In this document: piece after piece, positions 1-56,101 of the stretch
Layout of the letters: each line of letters starts with the position of its first letter
Numbering within the stretch: position 1 is the stretch's first letter
Assembly: GCA_045402695.1 (NCBI GenBank)
Contig: JAWPNA010000030.1
Location: 1-56,101, forward strand
DNA from: Acidobacteriota bacterium
GTDB taxonomy: Bacteria > Acidobacteriota > Polarisedimenticolia > JACPZX01 > DASXTC01
Length of the DNA: 56,101 bases
Reading direction: 5' to 3'
The notes under the pieces: model-generated
Databases searched by the model: none
The model's input: the letters and a program-made list of their open reading frames with translations, nothing else
Told to the model about the DNA's origin: nothing
Translations under genes and position numbers: made by a program

Positions 1-2340
1 CGCCTGGCCCGTGGACCCCTGCCTCCGGATCAGACGCTGCGCCACGGCATCGAGATCGCGGACGCTCTGGACAAGGCGCACCGCCAGGGGCTCGTGCACC
101 GCGACCTGAAGCCGGGCAACATCATGCTCACGAAGAGCGGCGCCAAGCTGCTCGACTTCGGCCTGGCCAAAAACGTAGCACCCGCCTCGGGCGGCTCGGG
201 TCTGACGAATTCCCCCACCGTGACCAGCCCGCTGACGGCCGCGGGCGCGATCGTCGGCACGTTCCAGTACATGGCGCCCGAGCAGCTCGAGGGTCAGGAG
301 GCCGACGCCCGGACCGACATCTTCGCCTTCGGAGCGGTGCTGTACGAGATGGCGACGGGAAAGAAGGCGTTCCAGGGGAGAACGCAGGCGAGCCTCATCG
401 CGGCAATCCTGAAGGAGGAGCCGCGCTCGATCGCGGAGGTGGCACCGCTGACGCCGCCCGCGCTCGACCGGCTGGTCAGGACCTGTCTCGCGAAGGATCC
501 CGAGGATCGTCGCCAGACGATGCGTGGTGTCCTGCTCGAGCTGACGTGGATCGCGGAGGGCGGGCCGGCCCTTGAGATCGGCGCAGCGGCCGCGCCGCGA
601 TCGCGGACACGCGAGCGGCTCTGGATGACGGCGACGGCGCTGTGCTTTCTCGCATCGATCGCGCTGACGTGGCTGTGGGTGGGCAGGACTCGGGTGGCCG
701 ACGGGCCGGCGGTGCGCCTCTCGATCGCGAACCCGCTTGCCGATCCGGATGCATGGTTTGAGATGGCCCAGCTCTCCCCCGACGGGACGAGGCTGGCGTT
801 TCTCGCTCCGACCCCGCAAAGGAAACCCGGCTTGTGGGTGCGCTCGCTCGACTCTCTGCTGGCCAGGCTGCTGCCCGGCACGGAGGACGCCTATGCCCCG
901 TTCTGGTCGCCCGACGGCCGCTTCCTCGGGTTCTTCGCCGGCGGCAAGCTCAAGAAGGTGGCCGTCTCAGGAGGCCCACCTCAGGTTCTGTGCGACGCCC
1001 CGTCGCCTTCCGGTGGGTCGTGGAGTCCCGAGGGGGTGATCATCTTCGCTGGGCAGGAAGCCGGCGGCATCTACCGTGTGCCGGCCTCGGGCGGCGCGGC
1101 CGTCCCCGTCACCCGGCTGGAGCCGCGCGAGGAGGCGCATCGCTGGCCCAGCTTCCTTCCGGACAGCCGGCATTTCGTCTTCCTGGGCGACGCCGACCGG
1201 ACGGAGGACCACTTCCTGAGGCTCGGGACTCTGGACTCGGACCAGAGCGTGGATTTGTTCAACGCGGTGACCAACGCCGTCTTTGTTCCGCCTGACTACC
1301 TTCTCTATGTGCGGTCCAGGACCCTGCTGGCCCAACGTCTCGACATGGGGAGGCTGCGCCCCGAAGGAGATCCCATTCCTCTGGGTGATCAGATCGTGCC
1401 GGACGGCGCGAACCATCATTTCGGTTTCTCCGTATCGGTCAACGGCCTGATGACCTACCGCGCCGCAAACCTCGACTCGCAGCTCACCTGGGTTGATCGC
1501 GCGGGCAAGCATCTCGCCGCCATCGGAGAGAAGGGACGGTTCGATCGGTTGCGGATCTCCCCCTCGGGCCGCTGGCTCGCGTTCGCGAAACTCGACGAGG
1601 ACGGCCGCGTCGGAGATCTGTGGCTCGAGGATCTCGCGCGCGGCACCGCATCACGACTCACGTTCCACCCGGGGACGGTCTCCTCTCCGATCTGGTCGCC
1701 GGACGAGACCGAGATCATCTTCTACTCGGCTCACGAGGGCCCGGCGCGACTCTACCGCAAGAGCGTGGCCAACCCGGCGCAGGAGAGCCTTCTTCTCGCC
1801 TGGGACCACGATCTTGTCTGTACGGACTGGTCCCCCGACGGACGCATGATCGTCTTCGAGAGCCGGTCACCGAAAACGCAGTCGGACCTCTGGATCCTGC
1901 CCGTCGCCAAGCCGGGCAGACCCGAGCCCTTGGTCCAGACGCCCTTCGCGGAGTACGGCGCGAGGTTCTCGCCGGACGGAAAATGGATCGCCTACGTCTC
2001 CGACGAGTCGGGGCAGGACGAGATCTACGTCCAGGGTTTTGCCTCCTCCTCGCGAAGGATCCAGGTTTCCGCCGACGGTGGCGGAGACCCCATGTGGCGC
2101 GCCGATGGGAAGGAGATCTTCTACGGCTCCAGACAGGGGACGCTCATGGCCGTCGCCCTGACGGCTGATGCCTCCGGATTGGAAGGGGCGCCTCCCAAAG
2201 CGCTTTTCCGGATCACCGGCGAATCGTACGCGGCCGCCCCGGACGGACAACGGTTCCTCGTGGCCTCTGGAGTCGTGGACCCCTCGACCGCGCCGGTTAC
2301 CGTCGTCCTGAATTGGACACGGGACTTGAAAGACCGATGA
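1..2340 (+). CDS. Ser/Thr protein kinase (5' end cut by window edge) with one TM helix and a C-terminal TolB-like beta-propeller
   Basis: Frame 1 is open from nt 1. It carries the catalytic loop [13 protein letters not shown] (LLDFGLAK) and APE (YMAPEQ) motifs. A TM segment ([21 protein letters not shown]) is followed by repeated SPDG-type blade motifs ([45 protein letters not shown]). Stop TGA at 2338-2340. Confidence 0.9.
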
Positions 2341-2346
2341 ACCATC

Positions 2347-2700
2347 TCAGATCAGCCCCGCCAGGAATCTGCGGGCAGTCAGCGAACGCCGTTCTGCGTG
2401 AAATCCCGGCTCGTCTCCAGCACGATCTGGTACACCCACGGGATCTTCAGCTTCTCCTGGTAATAAACGAGCGAGGAGTCGATATCCGTCCCGCTGGTCT
2501 TGGCCTCGACGGCAAACCAGGGCTTGCGGTCCGCCGTCACGAGGAAATCGACCTCGCGCCCTGTGCGGTCGCGCAGGTAGTGCGGCTCGACGTCGAAACA
2601 TTCGCGATCCTGGAGTAAGTGGCACAGCTTCAGCAGATGCAGCGCGACGAGGTTCTCGAACCGCGGGCCGGCATAGGGCGGGCATATTCTGGGCATGCGG
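2347..2700 (-). pseudogene. Remnant of an AAA-ATPase/DUF4143-family gene (only the C-terminal DUF4143 part is left, with an apparent frameshift near the 3' end)
   Basis: ORF 2379-2822 contains GPRFENLVALHLLK...YLRDRTGREVDFLV...WFAVEAK, which resembles the C-terminal DUF4143 domain of ~400-aa ATPases. The N-terminal ATPase half is absent because the S8 gene starts at 2843. The expected C-terminal tail (SLTARRFLAGLI*) lies in a different frame (ORF 2347-2844) just after the premature stop at 2379-2381. Confidence 0.5.
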
Positions 2701-2842
2701 CGGGCATGGCACCACCTGGAACAATCCTGCCGCTCCGGACCATGCCGAGAATCGCGCATCTCCCCCATTGAACGGCCGTCCCCAGGAGCGTAGATTAAGG
2801 CGAGCGTTCTTCGCGGTGCCATCGCGGGCGAGGTGAGCGCTC

Positions 2843-5800
2843 ATGCCGTTCAGATCTCCGCGCTGCTTGATCCTCGTCCTTTCCGCCGCGACCCTGATCG
2901 CGGCGACGCCCGCGCGCCGGCCGGTCGAGCTGCGGTTCGCATCGGAGGTTTTCCAACCGCTGGGGCCGCGGTCGGATCCCCCCGCTTGGTACCGCGCGGA
3001 GACGACCGACGACGCCCCACTCGGACGGAACTACCGGGTCGCGATCACGGTCTCGCCTCTCACCCCGGAGCAGCGGGCGCGGATCGAGTCGGCGGGCGCC
3101 GAGCTCCTCGGATACATCCCCGTGCACGGCTATCGCCTGCGCGTCGCCGCGGACGCGGAAGGTTCCGTGCGCGCGCTTCCCTTCGTGGAGTGGCTGGGCG
3201 AGCCCCCTGCCTATCTCAAGGTTCAGCCGGAGCTTTCGGCGCTCGCGCGACATCCATCCGGCCCCGTCCGGCTGCGGGTGCTCCTGGAGGCCGGCGAGCG
3301 ACCGGCGCGCGTCCTGCAGATTCTCCAGGGGCTCGAGGCGAGGCCGGCCCCCTCGGGCAAGGACGGCGCGTGGCGCGTCGAGGCGGAGGTGCCCGCGGGC
3401 AGGCTCTCCGCGATCCTCTCGAGCCTGGCCGATCTGCCCGAGGTGGAAGCGATCGAGCGGGCGCGCCGGCTGGCGCCCTTCAACCAGGACGCCGTCTGGG
3501 TTCACCAGTCGTTCGTCGGTCCGTCGCCGCAGCAGACGCCGATCTTCGATCAGGGAATCTTCGGCTGCGGGCAGACTCTGGCGATGGCCGACACGGGTCA
3601 GGACCATGACTCCTGCTTCTTCCGCGATCCCAATGGAGGGGCGCCTCCGTTCTTCTTCTGTCTGACGGCCCCCTGCCCCGCGGGGACTCCGGCGGCCACG
3701 CGCCGCAAGGACATCATCTATTACAACTGGTCGGGCACCGCGACGGGAGATGACGACACCTGCCCCGCCACGCTGGGCGCGAGCGGCCACGGCACACACA
3801 CCTCCGGCTCGGCGGCGGGAGACCAATCACCTTTCGCCGACTGCAACGCCTTCAGCTCGCCGGACCGCAACGGCGGAGACGGTCAGGCACCCGGAGCCAA
3901 GCTCGTCATCCAGGAGATGGGAGACGGCCTCGAGTACCTCAACAGCGGCGGTGGGACTCTCTGGAACCTGGCCGACGTCGCCTATCGCAGCGGCGCGCGC
4001 ATCCACTCGGACTCATGGGGCGCCGCCTGTTTTGATGCGTTCGGCTTCTGCATCCCCGGCTGCACCATGCCGTACGATTCCTTCGCGCGCGACGCCGACC
4101 TGGCGATGTGGACCTATCCGGACCTGCTGCTGGTGCTCGCCGCGGGAAACGCCGGGGAGTTCTGCCCGCCTCCGATCTCCATCGGCACGCCGGCAATCGC
4201 GAAGAATCCTCTGACCGTGGGAGCGCTCGGCCACGGCCTCAACGCCGACACACCCTCCTCCTTCTCGAGCCCCGGGCCGGTCTTCGACGGAAGGCTCAAG
4301 CCGACCGTGGCGGCACAGGGAGAATTGGTGATCTCCGCCGCCTCGGACGCGAACCCCACCACCAACAACTGTGCCACATGCTCGCTGGACGGCACTTCCA
4401 TGGCGGCGCCGACGACCGCCGGCCTGGCGGCCCTGACGCGCGAGTACTACACGGCGGGCTACTATGCTGCAGGATCCCGCGCGCCGGCGATGGGATCCGT
4501 CCCCAGCGGCGCGCTCATCAAGGCGACGCTGATCGACGGCGCGTCGGCCATCGGGCCGGCCGCGCCCGGCCCCGACTTCTCTTCCGGGTACGGGAGAATT
4601 CTCCTCGGCGCGACGCTGTCGTTCGCGAGCAGTCCCTTCGCTCTCCGCGCCGATGATCATCGCATGGGGATCACGACGGGCAGCGTCGTCACGCATGCCT
4701 ACGACGTGGCCGGCGGCACGCCGCTGAGGGTCACCCTGGTCTGGACCGACTACCCCGCGGCGCTCAATGCGGCCGCTGCCCGCGTCAACGAATTGAAGCT
4801 GGAGGTGATCGATCCCAACGGGACGATCTGGTTCCAGACGCTCGCCGCCGCGACAGGCGCTCCCGCGCAGACGATGAACTCGGCGGACCCGCACGACTCG
4901 CTCAACGTGGAGGAGCGACTGGTGTTCGACGCGCCGGCCCCGGGCAGGTGGATCGTGCGCGTGCGCGGTGTTGATGTGCCGTGGGGCCCGCAGCCCTTTG
5001 CCCTGGTGGTGCGCGGCGCCTTGACGGACTGCCCCGCGCCCGCGGCGCCCGGGCCGATTGCGCTGACCGCGCCCGCGCAGCACCAAGTCATGGTGGACTG
5101 GAACGCGGTCCCGGGGGCGGCGGCGTACAACGTCTACCGCAGCTTCGGGGCGTGCCCCAGCGGGCCCTGGATCCCCGTTGCGGCGGGCGTGACGGGAACC
5201 TCGTTTCTCGACATGACCGTCTCCGGCGGAGCGGCCTACAGCTACTACGTCGTGGCCGCGTCCGATTCACAAAGCGCGTGCGAGTCGGCGCCTTCGGGAT
5301 GCGCCTCGATCATCCCGACGGGAGACTGCTTCCTGCAGCCCGAGTTCCGCGGCGTGACGAGCGCGGCGAGCGCCGGCCTGTCGAGCTGCGCGCTCAACCT
5401 GAGCTGGGACACGGCCACCCCGCGGTGCGGCACCGACGTACGGTACAACGTCTACAGGAGCGAGAGCGCCGGTTTCACTCCCTCCGCGGCGAACCGGATC
5501 GCTCGATGCCTGAGCGGGACCTCATACACGGACGCCGTCGGCCTGGCACATGCCACGGCTTACCACTACATCGTGCGGGCCGAGGACGCGGCGCCGGGCC
5601 ACGGCGGACCTTGCCGCGACGGCAATGAAGAAGGCAACGTCGTGGAGGCCGCCGGCTCTCCTTACGGGCCCCCGGTCCTGGGCACATTCACGGACGACGC
5701 CGGCGATACCGGCACCGCGGCGTTCACTCCGTCGCCTCCCTGGACCATCGCACCAGCGGGAGGAAACACCGGAGTGAAGGTCTACACCGCGGCAAGCTCG

Positions 5801-6610
5801 GACGGTGTCTGCTCGGACCTCGTCAGCCCGACGCTGGCGCTGGCAAGCCCCGGCGAGGGCCCGCAGCTCTCCTTCGTCACGAAGCATGATCTGGAGTACG
5901 ATCCGTTCGGGTTCTTTGGCGCCGAAGGATCCTTGGGGCAGGTGGAGATCGCCACGGGGCCGGGCTTTTCCGACTGGACGCGCCTTCCCCTGTCGCCTGA
6001 CTATCCAGCTCTGGTCGAGTTCCCGCTGAACTTCTGTGACTCGACGGGCAACATCGATACCTATTTCAGCGACATCGATCTCGTCTACTCGACCTACATG
6101 GCGTCCCTGGTGAACTGGGCGGGAGGCGATGTCAAGATTCGCTTCCGGCTTTCCAGCGACCTGCTCTACCCTTACGGCAACTGGTGGATCGACGACATCC
6201 AGATCACCAAGGCGCTCACCCCGGGTTCCTGCAGCTCGGCCGCATCCGGGCCGCCGCCGATCCCCGACGGCATGTCGGTGCCGGGGCTGCCGCTCGACGT
6301 CACGAGCAGCGGAAGCGCCCTCGCCCTCACCTGGGGCGCGACCCAGTGTCCGGCCGTCGCCGTGAACGTCTACTGGGGGAGCCTGGGGAGCTACGGCTCC
6401 TTCGCAGGGGGCGCCTGCAACCTGCCCGCGTCGGGCAGCGCGACGATCTCGCCGCCCGACAACGTCTGGTTCGTCATGGCGACCACCGACGGCGCCTCCA
6501 CCGATGGAAGCTGGAGCCGCGACGACTCTGGAGGCGAGCTGACCTATGCCGGGGCCTCGGCCGTCTGTCCCGCCATCACGCAGCACGTCACCAACAACGG
6601 CTGCCCGTGA
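2843..6610 (+). CDS. Secreted multidomain subtilisin-like serine protease (peptidase S8), 1255 aa
   Basis: Signal-like N-terminus MPFRSPRCLILVLSAATLIAATPA. S8 catalytic triad contexts are present: MADTGQDHDS (Asp), HGTHTSGSAAG (His), DGTSMAAPTTAG (Ser). A post-catalytic VTLVWTDYP...LKLEVIDPNG P-domain-like segment follows, then two Fn3-like segments (WNAVPGAAAYNVYRS; LSWDTATP...YNVYRSESAGF) and a long C-terminal region. Confidence 0.9.
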   Translation: MPFRSPRCLILVLSAATLIAATPARRPVELRFASEVFQPLGPRSDPPAWYRAETTDDAPLGRNYRVAITVSPLTPEQRARIESAGAELLGYIPVHGYRLRVAADAEGSVRALPFVEWLGEPPAYLKVQPELSALARHPSGPVRLRVLLEAGERPARVLQILQGLEARPAPSGKDGAWRVEAEVPAGRLSAILSSLADLPEVEAIERARRLAPFNQDAVWVHQSFVGPSPQQTPIFDQGIFGCGQTLAMADTGQDHDSCFFRDPNGGAPPFFFCLTAPCPAGTPAATRRKDIIYYNWSGTATGDDDTCPATLGASGHGTHTSGSAAGDQSPFADCNAFSSPDRNGGDGQAPGAKLVIQEMGDGLEYLNSGGGTLWNLADVAYRSGARIHSDSWGAACFDAFGFCIPGCTMPYDSFARDADLAMWTYPDLLLVLAAGNAGEFCPPPISIGTPAIAKNPLTVGALGHGLNADTPSSFSSPGPVFDGRLKPTVAAQGELVISAASDANPTTNNCATCSLDGTSMAAPTTAGLAALTREYYTAGYYAAGSRAPAMGSVPSGALIKATLIDGASAIGPAAPGPDFSSGYGRILLGATLSFASSPFALRADDHRMGITTGSVVTHAYDVAGGTPLRVTLVWTDYPAALNAAAARVNELKLEVIDPNGTIWFQTLAAATGAPAQTMNSADPHDSLNVEERLVFDAPAPGRWIVRVRGVDVPWGPQPFALVVRGALTDCPAPAAPGPIALTAPAQHQVMVDWNAVPGAAAYNVYRSFGACPSGPWIPVAAGVTGTSFLDMTVSGGAAYSYYVVAASDSQSACESAPSGCASIIPTGDCFLQPEFRGVTSAASAGLSSCALNLSWDTATPRCGTDVRYNVYRSESAGFTPSAANRIARCLSGTSYTDAVGLAHATAYHYIVRAEDAAPGHGGPCRDGNEEGNVVEAAGSPYGPPVLGTFTDDAGDTGTAAFTPSPPWTIAPAGGNTGVKVYTAASSDGVCSDLVSPTLALASPGEGPQLSFVTKHDLEYDPFGFFGAEGSLGQVEIATGPGFSDWTRLPLSPDYPALVEFPLNFCDSTGNIDTYFSDIDLVYSTYMASLVNWAGGDVKIRFRLSSDLLYPYGNWWIDDIQITKALTPGSCSSAASGPPPIPDGMSVPGLPLDVTSSGSALALTWGATQCPAVAVNVYWGSLGSYGSFAGGACNLPASGSATISPPDNVWFVMATTDGASTDGSWSRDDSGGELTYAGASAVCPAITQHVTNNGCP

Positions 6611-6612
6611 CG

Positions 6613-7125
6613 TCATGACGGTGGGGTTTGCCCGCCCGAAGCCCCTTCTCTGCGCCGGCGGAGAATCGGCATGCTCGCCTCCTGCAAGTAGCGCCGGGCC
6701 AGAGGATGCAGGATCGCGTACGCCTCCCATGTGGAGCGTGCCCACCGCTCCACCGCCTGCGCGTATCCGGCGGCGTCGGGCGCTGCCTGCGCCTCCGCTA
6801 TCGTGACCGTGCCGCGGAATGAGGGAAGCTCGGGCTTCTCGATGGGCGAGCGGCCGTTCAGCCACCGCTGCAGGGCCTGGTAAACCTCCGGACGGGCGCC
6901 GTGCTCGAACGCGCAACACAGGCCGGCCAGGTGCGCGGCCAGCGACTTGGCGGAAATACAGTACCGCTCGGGGTGCTGGAGGCAGTAGGTGTCGACCATC
7001 AGGCGGTGGGACCGGCCGTAGGCGACGTTCGAGAAATCGCGGGCCAGAAGCTCGTCGAACATTTCCTGGCATCCGCTGCTCCCCTCCGGCGCCTCCCACC
7101 CGCAACCTGTGCACGGCATGGACAT
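6613..7125 (-). CDS. Hypothetical Cys-rich cytoplasmic protein (DUF5946-like by recollection)
   Basis: 170-aa ORF with normal amino-acid composition. It has the N-terminal motif CTGCGW...GC and the segment DTYCLQHPERYCISAKSLAAHLAGLC. It is divergent from the VWA gene. The family assignment is from memory only. Confidence 0.55.
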   Translation of the reverse strand: MSMPCTGCGWEAPEGSSGCQEMFDELLARDFSNVAYGRSHRLMVDTYCLQHPERYCISAKSLAAHLAGLCCAFEHGARPEVYQALQRWLNGRSPIEKPELPSFRGTVTIAEAQAAPDAAGYAQAVERWARSTWEAYAILHPLARRYLQEASMPILRRRREGASGGQTPPS

Positions 7126-7277
7126 TCACTTCTCCTGTACAGCAGGTAGGTTACGCGCTTCCACGGTGAGTGTCCATCGGGGGAATTTCCACTTGGGCAG
7201 GACTTCTTGAGGCTAGGCCAATGGTGTAAAGTCGGAGCTCATCGCCCGTTTCACTGCATGCGCGCTCAGGGGCCCCG

Positions 7278-9275
7278 ATGACAATCAGATCGATTCTTGC
7301 CATCGCGCTGGCGATCGGAGCCGGCCTCCTGCAGGCCCCGGCTTTCCCTCGGGCCGAAGAGCCGCTCCAGCGGTTTGCGGTCGAGACGACCACGGTGACC
7401 TTGATGCTGCTGGACGTGGAGGTCACCGACAAGAAGGGCAACCCCGTGCGGGGCCTCGTGAAGAAGGACTTCACGGCGCTGGTGGACGGGCGGGTCTGGC
7501 AGATCGAAAGCGTGGACGATCTCTGTCCGTGCGGCTCAGAGGCATCAGGTGGAGGAGCCGCCGCGAAACCGCGGACGGCAGAAGACGTCGGCACCGGCGC
7601 TTCCGAGGCGGTCGCCGAGCCCGCCCAGTTCGTCCTCTACATGGACTTCAGCGAGCTCCAGACGGACGGGCGGCAGCGGGCGATGAAGGAGGCGAAGCGC
7701 TGGGTGAATGACGTGATGCGGCCCGAGGACCGCGTGATGATCGCCGGCTACGCAACGGCGGCCGGTCTGCGCACTCTCTGCCCCTTCACCAGCGACCGCG
7801 GGAAGCTGATCGAGGCCCTGGATACCGCCTTCGCTGAGCCCCGGCTTAATGATCCGTATCCCTCGTTCTACGAAGCGAGGCTCATCGAGTGCAAGGAGTC
7901 GCCTCATATCTGTCCTGCGCTCGTCGCCGAGGAGTACCATCAGGGCAGGCGCTCCCTGGAGAGCCTCAAGCGCTTTCTCACGGGCCTCGAGGGAGTCCCC
8001 GGGCGCAAGCAGCTCATTTTCTTCCATCAGAACGGCAACATCGACCCGGGACGCCTGTACGGGCGGCCGAGCGGGAACCAGGTCCAGAGGCTGAAAGAAG
8101 TGGCCGCGGAGGCCATGACGTCCCACGTCACGATTCATCCGGCCAGCCTCGGCGACTCTCAGTTTTACAGCCCACTCGCCGACGGTGCGGTGGATCTGGG
8201 CTTCGATCTGGCCGACGCCACCGGCGGGCTGTACAACAGGGGGCCGTCGGACCTGTCGCGCACCGTGGATGAGACGCGGCGCCGGTGCGCCTGCATCTAT
8301 CGCATCGGACTGCAGCCGCCGCCGGACAGAGTCAGAATGCTTCACCAGGTGAGCGTGCGGGTGGGCGGGCGCGTGCTGCCGCACGACTACGTCACGCAGT
8401 CGCTCACCAGCATGGACCGCTGGCTGCGCAAGGCGCAGTCGGTCCTGGCCAATCCTCAAGCGGCTCGCGACCTGCCGATCACCGCGGGATTGATCCCGGT
8501 CCGGGCCGACGCGGGGCGATGGGAGATGCGCGTCCAGGTGGCGCTCGATCTCGGCGCCCTGACGATGCTCCCCTCTGCCGCCGGCCGGCAGGGGGCCTGG
8601 GAAGTGGGTGCGGCGCTGGAGAGCCTCGACGGCGAGGGAAGCTGGGAGATGCTCGGGCTCTCGGAGGTCAGGAGTGAAGGGAACGGCGCACCGGAGGCAT
8701 GGGTCGTCCACGAACGACGGTTCCTTCACCTGTCGCCCGGAAGCTACCGGATGGTGGCCTTCGTGCGCGACCGCGCGGCCAACGTCTTCGGCGGGGCCGA
8801 AGCCACCATCACGCTGCCGCGCCCCGGCAAGGAGGGCCTGGTAGGGCCCGTGATGATGCGCTCGGGCCGCAGGCAGATCGTCTCGACCCTGCCGCTGCTC
8901 AGGAAGAAAAGCGAGCAGGAGGAATCACATGGAACGACGATCGTCACCGGGCCGATCCCGGCAGGCGACTCTCCCGCCGATGCACGCGAGCCGCTGGAGG
9001 TGACGACCTTCGTGTGCGGTGGCGGCGGTTGTCCGCCGGACCGGCTGACGCGCTACATCACCGAAGAGGGGGTTCCGATCCTGAGGTTCGAGCCAGCGCG
9101 GCCCGAGCCGGCCGGTGAGTGCCTCCGGATCACCGACCGCATCGAGCACTGGACGCCGCGGCCCGGCAGCTACGCCTATCATCTTCGCTGCATGTCAGAG
9201 GGAGAGAAGGAACCTGCTTCGGCCGAGGTCGCGTTCGAGATCGTCGGTCCGGCGCCCGCACTCACCAGCAAGTGA
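7278..9275 (+). CDS. Exported VWA-domain protein (acidobacterial VWFA-related, TIGR03436-like)
   Basis: Signal peptide MTIRSILAIALAIGAGLLQAPAFP. The N-terminal segment VTLMLLDVEVTDKKGNPVRGLVKKDFTALVDG is typical of the TIGR03436 family as I recall it. It is followed by a VWA-like alpha/beta region (FVLYMDFSE...VMIAGY). Confidence 0.7.
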   Translation: MTIRSILAIALAIGAGLLQAPAFPRAEEPLQRFAVETTTVTLMLLDVEVTDKKGNPVRGLVKKDFTALVDGRVWQIESVDDLCPCGSEASGGGAAAKPRTAEDVGTGASEAVAEPAQFVLYMDFSELQTDGRQRAMKEAKRWVNDVMRPEDRVMIAGYATAAGLRTLCPFTSDRGKLIEALDTAFAEPRLNDPYPSFYEARLIECKESPHICPALVAEEYHQGRRSLESLKRFLTGLEGVPGRKQLIFFHQNGNIDPGRLYGRPSGNQVQRLKEVAAEAMTSHVTIHPASLGDSQFYSPLADGAVDLGFDLADATGGLYNRGPSDLSRTVDETRRRCACIYRIGLQPPPDRVRMLHQVSVRVGGRVLPHDYVTQSLTSMDRWLRKAQSVLANPQAARDLPITAGLIPVRADAGRWEMRVQVALDLGALTMLPSAAGRQGAWEVGAALESLDGEGSWEMLGLSEVRSEGNGAPEAWVVHERRFLHLSPGSYRMVAFVRDRAANVFGGAEATITLPRPGKEGLVGPVMMRSGRRQIVSTLPLLRKKSEQEESHGTTIVTGPIPAGDSPADAREPLEVTTFVCGGGGCPPDRLTRYITEEGVPILRFEPARPEPAGECLRITDRIEHWTPRPGSYAYHLRCMSEGEKEPASAEVAFEIVGPAPALTSK

Positions 9276-9332
9276 GAATCAGACAAGCCGCGACAGGAAG
9301 GTGCCCGCAGGGCAGAGCCTGATCCCTTCGGA

Positions 9333-9356
9333 GCTGAGCGCGTCTGTCCGCTCAGC
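9333..9356. terminator. Perfect 8-bp stem / 8-nt loop hairpin in the convergent gap after the VWA gene
   Basis: GCTGAGCG (9333-9340), loop cgtctgtc, CGCTCAGC (9349-9356). It lies 58 nt after the stop at 9273-9275. There is no U-tract, so its function as a terminator is inferred. Confidence 0.35.
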
Positions 9357-9450
9357 AGTCGATTCGATGCCGAGCTCCGCGGCCGACGATGCATGCAATC
9401 GCTGAAGCAGGTACCGCCTCAACGGTCGCATATCGGGAGTCTACCGCGGT

Positions 9451-9500
9451 TTTCACCAACAGGCAAAAAAACTCATGAAGAATCTCACCAGGGGGTGAAA
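9451..9500 (-). terminator. AT-rich patch with alternative inverted repeats and a T7 run just downstream of the FtsX permease stop (candidate terminator of the minus-strand gene train)
   Basis: On the minus strand, TCACC-cccT-GGTGA (9498-9485) is followed by TTTTTTT (9471-9465). TTTCACC (9451-9457) can alternatively pair with GGTGAAA (9494-9500). The hairpin-to-T-run spacing (13 nt) is non-canonical. Confidence 0.3.
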
Positions 9501-9525
9501 TTGCCGGAGGGTAGCCCGGTCGATC

Positions 9526-12500
9526 TCAGCGTTCCGCCTTCAGTGTCGGCAGCAGCGGCGCGCGCAGCGACGACCTGACGGCGATGAGGGTGGAGACCAG
9601 ACCCACGACGAGCACGGCCGCCAGCGTGGCGCCGACGGAGATCCAGGACGACCCGCTCGCGCCCGAGATGAAGCGCGGCGACACGGCGGCGAGCGCCGAG
9701 GCCGTGCCCGCGGTCATTCCGAAGCATAGAAGAAAGACGTTCTCCACGAACACCAGAGCGGTGAGCCGGGGCCGCGAGAAGCCGATAGCGCGCATCACCG
9801 CCAGCTCGCCGCGCCGCTCGATGGCGTTCCTGACCACCACGATCCCCAGGCCCAGGGTGCCGAGCAGCAGCCCCAGCCCTCCCAAGGCCTCGAAGGTCGA
9901 GAGGTAGGTGTTCTCCACCGCATGGAATGCGGAGATGCGGCTCGCCACGGTCTCGACGTCGAGCCCCTGCGCGCCGAGCGCGCTCTTAAGGACGCGCGCG
10001 ATCTCGCCGGCCAAAGAGGGCGGGGCGTCGATCAAGAATGCGGCGTACCCGCCGTGGCTCGGAAAGTGATCGAGGAGCGCCTTCTCCGGGATCAGGACCT
10101 CGCTCTGGAACGGACTGCCCGCGAGCAAGGCGACGAAACGCAGGCGCAGCGTCCGGCCGAACTCGTCCTGCACGACCAGGTCCTGTCCGAGACCCAGGTG
10201 GAGGATCCACTGCACGGAGTTGACGTCGCCGATGGCCGGGACCACTCCGGGCTCGATCTCCTGCCTCAGGAGTGTCCATGGGTTGTCAACGTCCGCGATC
10301 GCGCCGTGGAAGGCGAACCCGCCGCGCTCGATCTGCGCAGCGGCCACTCCGAGCAGGCGCGGGCGCTCGGGGCGGTACAGGTTCAGGCACGACACGTCGT
10401 CACCCGGCACGGTCCGGAAGGAGACGACCGTGGCCGCCCGCATCAGTGGCTCCGCCTCGCCGGGAAACCCCATCTCGGCCCGACCCGCCGCGGTGTTCAA
10501 GTCCTGGTGCAGCGGGATGTCCGACTCCGCCACGAGCGCGTAGCCTCCGGAGCCCGAGTGACGATCTTGCGGTCCAGCCTCCGCATCGCGGCGGCTCGCG
10601 GCCGTCATGACGATGATGAAGCAGGCGCAGGCGATCAACATGGCGCTGAGGATGCTCCGGCCCGGATTCCACGAGCAGTTCCTCACGGCCATCGCCGCGA
10701 AGGCGCTCCTGCCCGGCCTCACAAGACGGCGGCGTCCCGGGGCGCGGCACCAACGGGCGAAGAACGCCAGCGACGAGGCCAGGACCGAGGCGCCGATCCC
10801 GAAGGAAAGCGCCGGATCGGAGCTCCTCCCCGTGAGGACGGCGCCCAGGAAAAAGACGACCCCCGACGCGAGCCCGCCGAACGCGATCCAGGTCGAGATT
10901 TTTCCCGGCGCCCGCCCGCCGCCGGCCGCGACGTGACCCGAGAGAAGCAGCGGCACCGGGATCCTCTTGAGCCGGCCAAGCGCCCAGAAGATCGAGGCGA
11001 TGACGGTGGCAAGCGAGGACAGCGCCCCCGCCGCGAGACTGGCGGCGCTCACGTGGAGAAACAGATGCGAGGAGCCCGAGGCTCCTTTCCAGACCGTCCG
11101 CAGGCCGAGCATCAGCAGCCCCGCGTAGGCGACGCCCAGGGCCAGACCGAGTCCGGCGCCGGCCGCGGCGATGACCGATCCCTCGAGGAGGAAACGCCCA
11201 AGCACCGCGCGCACCCGGTAGCCGGAAGCGAGCAGGACGCCGATCTCGCGCGCTCTTGACTCCACGCCCAGGCGAAACAGCAGCCCGCACAGCAACACGG
11301 ACGAGATGATCAGGAAGAAGCTGAACGCCAGGAAGAGCGACCCGAAATCAGTGGCTCCCGCGGAGGCCCGCAGGCCCTCGTCCTTGACATCCCGGAAGCG
11401 CAGGCCGAACAGCTCGGGAGGAAGCTCGCGCTTGATTCCCGCGCTCAGGCGCCCCGCGAACTGCTGGAGGTCCGTCCCCGCGGGAGGCACGACGCGCAGC
11501 GCCGTGGTGTTCCCGTATCGGCTCGTCCAGAGGCGTCTCGCATCGACTTCCGACACGAACGCCTTGGGAGCGGCGCCGTACCGGTCCCAGTACTCCTCGT
11601 CGTGCGGGCGGATCCGGTTCAGCTCGACGGGGAAGGGCGGGTTCCACGAGGCGATGTCGGGCGCTCCCTTGATGCCGGGATAGTCAGGAGTGAGGGTTCG
11701 ATCCACCGCCAGCCCTCGCATCGCGGCGATTCCGCTCACGCGGAAAAGGGCGGTCCTGGTCAGAAGATCCTCCTTCTCGCCCACGACGAAGTAGGTCACG
11801 TCCACCTCGTCCCCCGCGACGGCGTGGAGATCCTGTGCCGCCCACGCATCGAGCAGAATCTCGCCTTCCTTCGGAGCGGGGGCCGGGCTTCCGTCCTCCA
11901 GCCACAGCCCGGAAAAGGGCGGACCCGCGTTGCTCACCGCGGTGATGGTGGAGTAGGGCACCGATCCTCGGCTCGAGCTCATCCGCACCGCGAGGTAGGT
12001 CAGCACGCGCTGCACGGAGGCTCCCATCGAAGCGGCCACCGACTCGACCCCCTCGGCCACCTCGGGCCTCAGGACGAACTCACGGCTCTCGATGGAGAGA
12101 TGATCGGGAGTGCGGGAGAGGAGGAGTCCCATGTCGTCCAGATCGAGAGCCTGCGTGACCTTGAGGGCGACGTCGGATGCGGGAGAAGCGCCGCCCGCCG
12201 CCAGAAGGGCGTTGATCCTCCCCTCCCGGCGCAGCGCGCGCTGCAGATCGGACAGGGAGAGGTAGGCGTTACGCGGCCGCGCCTGCCGCGCCGAGAGATC
12301 GAACAAGCCTGGCCCTTCGTCTGGAATGACGCCGGCCAGCCGGCATCGCATGGTGGCCACGACGTTCTCGAGGTCGCGCCGGCCCAGCAGGCTGTCGGGT
12401 GGCGCATCACTCGCGCGCGGGAACGACAGCAGGATCGGATCGCCCTCCGATGCGCCCAGCTCCCGCGCCAGCGAGCCGTTGAGGAACACCCGAGGCTCGC

Positions 12501-12900
12501 CCCGGGCCGGCTCGCGCGAGAGAGTCAGGCCCGCGGCAGCCGCGGCGGGAGGGTACAGAGCCGCGAACCTGCCGTCCACGCCGAGGATGTTGATCTTCCC
12601 CGCGCGGGCGCGCGAGGCGGCGTGCACCGCGGCGCCCTTCAGGATGATGGCCGGCGCGGTAGCCGCCTCCGATCCCGCGGAGCCGGGGCCATCAAGTGCC
12701 TCGACGAGCGACTCGCGGAGGTAGCGCGTGGAGACCAGCGCCCGATCGATTGACCCCAGCCGATCCAGCGTCAGGTCCGCGAGGCTCCCACGCACCGAAT
12801 CGCCCACCAGCAGAGCCCCGGTGAGCACGGCGCAGGTCGTGGCCGCTCCCAGTGCCACGGCCATGTTGATCCACCGGTAATAGGTCAGACTTCGGAGCAA
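9526..12900 (-). CDS. Very large ABC transporter permease with two FtsX domains (MacB/LolCE type)
   Basis: Two FtsX-type 4-TM modules are present (FLAFSFFLIISSVLL...REIGVLLASGYR...; LGLGIVVVRNAIERRGELAVMRAIGFSRPRL...), separated by large extracytoplasmic regions. The start is uncertain. I favour TTG at 12900 (LLRSLTYYRW...) or ATG at 12864, because the ORF start at 13062 would overlap the upstream ATPase by 178 nt. Confidence 0.85.
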   Translation of the reverse strand: MLRSLTYYRWINMAVALGAATTCAVLTGALLVGDSVRGSLADLTLDRLGSIDRALVSTRYLRESLVEALDGPGSAGSEAATAPAIILKGAAVHAASRARAGKINILGVDGRFAALYPPAAAAAGLTLSREPARGEPRVFLNGSLARELGASEGDPILLSFPRASDAPPDSLLGRRDLENVVATMRCRLAGVIPDEGPGLFDLSARQARPRNAYLSLSDLQRALRREGRINALLAAGGASPASDVALKVTQALDLDDMGLLLSRTPDHLSIESREFVLRPEVAEGVESVAASMGASVQRVLTYLAVRMSSSRGSVPYSTITAVSNAGPPFSGLWLEDGSPAPAPKEGEILLDAWAAQDLHAVAGDEVDVTYFVVGEKEDLLTRTALFRVSGIAAMRGLAVDRTLTPDYPGIKGAPDIASWNPPFPVELNRIRPHDEEYWDRYGAAPKAFVSEVDARRLWTSRYGNTTALRVVPPAGTDLQQFAGRLSAGIKRELPPELFGLRFRDVKDEGLRASAGATDFGSLFLAFSFFLIISSVLLCGLLFRLGVESRAREIGVLLASGYRVRAVLGRFLLEGSVIAAAGAGLGLALGVAYAGLLMLGLRTVWKGASGSSHLFLHVSAASLAAGALSSLATVIASIFWALGRLKRIPVPLLLSGHVAAGGGRAPGKISTWIAFGGLASGVVFFLGAVLTGRSSDPALSFGIGASVLASSLAFFARWCRAPGRRRLVRPGRSAFAAMAVRNCSWNPGRSILSAMLIACACFIIVMTAASRRDAEAGPQDRHSGSGGYALVAESDIPLHQDLNTAAGRAEMGFPGEAEPLMRAATVVSFRTVPGDDVSCLNLYRPERPRLLGVAAAQIERGGFAFHGAIADVDNPWTLLRQEIEPGVVPAIGDVNSVQWILHLGLGQDLVVQDEFGRTLRLRFVALLAGSPFQSEVLIPEKALLDHFPSHGGYAAFLIDAPPSLAGEIARVLKSALGAQGLDVETVASRISAFHAVENTYLSTFEALGGLGLLLGTLGLGIVVVRNAIERRGELAVMRAIGFSRPRLTALVFVENVFLLCFGMTAGTASALAAVSPRFISGASGSSWISVGATLAAVLVVGLVSTLIAVRSSLRAPLLPTLKAER

Positions 12901-13568
12901 ACGCCCTCCGACAGCTTGAGCCGGCGCTCGAACATGGCGGCCAGCTCGAGACCATGCGTGACGGCGATCAGGATGTTGCGTTCGCGCCGGTGCTGGTCGA
13001 ACAGCATCGCGGCCACGCCGGCGGCCGAGGTCGCGTCGAGGTTGCCGGTCGGCTCGTCGCACAGCAGCAGGCCGGGGCCATTGACGAGCGCGCGGGCCAC
13101 CGCCGCGCGCTGCCTCTCGCCTCCGGAGAGCTCCGCGGGCCGATGAGCCAGACGTCCCGACAGGCCGACGCGCTCGATCAGCTCAACGGCCCTGCGCTCG
13201 GCCGCTGCGCCACCCTTGCCCAGAGCCATCGCGGGCAGCAGGACGTTCTCGAGCACCGAGTACTGCGGCAGCAGATGATGGTCCTGGAACACGAACCCGA
13301 TGGCGCGGTTGCGGAACACCGCCAACTCCGGCTCGGGCAGGATGTGAGGCATTCGCCCGCCGATCTCGATCGTGCCCGAGGTGGGCGCGTCGAGCGTCCC
13401 GATGAGGTGCAGCAGCGTGCTCTTGCCCGCGCCCGAAGGCCCCACGATCGCCAGCGATTGGCCAGCCTGCATGCGGAACGAGATCCCCCGGAGCACCTCG
13501 ATCGTGTCGGGGCCCAGCCGGTAGCTCTTGTGGAGGTCCGCTACGACCAGGGAGATCGAATTTGTCAT
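12885..13568 (-). CDS. ABC transporter ATP-binding protein (LolD/MacB-ATPase-like)
   Basis: Walker A GPSGAGKST, ABC signature LSGGERQR and Walker B LLLCDEPT are all present. ATG at 13568. Confidence 0.95.
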   Translation of the reverse strand: MTNSISLVVADLHKSYRLGPDTIEVLRGISFRMQAGQSLAIVGPSGAGKSTLLHLIGTLDAPTSGTIEIGGRMPHILPEPELAVFRNRAIGFVFQDHHLLPQYSVLENVLLPAMALGKGGAAAERRAVELIERVGLSGRLAHRPAELSGGERQRAAVARALVNGPGLLLCDEPTGNLDATSAAGVAAMLFDQHRRERNILIAVTHGLELAAMFERRLKLSEGVCSEV

Positions 13569-13577
13569 TCCGCGCGT

Positions 13578-13994
13578 CTACCGCGGCGCCGGCTCGATCC
13601 GGCGGGCGAGATCGCCCGGGATCGGGATCGACTCGAATCCGCCCCCGGGTGTTCTGGTGCAGCACACCGACGTCGTCCGCCCTCTGGCCAGCTCGGTTTC
13701 GCCCCTGCGCAGGGTGAACCCGTAAGTGATCGTACTCCGCGTCACCTTGAGGACCTTCAGGTGGACCTCGATCTCCTCGCCGTAGCGCGCCGAGGCTAGA
13801 TACTCGCAGGAGACATCCACCTTGGGCCAGCCGCCGGGCCTTCCCTCGTGCTCGAAGGTGAACCCCCAGCCCAGCGACCTCAGGAATTCGTCCTCGGCCG
13901 TCTCCATGAAGATGAAGTAGCGGCTGAAGTGCACGACCCCCCCCGCGTCGGTGTCGGAGAACTCGATGCGGCGCTTCGCAATCAGCTCGTGCAT
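13578..13994 (-). CDS. Acyl-CoA/acyl-ACP thioesterase, hotdog fold (4HBT/YbgC family)
   Basis: The segment EFSDTDAGGVVHFSRYFIFMETAEDEFL is typical of the YbgC/4HBT family. ATG at 13994 is preceded by GGGAGG immediately after the upstream stop. The longer ORF start at 14036 was rejected. Confidence 0.8.
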   Translation of the reverse strand: MHELIAKRRIEFSDTDAGGVVHFSRYFIFMETAEDEFLRSLGWGFTFEHEGRPGGWPKVDVSCEYLASARYGEEIEVHLKVLKVTRSTITYGFTLRRGETELARGRTTSVCCTRTPGGGFESIPIPGDLARRIEPAPR

Positions 13995-14004
13995 ACGCCT
14001 CCCA

Positions 14005-15324
14005 TCAGGCCGGCTCCTCCGGAGACAGGGCCTCAAGGTACACCTTCAAGGTCTCCTCCGCCATCACGACGTCGGAATAGAAGCGCCTCACCGCCGCCCG
14101 GCCGTTTTCGCCCAGGGCCCGGCGGCGGGCGGGATCGTCCATCAGACTCAAGAGCGCCTCCGCCAGGCCAGTAGCCGACCCGGGCGGAAACATCACCCCG
14201 CCGGCCGTCTTTTCCAGAATCTCCGGGAAGGAGCCGTGGCGAGGCAGAGCGGCGGGCACGCCGTTGGCGAGCGCCTCGAGGACCGACAATCCCTTCGACT
14301 CGCGGTAGATCGTGGGCACGCACAGCACGTCGAGCCCGTTGAGGAACCTGATTTTCTCGGCGCGGTCCACCTCGCCCAGGTAGGTGACGCTCCCGGCCAG
14401 TCCCAAGGACGCGATCCGCCGCGTCACCTGTGTGAAGTAGGCGCGATCGCGTGGGCCCAGGTACCCAGCGACCTTCAGCGATACGCGGTCGGCTCCCACC
14501 CGTCGCGCGAGAAGGTGGAACCCCTCAGCCAGAAGGTGCAGTCCCTTCTCGGGGCAGATGCGCGCCAGGTAACCGATGACGAACGGGCCGGTCGTCCGCT
14601 CGTTCACGCGCTCATCCCGCGCCGCATCACCGTGCCCGCGAAGGTTCAATCCGAGGGGCACGGTCCGCATCTTTCGTTCGGGCAGGGCCAGCATCTCGCG
14701 CATCCGTTCGCCGTACTCGCGGCTGGTGGCGATGAACAGGTCGGCGTCCTTCGCCTTGGCCCGCATCATGTGGAGCACTCTCTCGCGCCAGGGCTCGCGC
14801 AGCCCCTCCAGGAACAGGTCCTCTCCCTGAACGGAGCAGATCACGGGCACCCCCAGCTCGCGCTTCATCGGCCCGGCCAGCCCGAGAAACATCGAGTTGG
14901 TGAGGTGGACGATCTCCGGCTTGAAATCATCCCGAAGCCACCAGACCAGCCGCTGCAGCTCCTTGCGCTGCCCTCCCTCCTCGCCGGACAGCACAGATAA
15001 GGTCAGTCCGCCGAGATCGGCGGCACTGGTGGAGGAGCCGAGGCGCGACGCGAGCGCCAGAAGCCACGGGTGGTCGAGCAGGCGGTCGAGCATCCGGGGG
15101 GTGTGCGAGAGCAACGGTACCCTGTTTTGCAGGTAGATGTTCACCGCGCCGTAAAACACGCGCCCCAGGCTGACGTTTTCCTCGTCCGTCCGAATCGGAG
15201 TGTAGGTGGGGATCAGGACGATGTCATGGCCGAGCTTGCGAATGGCCGCCGCCAGCGTGTTGTCGTGCACGCAGCTTCCGCACAGCATGCCGGCGGCGCC
15301 GGCGGAGACATAGGCGATCTTCAT
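14005..15324 (-). CDS. Glycosyltransferase, GT-B fold (GT4/GT1-like)
   Basis: The C-terminal donor-binding motif is present: ESKGLSVLEALANGVPAALPRHGSFPEIL (E-x7-E type). The N-terminus MKIAYVSAGAAGMLCGSCVHDN carries a CxxC motif. Its ATG (15324-15322) overlaps the symporter stop (ATGA). Confidence 0.85.
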   Translation of the reverse strand: MKIAYVSAGAAGMLCGSCVHDNTLAAAIRKLGHDIVLIPTYTPIRTDEENVSLGRVFYGAVNIYLQNRVPLLSHTPRMLDRLLDHPWLLALASRLGSSTSAADLGGLTLSVLSGEEGGQRKELQRLVWWLRDDFKPEIVHLTNSMFLGLAGPMKRELGVPVICSVQGEDLFLEGLREPWRERVLHMMRAKAKDADLFIATSREYGERMREMLALPERKMRTVPLGLNLRGHGDAARDERVNERTTGPFVIGYLARICPEKGLHLLAEGFHLLARRVGADRVSLKVAGYLGPRDRAYFTQVTRRIASLGLAGSVTYLGEVDRAEKIRFLNGLDVLCVPTIYRESKGLSVLEALANGVPAALPRHGSFPEILEKTAGGVMFPPGSATGLAEALLSLMDDPARRRALGENGRAAVRRFYSDVVMAEETLKVYLEALSPEEPA

Positions 15325-16784
15325 CTGCGGGGGAAGAACCGCTCCAGCACTTCTTCGCCGGGCGGCCTGGTGATCAACGAGACGAGCACCATGGCGGCGG
15401 TGGAGGCGGCAAGGATGACCCCGACCGGCATGACGCCCGTCTGACCCACGGTGTAGTCGGGGTTGTCGCCGGCCACGAGGAAGAAGTAGGTCCAGAGGAT
15501 TGCCACCGTGACGACACTTGCGATGGCGCCGTGCTTCGTGCTTCGCTTCCAGAACAGCGCCGAGACGACGATCGGGAACAGCGCGGCGAATCCGGTGAAG
15601 GCCCAGATGCCTAGCTTGAAGATGCTGCGCGTGGTGACGAGTGACAGAAAAAAGGTGATGACCAGGATCACTGCGACGAATGTCCGCCCGACCATCAGCT
15701 CCTGCTTCTCGCTCATGAGGTCATGGAAGCTGTAGCGCCTCACGACGTCGTGCGTGAACATCGTGCCCAGTGACAGCACCTGCGAGTCCAGCGAGTTCAT
15801 GCACGTGGAGAACACGCCCGCGGCGAGAAGTCCCGCGAGAAACCCCGGCGCGTGCAAAGTGATCAGCTTGAGGATGACCGTGTTGGCGGCGGCCGGCGGC
15901 AGCCCGGGGAAGTCGGCCGCGGCCAGGATCCCCAGAAGCACGCTGGGCACCCAGACGAAGGCGATGCAGACCGGGTAGAGCGAGATAGTGTAGCGGAAGT
16001 AGGCGGCGCGCTGGGCCGTGAGCCAGTGGATGAACAGGTGCGGAAACATCCCGGCCGAAAGCGGGATGCAGGTGTAGGTGAGAAGCTCCAGCTTCTTGAT
16101 CCTGCCGCCGCGGATCAGGAGATCGGGATGGCTCTGCGTGACCCGGGCCAGGGCGTTGTCGAGGCCGCCGAGCTGACGGACGACCACGGCCAGCGTGAGG
16201 GCGCCGAAGACCATGAAGACCAGGGTCTGGAAGGTGTTGACCCATGCGGTGCCGCGCATCCCTCCGTACATGACGTAGACCAGCACGACGCCACAGATGA
16301 TCAGGTTGCCCACCCACTCGGGGATCTCTCCGGCGGTGACCTGGTTGACCGTGATCCCTCCCGCCATCATCCCGATGAGGACGTACGGGATCAGTAGCAA
16401 GGTCAAGACAAAGAAGAGCAGGAGCCCCAGGAGTCCCGAACCCCATCGATCACGGAAATACTGAGCCTGCGTGACGTATCCGTACCGCTTGCCCAGGGAC
16501 CACAGCCTCGTCCCCACGAAGTAAAAAACCGCCGGGATGACGAGCGCGGAGGAGGAGGCCATCAGACCGAACACCCCGATGCCGCGATGGTAGGCCTCTC
16601 CCGAGGCGCCCAGAAGTGAGAAGGCCGTCATGTTGGTCCCGAACAGCGACATCAGCAGGACGAACGGCCCGATGGTGCGGGTCGCGACGAAGAAATCCTC
16701 ACCGGTGCCGCGAAACAGCTTGTGGCTCGCCAATCCGATGACCAGCACCAGGATGATGTAGACGAGCAGGACGGCCAGGATCAT
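15321..16784 (-). CDS. Sodium:solute symporter (SSS family)
   Basis: Multi-TM protein. The segment GEDFFVATRTIGPFVLLMSLFGTNMTAFSLLG is typical of the SSS family. I place the start at MILAVLLVYI (ATG 16784), overlapping the DUF3311 stop (ATGA). The 30-aa N-terminal extension of the ORF was rejected. Confidence 0.85.
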   Translation of the reverse strand: MILAVLLVYIILVLVIGLASHKLFRGTGEDFFVATRTIGPFVLLMSLFGTNMTAFSLLGASGEAYHRGIGVFGLMASSSALVIPAVFYFVGTRLWSLGKRYGYVTQAQYFRDRWGSGLLGLLLFFVLTLLLIPYVLIGMMAGGITVNQVTAGEIPEWVGNLIICGVVLVYVMYGGMRGTAWVNTFQTLVFMVFGALTLAVVVRQLGGLDNALARVTQSHPDLLIRGGRIKKLELLTYTCIPLSAGMFPHLFIHWLTAQRAAYFRYTISLYPVCIAFVWVPSVLLGILAAADFPGLPPAAANTVILKLITLHAPGFLAGLLAAGVFSTCMNSLDSQVLSLGTMFTHDVVRRYSFHDLMSEKQELMVGRTFVAVILVITFFLSLVTTRSIFKLGIWAFTGFAALFPIVVSALFWKRSTKHGAIASVVTVAILWTYFFLVAGDNPDYTVGQTGVMPVGVILAASTAAMVLVSLITRPPGEEVLERFFPRR

Positions 16785-17011
16785 CGGCGCTCCTGGTCCC
16801 GCGGCTCGACCTCCAGATGCGCGGGCCAGGCATACGTCACCAGGAGCCACATCACGACGGTGGCAGCTATACAAAACGCCGCGTGGTAGGTCAGCCCCAC
16901 GGGAAGTCCAAGGACCATGCGCGGATCATCCCAGAGCCAGAAGTCGTTGTGAAGGACGTAAAGGACAGGCAGCCCTGTCCAGGCGAGCACGCGCAGCAAG
17001 GTCTTGTTCAA
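16781..17011 (-). CDS. Small two-TM membrane protein, DUF3311-like accessory subunit of SSS symporters
   Basis: The sequence is LNKTLLRVLAWTGLPVLYVLHNDFWLWDDPRMVLGLPVGLTYHAAFCIAATVVMWLLV. The TTG start at 17011 overlaps the upstream stop (TTGA). Its position directly upstream of an SSS gene is the usual DUF3311 context. Confidence 0.6.
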   Translation of the reverse strand: MNKTLLRVLAWTGLPVLYVLHNDFWLWDDPRMVLGLPVGLTYHAAFCIAATVVMWLLVTYAWPAHLEVEPRDQERR

Positions 17012-18321
17012 CGAGAGGACTCGGAAAGCGAAAGAGGCCGGTAGCCCGGAAGGTTGAGCATCGTATCCATGCTCGCGTACAGACCGTCGGTCGGGTGCCG
17101 GAACACGTTGCCGCTGAGGACGTGGGTCAGGTCGCGCCGGCACTGTGGATGGCGCTCGAGGAAGTGCTTGAAGTGGAACTCAGGGGCGTAGAAGGCGTAT
17201 ACGAGATGGCGTAGCGCTTCCATGCCTTCCACGAAACGCGGCCCGTGCCTGCCCAGCCGCGCGCCGGAGAAATCACCCGCCAAAAACGCCTCTCCGATGG
17301 CATCCGCGGTGAACTCGGCGCCCTTGAGCGCCAGCAGGACACCCGAGGAGTAGATCGGATCCAGAAAGCCGAAGGCGTCCCCCACGAGCACCCAGCCGTC
17401 ACCGGCGATTCGCTGGGAAATGTAGGAGAAATCCCTCAGGACCCTCATCCAGCCCACCTGCCGCGCGTTGGTCAGGCGGGGCTGCAGGGCCGGGCATCGC
17501 GCGACCTCTTCGTCGAGGATCTTTTGCGGATCTCCCGAGCGCCCTTTGATCAGATAGTCCATCAACCCCACGACGCCGACGCTGACGACGTCTCCGGCCA
17601 GCGGGATGTACCAGAACCACGCCTGCTCGTTGTCCGTGTGCAAGACGAGCGTGGCGCCTTCATCCCTTCCTTTGTCCCTGAGGGCGCCCTTGTAACGAGT
17701 GAACACGGCGGCGTTTTTCAGCTTCGAGTCGAACTGCTGCAGCTTCAACGTCTTCGCCAGCAGCGCAGCCTGGCCGGTTGCGTCCACAACCACCTTCGCA
17801 CGCGCCTCGGAGAGGCCGGCGCCTGGGATGTCCGCCCGCACGCCCACGGCACGGCCGCCCTCGAAGAGGACCTCCTGTACGGCGGCCCCCTGGCGGACAT
17901 CGACACCGGATTCGGCGGCGTGATCGAGCATGAGCTGGTCGAACTCGCCGCGATCCACTTGCCAGGTGCTCGACGATTCGTGCGGATCAGCATCCGAGAA
18001 GTAGAAGGGAACCGTCGGCCTGCCGTCCTTGATGAAGAACTGAACGCTGTGCTTTCGCGTGAAGTGGCTGGCCTTCAGTTTGTCCAGGATCCCCAGCCTC
18101 AGAAACGTCCAGTAGGTGGCCGGCATGAACGACTCGCCGATGCGGAACCGGGGAAACGTCTCCTTCTCCAGGAGCAGCACGCTCCTGCCCTGCTTCGCGA
18201 CCAGCGTGGCGGTGGCGGAGCCCGCCGGACCGCCGCCGATCACGATCACATCGACGCTGTTTGGTTTCTGCACCGGATGTCGCTCCACGCTCGGATCAGA
18301 ACTTGTATTGCGCGCCCGCAT
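17008..18321 (-). CDS. FAD-dependent oxidoreductase carrying both flavin-dependent-halogenase signature motifs
   Basis: Three motifs are present: GxGxxG (VIGGGPAGS), WxWxIP (WFWYIP, nt 17602-17619) and FxxPxxSxG (FLDPIYSSG, within 17341-17373). The start is either ATG 18321 (26-nt overlap with the TBDR gene) or GTG 18288. Confidence 0.8.
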   Translation of the reverse strand: MRARNTSSDPSVERHPVQKPNSVDVIVIGGGPAGSATATLVAKQGRSVLLLEKETFPRFRIGESFMPATYWTFLRLGILDKLKASHFTRKHSVQFFIKDGRPTVPFYFSDADPHESSSTWQVDRGEFDQLMLDHAAESGVDVRQGAAVQEVLFEGGRAVGVRADIPGAGLSEARAKVVVDATGQAALLAKTLKLQQFDSKLKNAAVFTRYKGALRDKGRDEGATLVLHTDNEQAWFWYIPLAGDVVSVGVVGLMDYLIKGRSGDPQKILDEEVARCPALQPRLTNARQVGWMRVLRDFSYISQRIAGDGWVLVGDAFGFLDPIYSSGVLLALKGAEFTADAIGEAFLAGDFSGARLGRHGPRFVEGMEALRHLVYAFYAPEFHFKHFLERHPQCRRDLTHVLSGNVFRHPTDGLYASMDTMLNLPGYRPLSLSESSR

Positions 18322-20482
18322 ATGCCGAGAACGGCGGCGCGGGAATCACGGAGCTCGATCCGAACCCTCGCGTCTCGTACTCCCGGCCGGTCAGGTTCTT
18401 CAGGTTGAGTCTGAACTCCCAGTCGCCGCGCGTGTACGAGACGGCGGCGTCGCACACGGCGTAGGAGCCGATCGTGAAGGCGTTGTCCTCCGCGATGAAC
18501 TGATCACCGACGAACCGGCCGCCGAGGGCCACGTTCCATCCCCCCGGCAGCCCCTTGCTCACCCACCCGTTCACGATGTGGCGTGGGGCGAACGCGGGGG
18601 TATTGCCCGACCGGTCGAACGTGGCGAAGATCGGCGTGAAGGTGTTGGGGTCGAACCCCACCACGAGCTGCTCCGAGAACCGCGTCAGCTCGGAATCGTT
18701 GAAGGCGTACGAGAGAAACGTCCGCAGGCGCGCGATGGGCTCAGCGGCGAACTCCACTTCGATCCCGCGCGAGAGCTGATCGCCGGCCTGCTGCGTGAAC
18801 CCGTTGTCGTCCACGATCGGTATGTTCTCGCGCTCCATCCGGTAGGCGGCGATCGTGAGCTGCAGCTTTCCACCCGATCGCTCCATCTTCGCGCCGACCT
18901 CGTACTGCCGGCTCCGCTCCGGCTCGCGCTCCCTCATCAGACGGTCCGACGGCGGCGCGAAGGCGCGGCCCGCGTTGGCGTAGAAGCTCAGGCTGCTCGT
19001 GGGGGAGTAGACCAGGCCGCCCATGGGGCTCACTTCGCTGTCACGCCGGGAGTTCACGCAGCCGTCGTCCTGCGGGGCGGCGGCGCAGGAGGGCCGGGAG
19101 GAGGCGGGGACACCGTCCTCGAAATCAATGACGTCCAGCCGGGCGCCGGCAAGAGCCGAGAAGCGCTCGGAGAACTTGATCTGATCGATGACGTACGGGG
19201 CCAGCACAAGGCTCTTCCACTCCCCCGCCGCGAGCTTTACCCCCGCGAAGGGCTGGCGGGCCGTCTCGACCGGATCGAAGAGATCGATCGACGGCAGGAA
19301 TGCGACATCGAGCGTGAAGTCGTCGCCGAAGCGCGCCGTCTCCAGTCCGGCCACGACCTCGTGCTCGACGGCGCCGGTCTTGGTGGAAAGGACGGCTTCG
19401 ACCTGATTGCTCGCGAACCGCTGGCGGTCGTCGAGCATCTGCAGCGCGCGCTGCACTTCGGGCCTAAAGGTGACGAAGCTCGGCGCCACACCGGTGATCA
19501 ACGTCCCGTCGGCCGTCCAATCGAGGTCGCGATAGTAGGTCTTGTTGCGCAGGCTCCAGGCATCGCTCAGCTTCACGTCGAAGTCAACCTGCACGCGCGA
19601 GAGCTGCTGGTCCGAACTGTCGAAGGGAGTCTGGTAGGATGTCGCCCTCGGCACGTCCGGGATCTCTCCGCCGAACAGAGGCAGGCCGCTGTCGGGCGCG
19701 TAGTCGGTGTCCACGTACTCGAGGTTCACGTTGAGGGAGGACTTTCCCCCGATGCGCCAGGTGAATGCGGGGTTCACCGCGAGGTTTCTGTTCTCCTTGT
19801 CGTCACGCCAGTAGTCCGACTGCCGCCACGTCGAGTTGAGCCGGAACGCCAGGGTCCCGTCCGTCGAGGCTTGGTTGTAGTCCACCGTCCCGTCATAGGT
19901 GCCGAACGATCCCGCCGATACGCCGGCCCGGCCGAACGTACCGGGCTGCGGCTGCCGGCGAACGATGTTGACGGCGCCCGCCAGCGGGTTGCTCCCGTAC
20001 AAGAGGCCTCCCGGGCCCTTCAGAACCTCCACGCGCTCGACGTTGTACATCTGGTAGAAGGCTGCCTCGGGCTCGGAAGCGCCGTCCGTCAGCACCAGCG
20101 AGCTGCTCAACGAGTCGAAGCCGCGGATCAGGAAGAAGTCCGTCACGCCGGACTGCGTCTGCACGTTCAATCCGCTGACGTTGAGCAGGGCATCGCCGAG
20201 GATGAGCGCGCCCTGCTCGTGCAGGAGCTGCTCGCCCACGGTACCGACATTGGCGGGCGTCAACCGGAGCATCAGCGGCAGCCGCGTGAGGATGGTGTTG
20301 GACGTCGGGATGTAGGGAAGGCTTCCCACCACGGTCACGTTCACGGGCGGCACGGCCGCCGCGGCCGTTGGGGGGACGGGGTTTTCATCGGCGCTGTCGC
20401 CCACCTCGGCGGACAGGATCGGCGGGGAGAGAAGCGCCGCGGCGAACAACAGTGGAGCGGTGGATCGCAAGATGCGCATCAT
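18296..20482 (-). CDS. TonB-dependent outer-membrane receptor
   Basis: Signal peptide MMRILRSTAPLLFAAALLSPPILSA. Plug-domain motifs are present (FLIRGF, VERVEVLKGPGGLLYGSNPLAGAVNIV). A long beta-barrel ends in a terminal aromatic residue (AGAQYKF). An AAGGAG RBS lies 5 nt upstream of the ATG. Confidence 0.9.
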   Translation of the reverse strand: MMRILRSTAPLLFAAALLSPPILSAEVGDSADENPVPPTAAAAVPPVNVTVVGSLPYIPTSNTILTRLPLMLRLTPANVGTVGEQLLHEQGALILGDALLNVSGLNVQTQSGVTDFFLIRGFDSLSSSLVLTDGASEPEAAFYQMYNVERVEVLKGPGGLLYGSNPLAGAVNIVRRQPQPGTFGRAGVSAGSFGTYDGTVDYNQASTDGTLAFRLNSTWRQSDYWRDDKENRNLAVNPAFTWRIGGKSSLNVNLEYVDTDYAPDSGLPLFGGEIPDVPRATSYQTPFDSSDQQLSRVQVDFDVKLSDAWSLRNKTYYRDLDWTADGTLITGVAPSFVTFRPEVQRALQMLDDRQRFASNQVEAVLSTKTGAVEHEVVAGLETARFGDDFTLDVAFLPSIDLFDPVETARQPFAGVKLAAGEWKSLVLAPYVIDQIKFSERFSALAGARLDVIDFEDGVPASSRPSCAAAPQDDGCVNSRRDSEVSPMGGLVYSPTSSLSFYANAGRAFAPPSDRLMREREPERSRQYEVGAKMERSGGKLQLTIAAYRMERENIPIVDDNGFTQQAGDQLSRGIEVEFAAEPIARLRTFLSYAFNDSELTRFSEQLVVGFDPNTFTPIFATFDRSGNTPAFAPRHIVNGWVSKGLPGGWNVALGGRFVGDQFIAEDNAFTIGSYAVCDAAVSYTRGDWEFRLNLKNLTGREYETRGFGSSSVIPAPPFSAYAGAQYKF

Positions 20483-20497
20483 GATCTCCTTTCGCTG

Positions 20498-21757
20498 TCA
20501 GCCCGCGAGATCCAGTGCCACCATGTCCTTCTGGTTGCGCAGGAAAAGTTTTTTTCCGGCCAGCGTGGGCATCGTCCAGGTCCGCCCCTCCAGGATCTGG
20601 GCTCTCGCCTTCTCCTTGTATCCCGCCGTCGTGGCCTCGGCCAGCGCCAGCAGCCCATCCTCGCTGAAGATGATCAGGTGGCCGTCCGCCAGCAGCAGCG
20701 ATCCTTTCTTGAAGCCCCGCTGGCTCCACTTCTCCTGCCCCGTGGCGGCGTCAACGCACTTCAGGGTCGCGTCGTCGAACCCGTAGATGTGGCCGCCGTT
20801 GAAGATCGAGGAGTTGAAATGGTTCTTCATGCTGCGGTTCTTCCACACCTCGGAGACATCGAACGTGTCGCCCGACTTCCTCACCGCGTACAACGCGCCG
20901 CCCGTGTCGTACGAGGAGGAGATGAAGACCTTGTCGGGCGGCACGAAGACCGGCATCGCGGCGTTCACGTCGTAGGAGGTCTTCCACGGCACGCTCCACA
21001 GCACCTTTCCATCGGCCGGAGCCACCGAGACGAGCGAAGAGCCCGCGAACGAGAGAATCTGCCGGACGCCCTGGATCTCCACCCCCAGAGGCGTCGAATA
21101 GCCGGGCCGGTCGGTGTAGGCGGTCCAGCGGGTTTCGCCCGTCTTCTTGTCGAGCGCCACGAGAGATTTGCCGGGGCCGCCTCCCGCGTCCATCAGCAAG
21201 AGGGCTCCCTCCACCACCGGAGACGTGGAGATGCCCCATTGCGGAACGCGGGCGCCGAAGGCGGCTTTCAGGTCCTTCTCCCAGACCTTCTCGCCCGTGG
21301 CCGTCCTGGCCGCGACGAGCATCCCCTGCGCGCCGAGGCCGTACACCAGGTCGCCATCCACCGTGGGGGTCGAGCGTGGGCCGTCACCCATGTCGTCCGA
21401 GCGCGTGGCGTCCACTTTCAGCCGCCAGATCTGCTTGCCATCCTCGGTGCCATAGCAGCCGAGAGCTTCATCGCCGGCGAGCGAGTACATCGTGTAAAGC
21501 CTGTTGCCCACGACGGACATGCCTGAGTAGCCGCCTCCGAGCGGCACTTTCCAGAGCACCTTCGGGCCGGCCTCAGGCCAGGTCTTCAGCAGTCCGGTTT
21601 CCGCGGAGACGCCGTCACTGGCCGGGCCGCGGTACTGGGGCCAGCCCGACTTGCCGGCGTCGGCGGCGGTTGCGGGAGGCGCCGCTGCGGCCGCGACGGC
21701 CACTGCGGTCATGACGATCGCGATCCGAAAGAGACGGGGGGCTTCGATGGGTCGCAT
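20498..21757 (-). CDS. Exported PQQ-like (BamB-like) beta-propeller repeat protein, paralogue P1
   Basis: An N-terminal signal or anchor is followed by GWPQYRGPASDGVSAETGL. Repeated blade motifs are present (G.LY.., DG...W). It is collinear with P6 (34120-35385). Confidence 0.85.
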   Translation of the reverse strand: MRPIEAPRLFRIAIVMTAVAVAAAAAPPATAADAGKSGWPQYRGPASDGVSAETGLLKTWPEAGPKVLWKVPLGGGYSGMSVVGNRLYTMYSLAGDEALGCYGTEDGKQIWRLKVDATRSDDMGDGPRSTPTVDGDLVYGLGAQGMLVAARTATGEKVWEKDLKAAFGARVPQWGISTSPVVEGALLLMDAGGGPGKSLVALDKKTGETRWTAYTDRPGYSTPLGVEIQGVRQILSFAGSSLVSVAPADGKVLWSVPWKTSYDVNAAMPVFVPPDKVFISSSYDTGGALYAVRKSGDTFDVSEVWKNRSMKNHFNSSIFNGGHIYGFDDATLKCVDAATGQEKWSQRGFKKGSLLLADGHLIIFSEDGLLALAEATTAGYKEKARAQILEGRTWTMPTLAGKKLFLRNQKDMVALDLAG

Positions 21758-21783
21758 GACAACCTCTTGTCTGGCGCCGGAGC

Positions 21784-21804
21784 CCGCGTCATCGGACGAC
21801 GCGG
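21784..21804 (-). other. Intra-operon stem-loop in the only sizeable internal gap of the gene train, flanked by a 9-bp direct repeat
   Basis: CCGCGTC (21784-21790), 7-nt loop, GACGCGG (21798-21804). GGCGCCGGA occurs at 21773-21781 and again at 21808-21816. Confidence 0.3.
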
Positions 21805-21835
21805 CGAGGCGCCGGAAATCGCCGGGTTTACCTTC

Positions 21836-23161
21836 TTACGTGTACCGCGCGTTGCGGTATTCGGTCTCGTAGAACTCGGGCAGCAGGCTGTCCACGCGAA
21901 GGAGCCCCTCACGCGTCAGATCCACTTGCCCCTCATTGACGCGGAGCATCCCGGTCTCCCGGAGGCGCTCGAACGCGGGGGCGAACGAGCTCAGGATCTC
22001 CACGCCGAACTTGTCCTTGAAGTAGTCGGTCCGGATCCGCCCCAGCTTGAGCTGAAGGATCATCTCCCTCAGAGGGCGCTGGGAAGGACTCGGCTTGAAC
22101 GCGCGGGCGAGGGGCAGTTCTCCCGCCTCGAGGCGGCCGAGGTAGTCCCCCCACTCGCTCGCGTTCTGCAAGTGGACACCGTTGAGGTGAGAGAACGAAG
22201 CCACCCCTGCGCCAAGCATGTCGCTGCCGTGCCAGACGGCGTCGCGGTAGACGAACCGGGCATCGCGGTCCTTCTTCACCATCGTGTAGGCGCTGGAGAT
22301 CTCGTAGCCGTGCGAGCCCAGCTCATTGATGGCGTGGTCGTGCCACGCTCTCCTGAGAGTCCCATCGGGAAGAGACAGCTCGCGCTTTCCGCCCAGCAGG
22401 TCCTGCGAGAACACCGTGTTGTACGGCAGCTCCATCTGGTAGATCGTGACGCTGTCGGGATCGAGCTCGATGGTCCTGCGCACCGATTCGCGCCACCTCT
22501 CCCAGCTCTCTCCCACCATGCCCGCGATCAGATCGATGTTGAGCTGATCGAAGGCGAGCGCCTTGATCCAAGGGATCACGCGGAAGATCTCGGCCGACAG
22601 GTGCGCGCGGCCGTTTTCCTTGAGGATCTCGTCGTTGAAGTTCTCCACTCCCAGGCTCAGTCGCGTGACGCCGATTTCACGGATCGCTTCCAGCTTCGCC
22701 TGGGTGAGCGTGCCCGGCTCGCACTCGAACGTGATCTCCTCGGCGCCGCTCCACGGAAGTTCGCTCTTCAGGTCTGAAGCCAGGGCCCGCAGGTCGCGTG
22801 CGCTGATGAAGGATGGCGTGCCGCCACCGAAGTAGACGAACCTGAGGGATCGGCCCGTCACGGCGGGCATCCGGCCGTAGAGGCGCACCTCCTTCGTCAG
22901 GGCGGAGAGATACGCGCGCACCTGCGCGCTGTCCATTTCCGTGTAGACCTTGTAGTAGCAGAACTTGCACCTGATGCGGCAGAAGGGAATGTGCAGGTAG
23001 AGCCCGAGGGTCGCCCCCGGCGAAGGCGGCGCGTCCAGCGCCTCCATCGCGGCGGGAACCTGATCCGCCGTCCAGGCCGAGTAGGGTGGATAGTTGGAGA
23101 TGAAGACGCTGCCGACCTCCGCCGGCTGCCCGGTCTTCACTGTCGCTTCCCCAGGCATCAT
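21836..23161 (-). CDS. HemN-like radical SAM enzyme (coproporphyrinogen-III-oxidase family; HemN/HemW/ChuW-type)
   Basis: The CxxxCxxC cluster motif HIPFCRIRCKFCYYK lies at nt 22958-22981, and the GGGTP motif (YFGGGTPSF) is present. The 441-aa length is typical of HemN-like proteins. The ATGATG start overlaps the upstream stop. Confidence 0.9.
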   Translation of the reverse strand: MMPGEATVKTGQPAEVGSVFISNYPPYSAWTADQVPAAMEALDAPPSPGATLGLYLHIPFCRIRCKFCYYKVYTEMDSAQVRAYLSALTKEVRLYGRMPAVTGRSLRFVYFGGGTPSFISARDLRALASDLKSELPWSGAEEITFECEPGTLTQAKLEAIREIGVTRLSLGVENFNDEILKENGRAHLSAEIFRVIPWIKALAFDQLNIDLIAGMVGESWERWRESVRRTIELDPDSVTIYQMELPYNTVFSQDLLGGKRELSLPDGTLRRAWHDHAINELGSHGYEISSAYTMVKKDRDARFVYRDAVWHGSDMLGAGVASFSHLNGVHLQNASEWGDYLGRLEAGELPLARAFKPSPSQRPLREMILQLKLGRIRTDYFKDKFGVEILSSFAPAFERLRETGMLRVNEGQVDLTREGLLRVDSLLPEFYETEYRNARYT

Positions 23162-24303
23162 TTCGCTCCGAACGCGTACATCACGCCATCCGTGGTTCCG
23201 ATCAGCAGGCGGCCCGCGGCCACGGCGGGAGAGGCGGTGATCGAGGAGCCGGTCTCGAACCGCCAGAGAAGCTCCCCCGTCGTCAGGTTCAGGGCCATGA
23301 TGTCGCCGCCTGTCGTGGCGGTGAAGACCCGCTCACCCACGATGACGGGGGAGGAGTCGACCTTCGCGCGCGCCGAGTAGATCCAGAGGGATCTGCCGGT
23401 CGCGGCGTCGAGGGCGTGCACCATCTTGTCGCGGCCGCCCACCACGACGATCGACCCGGACACGGCCGCCGAGGAGTAGTAGGGGAACTTCCTCTCCGGG
23501 TGCTCGTAGCGCCAGACGACTTTCGGCGTTTCGAGATCGATGCCCAGCACTTCGTTCTCGAACGTGCCCACGTAGGCGCGCCCACCGTCCACGGCCGGGC
23601 TGGCCCCGACGTACGATCCGAGCTCCAGCTTCTTGAGCTCCGCGCCGTCCCTGGCGCGCACCACGCGCAGATATCCGTCGCATCCCGCCGAGACGATGAC
23701 GGGCTCTCGAGAATCGCCGGCGAGGGCGGGCGTCCCGTATACATAGCTGCCCGTGGCCAGCTTCCATGCGAGCTTGCCGTCCGATACCGACAGCGCGTAG
23801 AGATTGTTGTCGTTGGATCCGAAGATGACGTTGCCCGAGGCGACCGTGGCCGACGAGACGATCGCGGCATCGGCCTGGAAGACGAAGCGGCGCTTGCCGT
23901 CCCGCACGTTTACCGCGTGAAAGACCCCTTTCTCGTCGCCGAAGTACACGGTGTCGTCGAAGATCGATGGGGAGGACTTGATGGGGGCGCCGCCCTCGTA
24001 TGTCCACTTCCGCTCACCGGAGCCAAGCGCCACGCAGTAGAGGTGCCCATCGAGTGATCCGAACAAGACCGAGCCCTGCCGCACGGCCGCGGTGGACTCG
24101 ATGTCCCCTCCGGCCTGGAATGTCCAGAGCCGATCCAGGCTGCGAGGCAGATCGCCGCGCGCCACACCCGTGAGGTGCGTGTCGCCGCGGAAGATGGGCC
24201 ACTCCTCGGCGGCAGGCTGTCCCGCGGGCCGGTTCACGCTTGCTGTCCCCAGCAGGAACATGAGGGCGAGCGCCGCGGCCATCATATTAGTAAGCCGACT
24301 CAT
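23158..24303 (-). CDS. Exported PQQ-like (BamB-like) beta-propeller repeat protein, paralogue P2
   Basis: Signal peptide MSRLTNMMAAALALMFLLGTASV, then EEWPIFRGDTHLTG. Regular ~40-aa blades are present (DGHLYCVALGSGERKW, NNLYALSVSDGKLAW, DKMVHALDAATGRSLW, GDIMALNLTTGELLW). Confidence 0.85.
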   Translation of the reverse strand: MSRLTNMMAAALALMFLLGTASVNRPAGQPAAEEWPIFRGDTHLTGVARGDLPRSLDRLWTFQAGGDIESTAAVRQGSVLFGSLDGHLYCVALGSGERKWTYEGGAPIKSSPSIFDDTVYFGDEKGVFHAVNVRDGKRRFVFQADAAIVSSATVASGNVIFGSNDNNLYALSVSDGKLAWKLATGSYVYGTPALAGDSREPVIVSAGCDGYLRVVRARDGAELKKLELGSYVGASPAVDGGRAYVGTFENEVLGIDLETPKVVWRYEHPERKFPYYSSAAVSGSIVVVGGRDKMVHALDAATGRSLWIYSARAKVDSSPVIVGERVFTATTGGDIMALNLTTGELLWRFETGSSITASPAVAAGRLLIGTTDGVMYAFGAK

Positions 24304-25486
24304 ACAGCGTCCTCAGATCCCGCTCGGCCACGGGCCGCGGGTTGAACTCGGCTGTCCACTGCTGGGCGGCCTCCCCCGCGAGCCGCGCAAGCGCCTCTTC
24401 GGGGACCCCGGCGTCGCGCAGTCTCGCCGGCAGTCCGCCCAGATCCCTCATCCACGTCACTCGCTCAGCCATCCCTCCCGAGCCGCCGCTCTCATCGGCC
24501 TTCAGCAACTCCGCGTACATCCGCCCCGCGACCGGCTCGTTGTACCGGATCACGTGGGGAAGCATCAGCAGGACCGCGGCGCCGTGCGCCACGCCGTAGC
24601 CCGACGTCAGCGGGTTCGCGCAGGCATGGGCCGCGCCCAGCATCGAAGCCTCGATCGCCGCGCCCGCCAGATGCGCTCCTAGCAGCATCCGGCCGCGCGC
24701 CTCGGCATCCGCGGGACCGGTCAGGGCGGATGCGAAGGCGCTCGAGAGCAGTGACCAGGCCTGCCGCGCGAGCATCCGGGAGATCGGGTTGCCTCGGGTG
24801 CTCACGTAGCTCTCGATGGCGTGGGAGATCGCATCCAGACCGGAGACGGCGGCCAGACCGCGCGGGCAGGTGGCCGTGAGCTCCGGGTCAAGGATCACCG
24901 CGGCAAAGCGCGCCTTCTCGTCACCGCAAGCCATCTTCCGGCGCGAGCCCTCCTGCTCGATAAGGGCATACGACTGCATCTCGCTTCCCGTCCCCGCGGT
25001 GGTGGGGATGCCGATCGAACGGAGCATCGGCTTGACGGCGCGGCCGGTCCCCCAGTAATCCTCCATGCGGCCGCCGTTGGTGACGAGGAAGTTGATCCCC
25101 TTGGCGCAGTCCATGGCGCTTCCGCCCCCCAGCCCCACGATGAGGTCCATGCCCTGCCCGCGCGCGAAGGCCGCCCCCTCCTCGACGTGGCGGGTCGTCG
25201 GGTTCACGTCCACGCCGTCGAAGATCGACACGCGCAAAGATTCCGACGCGAGCGAAGCCTCGGCGCGGGCGGCGTGGCCCGCCTTGCGCACCCCTGGATC
25301 GGTCACCAGCAGGACGCGCCGGGCGTGAAGCTCCGCGGCCAGCCCCCCCAGACCGGCGAGCGTCCCCGCGCCGAAGATGACGCTCGCGCCGCCGAAGGGA
25401 GCCCTCCACAAGCCCAAGGAGCGCTCCGCGCTCAGGCACGCGGTGGCCCCCGAGGGGATCATGAACCGTCTATCCTGAGTCGCCAT
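24287..25486 (-). CDS. Iron-containing (group III) alcohol dehydrogenase
   Basis: GGGSAMDCAKG (GGGSxxD), PTTAGTGSE and the His-rich metal site HACANPLTSGYGVAHGAA are all present. Confidence 0.9.
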   Translation of the reverse strand: MATQDRRFMIPSGATACLSAERSLGLWRAPFGGASVIFGAGTLAGLGGLAAELHARRVLLVTDPGVRKAGHAARAEASLASESLRVSIFDGVDVNPTTRHVEEGAAFARGQGMDLIVGLGGGSAMDCAKGINFLVTNGGRMEDYWGTGRAVKPMLRSIGIPTTAGTGSEMQSYALIEQEGSRRKMACGDEKARFAAVILDPELTATCPRGLAAVSGLDAISHAIESYVSTRGNPISRMLARQAWSLLSSAFASALTGPADAEARGRMLLGAHLAGAAIEASMLGAAHACANPLTSGYGVAHGAAVLLMLPHVIRYNEPVAGRMYAELLKADESGGSGGMAERVTWMRDLGGLPARLRDAGVPEEALARLAGEAAQQWTAEFNPRPVAERDLRTLYESAY

Positions 25487-25495
25487 GCGATGACC

Positions 25496-26926
25496 TCACG
25501 CCGCCGGGGCGGTCTGCACCGCCCGCTGCCGGTACAGGTGCTCGAAGAGGTTTCCTTCGTGGGGCTGATCCCATGACACCCGGCAGGTGGGGATCTCTCC
25601 CAGGTTGAGCCGGTCGATCGTGGGACAATCCAGCAGCTCGACCACGAAGTCCTGGTCCCGGGTCAGCGCGGTGGCCACCAGCGTCGGGCCGATCCGGGCC
25701 GCCATCTCACACTGGTTCACCTGCACCACCGTGGCGAATGGGAACAGGAATTCGCAGCCCGCCAGTGGATGTTCCGGATCCTCGCACCAGACCAGCGTCG
25801 GCCTCAGGAACGTGCACCCATCCACCTGCACGACCCTCTCCGCGTCGCGCGCGCGCGCCGTGAGGTCCTCCGCCCCCGGCACCCTCAGCAATCGATCGAT
25901 GTGCTCCGAGATCGCGATCGCCTGCCGCCTGTCCGTGAAGGCCGCGAGCGACGCGGCAGGATCATTGAGGGGCCGCGGTTCGATCGCCGCCAACCGGCCG
26001 GCCAGAGCCTCGGCGATCTCGCGGCCGTGCCCCGCGGTCCACACCCCTGAAGCGTTGAGGCAGGATCTGCCGCCGTTCTCGGCGATCGATGTGACCATCA
26101 GATCCAGGTGGCCCCTATATGAGGCCGCCGCGTCTTCATCCAGAATCACCTTGCTCCATCCCGGGCCGTGGAGCTGCACACGCGGGTCGTCCTGCCACGC
26201 CCGCAGCGTGCCCGCGTCGCCGAACAGCATCGAGCGACCGCACCGCAGCAGGATCTCGTTGGCGCCCGAATGATCGCTCGGATAGAGACTGAACGCCTGA
26301 GGCGGCGCACCCGCGGCCATCAGCGCCCGCGCGATGCGCAGAGGCGTCCACGGCTCCTGGCGTCCCGGCTTCAGGACCAGCGGCATCTTGAGAGGGAAGG
26401 CGGGCACCCAGAGCGAGTGCACGCCGGGCGAGTTGGAAGGAAGCACCGCGCCGAGAGCCTCCGTCTGCCCGATGTAGGAGACGCCGCGATCCGCCTCCGT
26501 CCCCCATCCGCGGTCCAGGATCGAGAGAGGAAGGCCGCGCGTCCAGCCTGCAAGCACCCGTCGCATTTCGTGCAGCACGAAGCGGATCTTCTCCATGTTG
26601 GCGCGGCAGAGTGCCAGCGGCATCCCCGTCGTGGAGGACAGATGATCGAGGTATTGCGCGGGAGAGTGCGACGTGGCGCCGTCCACCGGGAGATCGCTCT
26701 GCGAGAACATATAAGCCGCCTTCCCGCAGATCGCGATGAGATCCTCCGTCTCGCGCCGTCTCAGGATCCCGCGGTTGCGACCGGCCTGGAGGAGATCCAT
26801 GGCGATCAGGCCTCGATTGGCCTGGCTCACCTCGGCCACTGTCTCTCCGGTGCGCGCGTCCTTCAGGCGGAAGAGATCGAGGCTGCGGTATGGTCGGCCG
26901 GCGCGCAGGACGGGGACGTGGAGCAT
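25496..26926 (-). CDS. Aldehyde-dehydrogenase-superfamily protein, possibly an acylating/thioester-reducing (LuxC-like) type
   Basis: The ALDH core VLPSNSPGVHSLWVPAFPLKMPLVLKPGRQEP and the catalytic-Cys context ENGGRSCLNASGVW are present. I place the start at MLHVPVLRAG (ATG 26926-26924), which overlaps the upstream stop as TGATG. Confidence 0.8.
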   Translation of the reverse strand: MLHVPVLRAGRPYRSLDLFRLKDARTGETVAEVSQANRGLIAMDLLQAGRNRGILRRRETEDLIAICGKAAYMFSQSDLPVDGATSHSPAQYLDHLSSTTGMPLALCRANMEKIRFVLHEMRRVLAGWTRGLPLSILDRGWGTEADRGVSYIGQTEALGAVLPSNSPGVHSLWVPAFPLKMPLVLKPGRQEPWTPLRIARALMAAGAPPQAFSLYPSDHSGANEILLRCGRSMLFGDAGTLRAWQDDPRVQLHGPGWSKVILDEDAAASYRGHLDLMVTSIAENGGRSCLNASGVWTAGHGREIAEALAGRLAAIEPRPLNDPAASLAAFTDRRQAIAISEHIDRLLRVPGAEDLTARARDAERVVQVDGCTFLRPTLVWCEDPEHPLAGCEFLFPFATVVQVNQCEMAARIGPTLVATALTRDQDFVVELLDCPTIDRLNLGEIPTCRVSWDQPHEGNLFEHLYRQRAVQTAPAA

Positions 26927-28023
26927 CAGTAGACTCCCACTACGACGCTTTCCTGAAGAGAAGTGAGCAGCCTCAGGTTCGACACTCCGTCCCACGGAAA
27001 CCGCTCGCAGGGACGGGCGCGCTCCCCCTCGTCTCTCTCGAGGAAGCGCGGCATGAAGAAGTCCCGCGTCAGCGTGGTCAGCATCACGCGGCCGGTCTCG
27101 CCGTAGGCGACGGGAGTCTCGGGATCGTCGGGCCGCACCAGCTCGAAGACGGCACGCGGGGAGGGCGGGTAGTAGGTGATCGCGTAATCATCGGCCGGAT
27201 CGAACGGCTTGGGGCAGGCCAGCCCCATCAGCGTGTTGCCGTAGGTCGGAACGAAGTCGATGCCCGGCGCCAGCTCCTCGCGCACGAAGCGGTGAAACTG
27301 CGCCGTCATCTCCGTCCCGCCGCAGAAGATGCCGGTGATCCCCGCGTTTTTAAGGGAGATCCTCTCGCACAGAGCCTCCAGCAGCTTCGGCGTGGTGAAG
27401 AGGCACCGGATCGAGTCGTGTCCCTTGAGGACCTTCAGCGCCTGATCGATCACGTGGCTCTTGTAGGCCTGAAGCTCCCTGAAGCGATGGTCCTTCACGA
27501 TCTGATTGACCCAGCGCGGGTCCAGGTCCACGAAGAAGGCGATGCCTCCCCGGTGCTGGGCGAGATGCTCGATCGAGAGGCGCAGCCGCCGCGGCCCCGT
27601 CGGGCCGAGCATCAGCCAGTCGGCGCCGCGGGGAAAGGCGGTGGCGGAAAGCGTCTCGCTGAACATCTCATAGTCAATCTGGAAGTCCTCGATGTTGAGC
27701 CGTGTCTTGGGCATGCCCGTGGAGCCTCCCGTCTCGAAGGCGAACATCGGCTTGCCCGCGAGACCCGCCGGCAGCCACCGGCGCGCCGGGCCCCCGCGCA
27801 GCCACTCGTCCTGGAAGTGGCCCAGCAGCTTCAGGTCGTCGTAGCCGCGGATCCTCTCTTTCGGATCGAAGCCGAGCGATGCCGCGAACTCCAGCCAGAA
27901 GGGGGAGCCGGTCTGACGACTGAAGTGCCAGCTCACCATCTCACGCACGTGCGCATCGAGCCGCGCGCGCGCGGCGGCGTGCTCCTGCTCCAGCGCCGCT
28001 GACTGTGTCTCCCGCATGGTCAT
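26926..28023 (-). CDS. Adenylate-forming enzyme of the PaaK / coenzyme-F390-synthetase / LuxE-like (ANL) group
   Basis: The P-loop-like motif FETGGSTGMPK corresponds to SSGTTGKP in PaaK. The ~365-aa size fits. Start options are GTG 28062 (overlaps the P3 stop as TAGTG), ATG 28023 or ATG 28017. The last is 6 nt after GGGAG and is best supported. Confidence 0.75.
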   Translation of the reverse strand: MTMRETQSAALEQEHAAARARLDAHVREMVSWHFSRQTGSPFWLEFAASLGFDPKERIRGYDDLKLLGHFQDEWLRGGPARRWLPAGLAGKPMFAFETGGSTGMPKTRLNIEDFQIDYEMFSETLSATAFPRGADWLMLGPTGPRRLRLSIEHLAQHRGGIAFFVDLDPRWVNQIVKDHRFRELQAYKSHVIDQALKVLKGHDSIRCLFTTPKLLEALCERISLKNAGITGIFCGGTEMTAQFHRFVREELAPGIDFVPTYGNTLMGLACPKPFDPADDYAITYYPPSPRAVFELVRPDDPETPVAYGETGRVMLTTLTRDFFMPRFLERDEGERARPCERFPWDGVSNLRLLTSLQESVVVGVY

Positions 28024-28061
28024 CTCCCGCTGGTCGTCCCCCCGGGGGGCGCCGGCACGCA

Positions 28062-29654
28062 CTACGGTCCGGCCGGATGCCTGGCCGCCGCGATACCGCC
28101 GGCGAGGGCGAACAGCTTCGTGCGGCTGACGATGTACAAGACACCGTCCTTGGCCGTGGGGGTCGTGTAGACGGCATTGCCCATGTTGATCTCCGCGATC
28201 AACTCAGGCTTCTTGCCCTCCCTGAAGACCGCCACGTCGCCGTCCTCATCGCCGATGTAGACCTTTCCGTCCGCCACGAAGGGTGACCCCCAGACCGCGG
28301 CGGCCAGGTCGTGCGTCCATTGGTGCTGTCCCGTGCGCGCGTCCAGGCAGTAGAGAAAGCCGTTGAGATCGGCCGCGTACAGAAGCCCGTCGTGGATCGC
28401 CACCGATGAAATCGTGCGGTGGAAGTCCTGATTGCCCCGATGCCACACCATTGCCGTCTGGGTGACGTCGCCTGTCTTCGTGGCGTCGATGGCCCACAGG
28501 TGTCCGATTCCCTCGCCGTGCTCCGGGTCCTGGCCCACGCCGACGAACACCTTGTCCTCCCAGATGACCGGTGTCGCGATGATCTCGTTTCTCGTCCCGC
28601 GCCCGCCCAGGACGTACACAGCGTCCTTCGGGTTGGCGTCGAACTTCCAGATCTGCTTGCCCGTCTCGGGCTCGAAGGAGTAGACCCAGCCGTCTCCGCC
28701 GGGAATGATCACCTGCGGTTTCCCCTTGATGACACCGTATGCTGGGTTGGACCAGGAGCCGTGCAGGATGTGCTCGCGCGGGGAGGCGTCCTCCCACACG
28801 AGCTTGCCGGTGTTCTTGTCGAGCGCGATGAAGCTGGGCGCGTCGGGCGACGGGATGTTCACGTGCCCTTCGTCAACACCGTTACCCGTCACCGTGAACA
28901 GCAAGTCGCCGGCCACGAGAGGGCTGCCCGCGGCGAGGTTGTGCGGGAAGACCGCGAGATTCCCCATCATGTCGAACTTCCAGACGATGTCCTCGTCGAC
29001 CTCGCTGGCGTCGGACTCCTGCGTGAAGGGACCATCGTTTTCGCCGTCCATGAACCCTTCGGTGTCGGCGCAGATCACCTCGGCGCGGTTGGAGACGTAG
29101 TAGATGCGATCGCCGTGCACGTACGGCGTCGAGCAGACCCCCTGCATCGGCCAGTCGTTCACCATTCCCGCCGGCAGCTTGGGATGGGCGGCCTGCCAGA
29201 GGAATTTGCCGTCCGCCGCGCTGAAGGCCATGACCACGCCGCGATCGCTCTTGAGCTTCGGGTTGCGCAGCCCTTCGTTGTTGGTGCCGACGAAGACCTT
29301 GCCGCGGTACACCACGGGTCCCGCGTAGGTCTGCGATCCCAGCGCGGCAACCCACTTGATGTTCAGGCCGGTGGCCGGGTCCCACATCTGAGGAAGCCCC
29401 TTCTCGTCGGACACCTGGTTGCGCGAGAGGGTCTGGCCGAAAAGGGCTGGAGCCCCAGGGGCGCCGGCCGCGCCGGACGTCCCTGCCGGGGGCTTGCCGG
29501 CGTCCGCCGGTTTCGCCTGGCCCGCAGGGGCCGCGGGCATTGTCTGCGCCGCGGGGCCGGTCTGCTTGGTCTGCGCCGTGGCGCGCGCGCCCGCCGCGAG
29601 AGCCACCGCGGCGAGGATGAGGCCGCAGGTCGCGAACAACCATCGCTTCGTCAT
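28062..29654 (-). CDS. Exported PQQ-like beta-propeller repeat protein, paralogue P3, with Ala/Pro/Gly-rich linker
   Basis: Signal peptide MTKRWLFATCGLILAAVALAAGARA, then the low-complexity stretch TAQTKQTGPAAQTMPAAPAGQAKPADAGKPPAGTSGAAGAPGAP, then propeller blades. The ATG overlaps the P4 stop (ATGA at 29651-29654). Confidence 0.85.
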   Translation of the reverse strand: MTKRWLFATCGLILAAVALAAGARATAQTKQTGPAAQTMPAAPAGQAKPADAGKPPAGTSGAAGAPGAPALFGQTLSRNQVSDEKGLPQMWDPATGLNIKWVAALGSQTYAGPVVYRGKVFVGTNNEGLRNPKLKSDRGVVMAFSAADGKFLWQAAHPKLPAGMVNDWPMQGVCSTPYVHGDRIYYVSNRAEVICADTEGFMDGENDGPFTQESDASEVDEDIVWKFDMMGNLAVFPHNLAAGSPLVAGDLLFTVTGNGVDEGHVNIPSPDAPSFIALDKNTGKLVWEDASPREHILHGSWSNPAYGVIKGKPQVIIPGGDGWVYSFEPETGKQIWKFDANPKDAVYVLGGRGTRNEIIATPVIWEDKVFVGVGQDPEHGEGIGHLWAIDATKTGDVTQTAMVWHRGNQDFHRTISSVAIHDGLLYAADLNGFLYCLDARTGQHQWTHDLAAAVWGSPFVADGKVYIGDEDGDVAVFREGKKPELIAEINMGNAVYTTPTAKDGVLYIVSRTKLFALAGGIAAARHPAGP

Positions 29655-31876
29655 CGTGGGTTCACCGTCACCTTGACCTTGTCATAGAAGATGTCCGCCG
29701 CCGAGTATCCGTACAGACCAGGGCTGCCCTGCCGGATGGGCAGAGGATCCTCCGCCTCGATGGTCCATCCTTCGGGCTCAGCGGAGGAAGCCGGCCAGAC
29801 CTTGCCCCGGATGAACGCCTTGTCCTGCTTGATCTCCACCGTCAGCTTCATCGTGTACCAGACATCGGGATCCCAGGCGAAATCGACCGTCTGCTGCAGC
29901 CTGGGCTCCACCTCCACCCAGTCGCGAAGCTGGAGCCTCTTGTGGTTGCCCATCAGGTCGAGCGTGTAGCCCGAGGCGATGAGCCCCATGTCGGGACGCC
30001 ATCGGCCCTTGATCGAGCCCATCAGGTCCGCCTGTATGGTGTAGCCGCTCATCGTGGGTGGGCCGATGAAAAGGCTGGAGCGCTCGAGCCCTTGATCCAT
30101 GAACGGCTTGGTCAGCACCTTGTTGCCCCCCTTGTCGGCCACGACGAACCGGCTGGCGCCACCGACCCAGTATGGGGGGTTCTTGCCGATCTCGATCCCC
30201 TCGAACTCCTCCTGCCAGGGAAGATCGGCGAAGACCCTCACGCGCGCCGTGGCCTTGAGGTCGCCGGCCTGAAGCGTCACGAGGCCGGCCTGCGATCCGC
30301 GCGCGCGATCGGGTGTGAGCCGGCCCTGCGCGTCGATCTTGCCGATCAGGCCTTGCAGCCCCCACGTGCCGGCCACATCACCGATCATCCGGCCGGCGGC
30401 GTCAAATGCAAGCGCTCTGAACGCCACCGTTTCACCCGGCTTGACGACCACTTCCGCCGGAAGCACTTGGAGCCACGACGCGCGCGCCCCGGCTTCGGCC
30501 TTTGCCTCGGGAGGAAGATCCGCCTTGCCGGCCGAGAGAGCGAACCGAGCCTTCTTGTCGCCGAGGCAGTAGAGACCCTCCTCGGTCGTGAAGTAGACAC
30601 GGCCGTAGGCGATGGCGGGGGAGCCGTACGTCTCGGCGGGCCGTTCCCCCTTCACCAGGATTTGCTCTTTATCCAGCGAGACGGCCTGCGCCGCTTCCGG
30701 GCGGAGAATGTGGAAGCCTCCGTTCACCTCCGTGGCGAAGATCTTTCCATCCGCCCAGACCGGCGATCCCTTTCCGACGGTTCCGAGGTTGTACTGCCAC
30801 CGGCGCTTTCCATCCGCGGCATCCAGGGCGAACATGTTGGCCGAGTCATCCACGACGTACAGTGTGTCGCCGTGGAGCAGCGGTGAGGCGAACCCCACCT
30901 CCAGCTCGTCGGCGCGCCAGATCTCGCCGGTCTTGGTGATGTCGCCCGAGCCGGAGCCGTCGATGCAGACCACGCGACCCTTGGTTCCCTCGTCTATGTT
31001 CTCGTCTCCGCTGGTGGCGTACACCCGATCGCCGTCCACCACCACGGACGTGTTCATCCCCTGCTTGCTCAACTGGAAGCTCCACACCTTCTCGCCGGTG
31101 GAGGCCTTCAAGGCATAGATCCAACCGTCTCCATTCCCCCCGAAGAGCAACCGCTGCCCTTTGATCACCCCCGCCACCTGGGTGGCCTGCGTTGTCATCG
31201 GATCGGGTTTTCCTCCTGGTGCCGATGCCCAGGCCAGCTCGCCCGTCCTCTTGTCGAAGGCGAAGTATCGGTGGCGCGGCGCTCCCTGATCGCCCCACCC
31301 GAAGTTGGAGAAACCGAGGACCACGTGGTCCCCGTCCAGCATGGGTGAGTGGGTGCGTCCCCCATAGCCGGAGACGCGCCCGAACTCCTCCGTCAGCGAT
31401 CGCGACCAGACGATCTCTCCCTTGCGGTCGAGGCACAGGAACAGTCCCCCCACGCCGTGCGCGTAGAGGTACCCGGTCTGAGGGTCGGCCACGATGTTGG
31501 CCCATCCCGCCCGCGTGAAGGGGACGGTCGTGTGATAGACGTTGATCCTGTGCTCCCAGAGCCGCCGGCCGCTCTCCGCGCTGAAGCAGGCCACGACCTC
31601 CTGCTTGGTGATGCCGCTTCCGGTCCTCCCCATGACGCAGACGCGTCCGTCGAATACCACCGGAGTGGAACGGCCGATGAAGTCCGCCTTCCAGATCAGG
31701 TTCTCTCCCGAGGTGGACCAGGTGGAGACGAGGCCTGTCTCATCCGAGACCCCGTTCTGGTGGGGACCGCGCCATGAGGCCCATTCGGAGGCCCGGACGG
31801 ATGGGGTGCCGAGGGCAGCGAGCCCGGGCACGAGGATGCAGGTCAATGCGATCGCCAAACCTCGGATGATCTTCAT
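29651..31876 (-). CDS. Exported PQQ-like beta-propeller (P4) fused to a Big_2-like Ig domain and a C-terminal LamG/DUF1080-like jelly-roll
   Basis: Signal peptide MKIIRGLAIALTCILVPGLAALG, then EWASWRGPHQNGVSDETGL. The propeller spans about 430 aa. An Ig-like segment follows (VLPAEVVVKPGETVAFRALAFDAAGR...TARVRVF). The ~230-aa C-terminal domain ends in GLYGYSAADIFYDKVKVTVN. Confidence 0.85.
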   Translation of the reverse strand: MKIIRGLAIALTCILVPGLAALGTPSVRASEWASWRGPHQNGVSDETGLVSTWSTSGENLIWKADFIGRSTPVVFDGRVCVMGRTGSGITKQEVVACFSAESGRRLWEHRINVYHTTVPFTRAGWANIVADPQTGYLYAHGVGGLFLCLDRKGEIVWSRSLTEEFGRVSGYGGRTHSPMLDGDHVVLGFSNFGWGDQGAPRHRYFAFDKRTGELAWASAPGGKPDPMTTQATQVAGVIKGQRLLFGGNGDGWIYALKASTGEKVWSFQLSKQGMNTSVVVDGDRVYATSGDENIDEGTKGRVVCIDGSGSGDITKTGEIWRADELEVGFASPLLHGDTLYVVDDSANMFALDAADGKRRWQYNLGTVGKGSPVWADGKIFATEVNGGFHILRPEAAQAVSLDKEQILVKGERPAETYGSPAIAYGRVYFTTEEGLYCLGDKKARFALSAGKADLPPEAKAEAGARASWLQVLPAEVVVKPGETVAFRALAFDAAGRMIGDVAGTWGLQGLIGKIDAQGRLTPDRARGSQAGLVTLQAGDLKATARVRVFADLPWQEEFEGIEIGKNPPYWVGGASRFVVADKGGNKVLTKPFMDQGLERSSLFIGPPTMSGYTIQADLMGSIKGRWRPDMGLIASGYTLDLMGNHKRLQLRDWVEVEPRLQQTVDFAWDPDVWYTMKLTVEIKQDKAFIRGKVWPASSAEPEGWTIEAEDPLPIRQGSPGLYGYSAADIFYDKVKVTVNPR

Positions 31877-32051
31877 GCCATCCTTATCGCTCCAGAGGGT
31901 GTCCGGTGGAACAGAAGTCCCCCATTCTAAAGCACGGACAGGCCAGGGTGCACGTTGTCATTGCTGACGGGGCGGTGTCGGCCCAGGATAGTACGCCGGA
32001 ACGGCAGGCGGGTTATCCCCGGAATGGGCGGACCGCAGTTTTTACAAGGTT

Positions 32052-32618
32052 TTACATCCTCCGGGGCGAAGCAACGGGAGCGGGCCCGGCGGACGGGGAG
32101 ATCACGCCCGCGGCGGGGGAGGGGGCCTCGGGCTTGTAGAGCGACACGAGACATCCACCTGCCGCCGCCAGTGCGATGCCCAGCAGGAACTGCCAGCGCA
32201 ATGTCCTGAGTCCTCCGGCCGGGGGATGCATCGCGAAGGCGGTGAGCGCGTTGACGATCGGGGCCCCCGCGAACACGATCGACATGACCACTCCGGGCGA
32301 GCCCTTGGCCCCGAATGCCAGCAGAACGCAGAAGGCGCCCGCCGCTCCGACCAACCCCGCCAGCAGCGACCAGGCGACGCCGCGCGCGGGAAAGTGCCAC
32401 GAGGAGCCGCGGAGGATCAACAGCGCCAGGGGCGCCAGCACGGCGGTAAGAAAGTAGGCGATGCCGACGAACAGGAAGGCTCGGTAGCGCCCGTTGACCG
32501 GATCGGCCATCGAGGTCTGGCCGGCGTGCAGAAAGACGCCGTACAGCCCCCAGGTCAAGACGGTCATAAGGGCGAACACCAGCCAGTGAATGCCCGTCTC
32601 CGCCGCGCCCCCTGACAT
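32052..32618 (-). CDS. Small polytopic inner-membrane protein (EamA/DMT-like half-transporter?)
   Basis: About 5 predicted TM helices (HWLVFALMTVLTWGLYGVFL, FLFVGIAYFLTAVLAPLALLIL, and others). ATG at 32618 is preceded by a GGAGG RBS with 6-nt spacing. The longer ORF start at 32660 was rejected. Confidence 0.7.
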   Translation of the reverse strand: MSGGAAETGIHWLVFALMTVLTWGLYGVFLHAGQTSMADPVNGRYRAFLFVGIAYFLTAVLAPLALLILRGSSWHFPARGVAWSLLAGLVGAAGAFCVLLAFGAKGSPGVVMSIVFAGAPIVNALTAFAMHPPAGGLRTLRWQFLLGIALAAAGGCLVSLYKPEAPSPAAGVISPSAGPAPVASPRRM

Positions 32619-32721
32619 CTTCTGCCTCCATTCGTTGCGTGAGCTGCGACAGGATAACATGGGCAGCCGCTCGCTCCTCGTGCATCATCGGCGCGCGACT
32701 CTTCTGCGGGGAGGCACGCCA

Positions 32722-32745
32722 GATGGACGGCCCCTCGATGGACGG
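32722..32745. repeat. 9-bp direct repeat GATGGACGG x2 (15-bp period) in the divergent control region of the propeller locus
   Basis: GATGGACGG occurs at 32722-32730 and again at 32737-32745, inside the 181-nt gap between the divergent starts at 32618 (-) and 32800 (+). Confidence 0.6.
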
Positions 32746-32799
32746 TCATACGAGAATGTCGTAGAGTTGCGCGTCCCCCGGGGAGAAAAGCGAGTGGCG

Positions 32800-34053
32800 A
32801 TGAGGCTTGTCAGGAGATCGGCCGCGCGGGCGTGCGGCCTCCTGCTCTTGGGCGGGGCGCTGGTCCGCACGGCGCGAGCCGCCGACTGGCCGCAGTGGCG
32901 CGGCCCGGGCCGCGACGGCGTGGGCTTACAGCTGCGGGCGCCCAAGAGCTGGCCGGAGAAGCTGGCACGCGCCTGGTCGGTGCCGGTGGGCGAGGGGCAC
33001 GGCAGCCCCGTGCTGGTGGGTGACCGCGTCTTCCTGCACACGCGGGAGGGCGAGCAGGAGGTGGCGCGCTCCGTGCAGCTTGCCGACGGACGCACGCTGT
33101 GGCGCGTGTCGTGGCCAGTCACGTACGAGATGAATTCCGCCGCGGCCTCTCACGGCAAGGGACCCAAGGCCACTCCGACGTTGATCGGAGGCACGCTCTA
33201 CATCTTCAGCATCACCGGGCTGCTCTCGGCCTTCGATCCGGAGTCGGGGGCCCTGAGGTGGCGCAGGGACTTCTCCACCGAGTTCAAGAAGACATCTCCG
33301 CTGTTCGGGGCGGCCTCATCGCCGCTCGCCGATCGCGACCTGGTCATCCTCCACACCGGCGGCCACCACAACGGCAGCCTCACGGCCTTCGACGCGCGCA
33401 CGGGAGACGTCCGATGGAGTTTGAAAGGAGACGGACCCGGCTACGCCTCTCCCATCGTGACGGAGCTGGGCGGCCGGCGGCAGGTGATCACGCAGACCGA
33501 TCAGCGGATCATCGGCGTGGCCGCCGACACCGGGCGCTTGATCTGGAGCCTCCCCTTCACGACTCCATATGATCAGAACAGCGTCACGGCTCTGGTGTCC
33601 GAGAACCTGCTCATCACTTCGGGGATTGAGCAGGGGGTGCACGCCTGGAAGCTCGAGCCCGAGGGCGAGCAGCTCGTGCCCCGCGAAGCCTGGAACCTGC
33701 AGGAAGCCTCCTTCTATCTCAGCTCGCCCGTCATCGCCTCGGGGCTAATGTTCGGGTTCTCCCACATGAAGCGAGGACAGTTCGTGTGCGTCGATCCGAA
33801 GACGGGACAGCTCCTCTGGGCCAGCAAGGGGCGCGAGGGGGAAAACGCGGCTCTGGTCGTCGCCGGCGATCTCGTTCTGGCGCTGACCGACAGCGCCGAG
33901 CTGATCGTCCTGCCGGCCGGCGCGAAGCAGTTCGCGCCCGCGGCCCGCTACACGGTGGCTGACAGCCCGACCTGGGCGCACCCGGTGGTCACGCCGCGCG
34001 GCATCCTGATCAAGGACAAGACCCATCTGAGCCTGTGGAGCTGGCCGTCCTGA
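32800..34053 (+). CDS. Exported PQQ-like beta-propeller repeat protein, paralogue P5
   Basis: Signal peptide MRLVRRSAARACGLLLLGGALVRTARA, then ADWPQWRGPGRDGV. A GGAGA motif lies upstream of the ATG at 32800. The 70-aa N-terminal ORF extension was rejected. Confidence 0.85.
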   Translation: MRLVRRSAARACGLLLLGGALVRTARAADWPQWRGPGRDGVGLQLRAPKSWPEKLARAWSVPVGEGHGSPVLVGDRVFLHTREGEQEVARSVQLADGRTLWRVSWPVTYEMNSAAASHGKGPKATPTLIGGTLYIFSITGLLSAFDPESGALRWRRDFSTEFKKTSPLFGAASSPLADRDLVILHTGGHHNGSLTAFDARTGDVRWSLKGDGPGYASPIVTELGGRRQVITQTDQRIIGVAADTGRLIWSLPFTTPYDQNSVTALVSENLLITSGIEQGVHAWKLEPEGEQLVPREAWNLQEASFYLSSPVIASGLMFGFSHMKRGQFVCVDPKTGQLLWASKGREGENAALVVAGDLVLALTDSAELIVLPAGAKQFAPAARYTVADSPTWAHPVVTPRGILIKDKTHLSLWSWPS

Positions 34054-34119
34054 ATCCGGGCCGCCTTCGCCGCGTATGAATACGAGCTTCCGGCCTCGAC
34101 AGAACTGGGAGGATTGACG

Positions 34120-35385
34120 ATGCACTGCCTGACAGGCGCACTGCGCGCCGCCATCGTGGCCGCCGGGGTTGTCTGCCTGACGGCTCCGTCCGCCCATGCC
34201 CGTGACGCGAGTCTGGACTGGCCGCAGTACCGGGGCGCGCGGCGCGACGGAGTATCGGCTGCCTCGGGGCTTCTGAGGAGCTGGCCCGACAGCGGTCCGT
34301 CCGTGATGTGGCGCCGCGCGATCGGCGACGGGGTCTCCGGTATCGCTGTGTCGGCTGACCGTCTGTACACGATGGACTCCGACCCCAACTCCGAGATCGC
34401 GGTCTGCCTCAAGACCGGCACGGGCGAGGAGATCTGGAGGACGCCGCTGGGCCCGCGGTTCGTGGAGGAGTTCGGCGATGGCCCGCGCGCCACGCCTGCC
34501 GTGGATGGAGACCTGGTCTTCGACCTCTCTTCGTATGGGAAGCTCTTCGCGCTGAAGGTCGCCGACGGATCCAAGGTCTGGGAGGTCGATCTGGCGGCGA
34601 CGTTCGGCGGGCGCGTGCCCCGGCGCGGCGCCGGTTCGTCCCCGCTCGTGGACGGAGATCTGGTGATCGTCGAGGGCGGCGGAAGCGAGGGGAAGGCCAT
34701 CCAGGCTCTGGACAGAAAGACCGGGCAGACCCGGTGGACATCGCAGAACGGAGGCGCCGGCTATGCTTCGGCGATCGCCGCGACGATCAACGGCGTGCAT
34801 CAGGTGATCTTCGCGCGGACCGGCAGCGGCGAGATCCTCGCGCTTTCCCTGACGGGCGAGCTCCTCTGGAAACACTCCTGGACCCCCGGCGTCATCGCGA
34901 TGCCGCTGTTCGTGCCGCCGAACATGATCTTCGCATCGGCCGCGGACGACGTCGGCTCCATTCTCATCGAGGCAGTGACGCAGGACGGCAAACCCATGGC
35001 GAAGCAGGTATGGTCCAGCCGCTCGATGAGGAACCACTTCAACTCCTCCCTGCTGGTGGGCGGCCACATCTACGGATTCGACAATGCCACGCTGAAGTGC
35101 ATCTCGGTGGAAACCGGAGAACAGAAGTGGGTGCAGCGCGGCTTCGGCAAGGGATCGCTCATCGCCGCCGCCGGCCTGCTTATCATCCTGGGCGATCAGG
35201 GCGTCCTTGCCCTGGCCGATGCCTCCCCGGAGGGGTACCGCGAGCGCGGACGATTCCAGGCATTGAGCGGCAAGGCGTGGACCTCGCCGACGCTGGCCGG
35301 GGGGCGCCTCTACCTCCGCGATCAGGACGAGATCGTGAGTCTGGATCTCCGCTCCGGCAGGAGCGCGTCGTCAGGGATGCCGTGA
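34120..35385 (+). CDS. Exported PQQ-like beta-propeller repeat protein, paralogue P6 (close paralogue of P1)
   Basis: A GGGAGG RBS at 34104-34109 precedes the ATG at 34120. Signal peptide MHCLTGALRAAIVAAGVVCLTAPSAHA, then DWPQYRGARRDGVS. It shares long strings with P1 (SMRNHFNSS, GGHIYGFDNATLKC, PTLAGGRLYLRDQ). Confidence 0.85.
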   Translation: MHCLTGALRAAIVAAGVVCLTAPSAHARDASLDWPQYRGARRDGVSAASGLLRSWPDSGPSVMWRRAIGDGVSGIAVSADRLYTMDSDPNSEIAVCLKTGTGEEIWRTPLGPRFVEEFGDGPRATPAVDGDLVFDLSSYGKLFALKVADGSKVWEVDLAATFGGRVPRRGAGSSPLVDGDLVIVEGGGSEGKAIQALDRKTGQTRWTSQNGGAGYASAIAATINGVHQVIFARTGSGEILALSLTGELLWKHSWTPGVIAMPLFVPPNMIFASAADDVGSILIEAVTQDGKPMAKQVWSSRSMRNHFNSSLLVGGHIYGFDNATLKCISVETGEQKWVQRGFGKGSLIAAAGLLIILGDQGVLALADASPEGYRERGRFQALSGKAWTSPTLAGGRLYLRDQDEIVSLDLRSGRSASSGMP

Positions 35386-36572
35386 TGCGCGCGGTGCGTC
35401 GCACCCTGACCGCTGCGGTGCTGCTGGTCGTGGTTCCCGCTGCCGCTGCCCGCGCGGCGTCCCCGATGAGCGTCGAGGACGTGCTGCGCCGCCACGTCAT
35501 CGCGCGCGGCGGAGAGGAGACGTGGCGTTCGGTGAGATCGCTCGAGATCTCCGGCACCCAGACGACGTTCAGCACGCCCAGCCCCTTCACTCTCTACCGC
35601 GCACGCCCGAACCTGTACCGCCTCGAGCAGACGATTATGAGACGCCCGGTGGTGGAGGTGTTTGACGGCTCGCGGGCCTGGTGGATCAACGGCCTCATGG
35701 GAAACTCCTGGCCTTTGCCGGTGCCCCTTTCCCGCTCCGGCTATATCCGCAAGGAATCCGATTTCGACACGCCACTGATCGGACACGCGCTCGAACACGG
35801 GGGCGGCGAACTCAAGGTGGAGCTGGCCGGGCTCGAGGAGTTCGAGGGAGCAAGAGCATACAAGCTGAAGGTGACCGCCAAGGGGAACGGTGGAGAGGGC
35901 GGCGAGGAGACATGGTATCTCGACCAGACCACTTTCCTGGAGATCGCGCGGATCTCGCCGACCGAGGACTTCGGTCAGGAGTTGGAGAAACGGTCGTACT
36001 TCTCGGACTTCCGCGCGGTGGGGGGCCTGACGATGCCTCACCGGATCGAGATGGAATTCGGCACCCGCAACGTGGTGCTCGAAATCAAGATGGTGAAGAT
36101 CAATCCCGACCTGTCCGCCGATCGGTTCCGCATGCCGCTCCCGGAGGGGATGGCTATCCTGAATCCGCTCGCGGGAGAATGGGCGGTCAAGGTCGAGACA
36201 CAGCCTGATCCGCGCGCGCCCTGGGTCGAGAAGACGGCCACAGCCTCGATCAAGCTGCTGCTGGACGGCGGCATGATCGAAGAGCGGCTCACCTACACGG
36301 ACCAGGGACTCCCGGTCGAGCTGGTGCGAGCCTGGTCATACGACCAGTTCCAGAAGCTGTACCGCGTCACCCAGGCCGACAACTACACGTTCCACCAGAA
36401 CGTGCTCGAAGGGACGCTCGCCGAGGGGCGCCTGACGGCAAGCAACGAGAAGAGCGGCACGACGTGGAAGACGCCCGATGAGACCTTTCACGCCCGCGTG
36501 ATCCTGCACGACATCCAGAAAGACACCTTCAAAGTGGACTCCGAGGTCTCCACCGATGGCGCCAAGACCTAG
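35385..36572 (+). CDS. Exported two-domain protein: N-terminal LolA/lipoprotein-sorting-like domain (suspected) plus C-terminal DUF1579-like domain
   Basis: The ATG overlaps the P6 stop (TGATG at 35383-35387). Signal peptide MRAVRRTLTAAVLLVVVPAAAARA. The N-terminal half (VEDVLRRHVIARGGEETWRSVRSLEISG...AYKLKVT...WYLDQTTFL) resembles outer-membrane lipoprotein-sorting (LolA-fold) proteins from memory. The C-terminal half (LAGEWAVKVE...LLLDGGMIEERL) resembles DUF1579. Confidence 0.65.
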   Translation: MRAVRRTLTAAVLLVVVPAAAARAASPMSVEDVLRRHVIARGGEETWRSVRSLEISGTQTTFSTPSPFTLYRARPNLYRLEQTIMRRPVVEVFDGSRAWWINGLMGNSWPLPVPLSRSGYIRKESDFDTPLIGHALEHGGGELKVELAGLEEFEGARAYKLKVTAKGNGGEGGEETWYLDQTTFLEIARISPTEDFGQELEKRSYFSDFRAVGGLTMPHRIEMEFGTRNVVLEIKMVKINPDLSADRFRMPLPEGMAILNPLAGEWAVKVETQPDPRAPWVEKTATASIKLLLDGGMIEERLTYTDQGLPVELVRAWSYDQFQKLYRVTQADNYTFHQNVLEGTLAEGRLTASNEKSGTTWKTPDETFHARVILHDIQKDTFKVDSEVSTDGAKT

Positions 36573-37239
36573 CTCCCCGAGGCGAAGTACACCTACACGC
36601 GCAAGTAGCCGGACAGGGCTCACACGGTCAGCGGGGATTCTCCCCTCTTCCTTCTACGCCCGCCCGGCTCTCGAGGTGGCGCCGGATCTGCTGGGCAAGA
36701 TCCTCTGCCATCGGCGCCGTGGTGGATCGGGCGGGCTCATGACCTCGGGTCGCATCGTCGAAGTGGAGGCCTATCTCGGAAGCGACGACCCGGCGTCTCA
36801 CGGGTACCGGGGGATGACTCCGCGCAACCGCGTGATGTTCGGCCCGCCCGGCCGCGCCTACGTCTACTTTACCTACGGCAACCACTTCTGCATGAACGTC
36901 GTGACGGGCGTGGACGGCGCTGCGTCGGCCGTCCTGATCCGGGCGCTGGAACCCCTCACGGGCATTCCGGCGATGCGCCGGCGAAGGGCCCGGGTGCTGC
37001 TGGAAGATCTCGCGTCGGGGCCGGGCAAGCTGACGCAAGCGCTCGGCATCGGCCGCCCGTGCAACGGCCTGGACCTCACGCTCGAGCCGCTGTGGATCCG
37101 CGAGGACGGCGCCCCCGTGCCGGCCTTCATCCAGACTCCACGGATCGGGATCCGCGAGGGGGCCGACCGTCTCTACCGGTTCGTGGTACCCGACTCGGCC
37201 TGCATCTCGCGCAGACCGCGCCGGCGCCTCGTTACGTGA
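36556..37239 (+). CDS. mpg: DNA-3-methyladenine glycosylase (AAG/Mpg family)
   Basis: The segments FYARPALEVAPDLLGKIL, GRIVEVEAYLGSDDPASHGYRGMTPRNRVMFGPPGRAYVYFTYGNHFCMNVV and GPGKLTQALGI are characteristic of Mpg. The start is uncertain. ATG 36556 overlaps the upstream gene by 17 nt. Confidence 0.85.
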   Translation: MAPRPSSPRRSTPTRASSRTGLTRSAGILPSSFYARPALEVAPDLLGKILCHRRRGGSGGLMTSGRIVEVEAYLGSDDPASHGYRGMTPRNRVMFGPPGRAYVYFTYGNHFCMNVVTGVDGAASAVLIRALEPLTGIPAMRRRRARVLLEDLASGPGKLTQALGIGRPCNGLDLTLEPLWIREDGAPVPAFIQTPRIGIREGADRLYRFVVPDSACISRRPRRRLVT

Positions 37240-37654
37240 CGACCCGGCGCTCGGGATACTGAAGTGTCCCGTCCTGGATCTCGTACCAGGGCACCTTGCT
37301 TCGCACGAAGATGTGGTGCTCGGGTTTCCGGTGCAGCGGCGTGTCGAGCGTGGCCGCCGTGAAATCAATGAAGCCCGCGTGCGTCTCGCGCTCCCATGTG
37401 ATGATCGAGCCGCATTCCCGGCAGAAGGACCGCACCGCTCCGGAATCGGCCCGGTGCCTCGAGAGCCGGTCCTCCCCCTGAAGGAAGTTGAACTGCGGGC
37501 GCGGTATGCAGATGAACGTCGCGAATACGGCGCCGTGACTCTTCCTGCAATCCGTGCAGTGACAGTTGCCCATGCTCCCCATCTGCCCGCTGGCCCGGTA
37601 GCGGACCTTCCCGCAGAGGCATGATCCTTCCATGGTCTCTCCCGCCGTCGTCAT
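37232..37654 (-). CDS. GFA-family (CENP-V/glutathione-dependent formaldehyde-activating-like) zinc protein
   Basis: The motifs GSCLCGKVRY and CHCTDCRKSHGAVF are present. I chose ATG 37654 because an AAGGAGG RBS lies ~5 nt upstream. There is an 8-nt convergent overlap with the mpg 3' end. Confidence 0.8.
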   Translation of the reverse strand: MTTAGETMEGSCLCGKVRYRASGQMGSMGNCHCTDCRKSHGAVFATFICIPRPQFNFLQGEDRLSRHRADSGAVRSFCRECGSIITWERETHAGFIDFTAATLDTPLHRKPEHHIFVRSKVPWYEIQDGTLQYPERRVVT

Positions 37655-37676
37655 CGCCGCCTCCTTCCGTTCCATA

Positions 37677-39062
37677 TCACACGATGGAAAGGTCCGGCCT
37701 GGACGATCCTTCGAGGATCTCCACCAGGATCCGGAGTCCCTTCTCGAGCTGCGACCTGGTGCGGGCCGCTCCGAGACACACCCTCACTGCGTCGGGAGGC
37801 GCCCCCTCCACGGTGAAGGCCTCCGCCGGAGTCACCGCCACGCCGCGCTGCAGTGCCCGCGTCACGAAGCGCGCTCCCAGCCACGGCTTGGGAAGCTCCA
37901 TCCAGAGGTGATAGCTGTGCGGGTGCGTGCTGATCGTCCACGCGCGCAGGATCTCCGTCGCCATCCTCTGGCGGAACGATGCCTCCTCCCTCTTGCGCTT
38001 CAGGAAGTTGTCGGCCGTGCCCTCATGGATCCAGAGGGCCGCAATCTCCGCCATCAGCGGAGCCGCCATCCAAGTGGTCGCGTGGATCCCCGCGGTGAGG
38101 CGCTCTAAGAACCTCCTCGGGGTCAGCACGTAGGCGATGCGCAGCCCCGGCGCGAGGCTCTTGGAGAGGCTGGAGATGTGGAAGCTGCTGTCCGGCGCGA
38201 AGGTGCACAACGGCCCGGGGCGGTCCTCGGGCAGCAAGCCGTAGATGTCGTCCTCGACGAGGACGACTCGGTGCGCCTCGGCGATCGCCGCGATCTCGCG
38301 CCGGCGCTCCGCGGGCATCACCGACGCGGTGGGGTTCTGGATGGTCGGCACGCAGTACAGGAGCTTCGGAGCATGCTTCCGGCACGCCTGCTCGAAGGCG
38401 TCAGGCCTGATCCCTTCCGCATCAATCTCGACCCCCTTCAGATCGAGATGCAGCAGCGCCGCGACCGACTTCATCCCGGGATAGGTCAGACGCTCCGCCA
38501 GGACCACGTCCCCCGGAGAGGTCATGCTGGAGAAGATGATCGTCATCGCGTGCTGCGCGCCGCTGCACACGACAATCTGGTCGGGCGACGCCTCGAGTCC
38601 CGCGCGCGCGAGCCAGGCCGCTCCGGCGGCCCGATGGCGCGCCGACCCCGCGTGCGGCTGGTACTCCAGCAGGGACGTGAGACCGCGGCGCGACGCCAGG
38701 GTTGTCAGCGTCGCGGCCATCTCTCGATCGCCGATGTCGCTGATCGGAAAGTTGAGGCTCAGGTCGATGACTCCGGACGTCTCTTCCGCGGCCTGGGCAG
38801 CGTCTTCAGCGTGAGCATGGCTCCTGTTCACGAAGGTGCCACGCCCGACCTCCCCCCGGACGAGGCCGCGCCGGTATGACTCAGCATAGGCGCGAGACAC
38901 GGTGCCGACGGTGACACCCAGACGGTCGGCCAGATCCCGGTGCGTCGGGAGCCGCGAGCCCGGTTCGAGTTTTCCGGAGGTAATGTCCCTCGCCAGCGCT
39001 TCCGCAATCGCCCGATATCGCGGGCCTTTTTGCTTCTCGATGTTGGGTGCCCAACTTGTCAC
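37677..39062 (-). CDS. MocR/GabR-family transcriptional regulator (GntR-type HTH fused to a PLP aminotransferase-like domain)
   Basis: An N-terminal wHTH (LPTHRDLADRLGVTVGTVSRAYAESYRRGLV) is fused to a fold-type-I aminotransferase-like domain with the PLP-Lys context SSLSKSLAPGLRIAY. GTG start at 39062 (uncertain). Confidence 0.85.
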   Translation of the reverse strand: MTSWAPNIEKQKGPRYRAIAEALARDITSGKLEPGSRLPTHRDLADRLGVTVGTVSRAYAESYRRGLVRGEVGRGTFVNRSHAHAEDAAQAAEETSGVIDLSLNFPISDIGDREMAATLTTLASRRGLTSLLEYQPHAGSARHRAAGAAWLARAGLEASPDQIVVCSGAQHAMTIIFSSMTSPGDVVLAERLTYPGMKSVAALLHLDLKGVEIDAEGIRPDAFEQACRKHAPKLLYCVPTIQNPTASVMPAERRREIAAIAEAHRVVLVEDDIYGLLPEDRPGPLCTFAPDSSFHISSLSKSLAPGLRIAYVLTPRRFLERLTAGIHATTWMAAPLMAEIAALWIHEGTADNFLKRKREEASFRQRMATEILRAWTISTHPHSYHLWMELPKPWLGARFVTRALQRGVAVTPAEAFTVEGAPPDAVRVCLGAARTRSQLEKGLRILVEILEGSSRPDLSIV

Positions 39063-39079
39063 GGTGACAATATTTACGT

Positions 39080-39109
39080 TGACACTGCGAGAATGTCAAG
39101 TACATTATG
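39080..39109 (+). promoter_or_regulatory. Candidate sigma70-type promoter for the decarboxylase operon (TTGACA-N18-CATTAT)
   Basis: A consensus -35 hexamer TTGACA lies at 39080-39085 and a -10-like CATTAT at 39104-39109. A second TTGACA lies on the opposite strand (TGTCAA at 39094-39099), so the two -35-like hexamers form an inverted repeat. This is prediction only. Confidence 0.3.
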
Positions 39110-39130
39110 CGTACAATCATTGACTGGCCC

Positions 39131-39152
39131 CAGATTGTATCAATACAATCTG
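39131..39152. promoter_or_regulatory. Perfect 10-bp inverted repeat (CAGATTGTAT-ca-ATACAATCTG), candidate MocR-regulator operator
   Basis: The palindrome was read directly from the sequence in the AT-rich gap between the divergent regulator and decarboxylase genes. The half-site TACAATC also occurs at 39112-39118, 32 bp upstream of the copy at 39144-39150. Confidence 0.5.
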
Positions 39153-39174
39153 GCGCACGGCTGGGAGGCACCCC

Positions 39175-40599
39175 TTGGATCACTCACGGTTGCTGGCGCG
39201 GGCGCGCGGTCTGGCGAGCACGTACCTCGAGAAGCTCCCGTCGCGCGGGGTGGCCGCCTCGGGCTCCCGCGAAGAGCTGCTCTGTGCGCTCGGTGGGCCG
39301 ATGCCGGCGGACAGCGAGGATCCCGAAGCAGTGATCCTCGCCCTCGCGGCAGGAGCCGATCGGGGGCTGGTGGCCAGCGCCGGCCCGCGCTACTTCGGCT
39401 TCGTGATCGGAGGCAGCCTGCCCGCGGCCCTCGCCTCCGACTGGCTCGTCTCCGCATGGGATCAGAACGCGGGCCTGTACGCCGGATCTCCAGCCGCCTC
39501 GGTGATCGAGGAGGTGGCGGCGGGCTGGATCCTGGATCTGCTCGGACTGCCCGGGAAGGCGGCGGTGGGGTTCGTGACCGGCGGTCAGATGGCGAACTTC
39601 ACATGCCTGGCCGCGGCCCGCCACGAAATCCTGAAGCGCATCGGGTGGGACGTAGAAGCAAGCGGCCTGTCCGGAGCGCCGAGAGTCCAGGTCATCATCG
39701 GCGAGGAGGCCCACGTCACCATTTTGTCGTCCCTGCGCCTGCTCGGGCTTGGAATCGATCGGACCGTGCGCGTGCCGTCCGACGATCAGGGCCGGATGAT
39801 CCCCTCCGAGCTGCGGAGCGCCCTCGCGCGCCGCGAGCCGCCGCTGATCGTCTGCGCGCAGGCGGGAAACGTGAACACGGGTGCCTTCGACCGGCTCGGC
39901 GAGATCGGGGAAATCTCCCACGCGCGGCAGGCATGGCTCCACGTGGACGGGGCGTTCGGCCTCTGGGCCGCCGCGGCGCCATCGCTGCGCGATCAAACCA
40001 ACGGTATGGCATCCGCCGACTCGTGGGCGGTGGACGCCCACAAGTGGCTCAATGTCCCGTACGATTGCGGCATCGCGATCGTCGCCCACCCAGGCGCGCT
40101 GCGGGCTTCGATGGGGGCGACCGCTTCCTACCTCGTCTCAGGCCACGGCGAAGAGAGGGACCCGCTCGAGTTCGTCCCAGAGTTCTCGCGGCGGGCGCGC
40201 GGCGTGCCGGTCTACGCAGCGCTCCGCTCGCTGGGGCGCCGCGGCCTTGCCGATCTGCTGGAGCGGTGCTGCGCCCACGCGCGCCTGATGGCCGGCCTGC
40301 TGGCCGGATCGGCGCTCGGGCGAGTGCTCAACGACATCGTGCTGAACCAGGTGCTCGTGCAGTTCGTCCCCCCCGGTGGCGGTGACGCCGACAGGTTCAC
40401 GCACGCGGTGATCGCGCGCGTGCAGCGCGACGGCACCTGCTGGGCGGGCGGCACGGCCTGGCGCGGGAACGCGGCGATGCGGATCTCGGTCTCGAACTGG
40501 TCCACCACACGCGAGGACATCGAGCGCTCGGCCGAGGCGATCCTGCGCGCGGCTCGGGAAGAGCAGGCCGCATGGTCCCGCCGGATTCACGCCCCTTGA
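39175..40599 (+). CDS. Pyridoxal-dependent (group II) amino-acid decarboxylase
   Basis: The PLP-lysine context SWAVDAHKWLNVPYDCG is present, and the 474-aa length fits. The TTG start at 39175 lies 6 nt after a GGGAGG RBS (39163-39168). Confidence 0.85.
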   Translation: MDHSRLLARARGLASTYLEKLPSRGVAASGSREELLCALGGPMPADSEDPEAVILALAAGADRGLVASAGPRYFGFVIGGSLPAALASDWLVSAWDQNAGLYAGSPAASVIEEVAAGWILDLLGLPGKAAVGFVTGGQMANFTCLAAARHEILKRIGWDVEASGLSGAPRVQVIIGEEAHVTILSSLRLLGLGIDRTVRVPSDDQGRMIPSELRSALARREPPLIVCAQAGNVNTGAFDRLGEIGEISHARQAWLHVDGAFGLWAAAAPSLRDQTNGMASADSWAVDAHKWLNVPYDCGIAIVAHPGALRASMGATASYLVSGHGEERDPLEFVPEFSRRARGVPVYAALRSLGRRGLADLLERCCAHARLMAGLLAGSALGRVLNDIVLNQVLVQFVPPGGGDADRFTHAVIARVQRDGTCWAGGTAWRGNAAMRISVSNWSTTREDIERSAEAILRAAREEQAAWSRRIHAP

Positions 40600-40633
40600 A
40601 GGATGGAGCATGTCGCATGACGGAGGAAGATGA

Positions 40634-41800
40634 ATGAACACACCCACACCATCGCGCAGGTTCGAGACGCTCGCGGTCCACTCGGGCGAGCGGCGTCCCG
40701 GGCCGCAAGGGTCTCTCGTGTTTCCGATCTACCAGGCGACGGTCTACAGCATCGAGCCGGGCACCGGCTACCACGATCAGCAGTACATCCGCCTCAACAG
40801 CACCCCCTCGCAGGTCTACCTTCACGAGAAGCTGGCAGCGCTGGAGGGAGCCGAGGCCGCGGTGGCCACGGCCTCGGGCATGGCGGCCCTCTCCGCCACC
40901 ATGCTCACGCTGCTGCACCAGGGAGACCACTTCCTGGCCGCCGGCTGTCTGTACGGAGGCTCGCATGACTTGATCGCCCATTACGCCAAGGCGCTGGGGC
41001 TGAGCTGGACCTTCGTGGACACGCAAGATCCGGACACCTGGACAGCCGCCCTCACGCCGCGCACGCGGATGTTCCACCTGGAGGCGATCGCGAATCCTCT
41101 GATGCGGGTGCCGCGCCTGAAGGAAGCGGTGGCCTTCTGCCGCCGGCACGACCTGGTGAGCCTGATCGACAGCACCTTCGCCAGTCCGGTGAACCTGCAG
41201 CCACTCTCGCTGGGGATCGATCTCGTGTTTCACAGCGCGACCAAGTACCTCAACGGCCACTCGGATCTCGCCGCCGGTTGCGTCATGGGAAGCAGAAAGA
41301 TGATCGAGGAGATCCGGAAGACCATGAACCACTTCGGAGGCACCCTTGATCCGCACGCAGGTTTCCTGCTGGCGCGCGGGATCAAGACACTCGCGCTGCG
41401 GGTGAGGGCCGCGAACGCGAATGGCCTCGCGCTGGCGCGATTCCTCTCGACCCATCCGAAGGTGCGCGAGGTTAACTACCCGGGACTTGAGGACCATCCG
41501 GATCACGGCCATGCCCGCGAGCTGCTCTCCGGTTTCTCGGGGATGTTGAGTCTGAGGCTGAAGGGCGGAGCCCCCGCCGCCCGGCGGCTGATCGAGTCGG
41601 TTCGCCTCCCCTATCCGGCCCCGAGCCTGGGGGGCGTCGAGTCGCTGATCACCCAGCCGGCGCTTACGTCGCATGCCGGGATGTCGCCCGAGGAGAGAGA
41701 GCGTGTCGGGGTGACCGAGGACCTCGTGCGCGTGAGCTGCGGTATCGAGCACACCGAGGACCTCGTGGAGGACTTCAGGCAGGCCCTCGATCGCGTGTAA
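40634..41800 (+). CDS. Cys/Met-metabolism PLP enzyme (cystathionine gamma-synthase / methionine gamma-lyase family)
   Basis: The N-terminus FETLAVHSGE and the PLP-Lys motif FHSATKYLNGHSD are present, with SLGGVESL near the C-terminus. A GGAGG RBS lies at 40622-40626. Confidence 0.9.
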   Translation: MNTPTPSRRFETLAVHSGERRPGPQGSLVFPIYQATVYSIEPGTGYHDQQYIRLNSTPSQVYLHEKLAALEGAEAAVATASGMAALSATMLTLLHQGDHFLAAGCLYGGSHDLIAHYAKALGLSWTFVDTQDPDTWTAALTPRTRMFHLEAIANPLMRVPRLKEAVAFCRRHDLVSLIDSTFASPVNLQPLSLGIDLVFHSATKYLNGHSDLAAGCVMGSRKMIEEIRKTMNHFGGTLDPHAGFLLARGIKTLALRVRAANANGLALARFLSTHPKVREVNYPGLEDHPDHGHARELLSGFSGMLSLRLKGGAPAARRLIESVRLPYPAPSLGGVESLITQPALTSHAGMSPEERERVGVTEDLVRVSCGIEHTEDLVEDFRQALDRV

Positions 41801-41802
41801 GG

Positions 41803-42351
41803 ATGCCGAAGACAACGGAAGTCAACGAGCGCGAGGCGCTTCGCCTGCTGGATACGATTCTCGGACGCGCCCCCGTGCGGGCCGGGCTCGAGCCGATCGT
41901 GCAGCGGGTGGAAAGGAGTCTCCTTGAAGATCCTGGCGCCATCATGGCGTACGAGTCGGTGCCCCTCTCACTGTACGGCGAGAAGCTGCCCGATTCGATC
42001 GGCTCGAGCTGGATCTTCATCCTGCGCGCCGGCGTGGTCACGGGCGCCGAGCGCCATCCCAACAGCCGCCAGAGGATGATGTCGTACCGGGGCACCGGCG
42101 ATCTCCAGTCGCGGCCCGGCGCGGCGTGGCAGTCGCATCACCTCGTGAGCGATCCCGAGGCGCCGCTTTCGAAGCGATGGGTTTCGATCCCGCCGTGGAC
42201 CTGGCACCAGGCCATCGTGCCTGGGGAGAACGTACCTCGGGAGAACTGGGTCGTCGTGTCGTACCACACCGTGCCTGATGTCGAGCTGATCGAGGAACGG
42301 CCCGATCCCGCCAATCCCGATCTCATCCGCCGGCGCCGGTACCTGGAGTAG
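41803..42351 (+). CDS. Hypothetical protein, possibly cupin-fold
   Basis: 182-aa ORF starting 2 nt after the upstream stop, which suggests operon membership. The beta-rich sequence has a HPNSRQ...WTWHQ pattern reminiscent of degenerate cupin metal motifs. No family was recognised with confidence. Confidence 0.55.
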   Translation: MPKTTEVNEREALRLLDTILGRAPVRAGLEPIVQRVERSLLEDPGAIMAYESVPLSLYGEKLPDSIGSSWIFILRAGVVTGAERHPNSRQRMMSYRGTGDLQSRPGAAWQSHHLVSDPEAPLSKRWVSIPPWTWHQAIVPGENVPRENWVVVSYHTVPDVELIEERPDPANPDLIRRRRYLE

Positions 42352-42364
42352 ACCCCGTATTGGT

Positions 42365-42384
42365 GATGGTTGGCGATGGTTGGC
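42365..42384. repeat. Tandem 10-bp duplication (GATGGTTGGC x2) in a convergent intergenic gap
   Basis: Read directly from the sequence: copies at 42365-42374 and 42375-42384. Confidence 0.6.
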
Positions 42385-42403
42385 GACGGCTCGATCGGTG
42401 CCG

Positions 42404-42865
42404 CTACCTCTCGATCGTGAATTTGCCGAAGGCGAAGCCGATGTCCACGCCGCGGCCGGTGCCGGCCAGGGCCAGCGACACCTCGCCCTTCGTCAGCGCC
42501 TGGGCGTCGGCGGACTTGCCGGCGCCCGCATGCGCCTCCGATTGGACGTACGAGCCGAACAGCTCCTCGATGCTCTTGGATCCGGTGAACCTCCCGGTGC
42601 CTCCGATGATCTCCGACTTGCCGAAGGTGACGCCGCCCCCTTTGGCCCTGATCTTGACGTGCGCGCTCTGGCCATTGTCGCACGTGATGGTGCCTTCGCC
42701 CTTGGCTGTCTTGTAGAAGGCCGACCATCCCTTCATGTTGAACTTCATCTGGCAAGTGACCAGCTTCGGCTTCTGCTCCTCGGCGGCCGCGGTCAAGGCA
42801 AGGCCGGCCGAAAGCGCGATGGCGCAGGAGACGGCCGCTGCGATCTGACTGGTGGATTTCATCAT
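42404..42865 (-). CDS. Small secreted Gly-rich beta protein of unknown function (internal duplication)
   Basis: Signal peptide MMKSTSQIAAAVSCAIALSAGLALTAAA. Two similar halves are visible (KGEGTITCDNG...GGVTFGKSEIIGGTGRFTG and KGEVSLALAGTGRGVDIGFAFGKFT). Confidence 0.65.
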   Translation of the reverse strand: MMKSTSQIAAAVSCAIALSAGLALTAAAEEQKPKLVTCQMKFNMKGWSAFYKTAKGEGTITCDNGQSAHVKIRAKGGGVTFGKSEIIGGTGRFTGSKSIEELFGSYVQSEAHAGAGKSADAQALTKGEVSLALAGTGRGVDIGFAFGKFTIER

Positions 42866-42970
42866 GCGACTCCCTCGTGGATGAGGCTCGCGCCTCGCTT
42901 GCGGGGCGGGCTCCGCATCTCCGCCCAGTATAGCCCGCTGCTCGGATCGCTGTCGCTTGCCGCCGGGGTG

Positions 42971-44890
42971 TCAGCCCTCGGGCTGGAGGGTGACCCCCCT
43001 GGCCTCTTCCTCGGCGAGCGCCGCGACGAAGGAGCGCAGCGCCGGGTATTCGCCGGGGGGGATCTCGCGGCGCGACACCGTCAGCGCGCGCGTCACGATC
43101 AGGACGTTTCTTCCTTCCTCCCGAGCCAGCTCGTAATGACTCTCGGCGAGCAGACCCGGTCCTTCGATCCTCCGGCCTTCGGGGAGTTTCCTGACCGTGC
43201 GGCCAGGTGGAAGCCTCAGGCGCGATTCGAGGACGTCCTTGAAGAGAAACGGGAAGAACACCGGGTGGCTCCGCTGGGCAGAGGCCGCCCTGGATGCAAG
43301 GCCCGACAGTTTGATCAGGTGCGGATTGGCCGCTTCGATGGAGCCGGACCGTGCAAGGAAGCCTGGAACGGCGAGGCCGGCGGTGAGCCGGGGCCCTTCC
43401 GCCGGCTGCCCTGACCGTTCGAGCAGATGGCTCTTGACCTGGACGCCGGGCGCGATCGCCGCCAGGAAGTCCGCCACCTCTTGCTGCTGCTCCTCCGGCT
43501 TCGACTTCAGGAGCGAGGCCAGCCACCCACGACGCTGGCCCTGCGCCTCCATCGTCAGGAAGCCCGTCAGGTTGCCCGAGGCATCCACCGAAGCGGAGAG
43601 TTCGAGTCGTCTGGCGTTGCGTTCCGGATCGAAGAGAGGTGTCGTGACCAGATCCCCCGCCCCCTCCCGCTTGACCACCAGCGCGTGCGCTCCCTGGTCC
43701 ACCCACGGGAGGTCGCCGTAGGGAGTGAACGGAGAGGTCGGATCGGCGAACAAATACCCCTCCTCGGAGGGGATCGCCACGATCGCGTGATTGAACGTCA
43801 GGGCCGGCTGATCCATCTCCAGCAGCCCGTCGTCGCGGGTCCTGATCAGGACCGGCCATCCTTCGAGGTTCAGCGCCTTCATCATCGCGATCATGAGCGT
43901 CGCCTTGTCCTTGCAGTCGCCGTAGCGATGGCGGAGCACCTCGCCGCTCGGATGCGGCCTGTAGCCTCCGATCCCCAGGGAGATCGCCACGTACTCCACG
44001 TTGTCCTGGATGAACTCGTAGATGCGCCGGACCTTCTCCGCCTCGCCGCCCGCCCCTGCCGTCAGTTCCTTGGCCGTCTGCTCCACCTCGGGGGTGGGCT
44101 GCATCCGGCTGGAGGCCAGCTCCCAGTAGAAGCGGGCGATGCCGTCCCACGAGGCCGCGTTGATGTGGACCCCGCTCCAGGACAGCTCCTTCGGAGCGAT
44201 GTTGATCCTGGGCAGCAAGTCCCAGGCCGGGGGGGCATCTGGCTCCTCCCTGTAGGCCGGAACGTCCCGCACGCGCCACCGATGCACCGTCGCGCCCGCC
44301 ACGTCCTCCCTCGTGTACTCCGGAGAGCCACCCTCGGTGGAGTACCAGAACGGGACGTCGGCCGGCACCTTCAAGGCGACGCTCATGAACCGGATGGGAA
44401 CGGCCTGCTGGAGAAAGAACGTGTCCCCCAGCCGGTGGAGGTCGTGCACGTTCTTCACGTAGCTGTACTCCACCACCGAGCCGGCCACCACGCCCGGGAA
44501 GTGGATGGATCGGTGCCTTGTGTCCGAGTAAAGCTCGAACGAGGCGAAGGCGGGGCCATCGACCATGTCGCGACCAGCGGCGCGGAGCCTCTTGCCCGAT
44601 GGGAGCAGCACCGAGCCTTCGAGGCGCTGGATCGTCTCCCCCGCGCCGTAGGTGAGAGAGGCGACGTTGTGCTCCTCCACTCCTCGGGGGGTCAGGACCT
44701 GCGTGCGATTCATGTAGCGCACCTGCGCGTTCGTGATGGAGAAAACCTCGATCTCGAGGCTCTCCTCCAGAACGATGGCGTCGTGCCCTTGGTGAAGCTC
44801 GCCCGCGTGCAGGCCGGGCACGGGGGATCCGCACAACGAAACCGCCGCCAGAAGCCGGAGCGCTGCGAGAACGGATCCCGTCGGCATCAT
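42971..44890 (-). CDS. Exported DUF3857 + transglutaminase-like cysteine-protease-fold protein (catalytic triad intact)
   Basis: The transglutaminase core YGDCKDKATLMIAMMKAL is present (Cys codon at 43913-43915), with FNHAIVAIP (His) and FADPT (Asp). I chose the start at MMPTGSVLAALRLLAAVSLCG (44890) so the signal peptide is N-terminal. The ORF start at 44944 is the alternative. Confidence 0.8.
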   Translation of the reverse strand: MMPTGSVLAALRLLAAVSLCGSPVPGLHAGELHQGHDAIVLEESLEIEVFSITNAQVRYMNRTQVLTPRGVEEHNVASLTYGAGETIQRLEGSVLLPSGKRLRAAGRDMVDGPAFASFELYSDTRHRSIHFPGVVAGSVVEYSYVKNVHDLHRLGDTFFLQQAVPIRFMSVALKVPADVPFWYSTEGGSPEYTREDVAGATVHRWRVRDVPAYREEPDAPPAWDLLPRINIAPKELSWSGVHINAASWDGIARFYWELASSRMQPTPEVEQTAKELTAGAGGEAEKVRRIYEFIQDNVEYVAISLGIGGYRPHPSGEVLRHRYGDCKDKATLMIAMMKALNLEGWPVLIRTRDDGLLEMDQPALTFNHAIVAIPSEEGYLFADPTSPFTPYGDLPWVDQGAHALVVKREGAGDLVTTPLFDPERNARRLELSASVDASGNLTGFLTMEAQGQRRGWLASLLKSKPEEQQQEVADFLAAIAPGVQVKSHLLERSGQPAEGPRLTAGLAVPGFLARSGSIEAANPHLIKLSGLASRAASAQRSHPVFFPFLFKDVLESRLRLPPGRTVRKLPEGRRIEGPGLLAESHYELAREEGRNVLIVTRALTVSRREIPPGEYPALRSFVAALAEEEARGVTLQPEG

Positions 44891-44990
44891 CGAACGGGGC
44901 GGCTCTCTCTTGTATCGCCGCCGCGGTCCGGCGTATAGTCGCATGGTCGATCCCCCGCGTCAGTTCATTGTACTTCAACGGAGGCACGCC

Positions 44991-47006
44991 ATGACCCTCC
45001 CATTTCCTGGTGCGCGCATCCTCGGAAGCGTCGCCGCGGTGGCGCTCTTCTGCGCCGGAACGCTTCAGGCCCGGGCCGCCGGTAACACCACTGACGCGTG
45101 GCCCGAAATCACCGCGGCGGAGAAGAGCCTGCGCGCCGTCGAGCAGGACCCTCAGGCCGACCTGGTCATCCTCAATAACGAGCGGCACGGGAAGATCCTG
45201 AAGAGGGCAGACGATTGGGTCAATGTCCTGGACTACCACTGGCGCGCCAAGGTGCTGGCGGACACCGCGAAGCGCTACGCGGAGATCCACATCCCCGGGG
45301 GAAAGTACTCGAGGGTCAGCAACATCCGGGCGCGCACGATCAGATCGGACGGAACGGTGGTGCCGGTCGACTCCGGCCAGATCTTCGAGAAGGTCGCGCG
45401 CCTCGGGACCAGCTACAAGCTGTCCGAGTGGGTGTTCAACTTCCCCGCGGTGGAGAAGGGGGCGATACTCGAGTACAAATACGATCGATACGACAACTCC
45501 GTGATCTACCTGGACCCGTTCTACCTCGAAGGCGCGGGGTTCACCCTGAGGGCGAGGTTGACGCAGGCGATACCGGACGAGACCGGCTACCAGATCCTGT
45601 GCAGCAAGTGCCCGCCGGGCGCCCAACCCACGGTCAAGCCGTGGCACGACGGTCCCGCCAAGGGGAGGCTATACGAGCTGGAGCTCGCCAACCTCCCCGG
45701 CTACCACGACGAGGTGTTGATGCCGCCACGGCGCGACGTGAGCCCCCACCTCGAGATGGTGCTGCAGACCTGGAAGAACATCTACTTCGAGTCGCTCGGG
45801 CGGCAGGATCGCGTCCTCACCGACTGGGACTCGGTGGCCAAGTACACGGAGTTCTGGTACCAGGCCGCGTCGAAGGATGGCATCCCCGCCCTACGATCGA
45901 TGGTCAACGGATGGCTGGACGGGATCACCGACCCACAGGAGAAGATCAAGGCCATCGTCCGGCACGTGCAGAACGACTTCCGCTACGTCAGCTACCGGTA
46001 CGTGGTCGGGGGGACCCGGGCCCTCGCCGCCATCGTCAAGGACATGACCGCAGACAACGAGGAAAAGGCCGTGGTGCTTGCGGCCGCCCTCAAGATCGCC
46101 GGGATTGACTCTGACTTCGCTCTCGTCAGCGGCAAGGACGTGGGAAGCTCAATCAACCCCGACTTCTTCAGTCTGTCCCAGTTCACCCACGCGATCGTCG
46201 CATTGCCGAAACCGGACGGCGCTCACGACTGGATCGACCCGACGGTCTCGTGCGCCCCTTATGGATTCGTGCCCTGGAAAGACTCGGGCGCGAAGGCGTT
46301 GCTCATCAAGGACGGACATGGCCAGCTCGTGGATCTTCCGACGCGACCCGAGGCGAGCCGCACCAGCTACCGGGTCAAGGTGACGCCGGGCGACGGCGGC
46401 AGGGCGGAGCTCGACATCGAAGCGGAGTTCGCGGGCGAGGATGGCGCGGAGATGCGCGCCGAGCTGGCCCCTTCGGCCGAGGGAGCGCGGGCGGAATTCC
46501 TCGGCGACTGGCTCGAAGGCAGGCTGCCCGGCGCGACTTTTATCGGACACAAGGTCGGGAACCTCGGCGACTTCGACGAGCCGTTGAGGATCAGCATCCA
46601 GGCCAGCGCGATGGGACTCGTGACCACGGCGGACGACGTCACGATGGTGCGCGGCTGCATCCTCTCGGCGAAGGAATCGAACCCCATCCTGCGCACCGAT
46701 CGGCGGCATCCGTTGAGCGTCGATCGCGGCTGGAACATCCAGGAGACGGTCCTGATCGAGCCGCCGGCGGGAATGAAACGCGCGGGGCTGCCCGGCCCGA
46801 CGCAGGCGGACGCTGGCGTGGCGAAGATCTCGTTCCAGTGCTTCCCCGAAGGAGAAGGCGGAGCCCGCTGCCTGCGGGTGTTCAGCGCGCCTCGGAAGCA
46901 ATGGCCTCCCCAGACGATCGAGAAGCTGCGCAAGATCTACGACCAGATCGTTCAGGTCGACCGGACCGTCGTGGCGTTCCAGCGGCCTGACGCGGCGGGG
47001 CCCTGA
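44991..47006 (+). CDS. Exported DUF3857 + transglutaminase-like protein, paralogue with catalytic Cys replaced by Asn (likely pseudo-enzyme)
   Basis: A GGAGG RBS lies at 44980-44984. Signal peptide MTLPFPGARILGSVAAVALFCAGTLQARA. The core reads MTADNEEKAVVLAAALKIAG (Asn codon 46056-46058 where the paralogue has Cys), while FTHAIVALP (His) and WIDPT (Asp) are retained. Confidence 0.8.
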   Translation: MTLPFPGARILGSVAAVALFCAGTLQARAAGNTTDAWPEITAAEKSLRAVEQDPQADLVILNNERHGKILKRADDWVNVLDYHWRAKVLADTAKRYAEIHIPGGKYSRVSNIRARTIRSDGTVVPVDSGQIFEKVARLGTSYKLSEWVFNFPAVEKGAILEYKYDRYDNSVIYLDPFYLEGAGFTLRARLTQAIPDETGYQILCSKCPPGAQPTVKPWHDGPAKGRLYELELANLPGYHDEVLMPPRRDVSPHLEMVLQTWKNIYFESLGRQDRVLTDWDSVAKYTEFWYQAASKDGIPALRSMVNGWLDGITDPQEKIKAIVRHVQNDFRYVSYRYVVGGTRALAAIVKDMTADNEEKAVVLAAALKIAGIDSDFALVSGKDVGSSINPDFFSLSQFTHAIVALPKPDGAHDWIDPTVSCAPYGFVPWKDSGAKALLIKDGHGQLVDLPTRPEASRTSYRVKVTPGDGGRAELDIEAEFAGEDGAEMRAELAPSAEGARAEFLGDWLEGRLPGATFIGHKVGNLGDFDEPLRISIQASAMGLVTTADDVTMVRGCILSAKESNPILRTDRRHPLSVDRGWNIQETVLIEPPAGMKRAGLPGPTQADAGVAKISFQCFPEGEGGARCLRVFSAPRKQWPPQTIEKLRKIYDQIVQVDRTVVAFQRPDAAGP

Positions 47007-47025
47007 TCCAGAGACGGACATCGTG

Positions 47026-48243
47026 ATGAACCCCTGGCGCGGCCTGAGCGGCCTTCCCCGTGACCTGTGGATTGTCTGTTCAGTGGTGTTGATCAACCGG
47101 ACCGGGACGATGGTCCTGCCGTTTCTCGTTCTCTACCTCACCCAGCGAGAAGGCTTCTCCGCATCCGAGGCCGGCTTCACACTGACTCTCTACGGCCTTG
47201 GATCCCTGATCACGGCGCCGCTCGCGGGCAAGCTCTGCGATCGTGTTGGCCCTCAACGAATCATGAGGACCTCGCTCTTCCTCTCGGGCGCGATGCTGCT
47301 GCTGTTCCCCGCGGTGCATGGAAAGACCGCCATCCAGGCCGCCACCTTCGCGCTCGCCGTCCTCAATGAGTCGTTCCGTCCGGCGTCCATGGCCATGCTC
47401 ACGAATCTGGCCCCTCTGGAAATGCGCAGGGCGACCTTCGCCCTGCACCGGCTCGCCATCAACCTCGGCATGAGCGTCGGCCCGGCGGCGGGAGGCTTCC
47501 TGGCGCTGGTTTCTTTTCCCGCGCTCTTCTATGTGGACGGTGCCACCTCGATCCTGGCGGGGCTGGTGCTCGCCTTCTCCTCGGTGCGCTCGGAGTGGCG
47601 CCATGAGGTCATGCCTCGAGATGACGCGGTGCATCGAGCCGGCGTCTCAGGATTCCTCGGGCACCTGCGAGGCTTCACGGACCCCCGCCTGATGCTGTTC
47701 CTCGCGGCGATGATCCCGGTGCTTGTCGTCTTCTTCCAGCATCAGGCGGCGATGCCGCTCTTCCTCGTGCGTGACGCGGGGATGCCCGCGTCCGCCTACG
47801 GTCTGTTGTTCACGATCAACACGGGTCTGATCATCCTGCTGGAGGTGCCGCTCAACCTGGCGATGGCCGGCTGGCGGCACCAGCGTGTTCTGGCGCTCGG
47901 GGCGTTCCTGACGGGGGCAGGCTTCGGCGCGATGGCGCTGGCCAGCAGTGTCTATGGCGTCGCGGCCACCGTGGCGGTCTGGACGTTTGGCGAGATGATC
48001 TTGCTGCCGGGCTCATCGGCCTACGCCGCCGAGATCGCTCCGGACGATCGCCGAGGCGAGTACATGGGCCTTTATGTGATGTCGTTCAGCATGGCGTTCA
48101 CGGTGGGGCCGTGGCTGGGCGCGGAAGTGTACGAGCGTTTCGGCGGAAACGTGCTCTGGAGCGCGGCCTTCCTGTGCGGTTGCCTCTCCGCGGCGATCAT
48201 GGCGCGCCTGCCCGATGCTCGATCGTCGATGCCGGGAACGTGA
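47026..48243 (+). CDS. MFS transporter
   Basis: About 12 TM helices, with the MFS loop motif GKLCDRVGPQRIM between TM2 and TM3. ATG at 47026 (GTG 47023 is the alternative). Confidence 0.85.
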   Translation: MNPWRGLSGLPRDLWIVCSVVLINRTGTMVLPFLVLYLTQREGFSASEAGFTLTLYGLGSLITAPLAGKLCDRVGPQRIMRTSLFLSGAMLLLFPAVHGKTAIQAATFALAVLNESFRPASMAMLTNLAPLEMRRATFALHRLAINLGMSVGPAAGGFLALVSFPALFYVDGATSILAGLVLAFSSVRSEWRHEVMPRDDAVHRAGVSGFLGHLRGFTDPRLMLFLAAMIPVLVVFFQHQAAMPLFLVRDAGMPASAYGLLFTINTGLIILLEVPLNLAMAGWRHQRVLALGAFLTGAGFGAMALASSVYGVAATVAVWTFGEMILLPGSSAYAAEIAPDDRRGEYMGLYVMSFSMAFTVGPWLGAEVYERFGGNVLWSAAFLCGCLSAAIMARLPDARSSMPGT

Positions 48244-48244
48244 A

Positions 48245-48274
48245 GCCCGGTCCCCTCTGGCGAGAGGACCGGGC
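48245..48274. terminator. Strong GC-rich hairpin in a convergent gap (candidate bidirectional terminator)
   Basis: GCCCGGTCC (48245-48253) pairs with GGACCGGGC (48266-48274). Three more inner base pairs close a 4-nt loop. It starts 2 nt after the MFS stop. There is no clear U-tract. Confidence 0.5.
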
Positions 48275-48322
48275 GATAACGGACGAGTTCGCCGGGGGGC
48301 GATCGAGAGCCCCGGCGCGCGG

Positions 48323-48976
48323 TTACTGGTCCTGCTTGAATTGCTCCAGGGCCACCATCTTCTTCGTCGCGCTGTTCCTGAGCTGGATCATGTCAATCTG
48401 CGCCGACGTGCGGCCCGACACCGGCGCGGCGGTATCGGGGTCGTCCGTCAGAACGATGCAGAGGCCGACGACGGGCAGCTTCAAGGGGGCAATCTTGTTG
48501 TAGAAGATGCTGTTGTCGTCAGCGGGGCCCCACTGCAGCATGCCGGCGATATCAGGCCCCTCCTCACCGCACAGCTCGAACGCGGCGCCGACAGCGTTGT
48601 AGGCGATCACCTTCAGGATGGACGAGTCGTTGGCCGCAGCGCGTGCCCGGAGTTGATCGAATCCTTCGAGCACCGGCGGGTCGATACGCGCCAGCCACTT
48701 TCCTGTCTCATCCTTCTCCTGCGAGCGAGATTCGACGAACAGGTAGACGGTCTCACTGATGCTCGCCGGTGAGTCCTGCCAGAACCCGCACTGGCAGGGG
48801 AAATCGGGCGTGCCGTTCTGATTGCACTCGATGCCCGGCGTGCACATCACGTTGGTCCAGGTGAGGGCGTTGGCCGGGGTGGCCACGACCAGCGCGCCGA
48901 TCAGGGTGAACAGGACGAGGCCGGCAGCACCGGCATGTGATCCATGGTAGCGCATTGTTCCTGCAGCGAGACCCAT
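48323..48976 (-). CDS. Orphan exported protein of unknown function (Cys-rich N-terminal segment)
   Basis: The TM/signal segment is AAGLVLFTLIGALVVATPANA, followed by CTPGIECNQNGTPDFPCQCGFW. The start is uncertain (ATG 48976 or 48955). The ORF start at 49159 is unlikely. No family was recognised. Codon usage looks less GC-biased than in the neighbouring genes (by eye). Confidence 0.5.
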   Translation of the reverse strand: MGLAAGTMRYHGSHAGAAGLVLFTLIGALVVATPANALTWTNVMCTPGIECNQNGTPDFPCQCGFWQDSPASISETVYLFVESRSQEKDETGKWLARIDPPVLEGFDQLRARAAANDSSILKVIAYNAVGAAFELCGEEGPDIAGMLQWGPADDNSIFYNKIAPLKLPVVGLCIVLTDDPDTAAPVSGRTSAQIDMIQLRNSATKKMVALEQFKQDQ

Positions 48977-49348
48977 CGCAATCCTCCGCCGCCCCCACGG
49001 GGCGAACATGCTGTTGTGCGGAGCAAGCTCCGCTGGAAATAAAAATCCGCCACCAGGCCAGCCGTGTCGGTTCGCACACCTCGCCTCGTACTTGCCGGGC
49101 GGCCATGCAGTGGCTGTGCCGTATGGGCCATTCTCACTCAAGATCCCATGCCAGGGCAAGCATGAAATTGGCGCCCCGCGTGGGATTCATCTCCTGGCCG
49201 GCACACGCGCTGCGCGCAGGCGAGCGGCGGGAACCGTCTGGACGGATCTCTGTCATAATGAAGGCGTTGCGCCTCCCTCGGATCGCGACGGGCTCAGCAC
49301 TGGCGCGCCGCGTGAGTCACGTCAGAGGGGCGAGGAGAATCCACGCGC

Positions 49349-49762
49349 ATGCCAAATCACCCATCAGGGGCACCCGGCGACGCGCCCCGTATCCTGATTG
49401 TCGAGGACGATCTGCACGCGCGCCGGATCAACTCGCTTGCTCTGTCTTCGGCCGGGTACGAGATCCACGAAGCGGTCGATGGCGCCGAGGCCGTCGAACG
49501 CGCCGTCGCGCTGCGCCCCGACCTGGTCGTCATGGATCTTGGCCTGCCCGGCATGAGCGGCCTGGAAGCCACCAAGCGCATCAAGCACGAGATGGCCCCC
49601 ACGGCGCCGCTGGTCGTGGTGCTGACCGCGCGCGCGATGAGAGAAGACGTCGAGGCGGCGCGGCGGGCGGGATGCGACGCGCACCTCGCCAAGCCGATCG
49701 ATCCGTTCGACCTGGTTCATGAGGTCAAGCGTCTGCTCGAGGCGCGCCCGGGAGCGGCATGA
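49349..49762 (+). CDS. Single-domain response regulator (CheY-like receiver)
   Basis: RILIVEDD, the phospho-acceptor context [13 protein letters not shown] and the conserved Lys context HLAKPI are all present. Confidence 0.9.
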
Positions 49763-51357
49763 GAGTCTCGATCAGGCGGCGGCTCTACGCGGGAGTGGCC
49801 GTCAGCTCGGCACTCGGGGTCGCGATCCTCGCCGGCAATCTGTACTACGCCCACGTGCTGACCGCCGATGCCCGCAGGCTGGAGGCGGCCTCCACGCAGC
49901 GGGCGCGCATCCTGTCGATCGCCGCCGAGTCGCTGCAGTACATCCGCGACGGAGGCGAGGCCCGGCTGCTGGGGATCAGGGACGGACTGAAGGAGTTCGA
50001 CCGGGTGCTCACGGCGCTTCAGTCCGGAGACCCCCAGATGAGCCTCGAGGCGACGTCGGACCCGGGCACGCTGGCGGCGCTGGCCCGCGTGCGGGAGTCC
50101 TTCGAGAGCTTTCGTGACGCGATCGGCGAGGACCTCGAGACGTGGGCCCGGCTGGACGCCTTCGAGATCTCCATCTCGTACCGGCAGATGGTCGTGGACC
50201 GGGGCCTCGCGGTGGCGTCGCGCATGGGAGACGTGACCGCCGCTCTCGGCGCTGATGCCGAGGCATCGCTGGCTCGCCTGCATCGCGCGCAGATTTTCGC
50301 CGTGATCCTGCTGCTGCTGATTGGAGCAGGGATCATCTTCGGAGTGAACCGGCACGTGCTGGCGCCCATCCCCGTGATGGCCAGGGCCCTGGCCTCCGTG
50401 GCGAGCGGCAACCTCCTCACCCAAGTGAAGCTGCCCACCGACAGTGAATTCACCAGCGTGGCCCAGGCATTCAACCGGATGGTGCAGGAGCTGGACAGGG
50501 CCCGATCCACCATCGCGCGCAAACAGGAGGAGATCGAGGCCAAGAACGTCGAGCTGGTGCGCGCCTCCAAGATGAAGAGCCAGTTCCTGGCGACAATGTC
50601 GCACGAGCTGAGAACACCTCTGAACGCCATCATGGGATACACGTCGCTGATGCGCCGCGGGCTTTACGGACCCCTCACCGATTCCCAGAAGGAGGCGTTG
50701 TCGGGGATCGCGGAAACCTCGTCGGCGCTGCTGGGGCTCATCAACGACGTGCTCGACCTGTCGAAGGTGGAGGCCGGCCAGCTCACCACGCACGTTGCGC
50801 CCTTCGAAGCTTCGGACCTGGCGGCTGACGCCATCGAGACAATCCGGCCGCTCGCGCAGGAGAAACGCCTCACCGCGGTGATCGAGCCCGTGCTGGGCGG
50901 AATCGTCCTGACCTCCGACAGGGCGCGCGTGCGTCAGATCCTTCTGAACCTGCTGGGCAACGCGGTGAAGTTCACCCAGCAGGGAGGGATCACCTTGAGC
51001 GTCACGAAGGGGGACGATGGTGTACTGTTCGCCGTGCATGACACAGGGACCGGCATCCGTTCGGAGGATTTCGAGACGGTGTTCGAGACGTTCCGCCAGC
51101 TCGATGATCCCAACGTGCGCACGCAGGGAGGCACTGGCCTCGGTCTGGCGATCAGCCGCAAGGTGGCCCGGTTGCTCGGTGGAGACGTGACGGTTCAGAG
51201 CCTCGTGGGAGAGGGATCGACGTTCACGCTGCGCTTGCCGGCGACTCCACCGGCCGAACCCGCCGATCGTCCCGTGGGCGGCCCCGCCCCCGGCTTCATC
51301 GACGAACCCAGGGCTGTCCAAGGCCGGGAGGCATCCCCCGCCATCAAGAGGAGATGA
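49759..51357 (+). CDS. Membrane sensor histidine kinase (periplasmic helical sensor, HAMP, HisKA, HATPase_c)
   Basis: Two TM segments flank a ~150-aa extracytoplasmic region. The H-box [13 protein letters not shown]-box [13 protein letters not shown]1 VHDTGTGI and G2 [10 protein letters not shown] are present. The ATG overlaps the upstream stop (ATGA at 49759-49762). Confidence 0.9.
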
Positions 51358-51752
51358 TCATGGGAGTTCCGGAGAAACCGTCGCGTAACAAGAAGATCCT
51401 CATCGTGGACGACGACCCGCATCACAATCGGATCGTGGGCGACCTCCTGCGAGCCGAAGGGTACGACGTGGAGGTCGCGATGGACAGCCCCACGGCGGTG
51501 CACAAGAACTTCGACTTCCAGCCCGACCTCGTGCTGCTGGACATCATGATGCCCAGGTTCAGCGGCACCACGGCCTGCCACGCGCTGCGGGAGCTGCGGC
51601 CCAGCCTTCCGATCGTGATTGTGTCGGCCAAGGACATGCCGGAGGACATCCTGGAGGGCATGGACTGGGGTGCGACGCGTTACATCACCAAGCCGTTCGA
51701 CCACCAGGAGCTGCTCAAGACCATCCACGAGCTGATCGCGGCGGGTGGCTGA
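51354..51752 (+). CDS. Single-domain response regulator (CheY-like receiver)
   Basis: [21 protein letters not shown] and YITKPF are present. The ATGA overlap with the kinase stop gives a start at 51354. ATG 51360 (7 nt after GGAG) is the alternative. Confidence 0.9.
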
Positions 51753-51777
51753 GCCGACCGCGACCGATGGGAGCCCC

Positions 51778-53448
51778 ATGAGTCCAACCCTCTCCCCGAC
51801 ATGCTTGGAAACAGTTCTCGCCTACCACGAACGGACCAAGCACCACGCGGGACGCTACGCGCAGTCACTGGGATACATGGATTGGAATACGCAACCGGAC
51901 CCTTTCCGGACGTACGACGGCGCCGAGATCCTTCTACTTGACGAGGTTCCCCCCACACCCGAGCCCTGCTACGACGCCGCCTTCCGGCCTGGGGCGACCG
52001 AACCCCGCCCCGTGGACCGATCGAGCATCTCTCAGCTCTTCTACGATTGCCTCGCGCTCTCGGCGTGGAAGGAACTGGGAGCGGCGAGATGGTCACTGCG
52101 GGTTAATCCCTCGAGCGGCGCTCTCCATCCCACGGAAGGCTATTTGATGGCAGGGCCGATTGCCGGCCTGTCCGGTACGGCAGCCCTCTATCACTACGCG
52201 CCGTTGCGCCATGGGCTGGAGGTGAGAGCCGCGCTCTGCCGCCGCGACTGGGCCGACTTGACCAGCGGTCTCCCGCCCGGTGCGCTGCTCGTCGGCCTCA
52301 CCTCGATTCACTGGAGGGAGTCCTGGAAATATGGAGAGCGGGCGTTCCGGTACTGCCACCACGACGTCGGCCATGCGATCGCGGCCGTCGCCCTGGCTGC
52401 CTCCGTCCTGGGCTGGAAAGCCCGCTTGCTCGAAGGGTGCGCCGATCGGGAGCTGGCAGTCCTGCTGGGGGTTGCTCTGCAGAACGGTGTCGAGGCGGAG
52501 CATCCCGACTGCCTGCTCGTGATCTACCCGGCCGGCGTGGGCTTTCCCTTGGAGCATCAGCGCTCTCATCGTCTAGCCCCCGACCTCCTTGGTCGCCTGT
52601 CCAGGATCCCGATGGCCGGCCGCCCGAACCAGCTCAGCACGGGGCATCACTCGTGGCCTGTCATCGACGAGGTTGCCGAAGCCAGCGCCCGCGTCGCGCC
52701 TCCTCCTTCTTCGTACTGGGAATCCCGCGCGCGCACGCAGGCCCCACCACACCAGCCGGACGGGATCTCCGCACGCCGGATCATCCGCCAGCGCCGGAGC
52801 GCCGTGGCCATGGATGGCCGGTCATCGATGGGTCGCGACAGCTTCTACGCAATGATCGAGAGAGCCCTGGGGAAGCGCGGCCCCGTTCCGTTCGATTCTC
52901 TCCCCTGGAAACCCGCGGTTCATCTCGTGCTCTTCGTGCATCGCGTGGACGGGCTCGAGCCGGGTCTCTACAGCCTCGTCCGGCGTCCCGATGCCCTCGA
53001 CCAGCTCAAGGCGGCGATGCGATCGGAGTTCGAGTGGTCCCGTCCGGAAGGATGCCCGGATGACCTGCCTCTTTTTCGGCTCGTGCGGGGCAATTGTCGC
53101 GACGTGGCCTTTGGCGTTTCCTGCCACCAGGAGATCGCCGCGGATGGCGTCTTCGCACTGGCGATGGTGGCTGAGTTCGAGCCGCGACTGAAAGAACATG
53201 GGCCATGGTTCTACAGGCGGCTCCATTGGGAAGCCGGGCTGATCGGACAAGTGCTCTACCTGGAGGCGGAGGCGGCCGGCGTGCGGTCAACCGGGATCGG
53301 CTGCTTTTTCGACGATGAGGTGCACCGGGCCGCCGGCCTGGCGGACCACCGCTACCAGGACATCTATCACTTCACCGTGGGCGGGGCCGTGGACGACCCG
53401 CGCCTGAAAACGATGCCGGCCTACAATCGCGCTTCGACTCCAGCGTGA
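51778..53448 (+). CDS. Two-domain SagB/ThcOx-type nitroreductase-family (FMN) oxidoreductase
   Basis: The N-terminal motif LAYHERTKHH...YMDWNTQPDPFR is typical of SagB-type dehydrogenase domains as I recall them. There are two nitroreductase-like halves, and the C-terminal half contains GIGCFFDDEV. ATG 51778 lies 5 nt after GGGAG. GTG 51745 is the alternative. Confidence 0.75.
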   Translation: MSPTLSPTCLETVLAYHERTKHHAGRYAQSLGYMDWNTQPDPFRTYDGAEILLLDEVPPTPEPCYDAAFRPGATEPRPVDRSSISQLFYDCLALSAWKELGAARWSLRVNPSSGALHPTEGYLMAGPIAGLSGTAALYHYAPLRHGLEVRAALCRRDWADLTSGLPPGALLVGLTSIHWRESWKYGERAFRYCHHDVGHAIAAVALAASVLGWKARLLEGCADRELAVLLGVALQNGVEAEHPDCLLVIYPAGVGFPLEHQRSHRLAPDLLGRLSRIPMAGRPNQLSTGHHSWPVIDEVAEASARVAPPPSSYWESRARTQAPPHQPDGISARRIIRQRRSAVAMDGRSSMGRDSFYAMIERALGKRGPVPFDSLPWKPAVHLVLFVHRVDGLEPGLYSLVRRPDALDQLKAAMRSEFEWSRPEGCPDDLPLFRLVRGNCRDVAFGVSCHQEIAADGVFALAMVAEFEPRLKEHGPWFYRRLHWEAGLIGQVLYLEAEAAGVRSTGIGCFFDDEVHRAAGLADHRYQDIYHFTVGGAVDDPRLKTMPAYNRASTPA

Positions 53449-53565
53449 CCGGCGCATTGCCGCGGGCGGCGGCGCGGCCTATGATGGATGGCGTGGATCG
53501 GTGCACAGGTCGGGACCTGGGCCCTTGATTGTCGGCACGTGACACGTCTCCGGAAGGAGCTCCCC

Positions 53566-54024
53566 ATGCGTCGTCTCCCCTTCACGTTCATCCCCTTTGC
53601 TCTGCTTGCCGGCGCGGTCATCCTCGGCGCCGAGCCTTCGCGACCGGAGTTCCTCAAGCTGAAGGTCTCCACCCACAGTGGGCCGATGCCGCTCGACCTC
53701 AAGCTCACCGGCAGCCTGGCCGGCGTCGATCTGTCCGCCGGCGAGTGCTTCATCCGATGGGATCGCACCTACGAAACTCCGGCCCATCAGGTCCTGCAGC
53801 AGAGGGAGGAGTTCCCCTGCCAGCCTCCCGTGGCTCCGGCGGGCGGGAAGACCGTCGGCGACGTCTTCGAACGGAAGCTCACTCTCGAGGAACCGGGCGA
53901 CTACTCGATCCGGATCGTGTTCAAGCAGGCCGACGGGCATCAGGTGGCGGGCACGACCCAGGAGGTCAAGGTGTACCGCGGGAAGATCGAGGTCGGCGTG
54001 ACCGGGACGTACCAGCACGACTGA
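53566..54024 (+). CDS. Small exported protein of unknown function (Ig/beta-sandwich-like?)
   Basis: A GGAAGGAG RBS precedes the ATG at 53566. Signal peptide MRRLPFTFIPFALLAGAVILGA. The remainder is beta-rich. Confidence 0.55.
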   Translation: MRRLPFTFIPFALLAGAVILGAEPSRPEFLKLKVSTHSGPMPLDLKLTGSLAGVDLSAGECFIRWDRTYETPAHQVLQQREEFPCQPPVAPAGGKTVGDVFERKLTLEEPGDYSIRIVFKQADGHQVAGTTQEVKVYRGKIEVGVTGTYQHD

Positions 54025-54316
54025 GGGCGGAAATCGTCACGCCGCGAGACAGCGGCGGCGAGCTGGATGGCGAGCCGAGGATCAACCCGAGCTTTTCCCC
54101 TCGAGTCAGCGTCTTGATGAAGGCCTCGCGTCGCGAGGCGCTGGACCGTGTGCGACGAGCCTCCTGATAGACAAGTCTGATCGGAAGCCGCGCTCGCCTA
54201 TACTTCGATGCAACTTCACGCTGGTGGGCGGTGAGACGCTGCCTCAGATCGAGGGTGATCCCCGTGTAAAGGGTCCCATCGCCGTACTCCAGGATGTAGA
54301 CCCGCCAGCCGTGCAT
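53966..54316 (-). CDS. GIY-YIG nuclease-superfamily small protein (UPF0213-like)
   Basis: WRVYILEYGDGTLYTGITLDLRQRLTAHQ contains the GIY/YIG elements, and ...REAFIKTLTRGEKL follows. I place the start at ATG 54316. The 3' tail overlaps the convergent gene by 59 nt. Confidence 0.7.
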   Translation of the reverse strand: MHGWRVYILEYGDGTLYTGITLDLRQRLTAHQREVASKYRRARLPIRLVYQEARRTRSSASRREAFIKTLTRGEKLGLILGSPSSSPPLSRGVTISALSRAGTSRSRRPRSSRGTP

Positions 54317-54440
54317 CAGCCCATGATCCACATCCCCGCAAACACCGGCGTCGCCACCGTACAATCCATGAAGTCACGCGCCCTGCCATCAAGCACGCCG
54401 GGCAGCGTCAACGAAACCCTGGTCCCGAGGAGGAGGAACG

Positions 54441-54686
54441 GTGCGAACACGAATGGTGACCTTGATCGGTCTCGCAATGCTGTGTGTCGTGGCTGCGTGC
54501 ACGCGCTGGCACGAAGCCACGACGGACGTCACGGTCCATGGAAGCGACATCGTGTACTTGAGAGACGAGCGGGCTAACCTGTGCTTCGCTGTTCTCTTCA
54601 TGGCGAATGCCGCCGGGACCTCGGTCAACGAGATGAGCATGACCTCCGTGCCCTGCGAGAATCTGCAGGGTGTGGAGGCTCGATGA
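54441..54686 (+). CDS. Putative small lipoprotein
   Basis: An AGGAGGAGG RBS precedes the GTG at 54441. The N-terminus MRTRMVTLIGLAMLCVVAAC has a lipobox-like VAAC. At 81 aa it may not be a real gene. Confidence 0.4.
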   Translation: MRTRMVTLIGLAMLCVVAACTRWHEATTDVTVHGSDIVYLRDERANLCFAVLFMANAAGTSVNEMSMTSVPCENLQGVEAR

Positions 54687-54713
54687 GGGAGACACTCACC
54701 GAGCCTCGTTCTC

Positions 54714-55556
54714 TTACTTGCTCTCTGGGGCCGACCCACCGGACAGTTGCTTCGGACGTCGCGTCATACCGGCTCCAAGCAGCGAACGCCAGACCGCGTC
54801 TGGCAGAAGGCTGCTGAGCGCCAGGATGAGAGCCCCTCTGACGGGATATCGCAGCCTCGGAGAGACATCCTCCGCGGCCCTCAGGATGGCCTCGGCAACA
54901 GGCAGCGGCTCGGGCGCGTTCTGGTCTTCCTTGAACACCCATTCCATGTAGTTCGTGAGCTGCGTGTCGTATTCGCCATGTGCCGTGACCTGGAGCGATC
55001 GACTGATGAATCCCGTCTTGAAATGCGCGGGCTCGATCAGCTTCACGCGGATGCCATGCAGTGAGGCCTCGTAGCGGAACGACTCGGAGAACCCCTCGAT
55101 CGCGAATTTGCTCGCATGGTAGAGCGATGCGAAGGGGGCTGCCATGCGCCCCCCGATCGAGGAAACGTTGATGATGGTTCCTCCACCTCTGCTGCGCATG
55201 ACCGGCATCACGTGTCGGATGAGTGAGAGTGGGCCGAGCACGTTCGTGCGAAACTGGAGATCGATCTGCTCTGCCGTAGCTCCTTCCAGTGGACCGAAAA
55301 CTCCATAGCCGGCGTTGTTGACCAGGACGTCGATTCCACCGAAGCGATCAACGACGGCTGAGACAACCGCCGCGATACTCTTCTCATCTGTTACGTCGAG
55401 CTTGAATACACTTACGTTTTGCCCAGTCGCCCATGTGCTCAGCGCCGCTGGGTCCCGTGAAGTGCCGGCGACCTGCCAGCTCCGGCGGGACATCAGTTCG
55501 GAGGTGAGACGCCCGATGCCGGAAGAAACGCCTGTGATCAGAACCGTCTTCGCCAC
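54714..55556 (-). CDS. Short-chain dehydrogenase/reductase (classical SDR)
   Basis: The cofactor motif TGVSSGIGR (TGxxxGxG), NNAG and the catalytic YHASK (YxxxK) are all present. Confidence 0.9.
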   Translation of the reverse strand: MAKTVLITGVSSGIGRLTSELMSRRSWQVAGTSRDPAALSTWATGQNVSVFKLDVTDEKSIAAVVSAVVDRFGGIDVLVNNAGYGVFGPLEGATAEQIDLQFRTNVLGPLSLIRHVMPVMRSRGGGTIINVSSIGGRMAAPFASLYHASKFAIEGFSESFRYEASLHGIRVKLIEPAHFKTGFISRSLQVTAHGEYDTQLTNYMEWVFKEDQNAPEPLPVAEAILRAAEDVSPRLRYPVRGALILALSSLLPDAVWRSLLGAGMTRRPKQLSGGSAPESK

Positions 55557-55842
55557 TCAAGGATTCCCTTCCTGCACTGGCGCGTCCCGGCCGGCGCGGT
55601 AGAGGCACACACCCTCACGACCGTCGGCGGCCTCGAGGACCGATCGTACACCGGAGCAGACGAAGGAGGGAAGCCGAGCCTCGCAGTCGCGCATGGCCAA
55701 CTTCCAGCCACGGGAGCCGCTTGCGTGGACCCCACCCGGGGCGTTACCCTGCGCGCATGGCTAGGCGCTCGGAACTCGTATCTCCGCTTTACGTGCACCT
55801 GCGCCGTGACCTCCAAGGGCTTTCTTCGCGAAGGCCCGAGCC

Positions 55843-56101
55843 ATGAACATCACCGTCCGTGTTCCTTCCCCGCTCCGCGGCGACTGCGCGGGCGCCTCGG
55901 AGCTGAAGCTCTCGGTCGCGAGCGTGCGCGGAGCCCTCGGGGAGCTCGAGCGGCGCTACCCCTCGCTTCACCGCAGCATCTGCGACGAGACGGGTGCGGT
56001 GCGTCCTCACGTGAACCTGTTCGTGAACCTGGCTCATGTGCGCGATCGGGATGGGCTCGACACGGCGCTGGCGCCCGGGGACGTCCTCACGATCCTGCCC
56101 G
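55843..56101 (+). CDS. MoaD/ThiS-family ubiquitin-like sulfur-carrier protein (3' end cut by window edge)
   Basis: This ORF is absent from the ORF track because it has no stop within the window. I translated it manually from ATG 55843: MNITVRVPSPLRGDCAGASELKLSVASVRGALGELERRYPSLHRSICDETGAVRPHVNLFVNLAHVRDRDGLDTALAPGDVLTILP. The pattern is typical of MoaD/ThiS-like carriers, which end in ...GG shortly afterwards. Confidence 0.65.
   Translation, partial: MNITVRVPSPLRGDCAGASELKLSVASVRGALGELERRYPSLHRSICDETGAVRPHVNLFVNLAHVRDRDGLDTALAPGDVLTILP

Follow-up and report, generated by a model that had tools for sequence, protein, structure and literature searches.

In the phenazine cluster of Pantoea, the genes encoding EhpF, a truncated ANL adenylating enzyme, and the aldehyde dehydrogenase (ALDH)-fold protein EhpG are adjacent. 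An EhpF–ALDH pair also occurs on a haloarchaeal plasmid, in an operon that starts with a sodium:solute symporter (SSS) gene. In Sinorhizobium, a DUF3311 gene adjoins the mctP symporter gene (PMC9100948), and a 2026 preprint describes orphan clusters similar to the one analysed here in sponge symbionts, with MIBiG matches to BrtI, which belongs to the exporter of the bartoloside glycolipids.

Here we analysed 56,101 nucleotides of an Acidobacteriota contig (JAWPNA010000030.1; the window), in which an EhpF-type and an EhpG-type gene, g4 and g5, are adjacent as in Pantoea. The ORF list and translations placed 17 co-directional minus-strand ORFs between 9526 and 32660, forming a train of 23 kb, next to which lie two plus-strand propeller genes:

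32052–32618, minus strand: g01, small membrane protein, 188 aa (ATG 32618; alternative ATG 32660)
32039–32056, minus strand: conserved tandem DNA motif TGTAAAAC-CT-TGTAAAAA, at the g01 stop
29651–31876, minus strand: P4, exported eight-bladed PQQ_2 propeller with an all-beta C-terminal part, 741 aa (PQQ_2, E = 1.9e-51)
28062–29654, minus strand: P3, exported eight-bladed PQQ_2 propeller, 530 aa (PQQ_2, E = 4e-28)
26926–28023, minus strand: g4, EhpF-type truncated ANL adenylating enzyme, 365 aa (PDB 3hgu, EhpF)
25496–26926, minus strand: g5, EhpG-type ALDH-fold reductase, 476 aa (homology to EhpG)
24287–25486, minus strand: g6, iron-containing alcohol dehydrogenase (Fe-ADH), 399 aa (Fe-ADH, E = 5.4e-46, and ADH_Fe_C)
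23158–24303, minus strand: P2, exported PQQ-like propeller, 381 aa (Beta-prop_ACSF4, 199 bits against a cut-off of 133; PQQ_2, E = 5.6e-38)
21836–23161, minus strand: g8, HemN-like (class C) radical SAM enzyme, 441 aa (Radical_SAM and HemN_C)
20498–21757, minus strand: P1, exported PQQ_2 propeller, 419 aa (PQQ_2, E = 1.1e-33; signal-peptide-like N terminus)
18296–20482, minus strand: g10, TonB-dependent receptor, 728 aa (plug and beta-barrel)
17008–18321, minus strand: g11, flavin-dependent halogenase, phenol/pyrrole class (Trp_halogenase, 98 bits)
16781–17011, minus strand: g12, DUF3311 small membrane subunit (PF11755, 37.3 bits against a cut-off of 30)
15321–16784, minus strand: g13, sodium:solute symporter (SSF, E = 2e-41)
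14005–15324, minus strand: g14, GT4 glycosyltransferase, 439 aa (Glycos_transf_1, E = 3.4e-28, and Glyco_transf_4)
13578–13994, minus strand: g15, hotdog-fold (4HBT/YbgC-type) thioesterase (4HBT, E = 3.1e-11)
12885–13568, minus strand: g16, LolD/MacB/DevA-like ABC ATPase (ABC_tran, E = 5.8e-34)
9526–12900, minus strand: g17, permease with two FtsX modules (two FtsX stretches), about 1,124 aa
32800–34053, plus strand: P5, exported PQQ_2 propeller, divergent from g01 (PQQ_2, E = 1.9e-32)
34114–35385, plus strand: P6, exported PQQ_2 propeller (PQQ_2, E = 1.7e-29; signal-peptide-like N terminus)

The start/stop overlaps quoted in the initial annotation were all present, with ATGA at 29651–54, 23158–61, 16781–84 and 15321–24, TGATG at 26924–28, TTGA at 17008–11 and a 17-nt overlap at 24287–24303, as were the gaps of 78 nt (21758–21835) and 175 nt (31877–32051). 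The start of g11 is ambiguous: ATG 18321 creates a 26-nt overlap, and GTG 18273 leaves a 22-nt gap and gives 421 aa, as in relatives. For g4, ATG 28023 gives 365 aa and GTG 28062 gives 378 aa; g17 begins at TTG 12900 or ATG 12864. Pfam and NCBIfam recovered every family named earlier, apart from the two domains, Big_2 and LamG-like, assigned to P4; the C-terminal part of P4 had no Pfam or PDB sequence match.

Relatives of g5 occur in at least 600 places in a species-representative genome collection. Loci in Acidobacteriota, Poribacteria, Latescibacterota, Gemmatimonadota, Planctomycetota and Omnitrophota share the order P4-P3-ligase-ALDH-FeADH-P2-rSAM-(P1)-TBDR-halogenase-(DUF3311-SSS)-GT4-thioesterase-ABC. 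With 17 co-directional genes and one gene order across several phyla, the conservation of the cluster far exceeds chance. Because synteny is kept across phyla, the proposal that the genes form one functional unit is supported, with the tight gene overlaps pointing the same way. g01 may be a separate transcription unit from the rest of the train. A promoter probably precedes P4, because the 175-nt gap carries conserved DNA motifs, to which we would assign a regulatory role: the tandem motif matched once in the window (expectation from shuffles, 0.00) and has an identical copy in L001 and L006, and a conserved TAGAAT-containing stretch lies about 100 nt from it on the P4 side.

The best-defined part of the cluster is an acid-reducing core. 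g4 aligned over its full length with EhpF (PDB 3hgu; E = 1.1e-40, residues 37–378), and it matched the Pfam AMP-binding model below threshold only; its Streptomyces homologues carry the RefSeq name 'arylcarboxylate reductase'. g5, a weak Aldedh match in Pfam, aligned by tblastn with the ALDH gene of the Pantoea phenazine cluster that adjoins ehpF (24% identity, 98% coverage, E = 1e-24) and is 50–72% identical across phyla. Its Cys289 and His253 are invariant in the alignment, the latter at what we take to be the position of the ALDH general-base Glu. For g6, the best NCBIfam model was ErcA, below its cut-off. Natural fusions of a g5-family ALDH-like protein to an Fe-ADH tie the g6 step to g4 and g5, so that a route from acid through aldehyde to alcohol is well supported by homology. 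Along this route, g4 would adenylate the carboxylate, g5, with its conserved Cys and without the hydrolytic Glu, would accept the acyl group and yield the aldehyde, and g6 would convert the aldehyde into a primary alcohol. The order ligase, ALDH-like reductase, Fe-ADH given in the initial annotation thus holds, on the EhpF alignment, the EhpG homology and the fusions. Its LuxC and LuxE analogy, if read as family membership, is not supported: no LuxC, LuxE or LuxD Pfam matches were found among the cluster proteins.

The 'fatty-acyl' label is likewise unsupported. Every annotated relative of the EhpF–ALDH pair is, judged by neighbouring genes, in an aromatic-acid context (phenazine, chorismate, PabB or DAHP-synthase genes, or a PKS neighbour). 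Given the EhpF-type ligase, the phenol/pyrrole-class halogenase, the HemN-like radical SAM enzyme and the monocarboxylate-type symporter, the substrate is most likely not a fatty acid but a (hetero)aromatic monocarboxylate.

Several enzymes could tailor such a compound. By its PDB matches (halogenase 8zop, E = 2.4e-68; CndH, Mpy16/Bmp2, PltA and CmlS), g11 belongs with CndH, PltA, Bmp2 and CmlS; the WxWxIP motif and the Lys of FxxKxSxxF are kept in all 13 orthologues, consistent with ring halogenation. g8 fell below the cut-offs of the ChuW/HutW, STM4012, HemN and HemW models, and its only PDB relatives were HemN (1olt) and the methyltransferase NocN (9p2u); all 28 locus copies (27 distinct) retain CxxxCxxC, and the enzyme may perform C-methylation or related radical chemistry. 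g14, with generic GT4 enzymes as its only PDB relatives, would glycosylate the product. The acid could be freed from a CoA thioester by g15 (TIGR00051, 67.6 bits against a cut-off of 68.7; N-terminal stretch DTDAGGVVH, read from sequence), supplied by uptake, or both. The Pfam/NCBIfam scan found no scaffold-forming enzyme, carrier protein or flavin reductase in the cluster.

Uptake could proceed through g10, which exceeds the cut-off of the TIGR01783 siderophore-receptor subfamily (257 against 223.5 bits; nearest named model, the catecholate receptor Fiu, below cut-off), and then through g12 and g13, which share the DUF3311-plus-SSS architecture of the MctP monocarboxylate importer. g13 scored below the cut-offs of the MctP, ActP and PanF models and is 28.5% identical to the SSS preceding EhpF–ALDH on the haloarchaeal plasmid; it is probably a monocarboxylate importer. 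g01 has five hydrophobic segments and a weak EamA match that spans the full domain (E = 0.021, short of the Pfam cut-off), and its orthologues in clusters of other phyla are 40–80% identical and sometimes placed after the thioesterase. It is possibly a half-size EamA/DMT-type transporter, the fourth transporter of the train, that would move the product across the inner membrane. g16 (LolD, 241.6 bits against a cut-off of 307.75) and g17, a weak ADOP match with hydrophobic segments flanking extracytoplasmic loops of about 480 and 240 residues, may act on the product from the periplasmic side; the Pfam/NCBIfam scan found no membrane-fusion or outer-membrane partner encoded in the cluster.

No other parts of the cluster are as conserved or as numerous as the propellers. 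P3 is its best-conserved protein, with more than 7,900 homologues (69–94% identity among the 120 matches listed) and numerous invariant Asp, Glu and His residues; its AlphaFold model (pLDDT 77.5) gave Foldseek matches to BamB, PQQ-dependent alcohol dehydrogenases, tetrathionate hydrolase and YxaL at 13–20% identity. The P4 model (pLDDT 86.5) comprises a propeller to about residue 440 and beta domains at 468–548 and 554–738, making the C-terminal part (residues ~468–738) confidently all-beta, and its top Foldseek matches were tetrathionate hydrolase and BamB. P2 and P4 have signal-peptide-like N termini, and P2 adjoins the radical SAM gene in all relatives. The P5 ORF opens at 32590, with a likely start at 32800 and a signal-peptide-like stretch from ORF residue 71; P5 would belong to the system by position and family, and P6 may belong as well. 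These four to six Sec-exported eight-bladed propellers could bind or process the compound outside the cytoplasm. The explanation that we favour assigns them no defined role.

Taken together, we tentatively propose that this conserved cluster converts a monocarboxylic acid, most likely (hetero)aromatic, into an alcohol that is tailored and moved across the envelope; in one concrete version, a metal-binding compound would be made, exported and reimported in a cycle. The initial annotation is supported on one unit, the step order and the lack of a known pathway, none having been matched in NCBIfam models or the literature, and not supported on the fatty-acyl label and Lux family membership. One of its readings was a LuxCDE-like reductase forming a fatty alcohol that is halogenated, glycosylated and extruded as a glycolipid, similar to the heterocyst glycolipids exported by DevBCA or to bartolosides. 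That product seems unlikely. The logic from acid through acyl-AMP, acyl-enzyme and aldehyde to alcohol is shared, the ABC ATPase matches LolD and DevA models, lipids are frequent substrates of GT4 enzymes, and the preprint's BrtI matches point the same way. However, Lux matches and fatty-acid or polyketide synthase genes are missing from the cluster, the annotated contexts are all aromatic-acid ones, and g11 is of the phenol/pyrrole class, whereas unactivated alkyl carbons are halogenated by non-haem iron or CylC-type enzymes. The other reading paired import by the receptor and symporter with capture or cleavage by periplasmic propeller enzymes and cytoplasmic degradation. Both importers are present, structural neighbours include the propeller enzymes tetrathionate hydrolase and PQQ-dependent dehydrogenases, and the haloarchaeal operon lies amid an annotated primary-amine oxidase, haloacid dehalogenase and penicillin acylase family protein. 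Pure catabolism nonetheless fits poorly and is quite improbable, because a carboxylate reduction that consumes ATP and NAD(P)H is an anabolic step; a glycosyltransferase, a motif-intact halogenase and an exporter-type ABC system are also foreign to known degradative routes, and ring-cleavage or beta-oxidation genes are absent from the cluster. The two readings are not alternatives, given the MctP architecture of g12–g13 and the haloarchaeal operon: acid import and biosynthetic-type tailoring probably belong to one route.

Rather unlikely, too, is that the enzymes make or remodel an aromatic molecule exported as a prosthetic group or obligate ligand of the propellers, as with PQQ in quinoproteins or in the qhp and mau maturation clusters. 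Propeller and enzyme genes are interleaved in fixed order in at least five phyla, P3, which has many invariant acidic and His residues, surpasses the enzymes in conservation, and g11 weakly matches the QhpG and LodB maturases. EhpF and PQQ offer a further likeness, as the EhpF substrate is, like PQQ, a planar aromatic polycarboxylate. The propellers share the fold of PQQ-dependent dehydrogenases, yet fail PQQ-enzyme models; any ligand and its binding site are putative, and cofactor-free BamB-like propellers are common. A glycosyltransferase and a TonB-dependent receptor would be unexpected, loci in Verrucomicrobiota and Phycisphaerae carry the enzyme trio but have no propeller gene within 10 kb, and in KSB1 metagenome-assembled genomes the P4–P3 pair and the EhpF–ALDH pair lie in unrelated neighbourhoods. 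A RiPP cluster, in which g8, g11 and g6 would act on a small precursor peptide that the ABC system exports, is highly improbable and already disfavoured. The 175-nt gap holds a 25-aa Cys-rich ORF and g6 weakly matches a daptide dehydrogenase model, but in the nearest relative the DNA motifs alone are conserved and the ORF is not; g8 is HemN-like, not SPASM-type, and genes for a RiPP recognition element, a protease or a cyclodehydratase are lacking.

The favoured route through acid and alcohol also has to accommodate simpler loci and the separated pairs of KSB1. Many lineages lack halogenase, TonB-dependent receptor, symporter and radical SAM genes in the 10 kb around the pair (among them Blastocatellia, in which the GT4 gene immediately follows the ALDH-like gene), so the tailoring steps are dispensable for the core function. 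The EhpF–ALDH–FeADH trio is found at a Verrucomicrobiaceae locus and the ALDH–FeADH pair at Prosthecobacter and Phycisphaera loci, and the two such loci with neighbours scanned sit amid housekeeping-type genes. The very high cross-phylum conservation and the housekeeping neighbourhoods in some phyla speak for a central role in physiology more than for a niche natural product, in a cluster that is conserved yet uncharacterised and is carried by many poorly studied bacterial phyla.

ORF lists and translations of the window, whose G+C content is approximately 67%, returned 17 large minus-strand ORFs in one unbroken train (9526–32660). Every junction string quoted in the initial annotation was recovered (ATGA at four junctions, TGATG at 26924–28 and TTGA at 17008–11), as were the 17-nt overlap at 24287–24303 and the larger gaps of 78 nt and 175 nt. 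Pfam and NCBIfam scans reproduced the family calls: four PQQ_2 propellers (P1–P4); a sub-threshold AMP-binding match for the ligase g4, a weak Aldedh match for the ALDH-like protein g5, an Fe-ADH (g6), and Radical_SAM and HemN_C domains in g8; a Trp_halogenase-family flavoprotein (g11), a GT4 glycosyltransferase (g14) and a 4HBT thioesterase (g15); and, for transport, a receptor with Plug and barrel domains (g10), DUF3311 (g12) with SSF (g13), an ABC ATPase (g16) and a permease with two FtsX stretches (g17). Two domain labels of P4, Big_2 and LamG-like, could not be confirmed, as its C-terminal domain had neither a Pfam match nor a PDB profile match. P1–P4 and the receptor carry signal-peptide-like N termini and the enzymes do not; g01, the first gene, encodes a membrane protein of five hydrophobic segments that matches a single EamA domain weakly but in full length. 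Counting two neighbours just upstream, both divergent from the train on the opposite strand, there are six propellers in 26 kb:

~32800–34053, plus strand: P5, an exported PQQ_2 propeller whose ORF opens at 32590, with the signal peptide 70 codons later
34114–35385, plus strand: P6, an exported PQQ_2 propeller, divergent from the train

Elsewhere in the flanks are a 1257-aa S8 subtilase (2837–6610, plus strand), and a DUF5946 protein (6613–7125, minus strand). The interval 37677–41800 encodes a MocR-type GntR/aminotransferase regulator and, divergently from it, two PLP enzymes, a decarboxylase and one of Cys/Met metabolism. No connection between these genes and the cluster was found.

To follow the cluster across genomes we used g5, which has thousands of public homologues, the best 120 of them 60–95% identical over their full length. 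A pattern scan that took a single genome for each species located g5 relatives at 600 or more places, in at least 8 mostly uncultured phyla, and 80 loci were kept from it.

Taxa of the kept loci
Acidobacteriota: Thermoanaerobaculia, Blastocatellia/Pyrinomonadaceae, Vicinamibacterales, Terriglobia, Bryobacteraceae and the isolate 'Acidobacteria bacterium Mor1'
Other: Poribacteria, Latescibacterota, Gemmatimonadota, Verrucomicrobiota, Planctomycetota, Omnitrophota

KSB1 was also represented among the g5 protein matches. On the basis of tblastn of all 17 window proteins against the kept loci, together with gene tables of metagenomic contigs, one order recurred: P4–P3–ligase–ALDH–FeADH–P2–radical SAM–(P1)–TonB-dependent receptor–halogenase–(DUF3311–SSS)–GT4–thioesterase–ABC. 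It was present in Polarisedimenticolia-like and Thermoanaerobaculia contigs, Mor1, Latescibacterota and Gemmatimonadota, partial in Poribacteria and an unclassified assembly, and slightly rearranged in Phycisphaerae and Omnitrophota. Apart from g01, matched genes lay on the same strand as the ALDH gene, except for a few P1, GT4 and ABC matches. The claim that the train is one functional unit was thus borne out by the gene-neighbourhood comparison, with the same order recurring across phyla. The closest relatives of the window have 72–95% protein identity, and those that carry a label are Candidatus Polarisedimenticolia, so that the window itself probably comes from an acidobacterium of this lineage. 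A contig labelled 'Patescibacteria group bacterium' (L006, DASROJ010000342.1) holds the first ten cluster genes, including the TonB-dependent receptor, at 62–87% identity, and is probably a mis-binned acidobacterial contig.

The cluster is modular and also occurs in reduced forms. A short version, EhpF–X–ALDH–GT4–ABC–FtsX, accompanied by the small membrane protein and a P1-like propeller, is found in Blastocatellia, Pyrinomonadaceae, Terriglobia and Bryobacteraceae. Verrucomicrobiota and Phycisphaerae loci hold just the ligase–ALDH–FeADH trio or the ALDH–FeADH pair, surrounded in two scanned loci of this type by housekeeping-type genes, and in KSB1 assemblies the P4–P3 and ligase–ALDH pairs stand in unrelated neighbourhoods. 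Some copies are interrupted by mobile or defence-type genes, leaving the order undisturbed. In a poribacterial genome (L015, 7008–7988 and 15107–18939) the inserted genes encode a YhgA-like transposase, two DUF488 proteins and a RecQ-type helicase that has DuOB and Gp157 domains. An IS200-type Y1 transposase separates the ligase and ALDH genes of an 8-Mb assembly (L093, 14975–15406). The same interval in a Pyrinomonadaceae locus (L040, 8356–9951) encodes a 531-aa protein without a significant Pfam match, its only matches being weak ones to alpha/beta-hydrolase and TPR, and in other lineages it holds nothing or a small propeller-like ORF. Extra genes in the Poribacteria, Pyrinomonadaceae, Prosthecobacter and Phycisphaera loci were mostly insertions or housekeeping genes and gave no clue to the substrate.

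The 175-nt gap contains two conserved elements. At the stop of the small membrane protein gene is a tandem repeat, TGTAAAAC-CT-TGTAAAAA (window 32039–32056, minus strand), which is identical in L006 (755–772) and in the nearest relative, L001 (754–771), with zero chance matches expected; nearer P4 is a conserved CCGTGCTyTAGAATGGG stretch (window ~31925–31945, minus strand). The repeat and the TAGAAT stretch are possible candidates for the operator and promoter of the main operon. As P4 is the first cluster gene in the 8-Mb assembly, these motifs make a promoter before P4 likely. Consensus promoter and terminator scans gave nothing above background and nothing intergenic, and an Rfam scan of the whole window gave no match. 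We also considered a RiPP precursor, prompted by a 25-aa ORF with four Cys residues (MTTCTLACPCFRMGDFCSTGHPLER) in the gap (31884–31961, minus strand), and rejected it, since the peptide is not conserved in L001; the ORF is probably not a gene.

The strongest evidence of function concerns the reductase core, g4–g5–g6. The initial annotation had likened g4 to PaaK and LuxE, a generic label that had to be revised because, among solved structures, only the EhpF entries 3hgu and 3l2k are related to it, with an end-to-end match (E = 1.1e-40; query 37–378 against chain 25–369). It carries the motifs GGSTGMPK and YGNT and scores 21.3 bits against the AMP-binding model, under the Pfam cut-off of 29.9; no NCBIfam model names the family, either for g4 or for its Streptomyces, Pantoea and archaeal relatives. 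The adjoining g5, overlapping g4 by 1 nt, matches the ALDH-family gene that abuts ehpF on Pantoea agglomerans plasmids (tblastn, 98% coverage, E = 1e-24), a pair named ehpF/ehpG in a Proteus paper. Its Cys289 (in NGGRSCLNASG) and His253 (in HGPGWSK) are invariant in 24 aligned orthologues and, by our reading of the motifs without structural superposition, correspond to the ALDH Cys and Glu positions, so that His253 would occupy the place of the hydrolytic general-base Glu. An invariant Cys with His in place of Glu is what a thioester-reducing, rather than aldehyde-oxidizing, enzyme would need. Searched exhaustively, 1.84 billion cluster representatives (one per cluster at 50% identity) yielded only 294 g5 relatives at E values up to 1e-30. 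These include public metagenomic proteins of 856–872 aa (P0364, P0373 and P0362) that fuse a g5-type domain to a complete Fe-ADH, a layout that resembles AdhE. As separate genes the two are near-constant neighbours (25 of 48 full loci), spaced by 9 nt in the window; an exact-sequence look-up of the window Fe-ADH returned no identical record. Fusions, adjacency and spacing together make the predicted route from acid through acyl-AMP, acyl-enzyme and aldehyde to alcohol the best-supported statement about the locus, and on these grounds the ligase, ALDH-like and ADH core proposed initially stands.

EhpF acts in the D-alanylgriseoluteic acid pathway and is atypical among ANL enzymes. Bera and colleagues reportedly proposed in 2010 that EhpF and EhpG activate an aromatic carboxylate and reduce it on the way to the hydroxymethyl group that griseoluteic acid carries. 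The window shares with the Pantoea agglomerans phenazine cluster a full-length EhpF-like ANL enzyme of ~360 aa, without the usual C-terminal subdomain, and an ALDH-family EhpG homologue beside it. By contrast, identity is only 31% for g4 and 24% for g5, the window has no phenazine or chorismate genes, and its proteins belong to a tight orthologous group that is 50–75% identical across phyla. The ehp cluster in turn lacks the Fe-ADH, propellers, GT4 and transporters, all of which are linked to the pair in the window. With LuxC/LuxE and multidomain carboxylic acid reductases (CAR) the core would have in common ATP-dependent activation of an acid, an acyl-enzyme thioester and NAD(P)H-dependent release of an aldehyde. 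Unlike CAR, the window proteins have no phosphopantetheine carrier domain, and unlike LuxC/LuxE, the pair has nearest relatives whose context points to the aryl, not the fatty acyl, substrate class. Pfam searches at E values up to 0.01 gave sub-threshold AMP-binding for g4 and Aldedh for g5, with no match to LuxC, LuxE or LuxD, and the thioesterase of the window has a hotdog fold.

Four independent lines argue against a fatty acid: the neighbourhoods of related pairs, the class of the halogenase, the class of the radical SAM enzyme and the type of the thioesterase. In every annotated neighbourhood of EhpF/EhpG-type relatives we found aromatic-acid genes. These are phenazine genes in Pantoea; isochorismate synthase, a PhzF-like protein and DAHP synthase in one Streptomyces; and DAHP synthase and PabB after the pair on a Streptomyces goshikiensis plasmid (L091, 7944–14029). 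On a plasmid of Streptomyces sp. NBC_00316 (L090, 8935–18062), a g4 homologue directly upstream of a type I PKS is named 'arylcarboxylate reductase' in RefSeq, a name with no underlying NCBIfam HMM. The halogenase g11 is 40–50% identical to solved phenol/pyrrole-class enzymes (8zop, CndH, Mpy16/Bmp2, PltA, CmlS and ChlB4), and its GGGPAGS, WFWYIP and the Lys of FTRKHSVQF align with CndH and 8zop. It thereby has the FAD-binding GxGxxG, the WxWxIP and the catalytic Lys of phenol/pyrrole-class flavin-dependent halogenases, and the last two are kept in 13 of 13 orthologues examined. Its score of 199.6 falls short of the CmlS equivalog cut-off of 900. Characterized HemN-like radical SAM enzymes are known to act on aromatic or tetrapyrrole carbons, and g8 is HemN-like (class C), with Radical_SAM and HemN_C above the Pfam cut-offs and CxxxCxxC kept in all 28 locus copies (27 distinct). 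In the PDB it is related to HemN and to the methyltransferase NocN, and it lies under the named equivalog cut-offs (ChuW/HutW, 183.9 against 400; HemN, 165.7 against 325; HemW, 147.9 against 205). The thioesterase g15 is of the 4-hydroxybenzoyl-CoA/YbgC hotdog type. The glycosyltransferase g14 had generic relatives alone in the PDB, and a literature search on PDB entry 8ZOP yielded no characterized system. Taken together, the core acid is probably an aryl carboxylate, and we replaced the 'fatty-acyl/Lux-like' label by 'EhpF/EhpG-type, probably aryl'. Haem or tetrapyrrole, pterin, vitamin B6, ether-lipid/brGDGT and lanthanophore products were also considered and set aside, no search result having supported them.

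Pfam scans of the cluster and flanks found no PKS, NRPS, chorismate-utilizing enzyme or carrier protein encoded in the cluster, so the acid must come from general metabolism or from outside. One arrangement bearing on supply is the mctP pyruvate/monocarboxylate symporter locus of Sinorhizobium fredii, in which a DUF3311 gene adjoins an SSS permease gene (PMC9100948). The window has the same arrangement (DUF3311 at 37.3 bits against a cut-off of 30, beside g13), although g13, with weak matches to the MctP and ActP models, is far under the MctP equivalog cut-off (52.8 against 625). On a plasmid of the haloarchaeon Halalkalicoccus jeotgali (L092, NC_014299, 7496–11554), EhpF-like and ALDH-like genes come immediately after an SSS gene with 28.5% identity to g13 (E = 1.6e-44). 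As an independent association, this suggests delivery of the acid to the reductase by the symporter. The range of the reductase pair, and of its association with an SSS importer, thus extends to Archaea. At the outer membrane, g10 scores 257.4 bits against the TIGR01783 cut-off of 223.5, has Plug and barrel Pfam matches, as a siderophore receptor would, and has the catecholate receptor Fiu as its nearest named relative. On the exit side are the EamA-like g01, the LolD/MacB/DevA-like ATPase g16 (241.6 against a LolD cut-off of 307.75) and g17, a permease of ~1124 aa that has two FtsX modules and a pair of long external loops. The ABC system has no MacB_PCD Pfam match, and no adaptor, TolC-like or other outer-membrane partner for it is encoded in the cluster. 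MacB/LolCDE-type systems are known to act on periplasmic or outer-leaflet substrates rather than pumping from the cytoplasm.

The locus had been given two alternative readings, the biosynthesis and export of a reduced fatty-acyl product or the uptake and catabolism of a substrate. Parts for both import and export are indeed present; judged from the gene content, they probably form two halves of one route rather than alternatives. The receptor and symporter would suit uptake for catabolism, but catabolism pure and simple fits poorly with a reduction that consumes ATP and NAD(P)H, a glycosyltransferase and an intact halogenase. A siderophore cycle of the pyoverdine type, with periplasmic maturation, the MacB-type exporter PvdRT–OpmQ and TonB-dependent re-uptake, resembles the window in that a single locus encodes accessory proteins that are exported, an ABC system of MacB/Lol type and a TonB-dependent receptor of the siderophore class. 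Unlike that system, the window has no NRPS or NIS synthetase and no membrane-fusion or outer-membrane partner, and its propellers are unrelated to PvdM, N, O, P and Q. No NRPS, NIS synthetase or other chelator-building enzyme is present in the 17 genes and scanned flanks, and no iron-regulation signal was identified in the window.

Returning to the single import-and-export route, what it leaves unaccounted for is the strangest feature of the locus, the fixed interleaving of propellers with cytoplasmic enzymes across phyla. From phylum to phylum the genes keep one order and protein identities are unusually high, with P3, the most conserved protein, at ~70% between the window and Poribacteria and the enzymes at 55–65%. 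In clusters that keep the P4–P3 pair, P3 is 61–74% identical across phyla, compared with ~50–65% for the ALDH-like, Fe-ADH and radical SAM proteins. Conservation above that of cytoplasmic enzymes is unusual for a periplasmic protein. Many Asp, Glu and His residues of P3 are invariant, for example in DPEHGEGxGH and GDEDGD. AlphaFold predicted confident eight-bladed propellers for P3 (pLDDT 77.5, pTM 0.79) and for P4, which has two extra beta domains (pLDDT 86.5, pTM 0.87). Their nearest Foldseek neighbours (BamB, PQQ-dependent dehydrogenases, tetrathionate hydrolase, YxaL and designed 'Cake' proteins) are generic, with only 13–20% identity, and yielded no function; with PQQ-dependent dehydrogenases and BamB the propellers share only the fold. 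All propellers score far under the TIGR03075 and BamB equivalog cut-offs (for P3, 47.7 against 480 and 83.2 against 285). The fixed interleaving is the main argument for a reading in which the small molecule serves the propellers: an imported or endogenous aromatic acid would be reduced, tailored and exported, and would then serve exported eight-bladed propeller enzymes of a new family as their dedicated cofactor or obligate ligand, possibly one that binds metal. We regard this as improbable, although with a real chance of being right. If true, it would be an unrecognized counterpart of the PQQ–quinoprotein system, common to Acidobacteriota, Poribacteria, Latescibacterota, Gemmatimonadota and their relatives.

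The cluster type is glimpsed in one preprint, without being defined or explained. In August 2026, Loureiro et al. (bioRxiv 10.64898/2026.08.03.742642) searched metagenomes of sponges for neighbourhoods with halogenase and AMP-binding genes, requiring Trp_halogenase and AMP-binding within 20 kb, and described 'Halo_AMP' orphan clusters in Acidobacteriota, Latescibacterota and Poribacteria sponge symbionts. In these clusters a flavin-dependent halogenase is accompanied by a PaaK-like adenylating enzyme; PQQ-like domains are frequent, as are TonB-dependent transporters, radical SAM enzymes, glycosyltransferases, thioesterases and ABC exporters. The clusters have no MIBiG cluster match and no assigned product. 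Their best MIBiG gene hits are the PaaK-like BagE and YtkN, Bmp2 and the bartoloside exporter protein BrtI. By description, the overlap with the window cluster is strong. However, the preprint seeks brominated peptides and its focus family also has P450s, which are absent from the window cluster, and the Halo_AMP clusters are from sponge symbionts, whereas the window family is not confined to sponges. Under the preprint's rule the window would qualify by Trp_halogenase (98 bits) and fall short by AMP-binding (21.3 against 29.9), taking Pfam cut-offs that may not be those of the preprint.

The initial annotation had found no pathway to name, and we agree, as no NCBIfam equivalog or named system fits; literature searches on the gene combination and on 'arylcarboxylate reductase' likewise found no characterized system or pathway. 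The original observation is confirmed and its interpretation partly supported. We rate the locus as an orphan cluster for tailoring and transport, founded on a reductase pair that is known but has been little studied. Working it out would provide a second, widespread context for EhpF/EhpG carboxylic-acid reduction, a chemistry that dispenses with a carrier domain and is therefore attractive for biocatalysis, and might show where halogenated metabolites ascribed to sponge symbionts originate. The existence of a cultured carrier, Acidobacteria bacterium Mor1 (CP011806, locus L032, with the cluster at ~4.80–4.82 Mb), makes the question experimentally approachable. Solving the cluster would give a function to a large block of 'PQQ-like/BamB-like' propeller paralogues, which are abundant in Acidobacteriota, Planctomycetota and neighbouring phyla.

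Follow-up and report, generated by a model that had tools for sequence, protein, structure and literature searches.

Why are six exported-type beta-propeller genes crowded into one bacterial locus? They are not the product of a recent local amplification: the six belong to six old, distinct subfamilies that separated anciently, and their clustering reflects the assembly of these components into a conserved operon rather than duplication in place. Four of them (P4, P3, P2 and P1) have constant places in a compact minus-strand operon with 17 genes and a length of about 23 kb, running from 32660 to 9526 of the window, by which we mean the whole 56-kb stretch of DNA that was analysed. Spacing between the operon genes ranges from -178 to +175 bp, with overlaps in most cases; the P3 and P4 genes overlap by 4 bp, and the P2 gene overlaps both of its neighbours. 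P5 and P6 lie on the plus strand, divergent from the operon, together with a DUF1579 gene whose ATG overlaps the P6 stop codon. The genes are as follows.

32052..32660, minus strand: small membrane protein, about 190 aa, 4-5 transmembrane segments, first gene of the operon (frame chosen by GC3)
29651..31876, minus strand: P4, predicted exported, 741 aa, with an 8-bladed PQQ_2 propeller (175 bits), an Ig-like beta-sandwich and a C-terminal jelly-roll
28062..29654, minus strand: P3, predicted exported PQQ_2 propeller (99 bits), 530 aa, with a variant N-terminal motif
26926..28062, minus strand: EhpF-type stand-alone adenylating enzyme (ANL superfamily) without the C-terminal domain, assigned by PDB match; start codon uncertain
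25496..26995, minus strand: ALDH-superfamily protein (Pfam Aldedh, E 1e-8; PDB aldehyde dehydrogenases, E 2e-7); start codon uncertain
24287..25486, minus strand: iron-containing (group III) alcohol dehydrogenase, Fe-ADH (Fe-ADH 157 bits, ADH_Fe_C 125 bits)
23158..24303, minus strand: P2, predicted exported, very regular 8-bladed propeller, 381 aa (Beta-prop_ACSF4 199 bits, passing the cut-off of 133; PQQ_2 131 bits)
21836..23161, minus strand: class C (HemN-like) radical SAM enzyme (Radical_SAM and HemN_C matches)
20498..21757, minus strand: P1, predicted exported 8-bladed propeller, 419 aa (PQQ_2 117 bits)
18296..20482, minus strand: TonB-dependent receptor (TBDR) of the siderophore subfamily, with plug and barrel domains (TIGR01783 257 bits, passing the cut-off of 223.5)
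17008..18321, minus strand: flavin-dependent halogenase-like FAD enzyme (Trp_halogenase 98 bits)
16781..17011, minus strand: DUF3311 small membrane protein, partner of the symporter (38.7 bits, passing the cut-off of 30); start approximate
15321..16784, minus strand: sodium:solute symporter, SSF (143 bits); the ORF as listed reaches 16874; an ATG near 16784 is the likely start
14005..15324, minus strand: GT4 glycosyltransferase (Glycos_transf_1 99 bits)
13578..14036, minus strand: 4HBT-fold thioesterase (4HBT and 4HBT_2 matches)
12885..13568, minus strand: ABC transporter ATPase (ABC_tran 118 bits)
9526..13062, minus strand: large FtsX-domain (MacB-type) permease, FtsX matching in two stretches; start probably downstream of the listed GTG
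32800..34053, plus strand: P5, predicted exported propeller, 417 aa, divergent from the operon (PQQ_2 114 bits)
34120..35385, plus strand: P6, predicted exported propeller, 421 aa, nearest paralogue P1 (PQQ_2 104 bits)
35385..36572, plus strand: DUF1579 protein, predicted exported, 395 aa (DUF1579 43 bits, passing the cut-off of 25.2), with a signal-peptide-like N-terminus visible in the sequence

All six propeller ORFs were confirmed where the original prediction had placed them, with the same strands and lengths, and every one passes the PQQ_2 (PF13360) gathering score of 27.6 bits. A search of the window with an HMM of the six proteins found no seventh propeller. A six-frame scan for W[PA].[WYF]RG gave exactly five matches, in P1, P2, P4, P5 and P6, the same five proteins for which this motif had been described, each immediately past the N-terminal hydrophobic segment. 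The degenerate motif and Ala/Pro/Gly linker ascribed to P3 were also seen: P3 carries LFGQTLSRNQVS behind an Ala/Pro/Gly-rich linker, and its orthologues have MFGGTPSRNMVS in that place and no long linker. Signal peptides were called by eye and from the hydrophobic N-terminus conserved in orthologues, and P1 to P6 are predicted on these grounds to be exported proteins, in agreement with the earlier claim.

The six are paralogous, as first described, at the level of the superfamily; the term does not carry beyond that level, because P1 and P6 are 48% identical, P1 and P5 27%, and the remaining pairs 21-29%. For each of P1, P4 and P6 the database contains more than 120 clusters with 53% identity or above, nearer to it than any paralogue in the window; the P6 family spans 53-85% identity and so lies closer to P6 than P1 does, and P4 has more than 120 full-length homologues. 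In a neighbour-joining tree the P1, P2, P3 and P4 groups are each monophyletic and P5 is sister to the P1+P6 clade, and each propeller family has its own fixed gene partner. From these nearer relatives, monophyletic groups and partners it follows that the six are no closer to one another than to other PQQ_2 proteins, the P1/P6/P5 clade excepted; the original prediction had named this comparison as one that could go against it, and it does so for all but that clade. The dense local amplification of one fold that it proposed is not upheld. Recent duplication and diversification of a single exported propeller gene could draw on the kinship of P1, P6 and P5 and on a relative, L011, in which P1 has undergone a true tandem duplication. 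Judged by orthologue comparisons, however, it is already contradicted: identity is low in every pair but P1/P6, other genomes contain many closer orthologues of each family, and the positional orthologues of P1 to P4 have been kept across classes and phyla. We consider it almost certainly wrong.

With the ALDH-superfamily protein as query, 38 related loci were fetched, about 25 of which have the order P4-P3-ANL-ALDH-FeADH-P2-rSAM-P1-TBDR-FDH-SSF. Most loci with this order come from Thermoanaerobaculia and Polarisedimenticolia, and Poribacteria and Latescibacterota have it in part; the operon recurs in many uncultured Acidobacteriota and in some sponge-associated phyla. The original prediction would have been undermined by homologous loci with one propeller only; they usually have several, most often four, and six in one relative. 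P4 has positional orthologues in about 20 loci (48-71% identity), and P3 orthologues (60-84%), always next to P4, follow it directly. P2 lies between the Fe-ADH and radical SAM genes in 30 loci, including the minimal L020, L025, L026 and L029, and is the sole propeller found in every version of the core. Most propellers are accessory, since there are minimal cores with P2 only, devoid of the TBDR, P1, P3 and P4. P1 is always directly upstream of the TBDR gene, the two occurring together in 18 loci, and among the loci examined there was no clear case of P1 without a TBDR. The P4-P3 pair stands alone, outside the operon, in L040 and L047. The P5-P6-DUF1579 unit is found in one relative, L044, at about 64% identity (P5 62%, in the same position; P6 65%; DUF1579 50%), and in L046 a P6 homologue outside the operon is still followed by a DUF1579 gene (41%). 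Because both pairs occur outside the operon in unrelated contexts, the functions of P4-P3 and P6-DUF1579 may be independent of the pathway.

The genes interleaved with the propellers encode cytoplasmic-type enzymes, as had been said; that these enzymes, the TBDR and the FtsX gene form the same conserved unit as the propellers had been missed. Adenylase orthologues are present in 31 loci (54-89% identity). The halogenase-like gene is accessory, being missing in L042 and the minimal loci. SSF is present in every locus that reaches its position, minimal loci included, and a DUF3311 gene precedes it in L042 and L043 too. The downstream extension of L042 reads DUF3311-SSF-GT4-membrane protein-4HBT-ABC-FtsX. 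GT4 follows SSF in L009, L025, L026 and L042, the thioesterase keeps its position in L042 and L043, and an ABC ATPase gene comes after the cluster in L020, L025, L026 and L042, with an FtsX homologue next in L020 and L042. The small membrane protein is 81% identical to the product of the gene upstream of P4 in L044 and has a 70% homologue between GT4 and 4HBT in L042; its EamA match is weak (E 0.03). An ORF at 31927-32688 that overlaps its gene is a wrong-frame artefact, the frame having been decided by GC3.

What might this operon do? From the enzyme families we infer that the cytoplasmic genes encode a small-molecule pathway. The adenylase matches EhpF (PDB 3hgu/3l2k, E 1e-40, residues 37-378), its Pfam AMP-binding match being weak and below threshold, and the ALDH-superfamily protein, with a Cys within ENGGRSCLNASG, is putatively its reductase partner. 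Together they could convert a carboxylate, probably aromatic, into an aldehyde, which the Fe-ADH (best NCBIfam match ErcA, 258 bits, under the cut-off of 550) would reduce to an alcohol. Tailoring would fall to the class C radical SAM enzyme (C-methylation), an optional flavin-dependent halogenase, the GT4 glycosyltransferase and the thioesterase. In the radical SAM enzyme the CxxxCxxC motif reads CRIRCKFC; its NCBIfam scores are all under the cut-offs (HutW 184, STM4012 171, HemN 166 bits), and its PDB matches include HemN (1e-31) and the methyltransferase NocN (5e-30). The halogenase-like enzyme matches CmlS (200 bits) and QhpG (124 bits), each under its cut-off, and GxGxxG and WxWxIP motifs (the latter WFWYIPL) are readable in its sequence. 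The MacB-type ABC/FtsX pump would export the product, no periplasmic adaptor or TolC-type channel being encoded beside its genes, and the TBDR, which has a TonB-box-like VNVTVVGS after the signal peptide that is kept in orthologues, would handle import with the SSF/DUF3311 symporter. The propellers would be non-catalytic periplasmic subunits of this orphan pathway and its transporters, binding the product, its metal complex or protein partners and thereby linking the inner-membrane transporters to the outer-membrane receptor, with P1 as the receptor-associated propeller and P4-P3 as a separable heteromeric module. We give the whole proposal about an even chance.

Alternatively, the locus might serve nutrient uptake and processing and not biosynthesis: a compound from outside, for instance one resembling a siderophore or a tetrapyrrole, or an aromatic acid, would be caught by the TBDR and propellers, brought in by SSF/DUF3311 and then altered or detoxified by the enzymes. 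SSF transporters work as importers, and every core has the gene; the TBDR has its TonB box, exceeds the siderophore-receptor cut-off and is tightly coupled to P1; and among NCBIfam models the radical SAM enzyme best matches HutW/ChuW, which degrades haem. However, the HutW score is less than half its cut-off of 400, the TBDR is missing from minimal cores, reduction of an acid to an alcohol is atypical as a catabolic route, and halogenases are typical of biosynthesis. The GT4, thioesterase and ABC/FtsX exporter kept with the cluster are likewise anabolic or export functions, and we regard uptake as quite unlikely.

A fatty acid, in place of an aromatic one, could be the carboxylate of the pathway, and the operon might make and traffic a glycolipid of the envelope, namely a fatty-alcohol glycoside. 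A fatty alcohol would be formed by the thioesterase, adenylase, reductase and ADH and glycosylated by GT4; the ABC/FtsX pump would extract the product from the inner membrane, as LolCDE and DevBCA do, and on its way to the outer membrane it would be escorted by the BamB-like propellers and a LolA-like DUF1579 protein. The BamB-like fold and the downstream retention of FtsX/ABC, 4HBT and GT4 genes are consistent with this, as are the hits to BrtI, a gene for a glycolipid exporter, that a preprint reports from clusters of a similar kind (bioRxiv 10.64898/2026.08.03.742642). The DUF1579 protein, encoded after P6, has a weak LolA_like match, but at 20.7 bits it is under the cut-off of 30. The adenylase is homologous to EhpF, which has an aromatic-acid substrate, and not to LuxE, and the operon's outer-membrane component is a TonB-dependent importer with a plug, not an exporter. 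Aromatic compounds are the main substrates of known flavin halogenases and of known class C radical SAM methylases, and NocN is matched here. A glycolipid product is therefore very unlikely in our estimation.

For the propellers themselves, the most plausible role would be the multi-subunit periplasmic scaffold or set of binding modules of the original prediction; a non-catalytic role is what we infer, and it is the weakest step of the proposal. Could they instead be periplasmic enzymes, working with PQQ, with a metal or, like tetrathionate hydrolase, with no cofactor, for late tailoring of the exported product by oxidation, coupling or hydrolysis? Pyoverdine is matured in the periplasm, and by both sequence and fold some of the best matches are to tetrathionate hydrolase (6l8a, 7cqy). 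Conservation in the P1 family reaches at least 90% at 46% of the residues in the D-to-A loops, compared with 21% elsewhere (Fisher p = 2e-5), and the conserved polar residues R127, D215, Y219, N264, N311, H312 and K350 gather in these loops, on the face where active sites usually lie. The loops plausibly form a specific binding surface, and such conserved top-face loops would suit catalysis and binding equally. Compared with BamB, P3 and P4 are larger and of less regular build, with conserved acidic and His-rich loops, and four distinct families could match four distinct steps. Nevertheless, the propellers have no catalytic signature of any known family, and their fold is nearer to BamB than to any enzyme. 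The P1 model (AF2, pLDDT 91.4) has BamB as its best Foldseek match (E 3e-19, TM about 0.75), that of P4 (pLDDT 86.9; three all-beta domains) matches BamB and tetrathionate hydrolase best, and PQQ alcohol dehydrogenases reach a target-length-normalised TM of only 0.39-0.44. P2 is a near-ideal repeat without irregular pocket-forming insertions, its profile matches being designed 8-blade Cake/Bagel proteins, 3hxj and BamB, and the stand-alone P4-P3 and P6-DUF1579 pairs lack an enzyme context. Catalysis by the propellers is on balance unlikely.

The propellers are like BamB in fold and size (8 blades), but membership tests place them neither in BamB nor among the PQQ dehydrogenases. They differ from the latter in their TIGR03075 scores (27-76 bits against a cut-off of 480), in their BamB-like size and in the absence of the vicinal Cys-Cys, so that the original view of them as something other than classical PQQ dehydrogenases is borne out. 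Tetrathionate hydrolase is a PQQ-like propeller without cofactor, and yet an enzyme. PedA2, annotated as a beta-propeller protein, is listed within the PedA1A2BC lanthanide ABC transporter (PMC12997753). A 2026 preprint (bioRxiv 10.64898/2026.08.03.742642) reports that PQQ-like domains are unusually frequent in orphan clusters of the halogenase/adenylase kind that also have radical SAM, TonB, GT and TE genes; these clusters come from the same phyla.

In the window lies an uncharacterised operon, widely conserved and modular, whose distinct families of BamB-like propellers each keep a fixed partner. The six exported PQQ_2 propeller genes of the original prediction, P1 to P6, are present exactly as it described them. 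With two neighbouring genes they are arranged as follows.

20498-21757, minus strand: P1, exported PQQ_2 propeller
23158-24303, minus strand: P2, exported PQQ_2 propeller
28062-29654, minus strand: P3, exported PQQ_2 propeller
29651-31876, minus strand: P4, exported PQQ_2 propeller
32052-32660, minus strand: small multi-pass membrane protein of about 190 aa, upstream of P4
32800-34053, plus strand: P5, exported PQQ_2 propeller
34120-35385, plus strand: P6, exported PQQ_2 propeller
35385-36572, plus strand: exported 395-aa DUF1579 protein, its start codon overlapping the P6 stop

All six proteins pass the Pfam gathering cut-off of PQQ_2 (PF13360, 27.6 bits) with whole-protein scores of 99-175 bits, P2 also passes the threshold of Beta-prop_ACSF4 (formerly PQQ_3), and an HMM built from the six proteins found no other member in the whole window, whose G+C content is about 67%. 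The N-terminal motif attributed to them holds up as well: a six-frame regular-expression scan found W[PA].[WYF]RG five times in the 56 kb, each time directly behind the hydrophobic N-terminal stretch of P1, P2, P4, P5 or P6, and P3 carries a divergent version preceded by a low-complexity Ala/Pro/Gly linker. Homologues retrieved for P1, P4 and P6 have it within their first 90 residues, in the relaxed form W[PASTL].[WYF][RG]G, in 347 of 360 cases, which makes the motif a general property of these propeller families and not something special to the locus.

Are the six genes the product of local amplification, as was first proposed? That explanation is refuted by the pairwise identities, most of which lie at 21-29%, and by the database relatives of P1, P4 and P6, each of which has more than 120 clusters at an identity of at least 53%, closer than any partner within the window.

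Pairwise BLASTP comparison of propellers P1 to P6
P1 and P6: identity 48%, E 1e-130
P1 and P5: identity 27%, E 1e-57
P5 and P6: identity 26%, E 1e-42
Remaining pairs: identity 21-29%, E 1e-4 to 1e-29

A neighbour-joining tree built on 93 sequences resolves the positional orthologues of each of P1, P2, P3 and P4 as a monophyletic group, with P6 as the sister of the P1 clade and P5 as the sister of P1 and P6 together. Taken together, the closer database relatives and the monophyletic orthologue groups show that P1 to P6 are old, separate subfamilies. Duplication is reflected in the P1/P6/P5 lineage alone, and there it is old. The superfamily as a whole is very large, P2 alone matching 73,527 representative clusters (50% identity, E up to 1e-3). 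A true and recent tandem duplication of the P1 gene is found upstream of the TonB-dependent receptor gene in a related locus, L011 (15025-17683), one copy sharing 54% and the other 50% identity with the window P1.

P4, P3, P2 and P1 belong to a minus-strand run from 32660 to 9526 in which genes are spaced by -178 to +175 bp, with many 1-4-bp overlaps, and this tight spacing indicates a single operon of 17 genes. The conserved operon brings together tailoring-type enzymes of the cytoplasm, four exported propellers dedicated to it and three systems for membrane transport. Its adenylase belongs to the EhpF-type ANL enzymes by full-length homology to EhpF (PDB 3hgu, E 1e-40, residues 37-378 against 25-369) and, at 378 aa, does not have the ANL C-terminal domain. 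It is followed by an ALDH-superfamily protein carrying a candidate catalytic Cys, and an Fe-dependent alcohol dehydrogenase is encoded between the ALDH-like gene and P2. LuxE and LuxC labels for the adenylase and ALDH-like genes find no support in Pfam or NCBIfam, EhpF being the supported homologue. The 441-aa radical SAM enzyme has Radical_SAM and HemN_C domains and a CxxxCxxC motif (CRIRCKFC), which identify it as class C and HemN-like; it matches HemN (1e-31) and the NocN methyltransferase (5e-30) and reaches no specific equivalog cut-off.

Downstream of P1 come the TonB-dependent receptor, a halogenase-like gene, a DUF3311 mini-protein and an SSF symporter, then a GT4 glycosyltransferase, a 4HBT thioesterase, an ABC ATPase and a large FtsX permease. 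The receptor has Plug and barrel domains and a TonB-box-like segment, and passes the siderophore-receptor model TIGR01783 (257 against a cut-off of 223.5 bits). The 437-aa protein, which resembles flavin-dependent halogenases, scores 98 bits against PF04820 (cut-off 21) and contains both GGGPAG (GxGxxG) and WFWYIPL (WxWxIP); it scores 200 bits against the CmlS model, whose cut-off is 900, and a Lys in FTRKHSVQF is a candidate for the catalytic Lys over the flavin. At the other end of the operon, the membrane-protein gene upstream of P4 is 81% conserved in the related locus L044, and in another, L042, it lies between GT4 and 4HBT. The longest ORF upstream of P4 (hyp253, 31927-32688, minus strand, 253 aa, Arg-rich) is a wrong-frame artefact over this gene. 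P5, P6 and the DUF1579 gene form a divergent unit; the DUF1579 protein has a weak LolA-like match, below threshold, and a sequence search of the PDB returned no homologue of it. The whole window yielded nothing against Rfam at gathering thresholds, and no riboswitch therefore points to a ligand.

Two other identities for the operon were considered and rejected. A RiPP cluster is set aside because the intergenic gaps, at most 78 bp except for one of 175 bp, leave no room for a precursor gene. Quinoprotein maturation of the QHNDH type, an idea arising from a QhpG-like match, is contradicted by a radical SAM enzyme that is HemN-like and not SPASM-type, and by a QhpG score of 124 bits against a cut-off of 240.

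How far is this arrangement conserved? One genome per species was searched with the ALDH-like protein, which yielded 38 loci, mostly in metagenome-assembled genomes (MAGs) of Thermoanaerobaculia, Polarisedimenticolia, Holophagae and other Acidobacteriota, together with two from Poribacteria, one from Latescibacterota and one from a planctomycete; most of the loci belong to MAGs from soil or sediment, not sponges. Closest to the window is a Polarisedimenticolia MAG, with 63-85% identity. By tblastn mapping, the order P4-P3-adenylase-ALDH-Fe-ADH-P2-radical SAM-P1-receptor-halogenase-SSF is found in about 25 of the 38, with positional orthologues at 48-76% identity for P1, 42-64% for P2, 60-84% for P3 and 48-71% for P4. 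The context in L042 extends the unit through DUF3311-SSF-GT4-membrane protein-4HBT-ABC-FtsX.

The system is modular. The dense array stressed in the original prediction recurs complete in L044 (about 64% identity), which has all six propellers including the divergent P5-P6-DUF1579 unit, plus an added sulfatase gene, but is reduced to P2 in the minimal cores of the Holophagae loci L025 and L026 (adenylase-ALDH-Fe-ADH-P2-radical SAM-SSF-GT4-ABC, with unrelated genes at the borders). Smaller pieces also occur: the planctomycete locus has the adenylase-ALDH pair only, and in L047 as well as in a KSB1 genome (L040) P4 and P3 occur as a pair by themselves. P1 and the receptor occur together in 18 loci, and P1 is never clearly present without the receptor. 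The pairing of P6 with the DUF1579 gene is kept in L044, and also in L046, where it lies far from the operon.

Several loci carry additional genes. The poribacterial versions also contain genes for a PhyH-type dioxygenase, a ThDP-dependent enzyme and a creatininase-family protein; in the poribacterial locus L036 these lie at 6058-6933, 8192-9943 and 11882-12628 between conserved core genes, which gives a hint that the pathway has a 2-keto-acid or aldehyde branch. A pair encoding an AAA_21 ATPase and a DUF4276 protein (OLD/AbiEii-like) sits between P4 and P3 in L036 (2568-4552) and in L048 (12323-14263), a metagenome contig with no taxonomic assignment; this insert is probably mobile or defence-related. 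In L041 an IS200-type Y1 transposase gene (14975-15406) separates the adenylase and ALDH-like genes of an otherwise intact operon. The contig DASROJ010000342.1 (L003), labelled 'Patescibacteria group bacterium', carries the operon at 64-89% identity to the window and is probably a mis-binned acidobacterial contig.

To what class do the propellers themselves belong? The AlphaFold2 model of P1 (pLDDT 91.4) is an 8-bladed propeller, and that of P4 (pLDDT 86.9) comprises a propeller, an Ig-like sandwich and a jelly-roll domain, both runs having used 36-sequence alignments. Foldseek searches of the PDB placed BamB at the top for both models (E about 1e-17 to 1e-19; TM about 0.75, 0.72-0.80, normalised to BamB), with tetrathionate hydrolase next, and PQQ alcohol dehydrogenases reached a TM of just 0.39-0.44 (normalised to the dehydrogenase). 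The profile of P2 picks up designed 8-blade propellers of idealised form as well as BamB and the archaeal protein 3hxj, and the 8-bladed fold of BamB is thus recognisable in the P1 and P4 models and in the P2 profile. Matches of the full P4 model were dominated by its propeller and did not identify the C-terminal domains, and the Ig-like and C-terminal domains alone matched nothing significant in Pfam.

P1 to P6 nevertheless fail membership of both the BamB equivalogs and the PQQ dehydrogenases. None reaches the cut-off of TIGR03300 (285) or NF008351 (423), the best BamB equivalog score being 156 bits for P2 and the other five lying at 47-83 bits. The lipobox [LVI][ASTVI][GAS]C is absent from the first 45 residues of all six, no conserved Cys is found at the N-termini of the propeller orthologues, and there are no bam genes in the window. 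Against the PQQ-dehydrogenase model TIGR03075 (cut-off 480 bits) the six score 27-76 bits, only short stretches of the 595 positions of PF01011 align to them, and their propeller domains span about 350-450 aa, whereas those of PQQ dehydrogenases have pocket-forming insertions and reach about 570-600. Scores against TIGR04528, the acido-empty-quinoprotein group A model, are only 36-68 bits (cut-off 650 bits). The earlier view that these proteins are unlikely to be PQQ dehydrogenases is borne out by model scores far under the cut-offs and by the absence of a vicinal Cys-Cys pair from all six.

The P1 family is most strongly conserved in the D-to-A loops, where 39 of 85 positions reach 90% or more, compared with 55 of 259 in the rest of the protein (Fisher p = 2e-5). 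In canonical propeller topology these loops make up the face that surrounds the central channel, and their conservation argues for a specific ligand or partner surface. Such a surface fits binding or catalysis alike, and it would also serve propellers that are periplasmic tailoring enzymes, an alternative that we regard as unlikely.

Our best hypothesis assigns the propellers a putative role in the periplasm, as scaffold or as binding modules. A two-component carboxylate reductase would be made up of the EhpF-like adenylase and its ALDH-like neighbour, the Fe-dependent alcohol dehydrogenase would give the alcohol, and the radical SAM enzyme would methylate, known class C members acting on aromatic or heteroaromatic carbons. 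Halogenation would be an optional step, and glycosylation would fall to GT4; export would go through the ABC/FtsX pump and re-uptake through the TonB-dependent receptor and SSF/DUF3311. The propellers may then act as non-catalytic binding or partner subunits in the periplasm, with P1 serving the receptor, P2 the core and P6 the weakly LolA-like DUF1579 protein, and with P4-P3 forming a heteromeric module. A reading of the whole locus as an uptake and processing system we think rather improbable, and one of the operon as glycolipid trafficking seems to us very improbable.

The scaffold or binding-module hypothesis can be carried further, and with considerable doubt. P4-P3, P2 and P1 with the receptor, the MacB-type ABC/FtsX pump and SSF/DUF3311 might conceivably form a previously undescribed trans-envelope apparatus dedicated to a single small aromatic glycoside, halogenated or methylated and possibly a metallophore, with BamB-like propellers in place of the usual periplasmic binding proteins or adaptors. 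If this were true, the very large PQQ_2 family would gain a new functional class, and the enrichment of PQQ-like domains in orphan clusters of Acidobacteriota, Poribacteria and Latescibacterota would be accounted for.

PQQ_2 (BamB-like) propellers are among the largest exported bacterial protein families without an assigned function. The locus supplies a defined and widely conserved context in which four distinct propeller subfamilies have fixed partners (the receptor, the enzyme core, one another and the DUF1579 protein), and fixed partners make their roles testable. The operon is an orphan pathway in which a putative two-component carboxylate reductase is joined by a halogenase, a glycosyltransferase and a radical SAM enzyme of class C. 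It is common among uncultured Thermoanaerobaculia and partial in sponge-associated phyla, where a recent preprint seeks the source of halogenated natural products. Linking it to a product would be useful for natural-product discovery and for the biology of Acidobacteriota.

Other genes of the window deserve brief mention. At 37677-41800 the gene of a MocR-type regulator (GntR plus aminotransferase domain) is oriented divergently to those of a PLP-dependent decarboxylase and a PLP enzyme of Cys/Met metabolism; since the minimal clusters of L025 and L026 also have a homologue of this last enzyme immediately upstream, a functional link may exist. Two adjacent divergent genes at 42971-47006 encode proteins of about 660-700 aa each with DUF3857 and a transglutaminase-like core. 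A Ser/Thr kinase with fused PD40 propeller repeats, truncated by the start of the window, shares the region 1-9275 with an S8 subtilase of 1255 aa, a DUF5946 protein and a VWA protein that fits the acidobacterial model TIGR03436; these genes and the nearest loci lend support to an acidobacterial origin of the window. A 567-aa protein with a nitroreductase-family domain only at its C-terminus (51745-53448, plus strand) adjoins a HAMP/HisKA sensor kinase.

Our literature search returned no description of the four-propeller architecture, its modularity or a product, and nothing useful on PQQ-like propellers in Acidobacteria or on the context of EhpF/EhpG. Among the closest known propeller systems is BamB (YfgL), a lipoprotein of the beta-barrel assembly machine that is periplasmic and non-catalytic, acts by binding a protein partner (the POTRA domains of BamA), and shares with our propellers PQQ_2, size and the 8-bladed fold. 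Unlike BamB, to which they are 14-20% identical, they have no lipobox Cys, their genes lie in a metabolite operon and not beside bam genes, and P4 adds its Ig-like and jelly-roll domains. The tetrathionate hydrolase of Acidithiobacillus ferrooxidans (6l8a, 7cqy), a cofactor-less 8-bladed PQQ-like envelope enzyme, is among the best sequence-profile and fold matches, but identity is 14-16% and its genomic context is sulfur oxidation. The PQQ-dependent alcohol and methanol dehydrogenases ExaA, MxaF and XoxF are likewise exported and have a homologous propeller repeat (profile E about 1e-15 to 1e-21), and the N-terminal W-x-x-aromatic-G strand motif of PQQ dehydrogenases is presumably analogous to the motif described here; unlike them, P1 to P6 have a smaller propeller, no Cys-Cys pair and TIGR03075 scores far too low.

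For the enzymes, the parallel is EhpF/EhpG of D-alanylgriseoluteic acid (phenazine) biosynthesis, for which a route from a carboxylate to the aldehyde via an acyl-adenylate has reportedly been proposed. The full-length EhpF homologue followed by an ALDH-like protein would match that proposed route, although unlike the EhpF/EhpG system the operon has no phenazine core genes. For the propellers as transporter accessories, PedA2 offers a functional precedent: it too is encoded beside a membrane transport system, although its propeller is of the YVTN type and not PQQ_2, and it accompanies an ABC importer with a substrate-binding protein. PedA2 of Pseudomonas putida is a predicted non-cytoplasmic beta-propeller listed in the PedA1A2BC lanthanide ABC transporter (PMC12997753).

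A genomic parallel comes from a 2026 preprint by Loureiro et al., who mined sponge metagenomes for clusters of a flavin halogenase and an adenylase ('Halo_AMP'), using an antiSMASH rule of Trp_halogenase and AMP-binding genes within 5 kb (bioRxiv 10.64898/2026.08.03.742642). The orphan clusters come from Acidobacteriota, Latescibacterota and Poribacteria, carry radical SAM, TonB, GT, TE, and toxin-antitoxin-like or nucleotide-binding inserts, and have PQQ-like domains that the authors call unusually frequent (bioRxiv 10.64898/2026.08.03.742642). Our operon is found in the same phyla with a similar gene repertoire, and the AAA_21/DUF4276 insert of L036 and L048 fits the toxin-antitoxin observation, whereas the highlighted cluster, CC A, has P450s and the operon has none. 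Set against the rule, the window has the halogenase, a weak AMP-binding match of 21 bits, and 8.6 kb between the two genes. Halo_AMP clusters probably overlap with this operon family. PQQ_2 propellers and orphan halogenase/adenylase clusters are both known kinds, and the operon is a variant of these.

Follow-up and report, generated by a model that had tools for sequence, protein, structure and literature searches.

Three adjacent genes on the minus strand of the window (the entire 56,101-nt stretch of DNA analysed, contig JAWPNA010000030.1 of an Acidobacteriota bacterium) encode a putative EhpF-type adenylating enzyme of 365 aa, consisting of the ANL N-terminal domain alone (26926-28023; hereafter the ligase), a putative EhpG-type acyl reductase with an aldehyde dehydrogenase (ALDH) fold (25496-26926; 476 aa), and a group III iron-containing alcohol dehydrogenase (Fe-ADH; 24287-25486; 399 aa). 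Direct reading of the DNA shows that the ligase stop and the reductase start have one base in common (...gga gtc tac TGATG ctc cac) and that the reductase stop, TGA, is separated by 9 nt (ggtcatcgc) from the ATG of the Fe-ADH. Translation of the ligase could begin at ATG 28023 or ATG 28017, the latter being better spaced from a GGGAG ribosome-binding site. The three ORFs, their junctions, the ligase P-loop (FETGGSTGMPK, residues 96-106) and the catalytic Cys context of the ALDH-fold protein (ENGGRSCLNAS, residues 283-293) are all as described in the initial annotation. The ligase-reductase pair is single copy in the genome, and together with the Fe-ADH it forms the cytoplasmic core of an operon of 14 to 16 genes conserved across phyla.

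Upstream of the pair, also on the minus strand, are genes for two exported PQQ-like (BamB-like) beta-propellers of 741 aa (29651-31876) and 530 aa (28062-29654), both recognized by Pfam PQQ_2 and matching only BamB and PQQ-repeat proteins in the PDB. Downstream, and on the same strand, are an exported propeller of 381 aa (23158-24303), a HemN-like/class-C radical SAM enzyme of 441 aa (21836-23161), a further propeller (20498-21757), a siderophore-type TonB-dependent receptor (18296-20482), a flavin-dependent halogenase (17008-18321), a sodium:solute symporter (15321-16874), a GT4 glycosyltransferase (14005-15324), a YbgC/4HBT thioesterase (13578-13994), a LolD/MacB/DevA-like ABC ATPase (12885-13568), and a large FtsX-type permease of a MacB-type exporter (9526 to ~12900); the thioesterase and glycosyltransferase had been correctly placed from the outset. 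The radical SAM enzyme matches HemN (1olt, 1e-31) and the methyltransferase NocN (9p2u, 5e-30), and its CxxxCxxC motif is kept in 41/41 orthologues. The TonB receptor scores 257 bits against TIGR01783 (cut-off, 223.5), its nearest equivalog being Fiu. The halogenase, with PDB matches to 8zop (2.4e-68) and CndH (2.8e-53) and with its catalytic Lys, WxWxIP, and FxDPxxSxG each present in 20/20 orthologues, is on sequence grounds a genuine flavin-dependent halogenase.

The operon built around these genes is uncharacterised and recurs in hundreds of bacterial species; the pair itself is present in at least 593 species of Acidobacteriota, Poribacteria, Latescibacterota, Calditrichota, Gemmatimonadota, and KSB1. 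The ligase gene lies upstream of the reductase gene in 60 of 63 loci, and two propeller genes were found upstream of the pair in 63 to 64 of 80 loci, with a median identity of 68.5% for the 530-aa protein. The GT4 gene follows the halogenase and symporter genes in all three loci whose fetched flank reaches far enough, and GT4, thioesterase, and ABC genes occur together in loci L078, L081, and L029.

The ligase aligns with structures of EhpF (PDB 3hgu/3l2k; E 1e-40; residues 24-365 on 25-369) and end to end with EhpF of Pantoea (BLASTP, 31% identity, E 1e-44). Its Pfam AMP-binding score of 21.2 bits is under the gathering cut-off; each fixed position of the P-loop is conserved in 59 to 61 of the 61 orthologues. 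The ligase was initially assigned to the PaaK size class, but it is ~60 to 70 aa shorter because the C-terminal subdomain (PF14535) is absent, none being found by Pfam search or alignment. It ends in ...VVVGVY and EhpF in ...VIEGVY, both at the ANL hinge, and the ...GVY hinge ending is common to the ligase, EhpF, a Burkholderia homologue, and a Streptomyces homologue; a PaaK-type ligase runs on past this hinge into its C-domain. No PaaK match was obtained in NCBIfam, and the gene surroundings provide no paa context.

These features bear on a pathway in which a PaaK-type coenzyme A (CoA) ligase and a CoA-acylating aldehyde dehydrogenase of the PduP/EutE type convert an acid to an aldehyde through acyl-CoA. 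Such a pathway would be consistent with the 4HBT thioesterase within the operon, with the additional true PaaK-type ligase carried by some Latescibacterota loci, and with the resemblance of the Glu-less "GPG" motif of the reductase to that (GVGPGN) of L095, the genome's own putative acylating ALDH. Nevertheless, ANL enzymes need the missing subdomain for thioester formation, NCBIfam does not place the ligase with PaaK, and the ALDH-fold protein groups with EhpG rather than with L095, making this pathway highly improbable.

The general-base Glu of ordinary ALDHs is absent from the reductase, as had been suggested by an alignment by eye of LHGPGWSK with ELGGKS. HMMER alignments with three solved ALDHs place His253 at the position of this Glu and match Cys289 to the catalytic Cys, and a MAFFT alignment that includes the genome's five ordinary ALDHs, all reading LE(L/M)GGK/N, gives the same placement. 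The protein keeps Asn165, Cys289, and Glu392, and 71/71 orthologues carry N165, H253, C289, and E392; the Glu268 position is therefore His throughout these orthologues, while it is Q, L, R, or Y in the EhpG group and Glu in the five ordinary ALDHs. The search against Pfam Aldedh (PF00171) gave 34.8 bits, and the best match to a solved ALDH (1.8e-7) is far weaker than that to Pantoea EhpG (98% coverage; 24% identity; tblastn E 1e-24; BLASTP E 5e-32). Phylogenetic analysis likewise did not group the protein with the five ordinary ALDHs of this genome but placed it on a separate branch, in an EhpG-type clade with support of 98/96. The predicted model has an ALDH fold (pTM 0.86; TM ~0.7), with low confidence in the active-site loops 159-169 and 252-255. 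Glu never occurs at position 195, which is occupied by Arg or Ser; this hints at NADPH as the cofactor.

The pair thus belongs to the little-studied EhpF/EhpG type of antibiotic pathways and not to LuxE/LuxC, the logic originally invoked for this locus. The proposed module for reduction of an acid to an aldehyde and then an alcohol is supported in its logic, with an adenylating enzyme translationally coupled to a Glu-less, Cys-retaining ALDH fold and then an intact Fe-ADH, but the LuxE/LuxC family label is not: searches with PF04443 and PF05893 gave no match to either protein, even at an E value of ≤10, and the genome lacks LuxC. Homology, architecture, residue conservation, and synteny together suggest that the first two proteins probably make up a two-protein, EhpF/EhpG-type carboxylic acid reductase, with the alcohol dehydrogenase acting next. 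By homology, the ligase would use ATP to form the acyl-adenylate of a free carboxylic acid and, as it lacks the C-terminal subdomain, would not proceed to a CoA thioester. The acyl group would then be transferred to Cys289 of the ALDH-fold protein, forming a thioester that NAD(P)H would reduce to the aldehyde, in a reversal of the first ALDH half-reaction; absence of the general-base Glu would explain why the thioester is reduced and not hydrolysed.

The invariant His253, located at the base position, could act as a substitute base, permitting the oxidising direction. The two proteins might then not be a reductase pair: the ALDH-fold protein would oxidise an aldehyde, and the ligase would be an EhpF-like amide or ester ligase whose adenylate reacts with an amine or alcohol; BagE and YtkN, for which such a role has been proposed, are reported as the best MIBiG matches of the A-domains of "Halo_AMP" clusters from the same taxa (bioRxiv 10.64898/2026.08.03.742642). 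We consider this improbable, since the overlapping junction and the near-constant co-occurrence bind the two genes, both proteins are homologous to EhpF/EhpG in the same gene order, the residues of the EhpG group at the base position are unfit as a base for hydrolysis, and the operon has no conserved enzyme that would supply an amine.

For the reductase pair, the final step would be conversion of the aldehyde to a primary alcohol by the Fe-ADH, as suggested by gene coupling and an intact active site. The Fe-ADH matches PF00465 (156.7 bits), PF25137 (124.7 bits) and, in the PDB, methanol dehydrogenase, ADH2, and FucO (E 1e-57 to 1e-46), and its metal and NAD motifs do not vary among orthologues, the metal ligands (D200, H222, H287, and H301) and GGGSxMD being kept in 47/47. 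The gene is downstream of the reductase in 50 of the 69 loci with room for it, but it is followed by a propeller gene in 49/50 loci, with a radical SAM gene after the propeller in 45/46, and in many Poribacteria it is either absent or located at a distance. This tighter linkage and these absences imply that the Fe-ADH may not act on the reductase product and may instead be the partner of the propeller/radical SAM module or an ErcA-like regulator, its best NCBIfam match being the regulatory ADH ErcA (258 bits, under the cut-off). The aldehyde would then be a functional intermediate, e.g., in condensation or periplasmic chemistry, and grixazone biosynthesis uses an aldehyde intermediate (PMC10179220). 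We regard such a separate role as possible but somewhat unlikely, given the 9-nt gap in the window, the gap of ≤150 nt in 32/56 loci, the intact and invariant sites, and the continuation of the EhpF/EhpG pathway to a hydroxymethyl group.

If the trio does reduce an acid to an alcohol, its substrate may be imported via the TonB receptor and symporter, and the product may be glycosylated and then exported. An aromatic (phenolic) acid, also halogenated and C-methylated, is a more likely substrate than a fatty acid, to judge from the halogenase and the class-C radical SAM enzyme and from the gene neighborhoods of related pairs: those relatives of the pair whose context is interpretable adjoin genes for chorismate-derived aromatic acids, namely, PhzD/E/F/G, DAHP synthase with PabB, or isochorismate synthase. 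The genome contains no UbiC, Rv2949c-type lyase, PhzA/B, or GriH and consequently has no evident source of a known aromatic substrate.

The fatty alcohol or alkyl glycoside envisaged in the initial annotation is correspondingly less likely. It would come from a fatty acid reductase of the LuxE/LuxC family, with the Fe-ADH making the fatty alcohol, GT4 the alkyl glycoside, and the DevA/MacB-like ABC system exporting it, as for heterocyst glycolipids. The chemistry follows the same logic, the thioesterase, GT4, and LolD/MacB/DevA-like exporter share the operon, EhpG itself has a weak, sub-threshold LuxC match (18.5 bits), and JGI labels homologues "acyl-CoA reductase-like." Against this, the LuxE and LuxC searches were negative for the pair, and LuxC is lacking from the genome; flavin halogenases and class-C radical SAM enzymes, both encoded in the operon, act on electron-rich aromatic carbons; every interpretable relative has aromatic acid genes as neighbors; and the operon has no fatty acid synthase, polyketide synthase (PKS), or carrier protein. 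A fatty product is, on balance, unlikely.

In LuxE/LuxC systems, a small ANL-clan enzyme performs ATP-dependent acyl activation, a Cys of the ALDH-fold reductase carries the thioester, and NADPH reduces it to the aldehyde. The pair described here would work alike but is not a member of these families, has no LuxD or LuxAB partners, and probably acts on a substrate other than a fatty acid. Type I carboxylic acid reductases (Car of Nocardia and Mycobacterium) have an A-PCP-R architecture, need a phosphopantetheinyl transferase, and, in engineered pathways to aromatic alcohol glycosides, are often used alongside an ADH and a glycosyltransferase. The net reaction (acid, ATP, and NADPH to aldehyde) would be the same, but the pair has neither a carrier domain nor an SDR-type reductase domain; its reductase has an ALDH fold and would hold the acyl group on an enzyme Cys instead of phosphopantetheine.

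EhpF and EhpG of the Pantoea agglomerans D-alanylgriseoluteic acid phenazine cluster (EhpF, 3hgu, 3hgv, and 3l2k) are full-length homologues of the two proteins (31% and 24% identity, respectively) and share with them a ligase without a C-domain and a Glu-less ALDH-fold partner retaining Cys and Asn. The activity of EhpF/EhpG itself is reportedly a proposal, made by Bera et al. in 2010 from a knockout and structure. In Pantoea pASB05p2, the genes, whose names are confirmed (PMC11278526), are arranged in the same order, overlap at their junction, and lie inside phzA/B-D-E-F-G. The pathway product, griseoluteic acid, bears a 6-hydroxymethyl group (PMC3175449), and the EhpF/EhpG pathway therefore also ends in an alcohol. 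Unlike EhpG, which has Gln at the base position, the present reductase clade has an invariant His, and unlike EhpF/EhpG, the pair is accompanied by a dedicated Fe-ADH in a multiphylum propeller/TonB/radical SAM/halogenase operon rather than an antibiotic cluster, in a genome without phenazine genes.

The same two-protein mechanism is described for grixazone biosynthesis in Streptomyces griseus, where GriC converts 3-amino-4-hydroxybenzoate (3,4-AHBA) to its acyl-AMP, which GriD, an ALDH-type partner, then reduces to the aldehyde (PMC10179220, citing Suzuki 2007). This likeness is one of mechanism, as proposed for the present pair, and the GriC/GriD substrate comes from GriI/GriH, whereas the genome analysed here has no GriH-type enzyme. 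"Halo_AMP" clusters of sponge microbiomes (Acidobacteriota, Latescibacterota, and Poribacteria) pair an AMP-binding enzyme with a flavin halogenase and also contain PQQ-like domains, a radical SAM enzyme, a TonB transporter, a glycosyltransferase, and a thioesterase; the preprint describing them names no EhpF/EhpG-type pair and no product and interprets the A-domain as a PaaK-like ligase that would form peptides or amides (bioRxiv 10.64898/2026.08.03.742642). These clusters very likely represent the same operon family as that found here.

The triad belongs to a long minus-strand gene train that extends from ∼32.6 kb down to 9.5 kb in the window, which is high in GC (∼67%) and otherwise holds unrelated genes; a scan of the window for internal promoters and terminators found nothing above chance. 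Translated ORFs and the DNA bear out the layout first read from the sequence, namely, a ligase (26926-28023, minus strand, 365 aa), an ALDH-fold protein, here also called the reductase (25496-26926, minus strand, 476 aa), and an Fe-ADH (24287-25486, minus strand, 399 aa). The stop codon of the ligase shares one base with the start codon of the ALDH-fold protein (TGATG, within ...GGA GTC TAC TGATG CTC CAC), 9 nt separate the ALDH stop from the Fe-ADH ATG, and the P-loop FETGGSTGMPK and the Cys context ENGGRSCLNAS are found in the predicted ligase and ALDH-fold protein, respectively. The ligase has two possible starts, 28023 and 28017, of which the latter is better spaced from a GGGAG site. The gene train is headed by a small multipass membrane protein (32052-32660, minus strand; ∼190 to 200 aa) with no family match, which has the same place and ∼70% identity in the closest Polarisedimenticolia loci and one Latescibacterota locus.

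The initial annotation assigned the ligase and reductase to a LuxE/LuxC-like route from acid to aldehyde to alcohol. This interpretation is partly supported: the predicted logic appears right, but the family is wrong. Even at an E value of ≤10, the LuxE model (PF04443) did not match the ligase and the LuxC model (PF05893) did not match the ALDH-fold protein, and a PF05893 search of the whole genome returned nothing at an E value of ≤0.01. LuxE/LuxC membership was rejected because no model matched either protein. Among the operon genes, Pfam and NCBIfam gave no match to LuxD acyl-transferase or LuxAB luciferase partners.

The ligase instead resembles EhpF, the adenylating enzyme of the phenazine (D-alanylgriseoluteic acid) cluster of Pantoea agglomerans. 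Its AMP-binding Pfam match is below threshold (21.2 bits versus a cutoff of 29.9), and its sole matches among solved structures are EhpF (3hgu and 3l2k; phmmer against the PDB, E value of 1e-40, residues 24 to 365 on 25 to 369). The 365-aa ligase aligns end to end with the 369-aa EhpF, with 31% identity to the protein encoded on a P. agglomerans plasmid (BLASTP, E value of 1e-44), and the motifs WHFxxxTGxPFWL, D(L/I)DPRWV, and ERD are common to both. The genome has one copy of the ligase.

A ligase of the PaaK or F390 synthetase type was also considered. No PaaK model among those of NCBIfam matched the protein, and Pfam found neither of the C-terminal subdomains PF13193 and PF14535 in it. In an alignment of orthologues from seven phyla, EhpF, two more EhpF-type proteins, and one true PaaK-type ligase, every EhpF-type protein ends in ...(V/I)(V/E)GVY (VVVGVY in the ligase and VIEGVY in EhpF), at the hinge where the PaaK-type protein runs on into a C-terminal subdomain of ∼70 aa. 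Since EhpF-type proteins stop at this hinge, without the A9/A10 C-terminal subdomain, the ligase consists of the ANL N-domain only. In the ANL superfamily, the C-terminal subdomain serves thioester formation, and the ligase is thus predicted to be capable of adenylation but to lack the thioester-forming part. The PaaK/F390 synthetase type was rejected on the missing subdomain and the missing NCBIfam match, and the window contains no paa catabolic genes.

The true PaaK-type ligase in the alignment, from the related locus L068, has the extra C-domain, unlike the ligase of the window. It represents an additional 425-aa protein (AMP-binding plus AMP-binding_C_2; L068:18801-20078) that is present in this and 16 other Latescibacterota and Gemmatimonadota loci, where it sits between the TonB receptor and the halogenase, and absent from the window.

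The ALDH-fold protein is of the type of EhpG, the ALDH-fold partner of EhpF. It scores only 33.8 to 34.8 bits on PF00171, compared to 446 to 610 bits for the five ordinary ALDHs of the genome. In a tblastn search against plasmids, 98% of the query aligned with an ALDH family gene on Pantoea pASB05p2 (E value of 1e-24), and pairwise BLASTP gave full-length similarity to Pantoea EhpG (24% identity, E value of 5e-32). On pASB05p2, the EhpF gene (7859-8959) and EhpG gene (8959-10380) overlap within phzA/B-D-E-F-G, and the pair in the window matches them in gene order, codirection, and overlap. The equivalent genes have been named ehpF (AMP-binding) and ehpG (aldehyde dehydrogenase family) (PMC11278526).

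Loss of the general base had been proposed from an alignment by eye, which proved right: in HMMER alignments with three solved ALDHs, "vqlHgpgwsk" falls on "v.lEaGGks" and the Cys falls on the catalytic Cys. Whereas hydrolytic ALDHs have Glu268 in (L)E(L/M)GGK, the window protein has His, although the ALDH fold is kept; the residue is Gln in EhpG and L, R, or Y in other relatives. The motif as a whole is LE(L/M)GGK/N in the five ordinary ALDHs and H/Q/L/R/Y followed by GPG(R/W)SK in EhpG-type proteins. The catalytic Cys, oxyanion Asn, and Glu399 are retained throughout the aligned ordinary and EhpG-type proteins, and C289, N165, and H253 are invariant in 71/71 orthologues of the window protein. 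In a maximum-likelihood tree, the EhpG-type clade (the window family, a Halomarina homologue, EhpG, and Burkholderia and Streptomyces proteins) stands apart from the ordinary ALDHs, with support of 98/96 versus 100/100. An ordinary aldehyde oxidase was rejected on this alignment and tree against the genome's own five ALDHs. The alignment, the tree, and the hinge end of the ligase therefore dispose of both alternatives raised at the outset, i.e., an ordinary ALDH with its general-base Glu present and a phenylacetate-CoA ligase in a paa context.

The AlphaFold model of the reductase (pLDDT, 82.9; pTM, 0.86) has the ALDH fold, and a structure search with it retrieved generic ALDH folds alone (TM of ∼0.7 to many, 14 to 20% identity); no solved structure of the EhpG, GriD, or LuxC type, or of any relative closer than generic ALDHs, was found for comparison. 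Near the C terminus (residues 452 to 461), a WD(Q/S)PHEGNLF motif that is invariant in the clade (D.PH(E/D)G.L in EhpG) stands in place of the PFGGxKxSGxGRE of ordinary ALDHs, in a region of low model confidence. It may be part of a docking or acyl-AMP site. The sixth PF00171 match of the genome (locus L095, G000:C365; 74.6 bits) has GVGPGN where the general base would be and resembles CoA-acylating (EutE/PduP/AdhE-type) aldehyde dehydrogenases. This second ALDH-fold enzyme without the Glu has no relationship to the EhpG clade.

Four ENA metagenome proteins retrieved with a concatenated ligase-reductase query (P0121, P0122, P0123, and P0126; 703- to 1,258-aa calls) seemingly fuse the ligase, reductase, and Fe-ADH. 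Fusion was rejected, as the junctions and C termini are frameshifted nonsense. The calls are assembly artifacts, wrong frames remaining open in high-GC assemblies, and are a caution for the mining of domain architectures.

The third member of the triad is a group III iron-containing alcohol dehydrogenase (PF00465, 156.7 bits; PF25137, 124.7 bits) with PDB matches to methanol dehydrogenase, ADH2, and FucO (E values of 1e-57 to 1e-46). Its Asp/His/His/His metal site (D200, H222, H287, and H301) and GGGSxMD are invariant in 47/47 orthologues.

We propose the following mechanism, in which all four steps rest on homology, architecture, and residue conservation. The ligase without a C-domain would convert the acid and ATP to an acyl-AMP, and the acyl group would be handed to Cys289 of the reductase. 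NAD(P)H would then reduce the thioester to the aldehyde, there being no Glu to hydrolyze it, and the Fe-ADH would reduce the aldehyde to the alcohol. Position 195 of the reductase is Arg or Ser and never Glu, a weak hint that the cofactor may be NADPH.

The ALDH-fold family has >8,000 database matches at 60 to 72% identity and, in a scan of one genome per species, is carried by at least 593 species. Acidobacteria bacterium Mor1 (CP011806, locus L081) is one carrier that has been cultured. The carrier phyla are Acidobacteriota, Poribacteria, Latescibacterota, Calditrichota, Gemmatimonadota, and KSB1; within Acidobacteriota, one copy is present in 80/301 sampled genomes (27%) and 52/186 genera. 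Identity within the clade is 55 to 72% across phyla, and all catalytic residues are invariant. The reductase tree mostly tracks phyla, with 8 label changes where at least 5 are needed and shuffling gives a mean of 27.9. This pattern speaks for retention over long periods and against an antibiotic cluster that became mobile recently.

A tblastn comparison of the operon proteins with 80 fetched loci gave a canonical order of a 741-aa exported PQQ-like β-propeller, a 530-aa propeller, ligase, reductase, Fe-ADH, a 381-aa propeller, radical SAM enzyme, a 419-aa propeller, TonB receptor, halogenase, symporter, GT4, thioesterase, and ABC exporter. The 530-aa propeller and the ligase have unusually high median identities across loci (68.5% and 71.6%, respectively). 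Among loci with room, the ligase precedes the reductase in 60/63 and the Fe-ADH follows the reductase in 50/69; the Fe-ADH is followed by the 381-aa propeller in 49/50 loci, and that propeller is followed by the radical SAM enzyme in 45/46. The Fe-ADH (24287-25486), 381-aa propeller (23158-24303), and radical SAM enzyme (21836-23161), all on the minus strand, form a tighter unit than the reductase and Fe-ADH, and in many Poribacteria this unit is missing or lies several kilobases from the ligase-reductase pair. Poribacteria loci (L017 to L086) also have 1 to 8 kb of inserted genes between ligase and reductase, among which are those for a small Vgb-lyase-like propeller with six blades (233 aa, 24 loci), a TPP enzyme, a PhyH-type dioxygenase, a creatininase family protein, a methyltransferase, a sulfatase, and an M19 dipeptidase. 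The 381-aa propeller scores above the cutoff of PF13570, the propeller of the animal β-alanine-activating enzyme ACSF4/AASDH. In ACSF4/AASDH an adenylation domain is fused to the propeller, whereas the window encodes a cytoplasmic adenylase and propellers with signal peptides.

A ribosomal peptide or peptide cofactor pathway, with a QhpG/LodB-like FAD enzyme acting alongside the radical SAM enzyme and ABC exporter, was also weighed. The FAD enzyme (17008-18321, minus strand) matches PDB 8zop (E value of 2.4e-68), CndH, PltA, and Bmp2, and 20/20 orthologues retain its catalytic Lys, its WxWxIP, and its FxDPxxSxG; K90 aligns with K76 of CndH, and WFWYIP and FLDPIYSSG are invariant in the 20. The peptide reading was rejected because these features identify the protein as a predicted flavin-dependent halogenase of the genuine type, and the genes of the operon are packed too tightly for a precursor peptide gene to fit in. 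As the operon has no carrier protein, the substrate of the halogenase is probably a free phenolic or pyrrolic compound. HemN and the class C methyltransferase NocN are the nearest matches of the radical SAM enzyme. The TonB receptor (18296-20482, minus strand) scores 257 bits on the siderophore receptor model TIGR01783 (cutoff, 223.5), its nearest equivalog being the catecholate receptor Fiu. Together with a MacB/LolD/DevA-like ABC exporter (9526-13568), it gives an export and reuptake layout that resembles a metallophore system.

The halogenase, radical SAM enzyme, TonB receptor, and gene contexts of relatives favor an aromatic (phenolic) acid as the substrate and make the fatty acid suggested in the initial annotation less likely. 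All relatives of the pair with readable context adjoin genes for chorismate-derived aromatic acids: the phenazine core (Pantoea and Burkholderia), DAHP synthase and PabB (Streptomyces sp. Mg1), or isochorismate synthase/PhzF-like genes (Streptomyces NBC_01426). The plasmids of Streptomyces carry pairs of this type, with PabB/DAHP synthase and isochorismate synthase genes as their neighbors. UbiC, an Rv2949c-type lyase, PhzA/B, and GriH (a GriH-type DHQS II) were all absent from the 92%-complete genome, and self-made phenazine-1,6-dicarboxylate, 3,4-AHBA, and chorismate lyase-derived 4-hydroxybenzoate were rejected on this basis. With these enzymes missing and the rest of the window unrelated, the acid would be either imported (through the TonB receptor and symporter) or made by an unknown route.

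No published description of the function of the operon was found in the literature. One tentative reading, possible rather than probable, is that an aromatic acid is halogenated, C-methylated, reduced to the aldehyde or alcohol, glycosylated, and exported by the MacB-type pump. The triad would then be the cytoplasmic engine of a new, largely vertically inherited small-molecule system, held by at least 593 species from six or more phyla, in which four to six dedicated PQQ-like propellers of the periplasm and a siderophore-type TonB receptor also take part. The system would represent a metallophore of a new class, or else a cofactor or redox mediator of the periplasm, and not an antibiotic confined to particular strains.

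Only a few antibiotic pathways are known to include two-protein (carrier-free) carboxylate reductases, which have hardly been characterized. Here, a separate clade of predicted members is widespread, strongly constrained, and tied to a fixed operon, which corrects the tempting misannotation of the two genes either as LuxE/LuxC or as a PaaK gene with that of an ordinary aldehyde dehydrogenase. Working out what the conserved operon around the triad makes and does could provide (i) a compact, phosphopantetheine-independent acid reductase for biocatalysis, (ii) a function for an operon found again and again in sponge symbionts and in bacteria of soil and sediment, and (iii) an explanation for the dedicated exported PQQ-like propellers.

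Among known systems, type I carboxylic acid reductases (A-PCP-R) have no counterpart here, as neither PP-binding nor NAD_binding_4 matched the triad proteins or their neighbors. EhpF and EhpG are said to have been proposed by Bera in 2010 to act as an acid-reducing pair. Griseoluteic acid carries a 6-hydroxymethyl group (PMC3175449), which argues that the EhpF/EhpG pathway also runs from acid to alcohol. GriC/GriD, the biochemically studied two-protein carboxylic acid reductase of grixazone biosynthesis in Streptomyces griseus, forms an acyl-AMP and then the aldehyde, according to PMC10179220 (citing Suzuki 2007); it is a mechanistic precedent by published description. For the family, ATP- and NAD(P)H-dependent conversion of a free acid to its aldehyde is based on GriC/GriD and the EhpF proposal. 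A 2026 preprint describes "Halo_AMP" clusters of sponge microbiomes from the same phyla, which comprise an AMP-binding enzyme, halogenase, PQQ-like domains, radical SAM enzyme, TonB transporter, GT, and TE; in it, the reductase pair is not recognized and no product is assigned (bioRxiv 10.64898/2026.08.03.742642). The module represents a new clade, in a new context, of a type of enzyme pair that is known but has been little studied.
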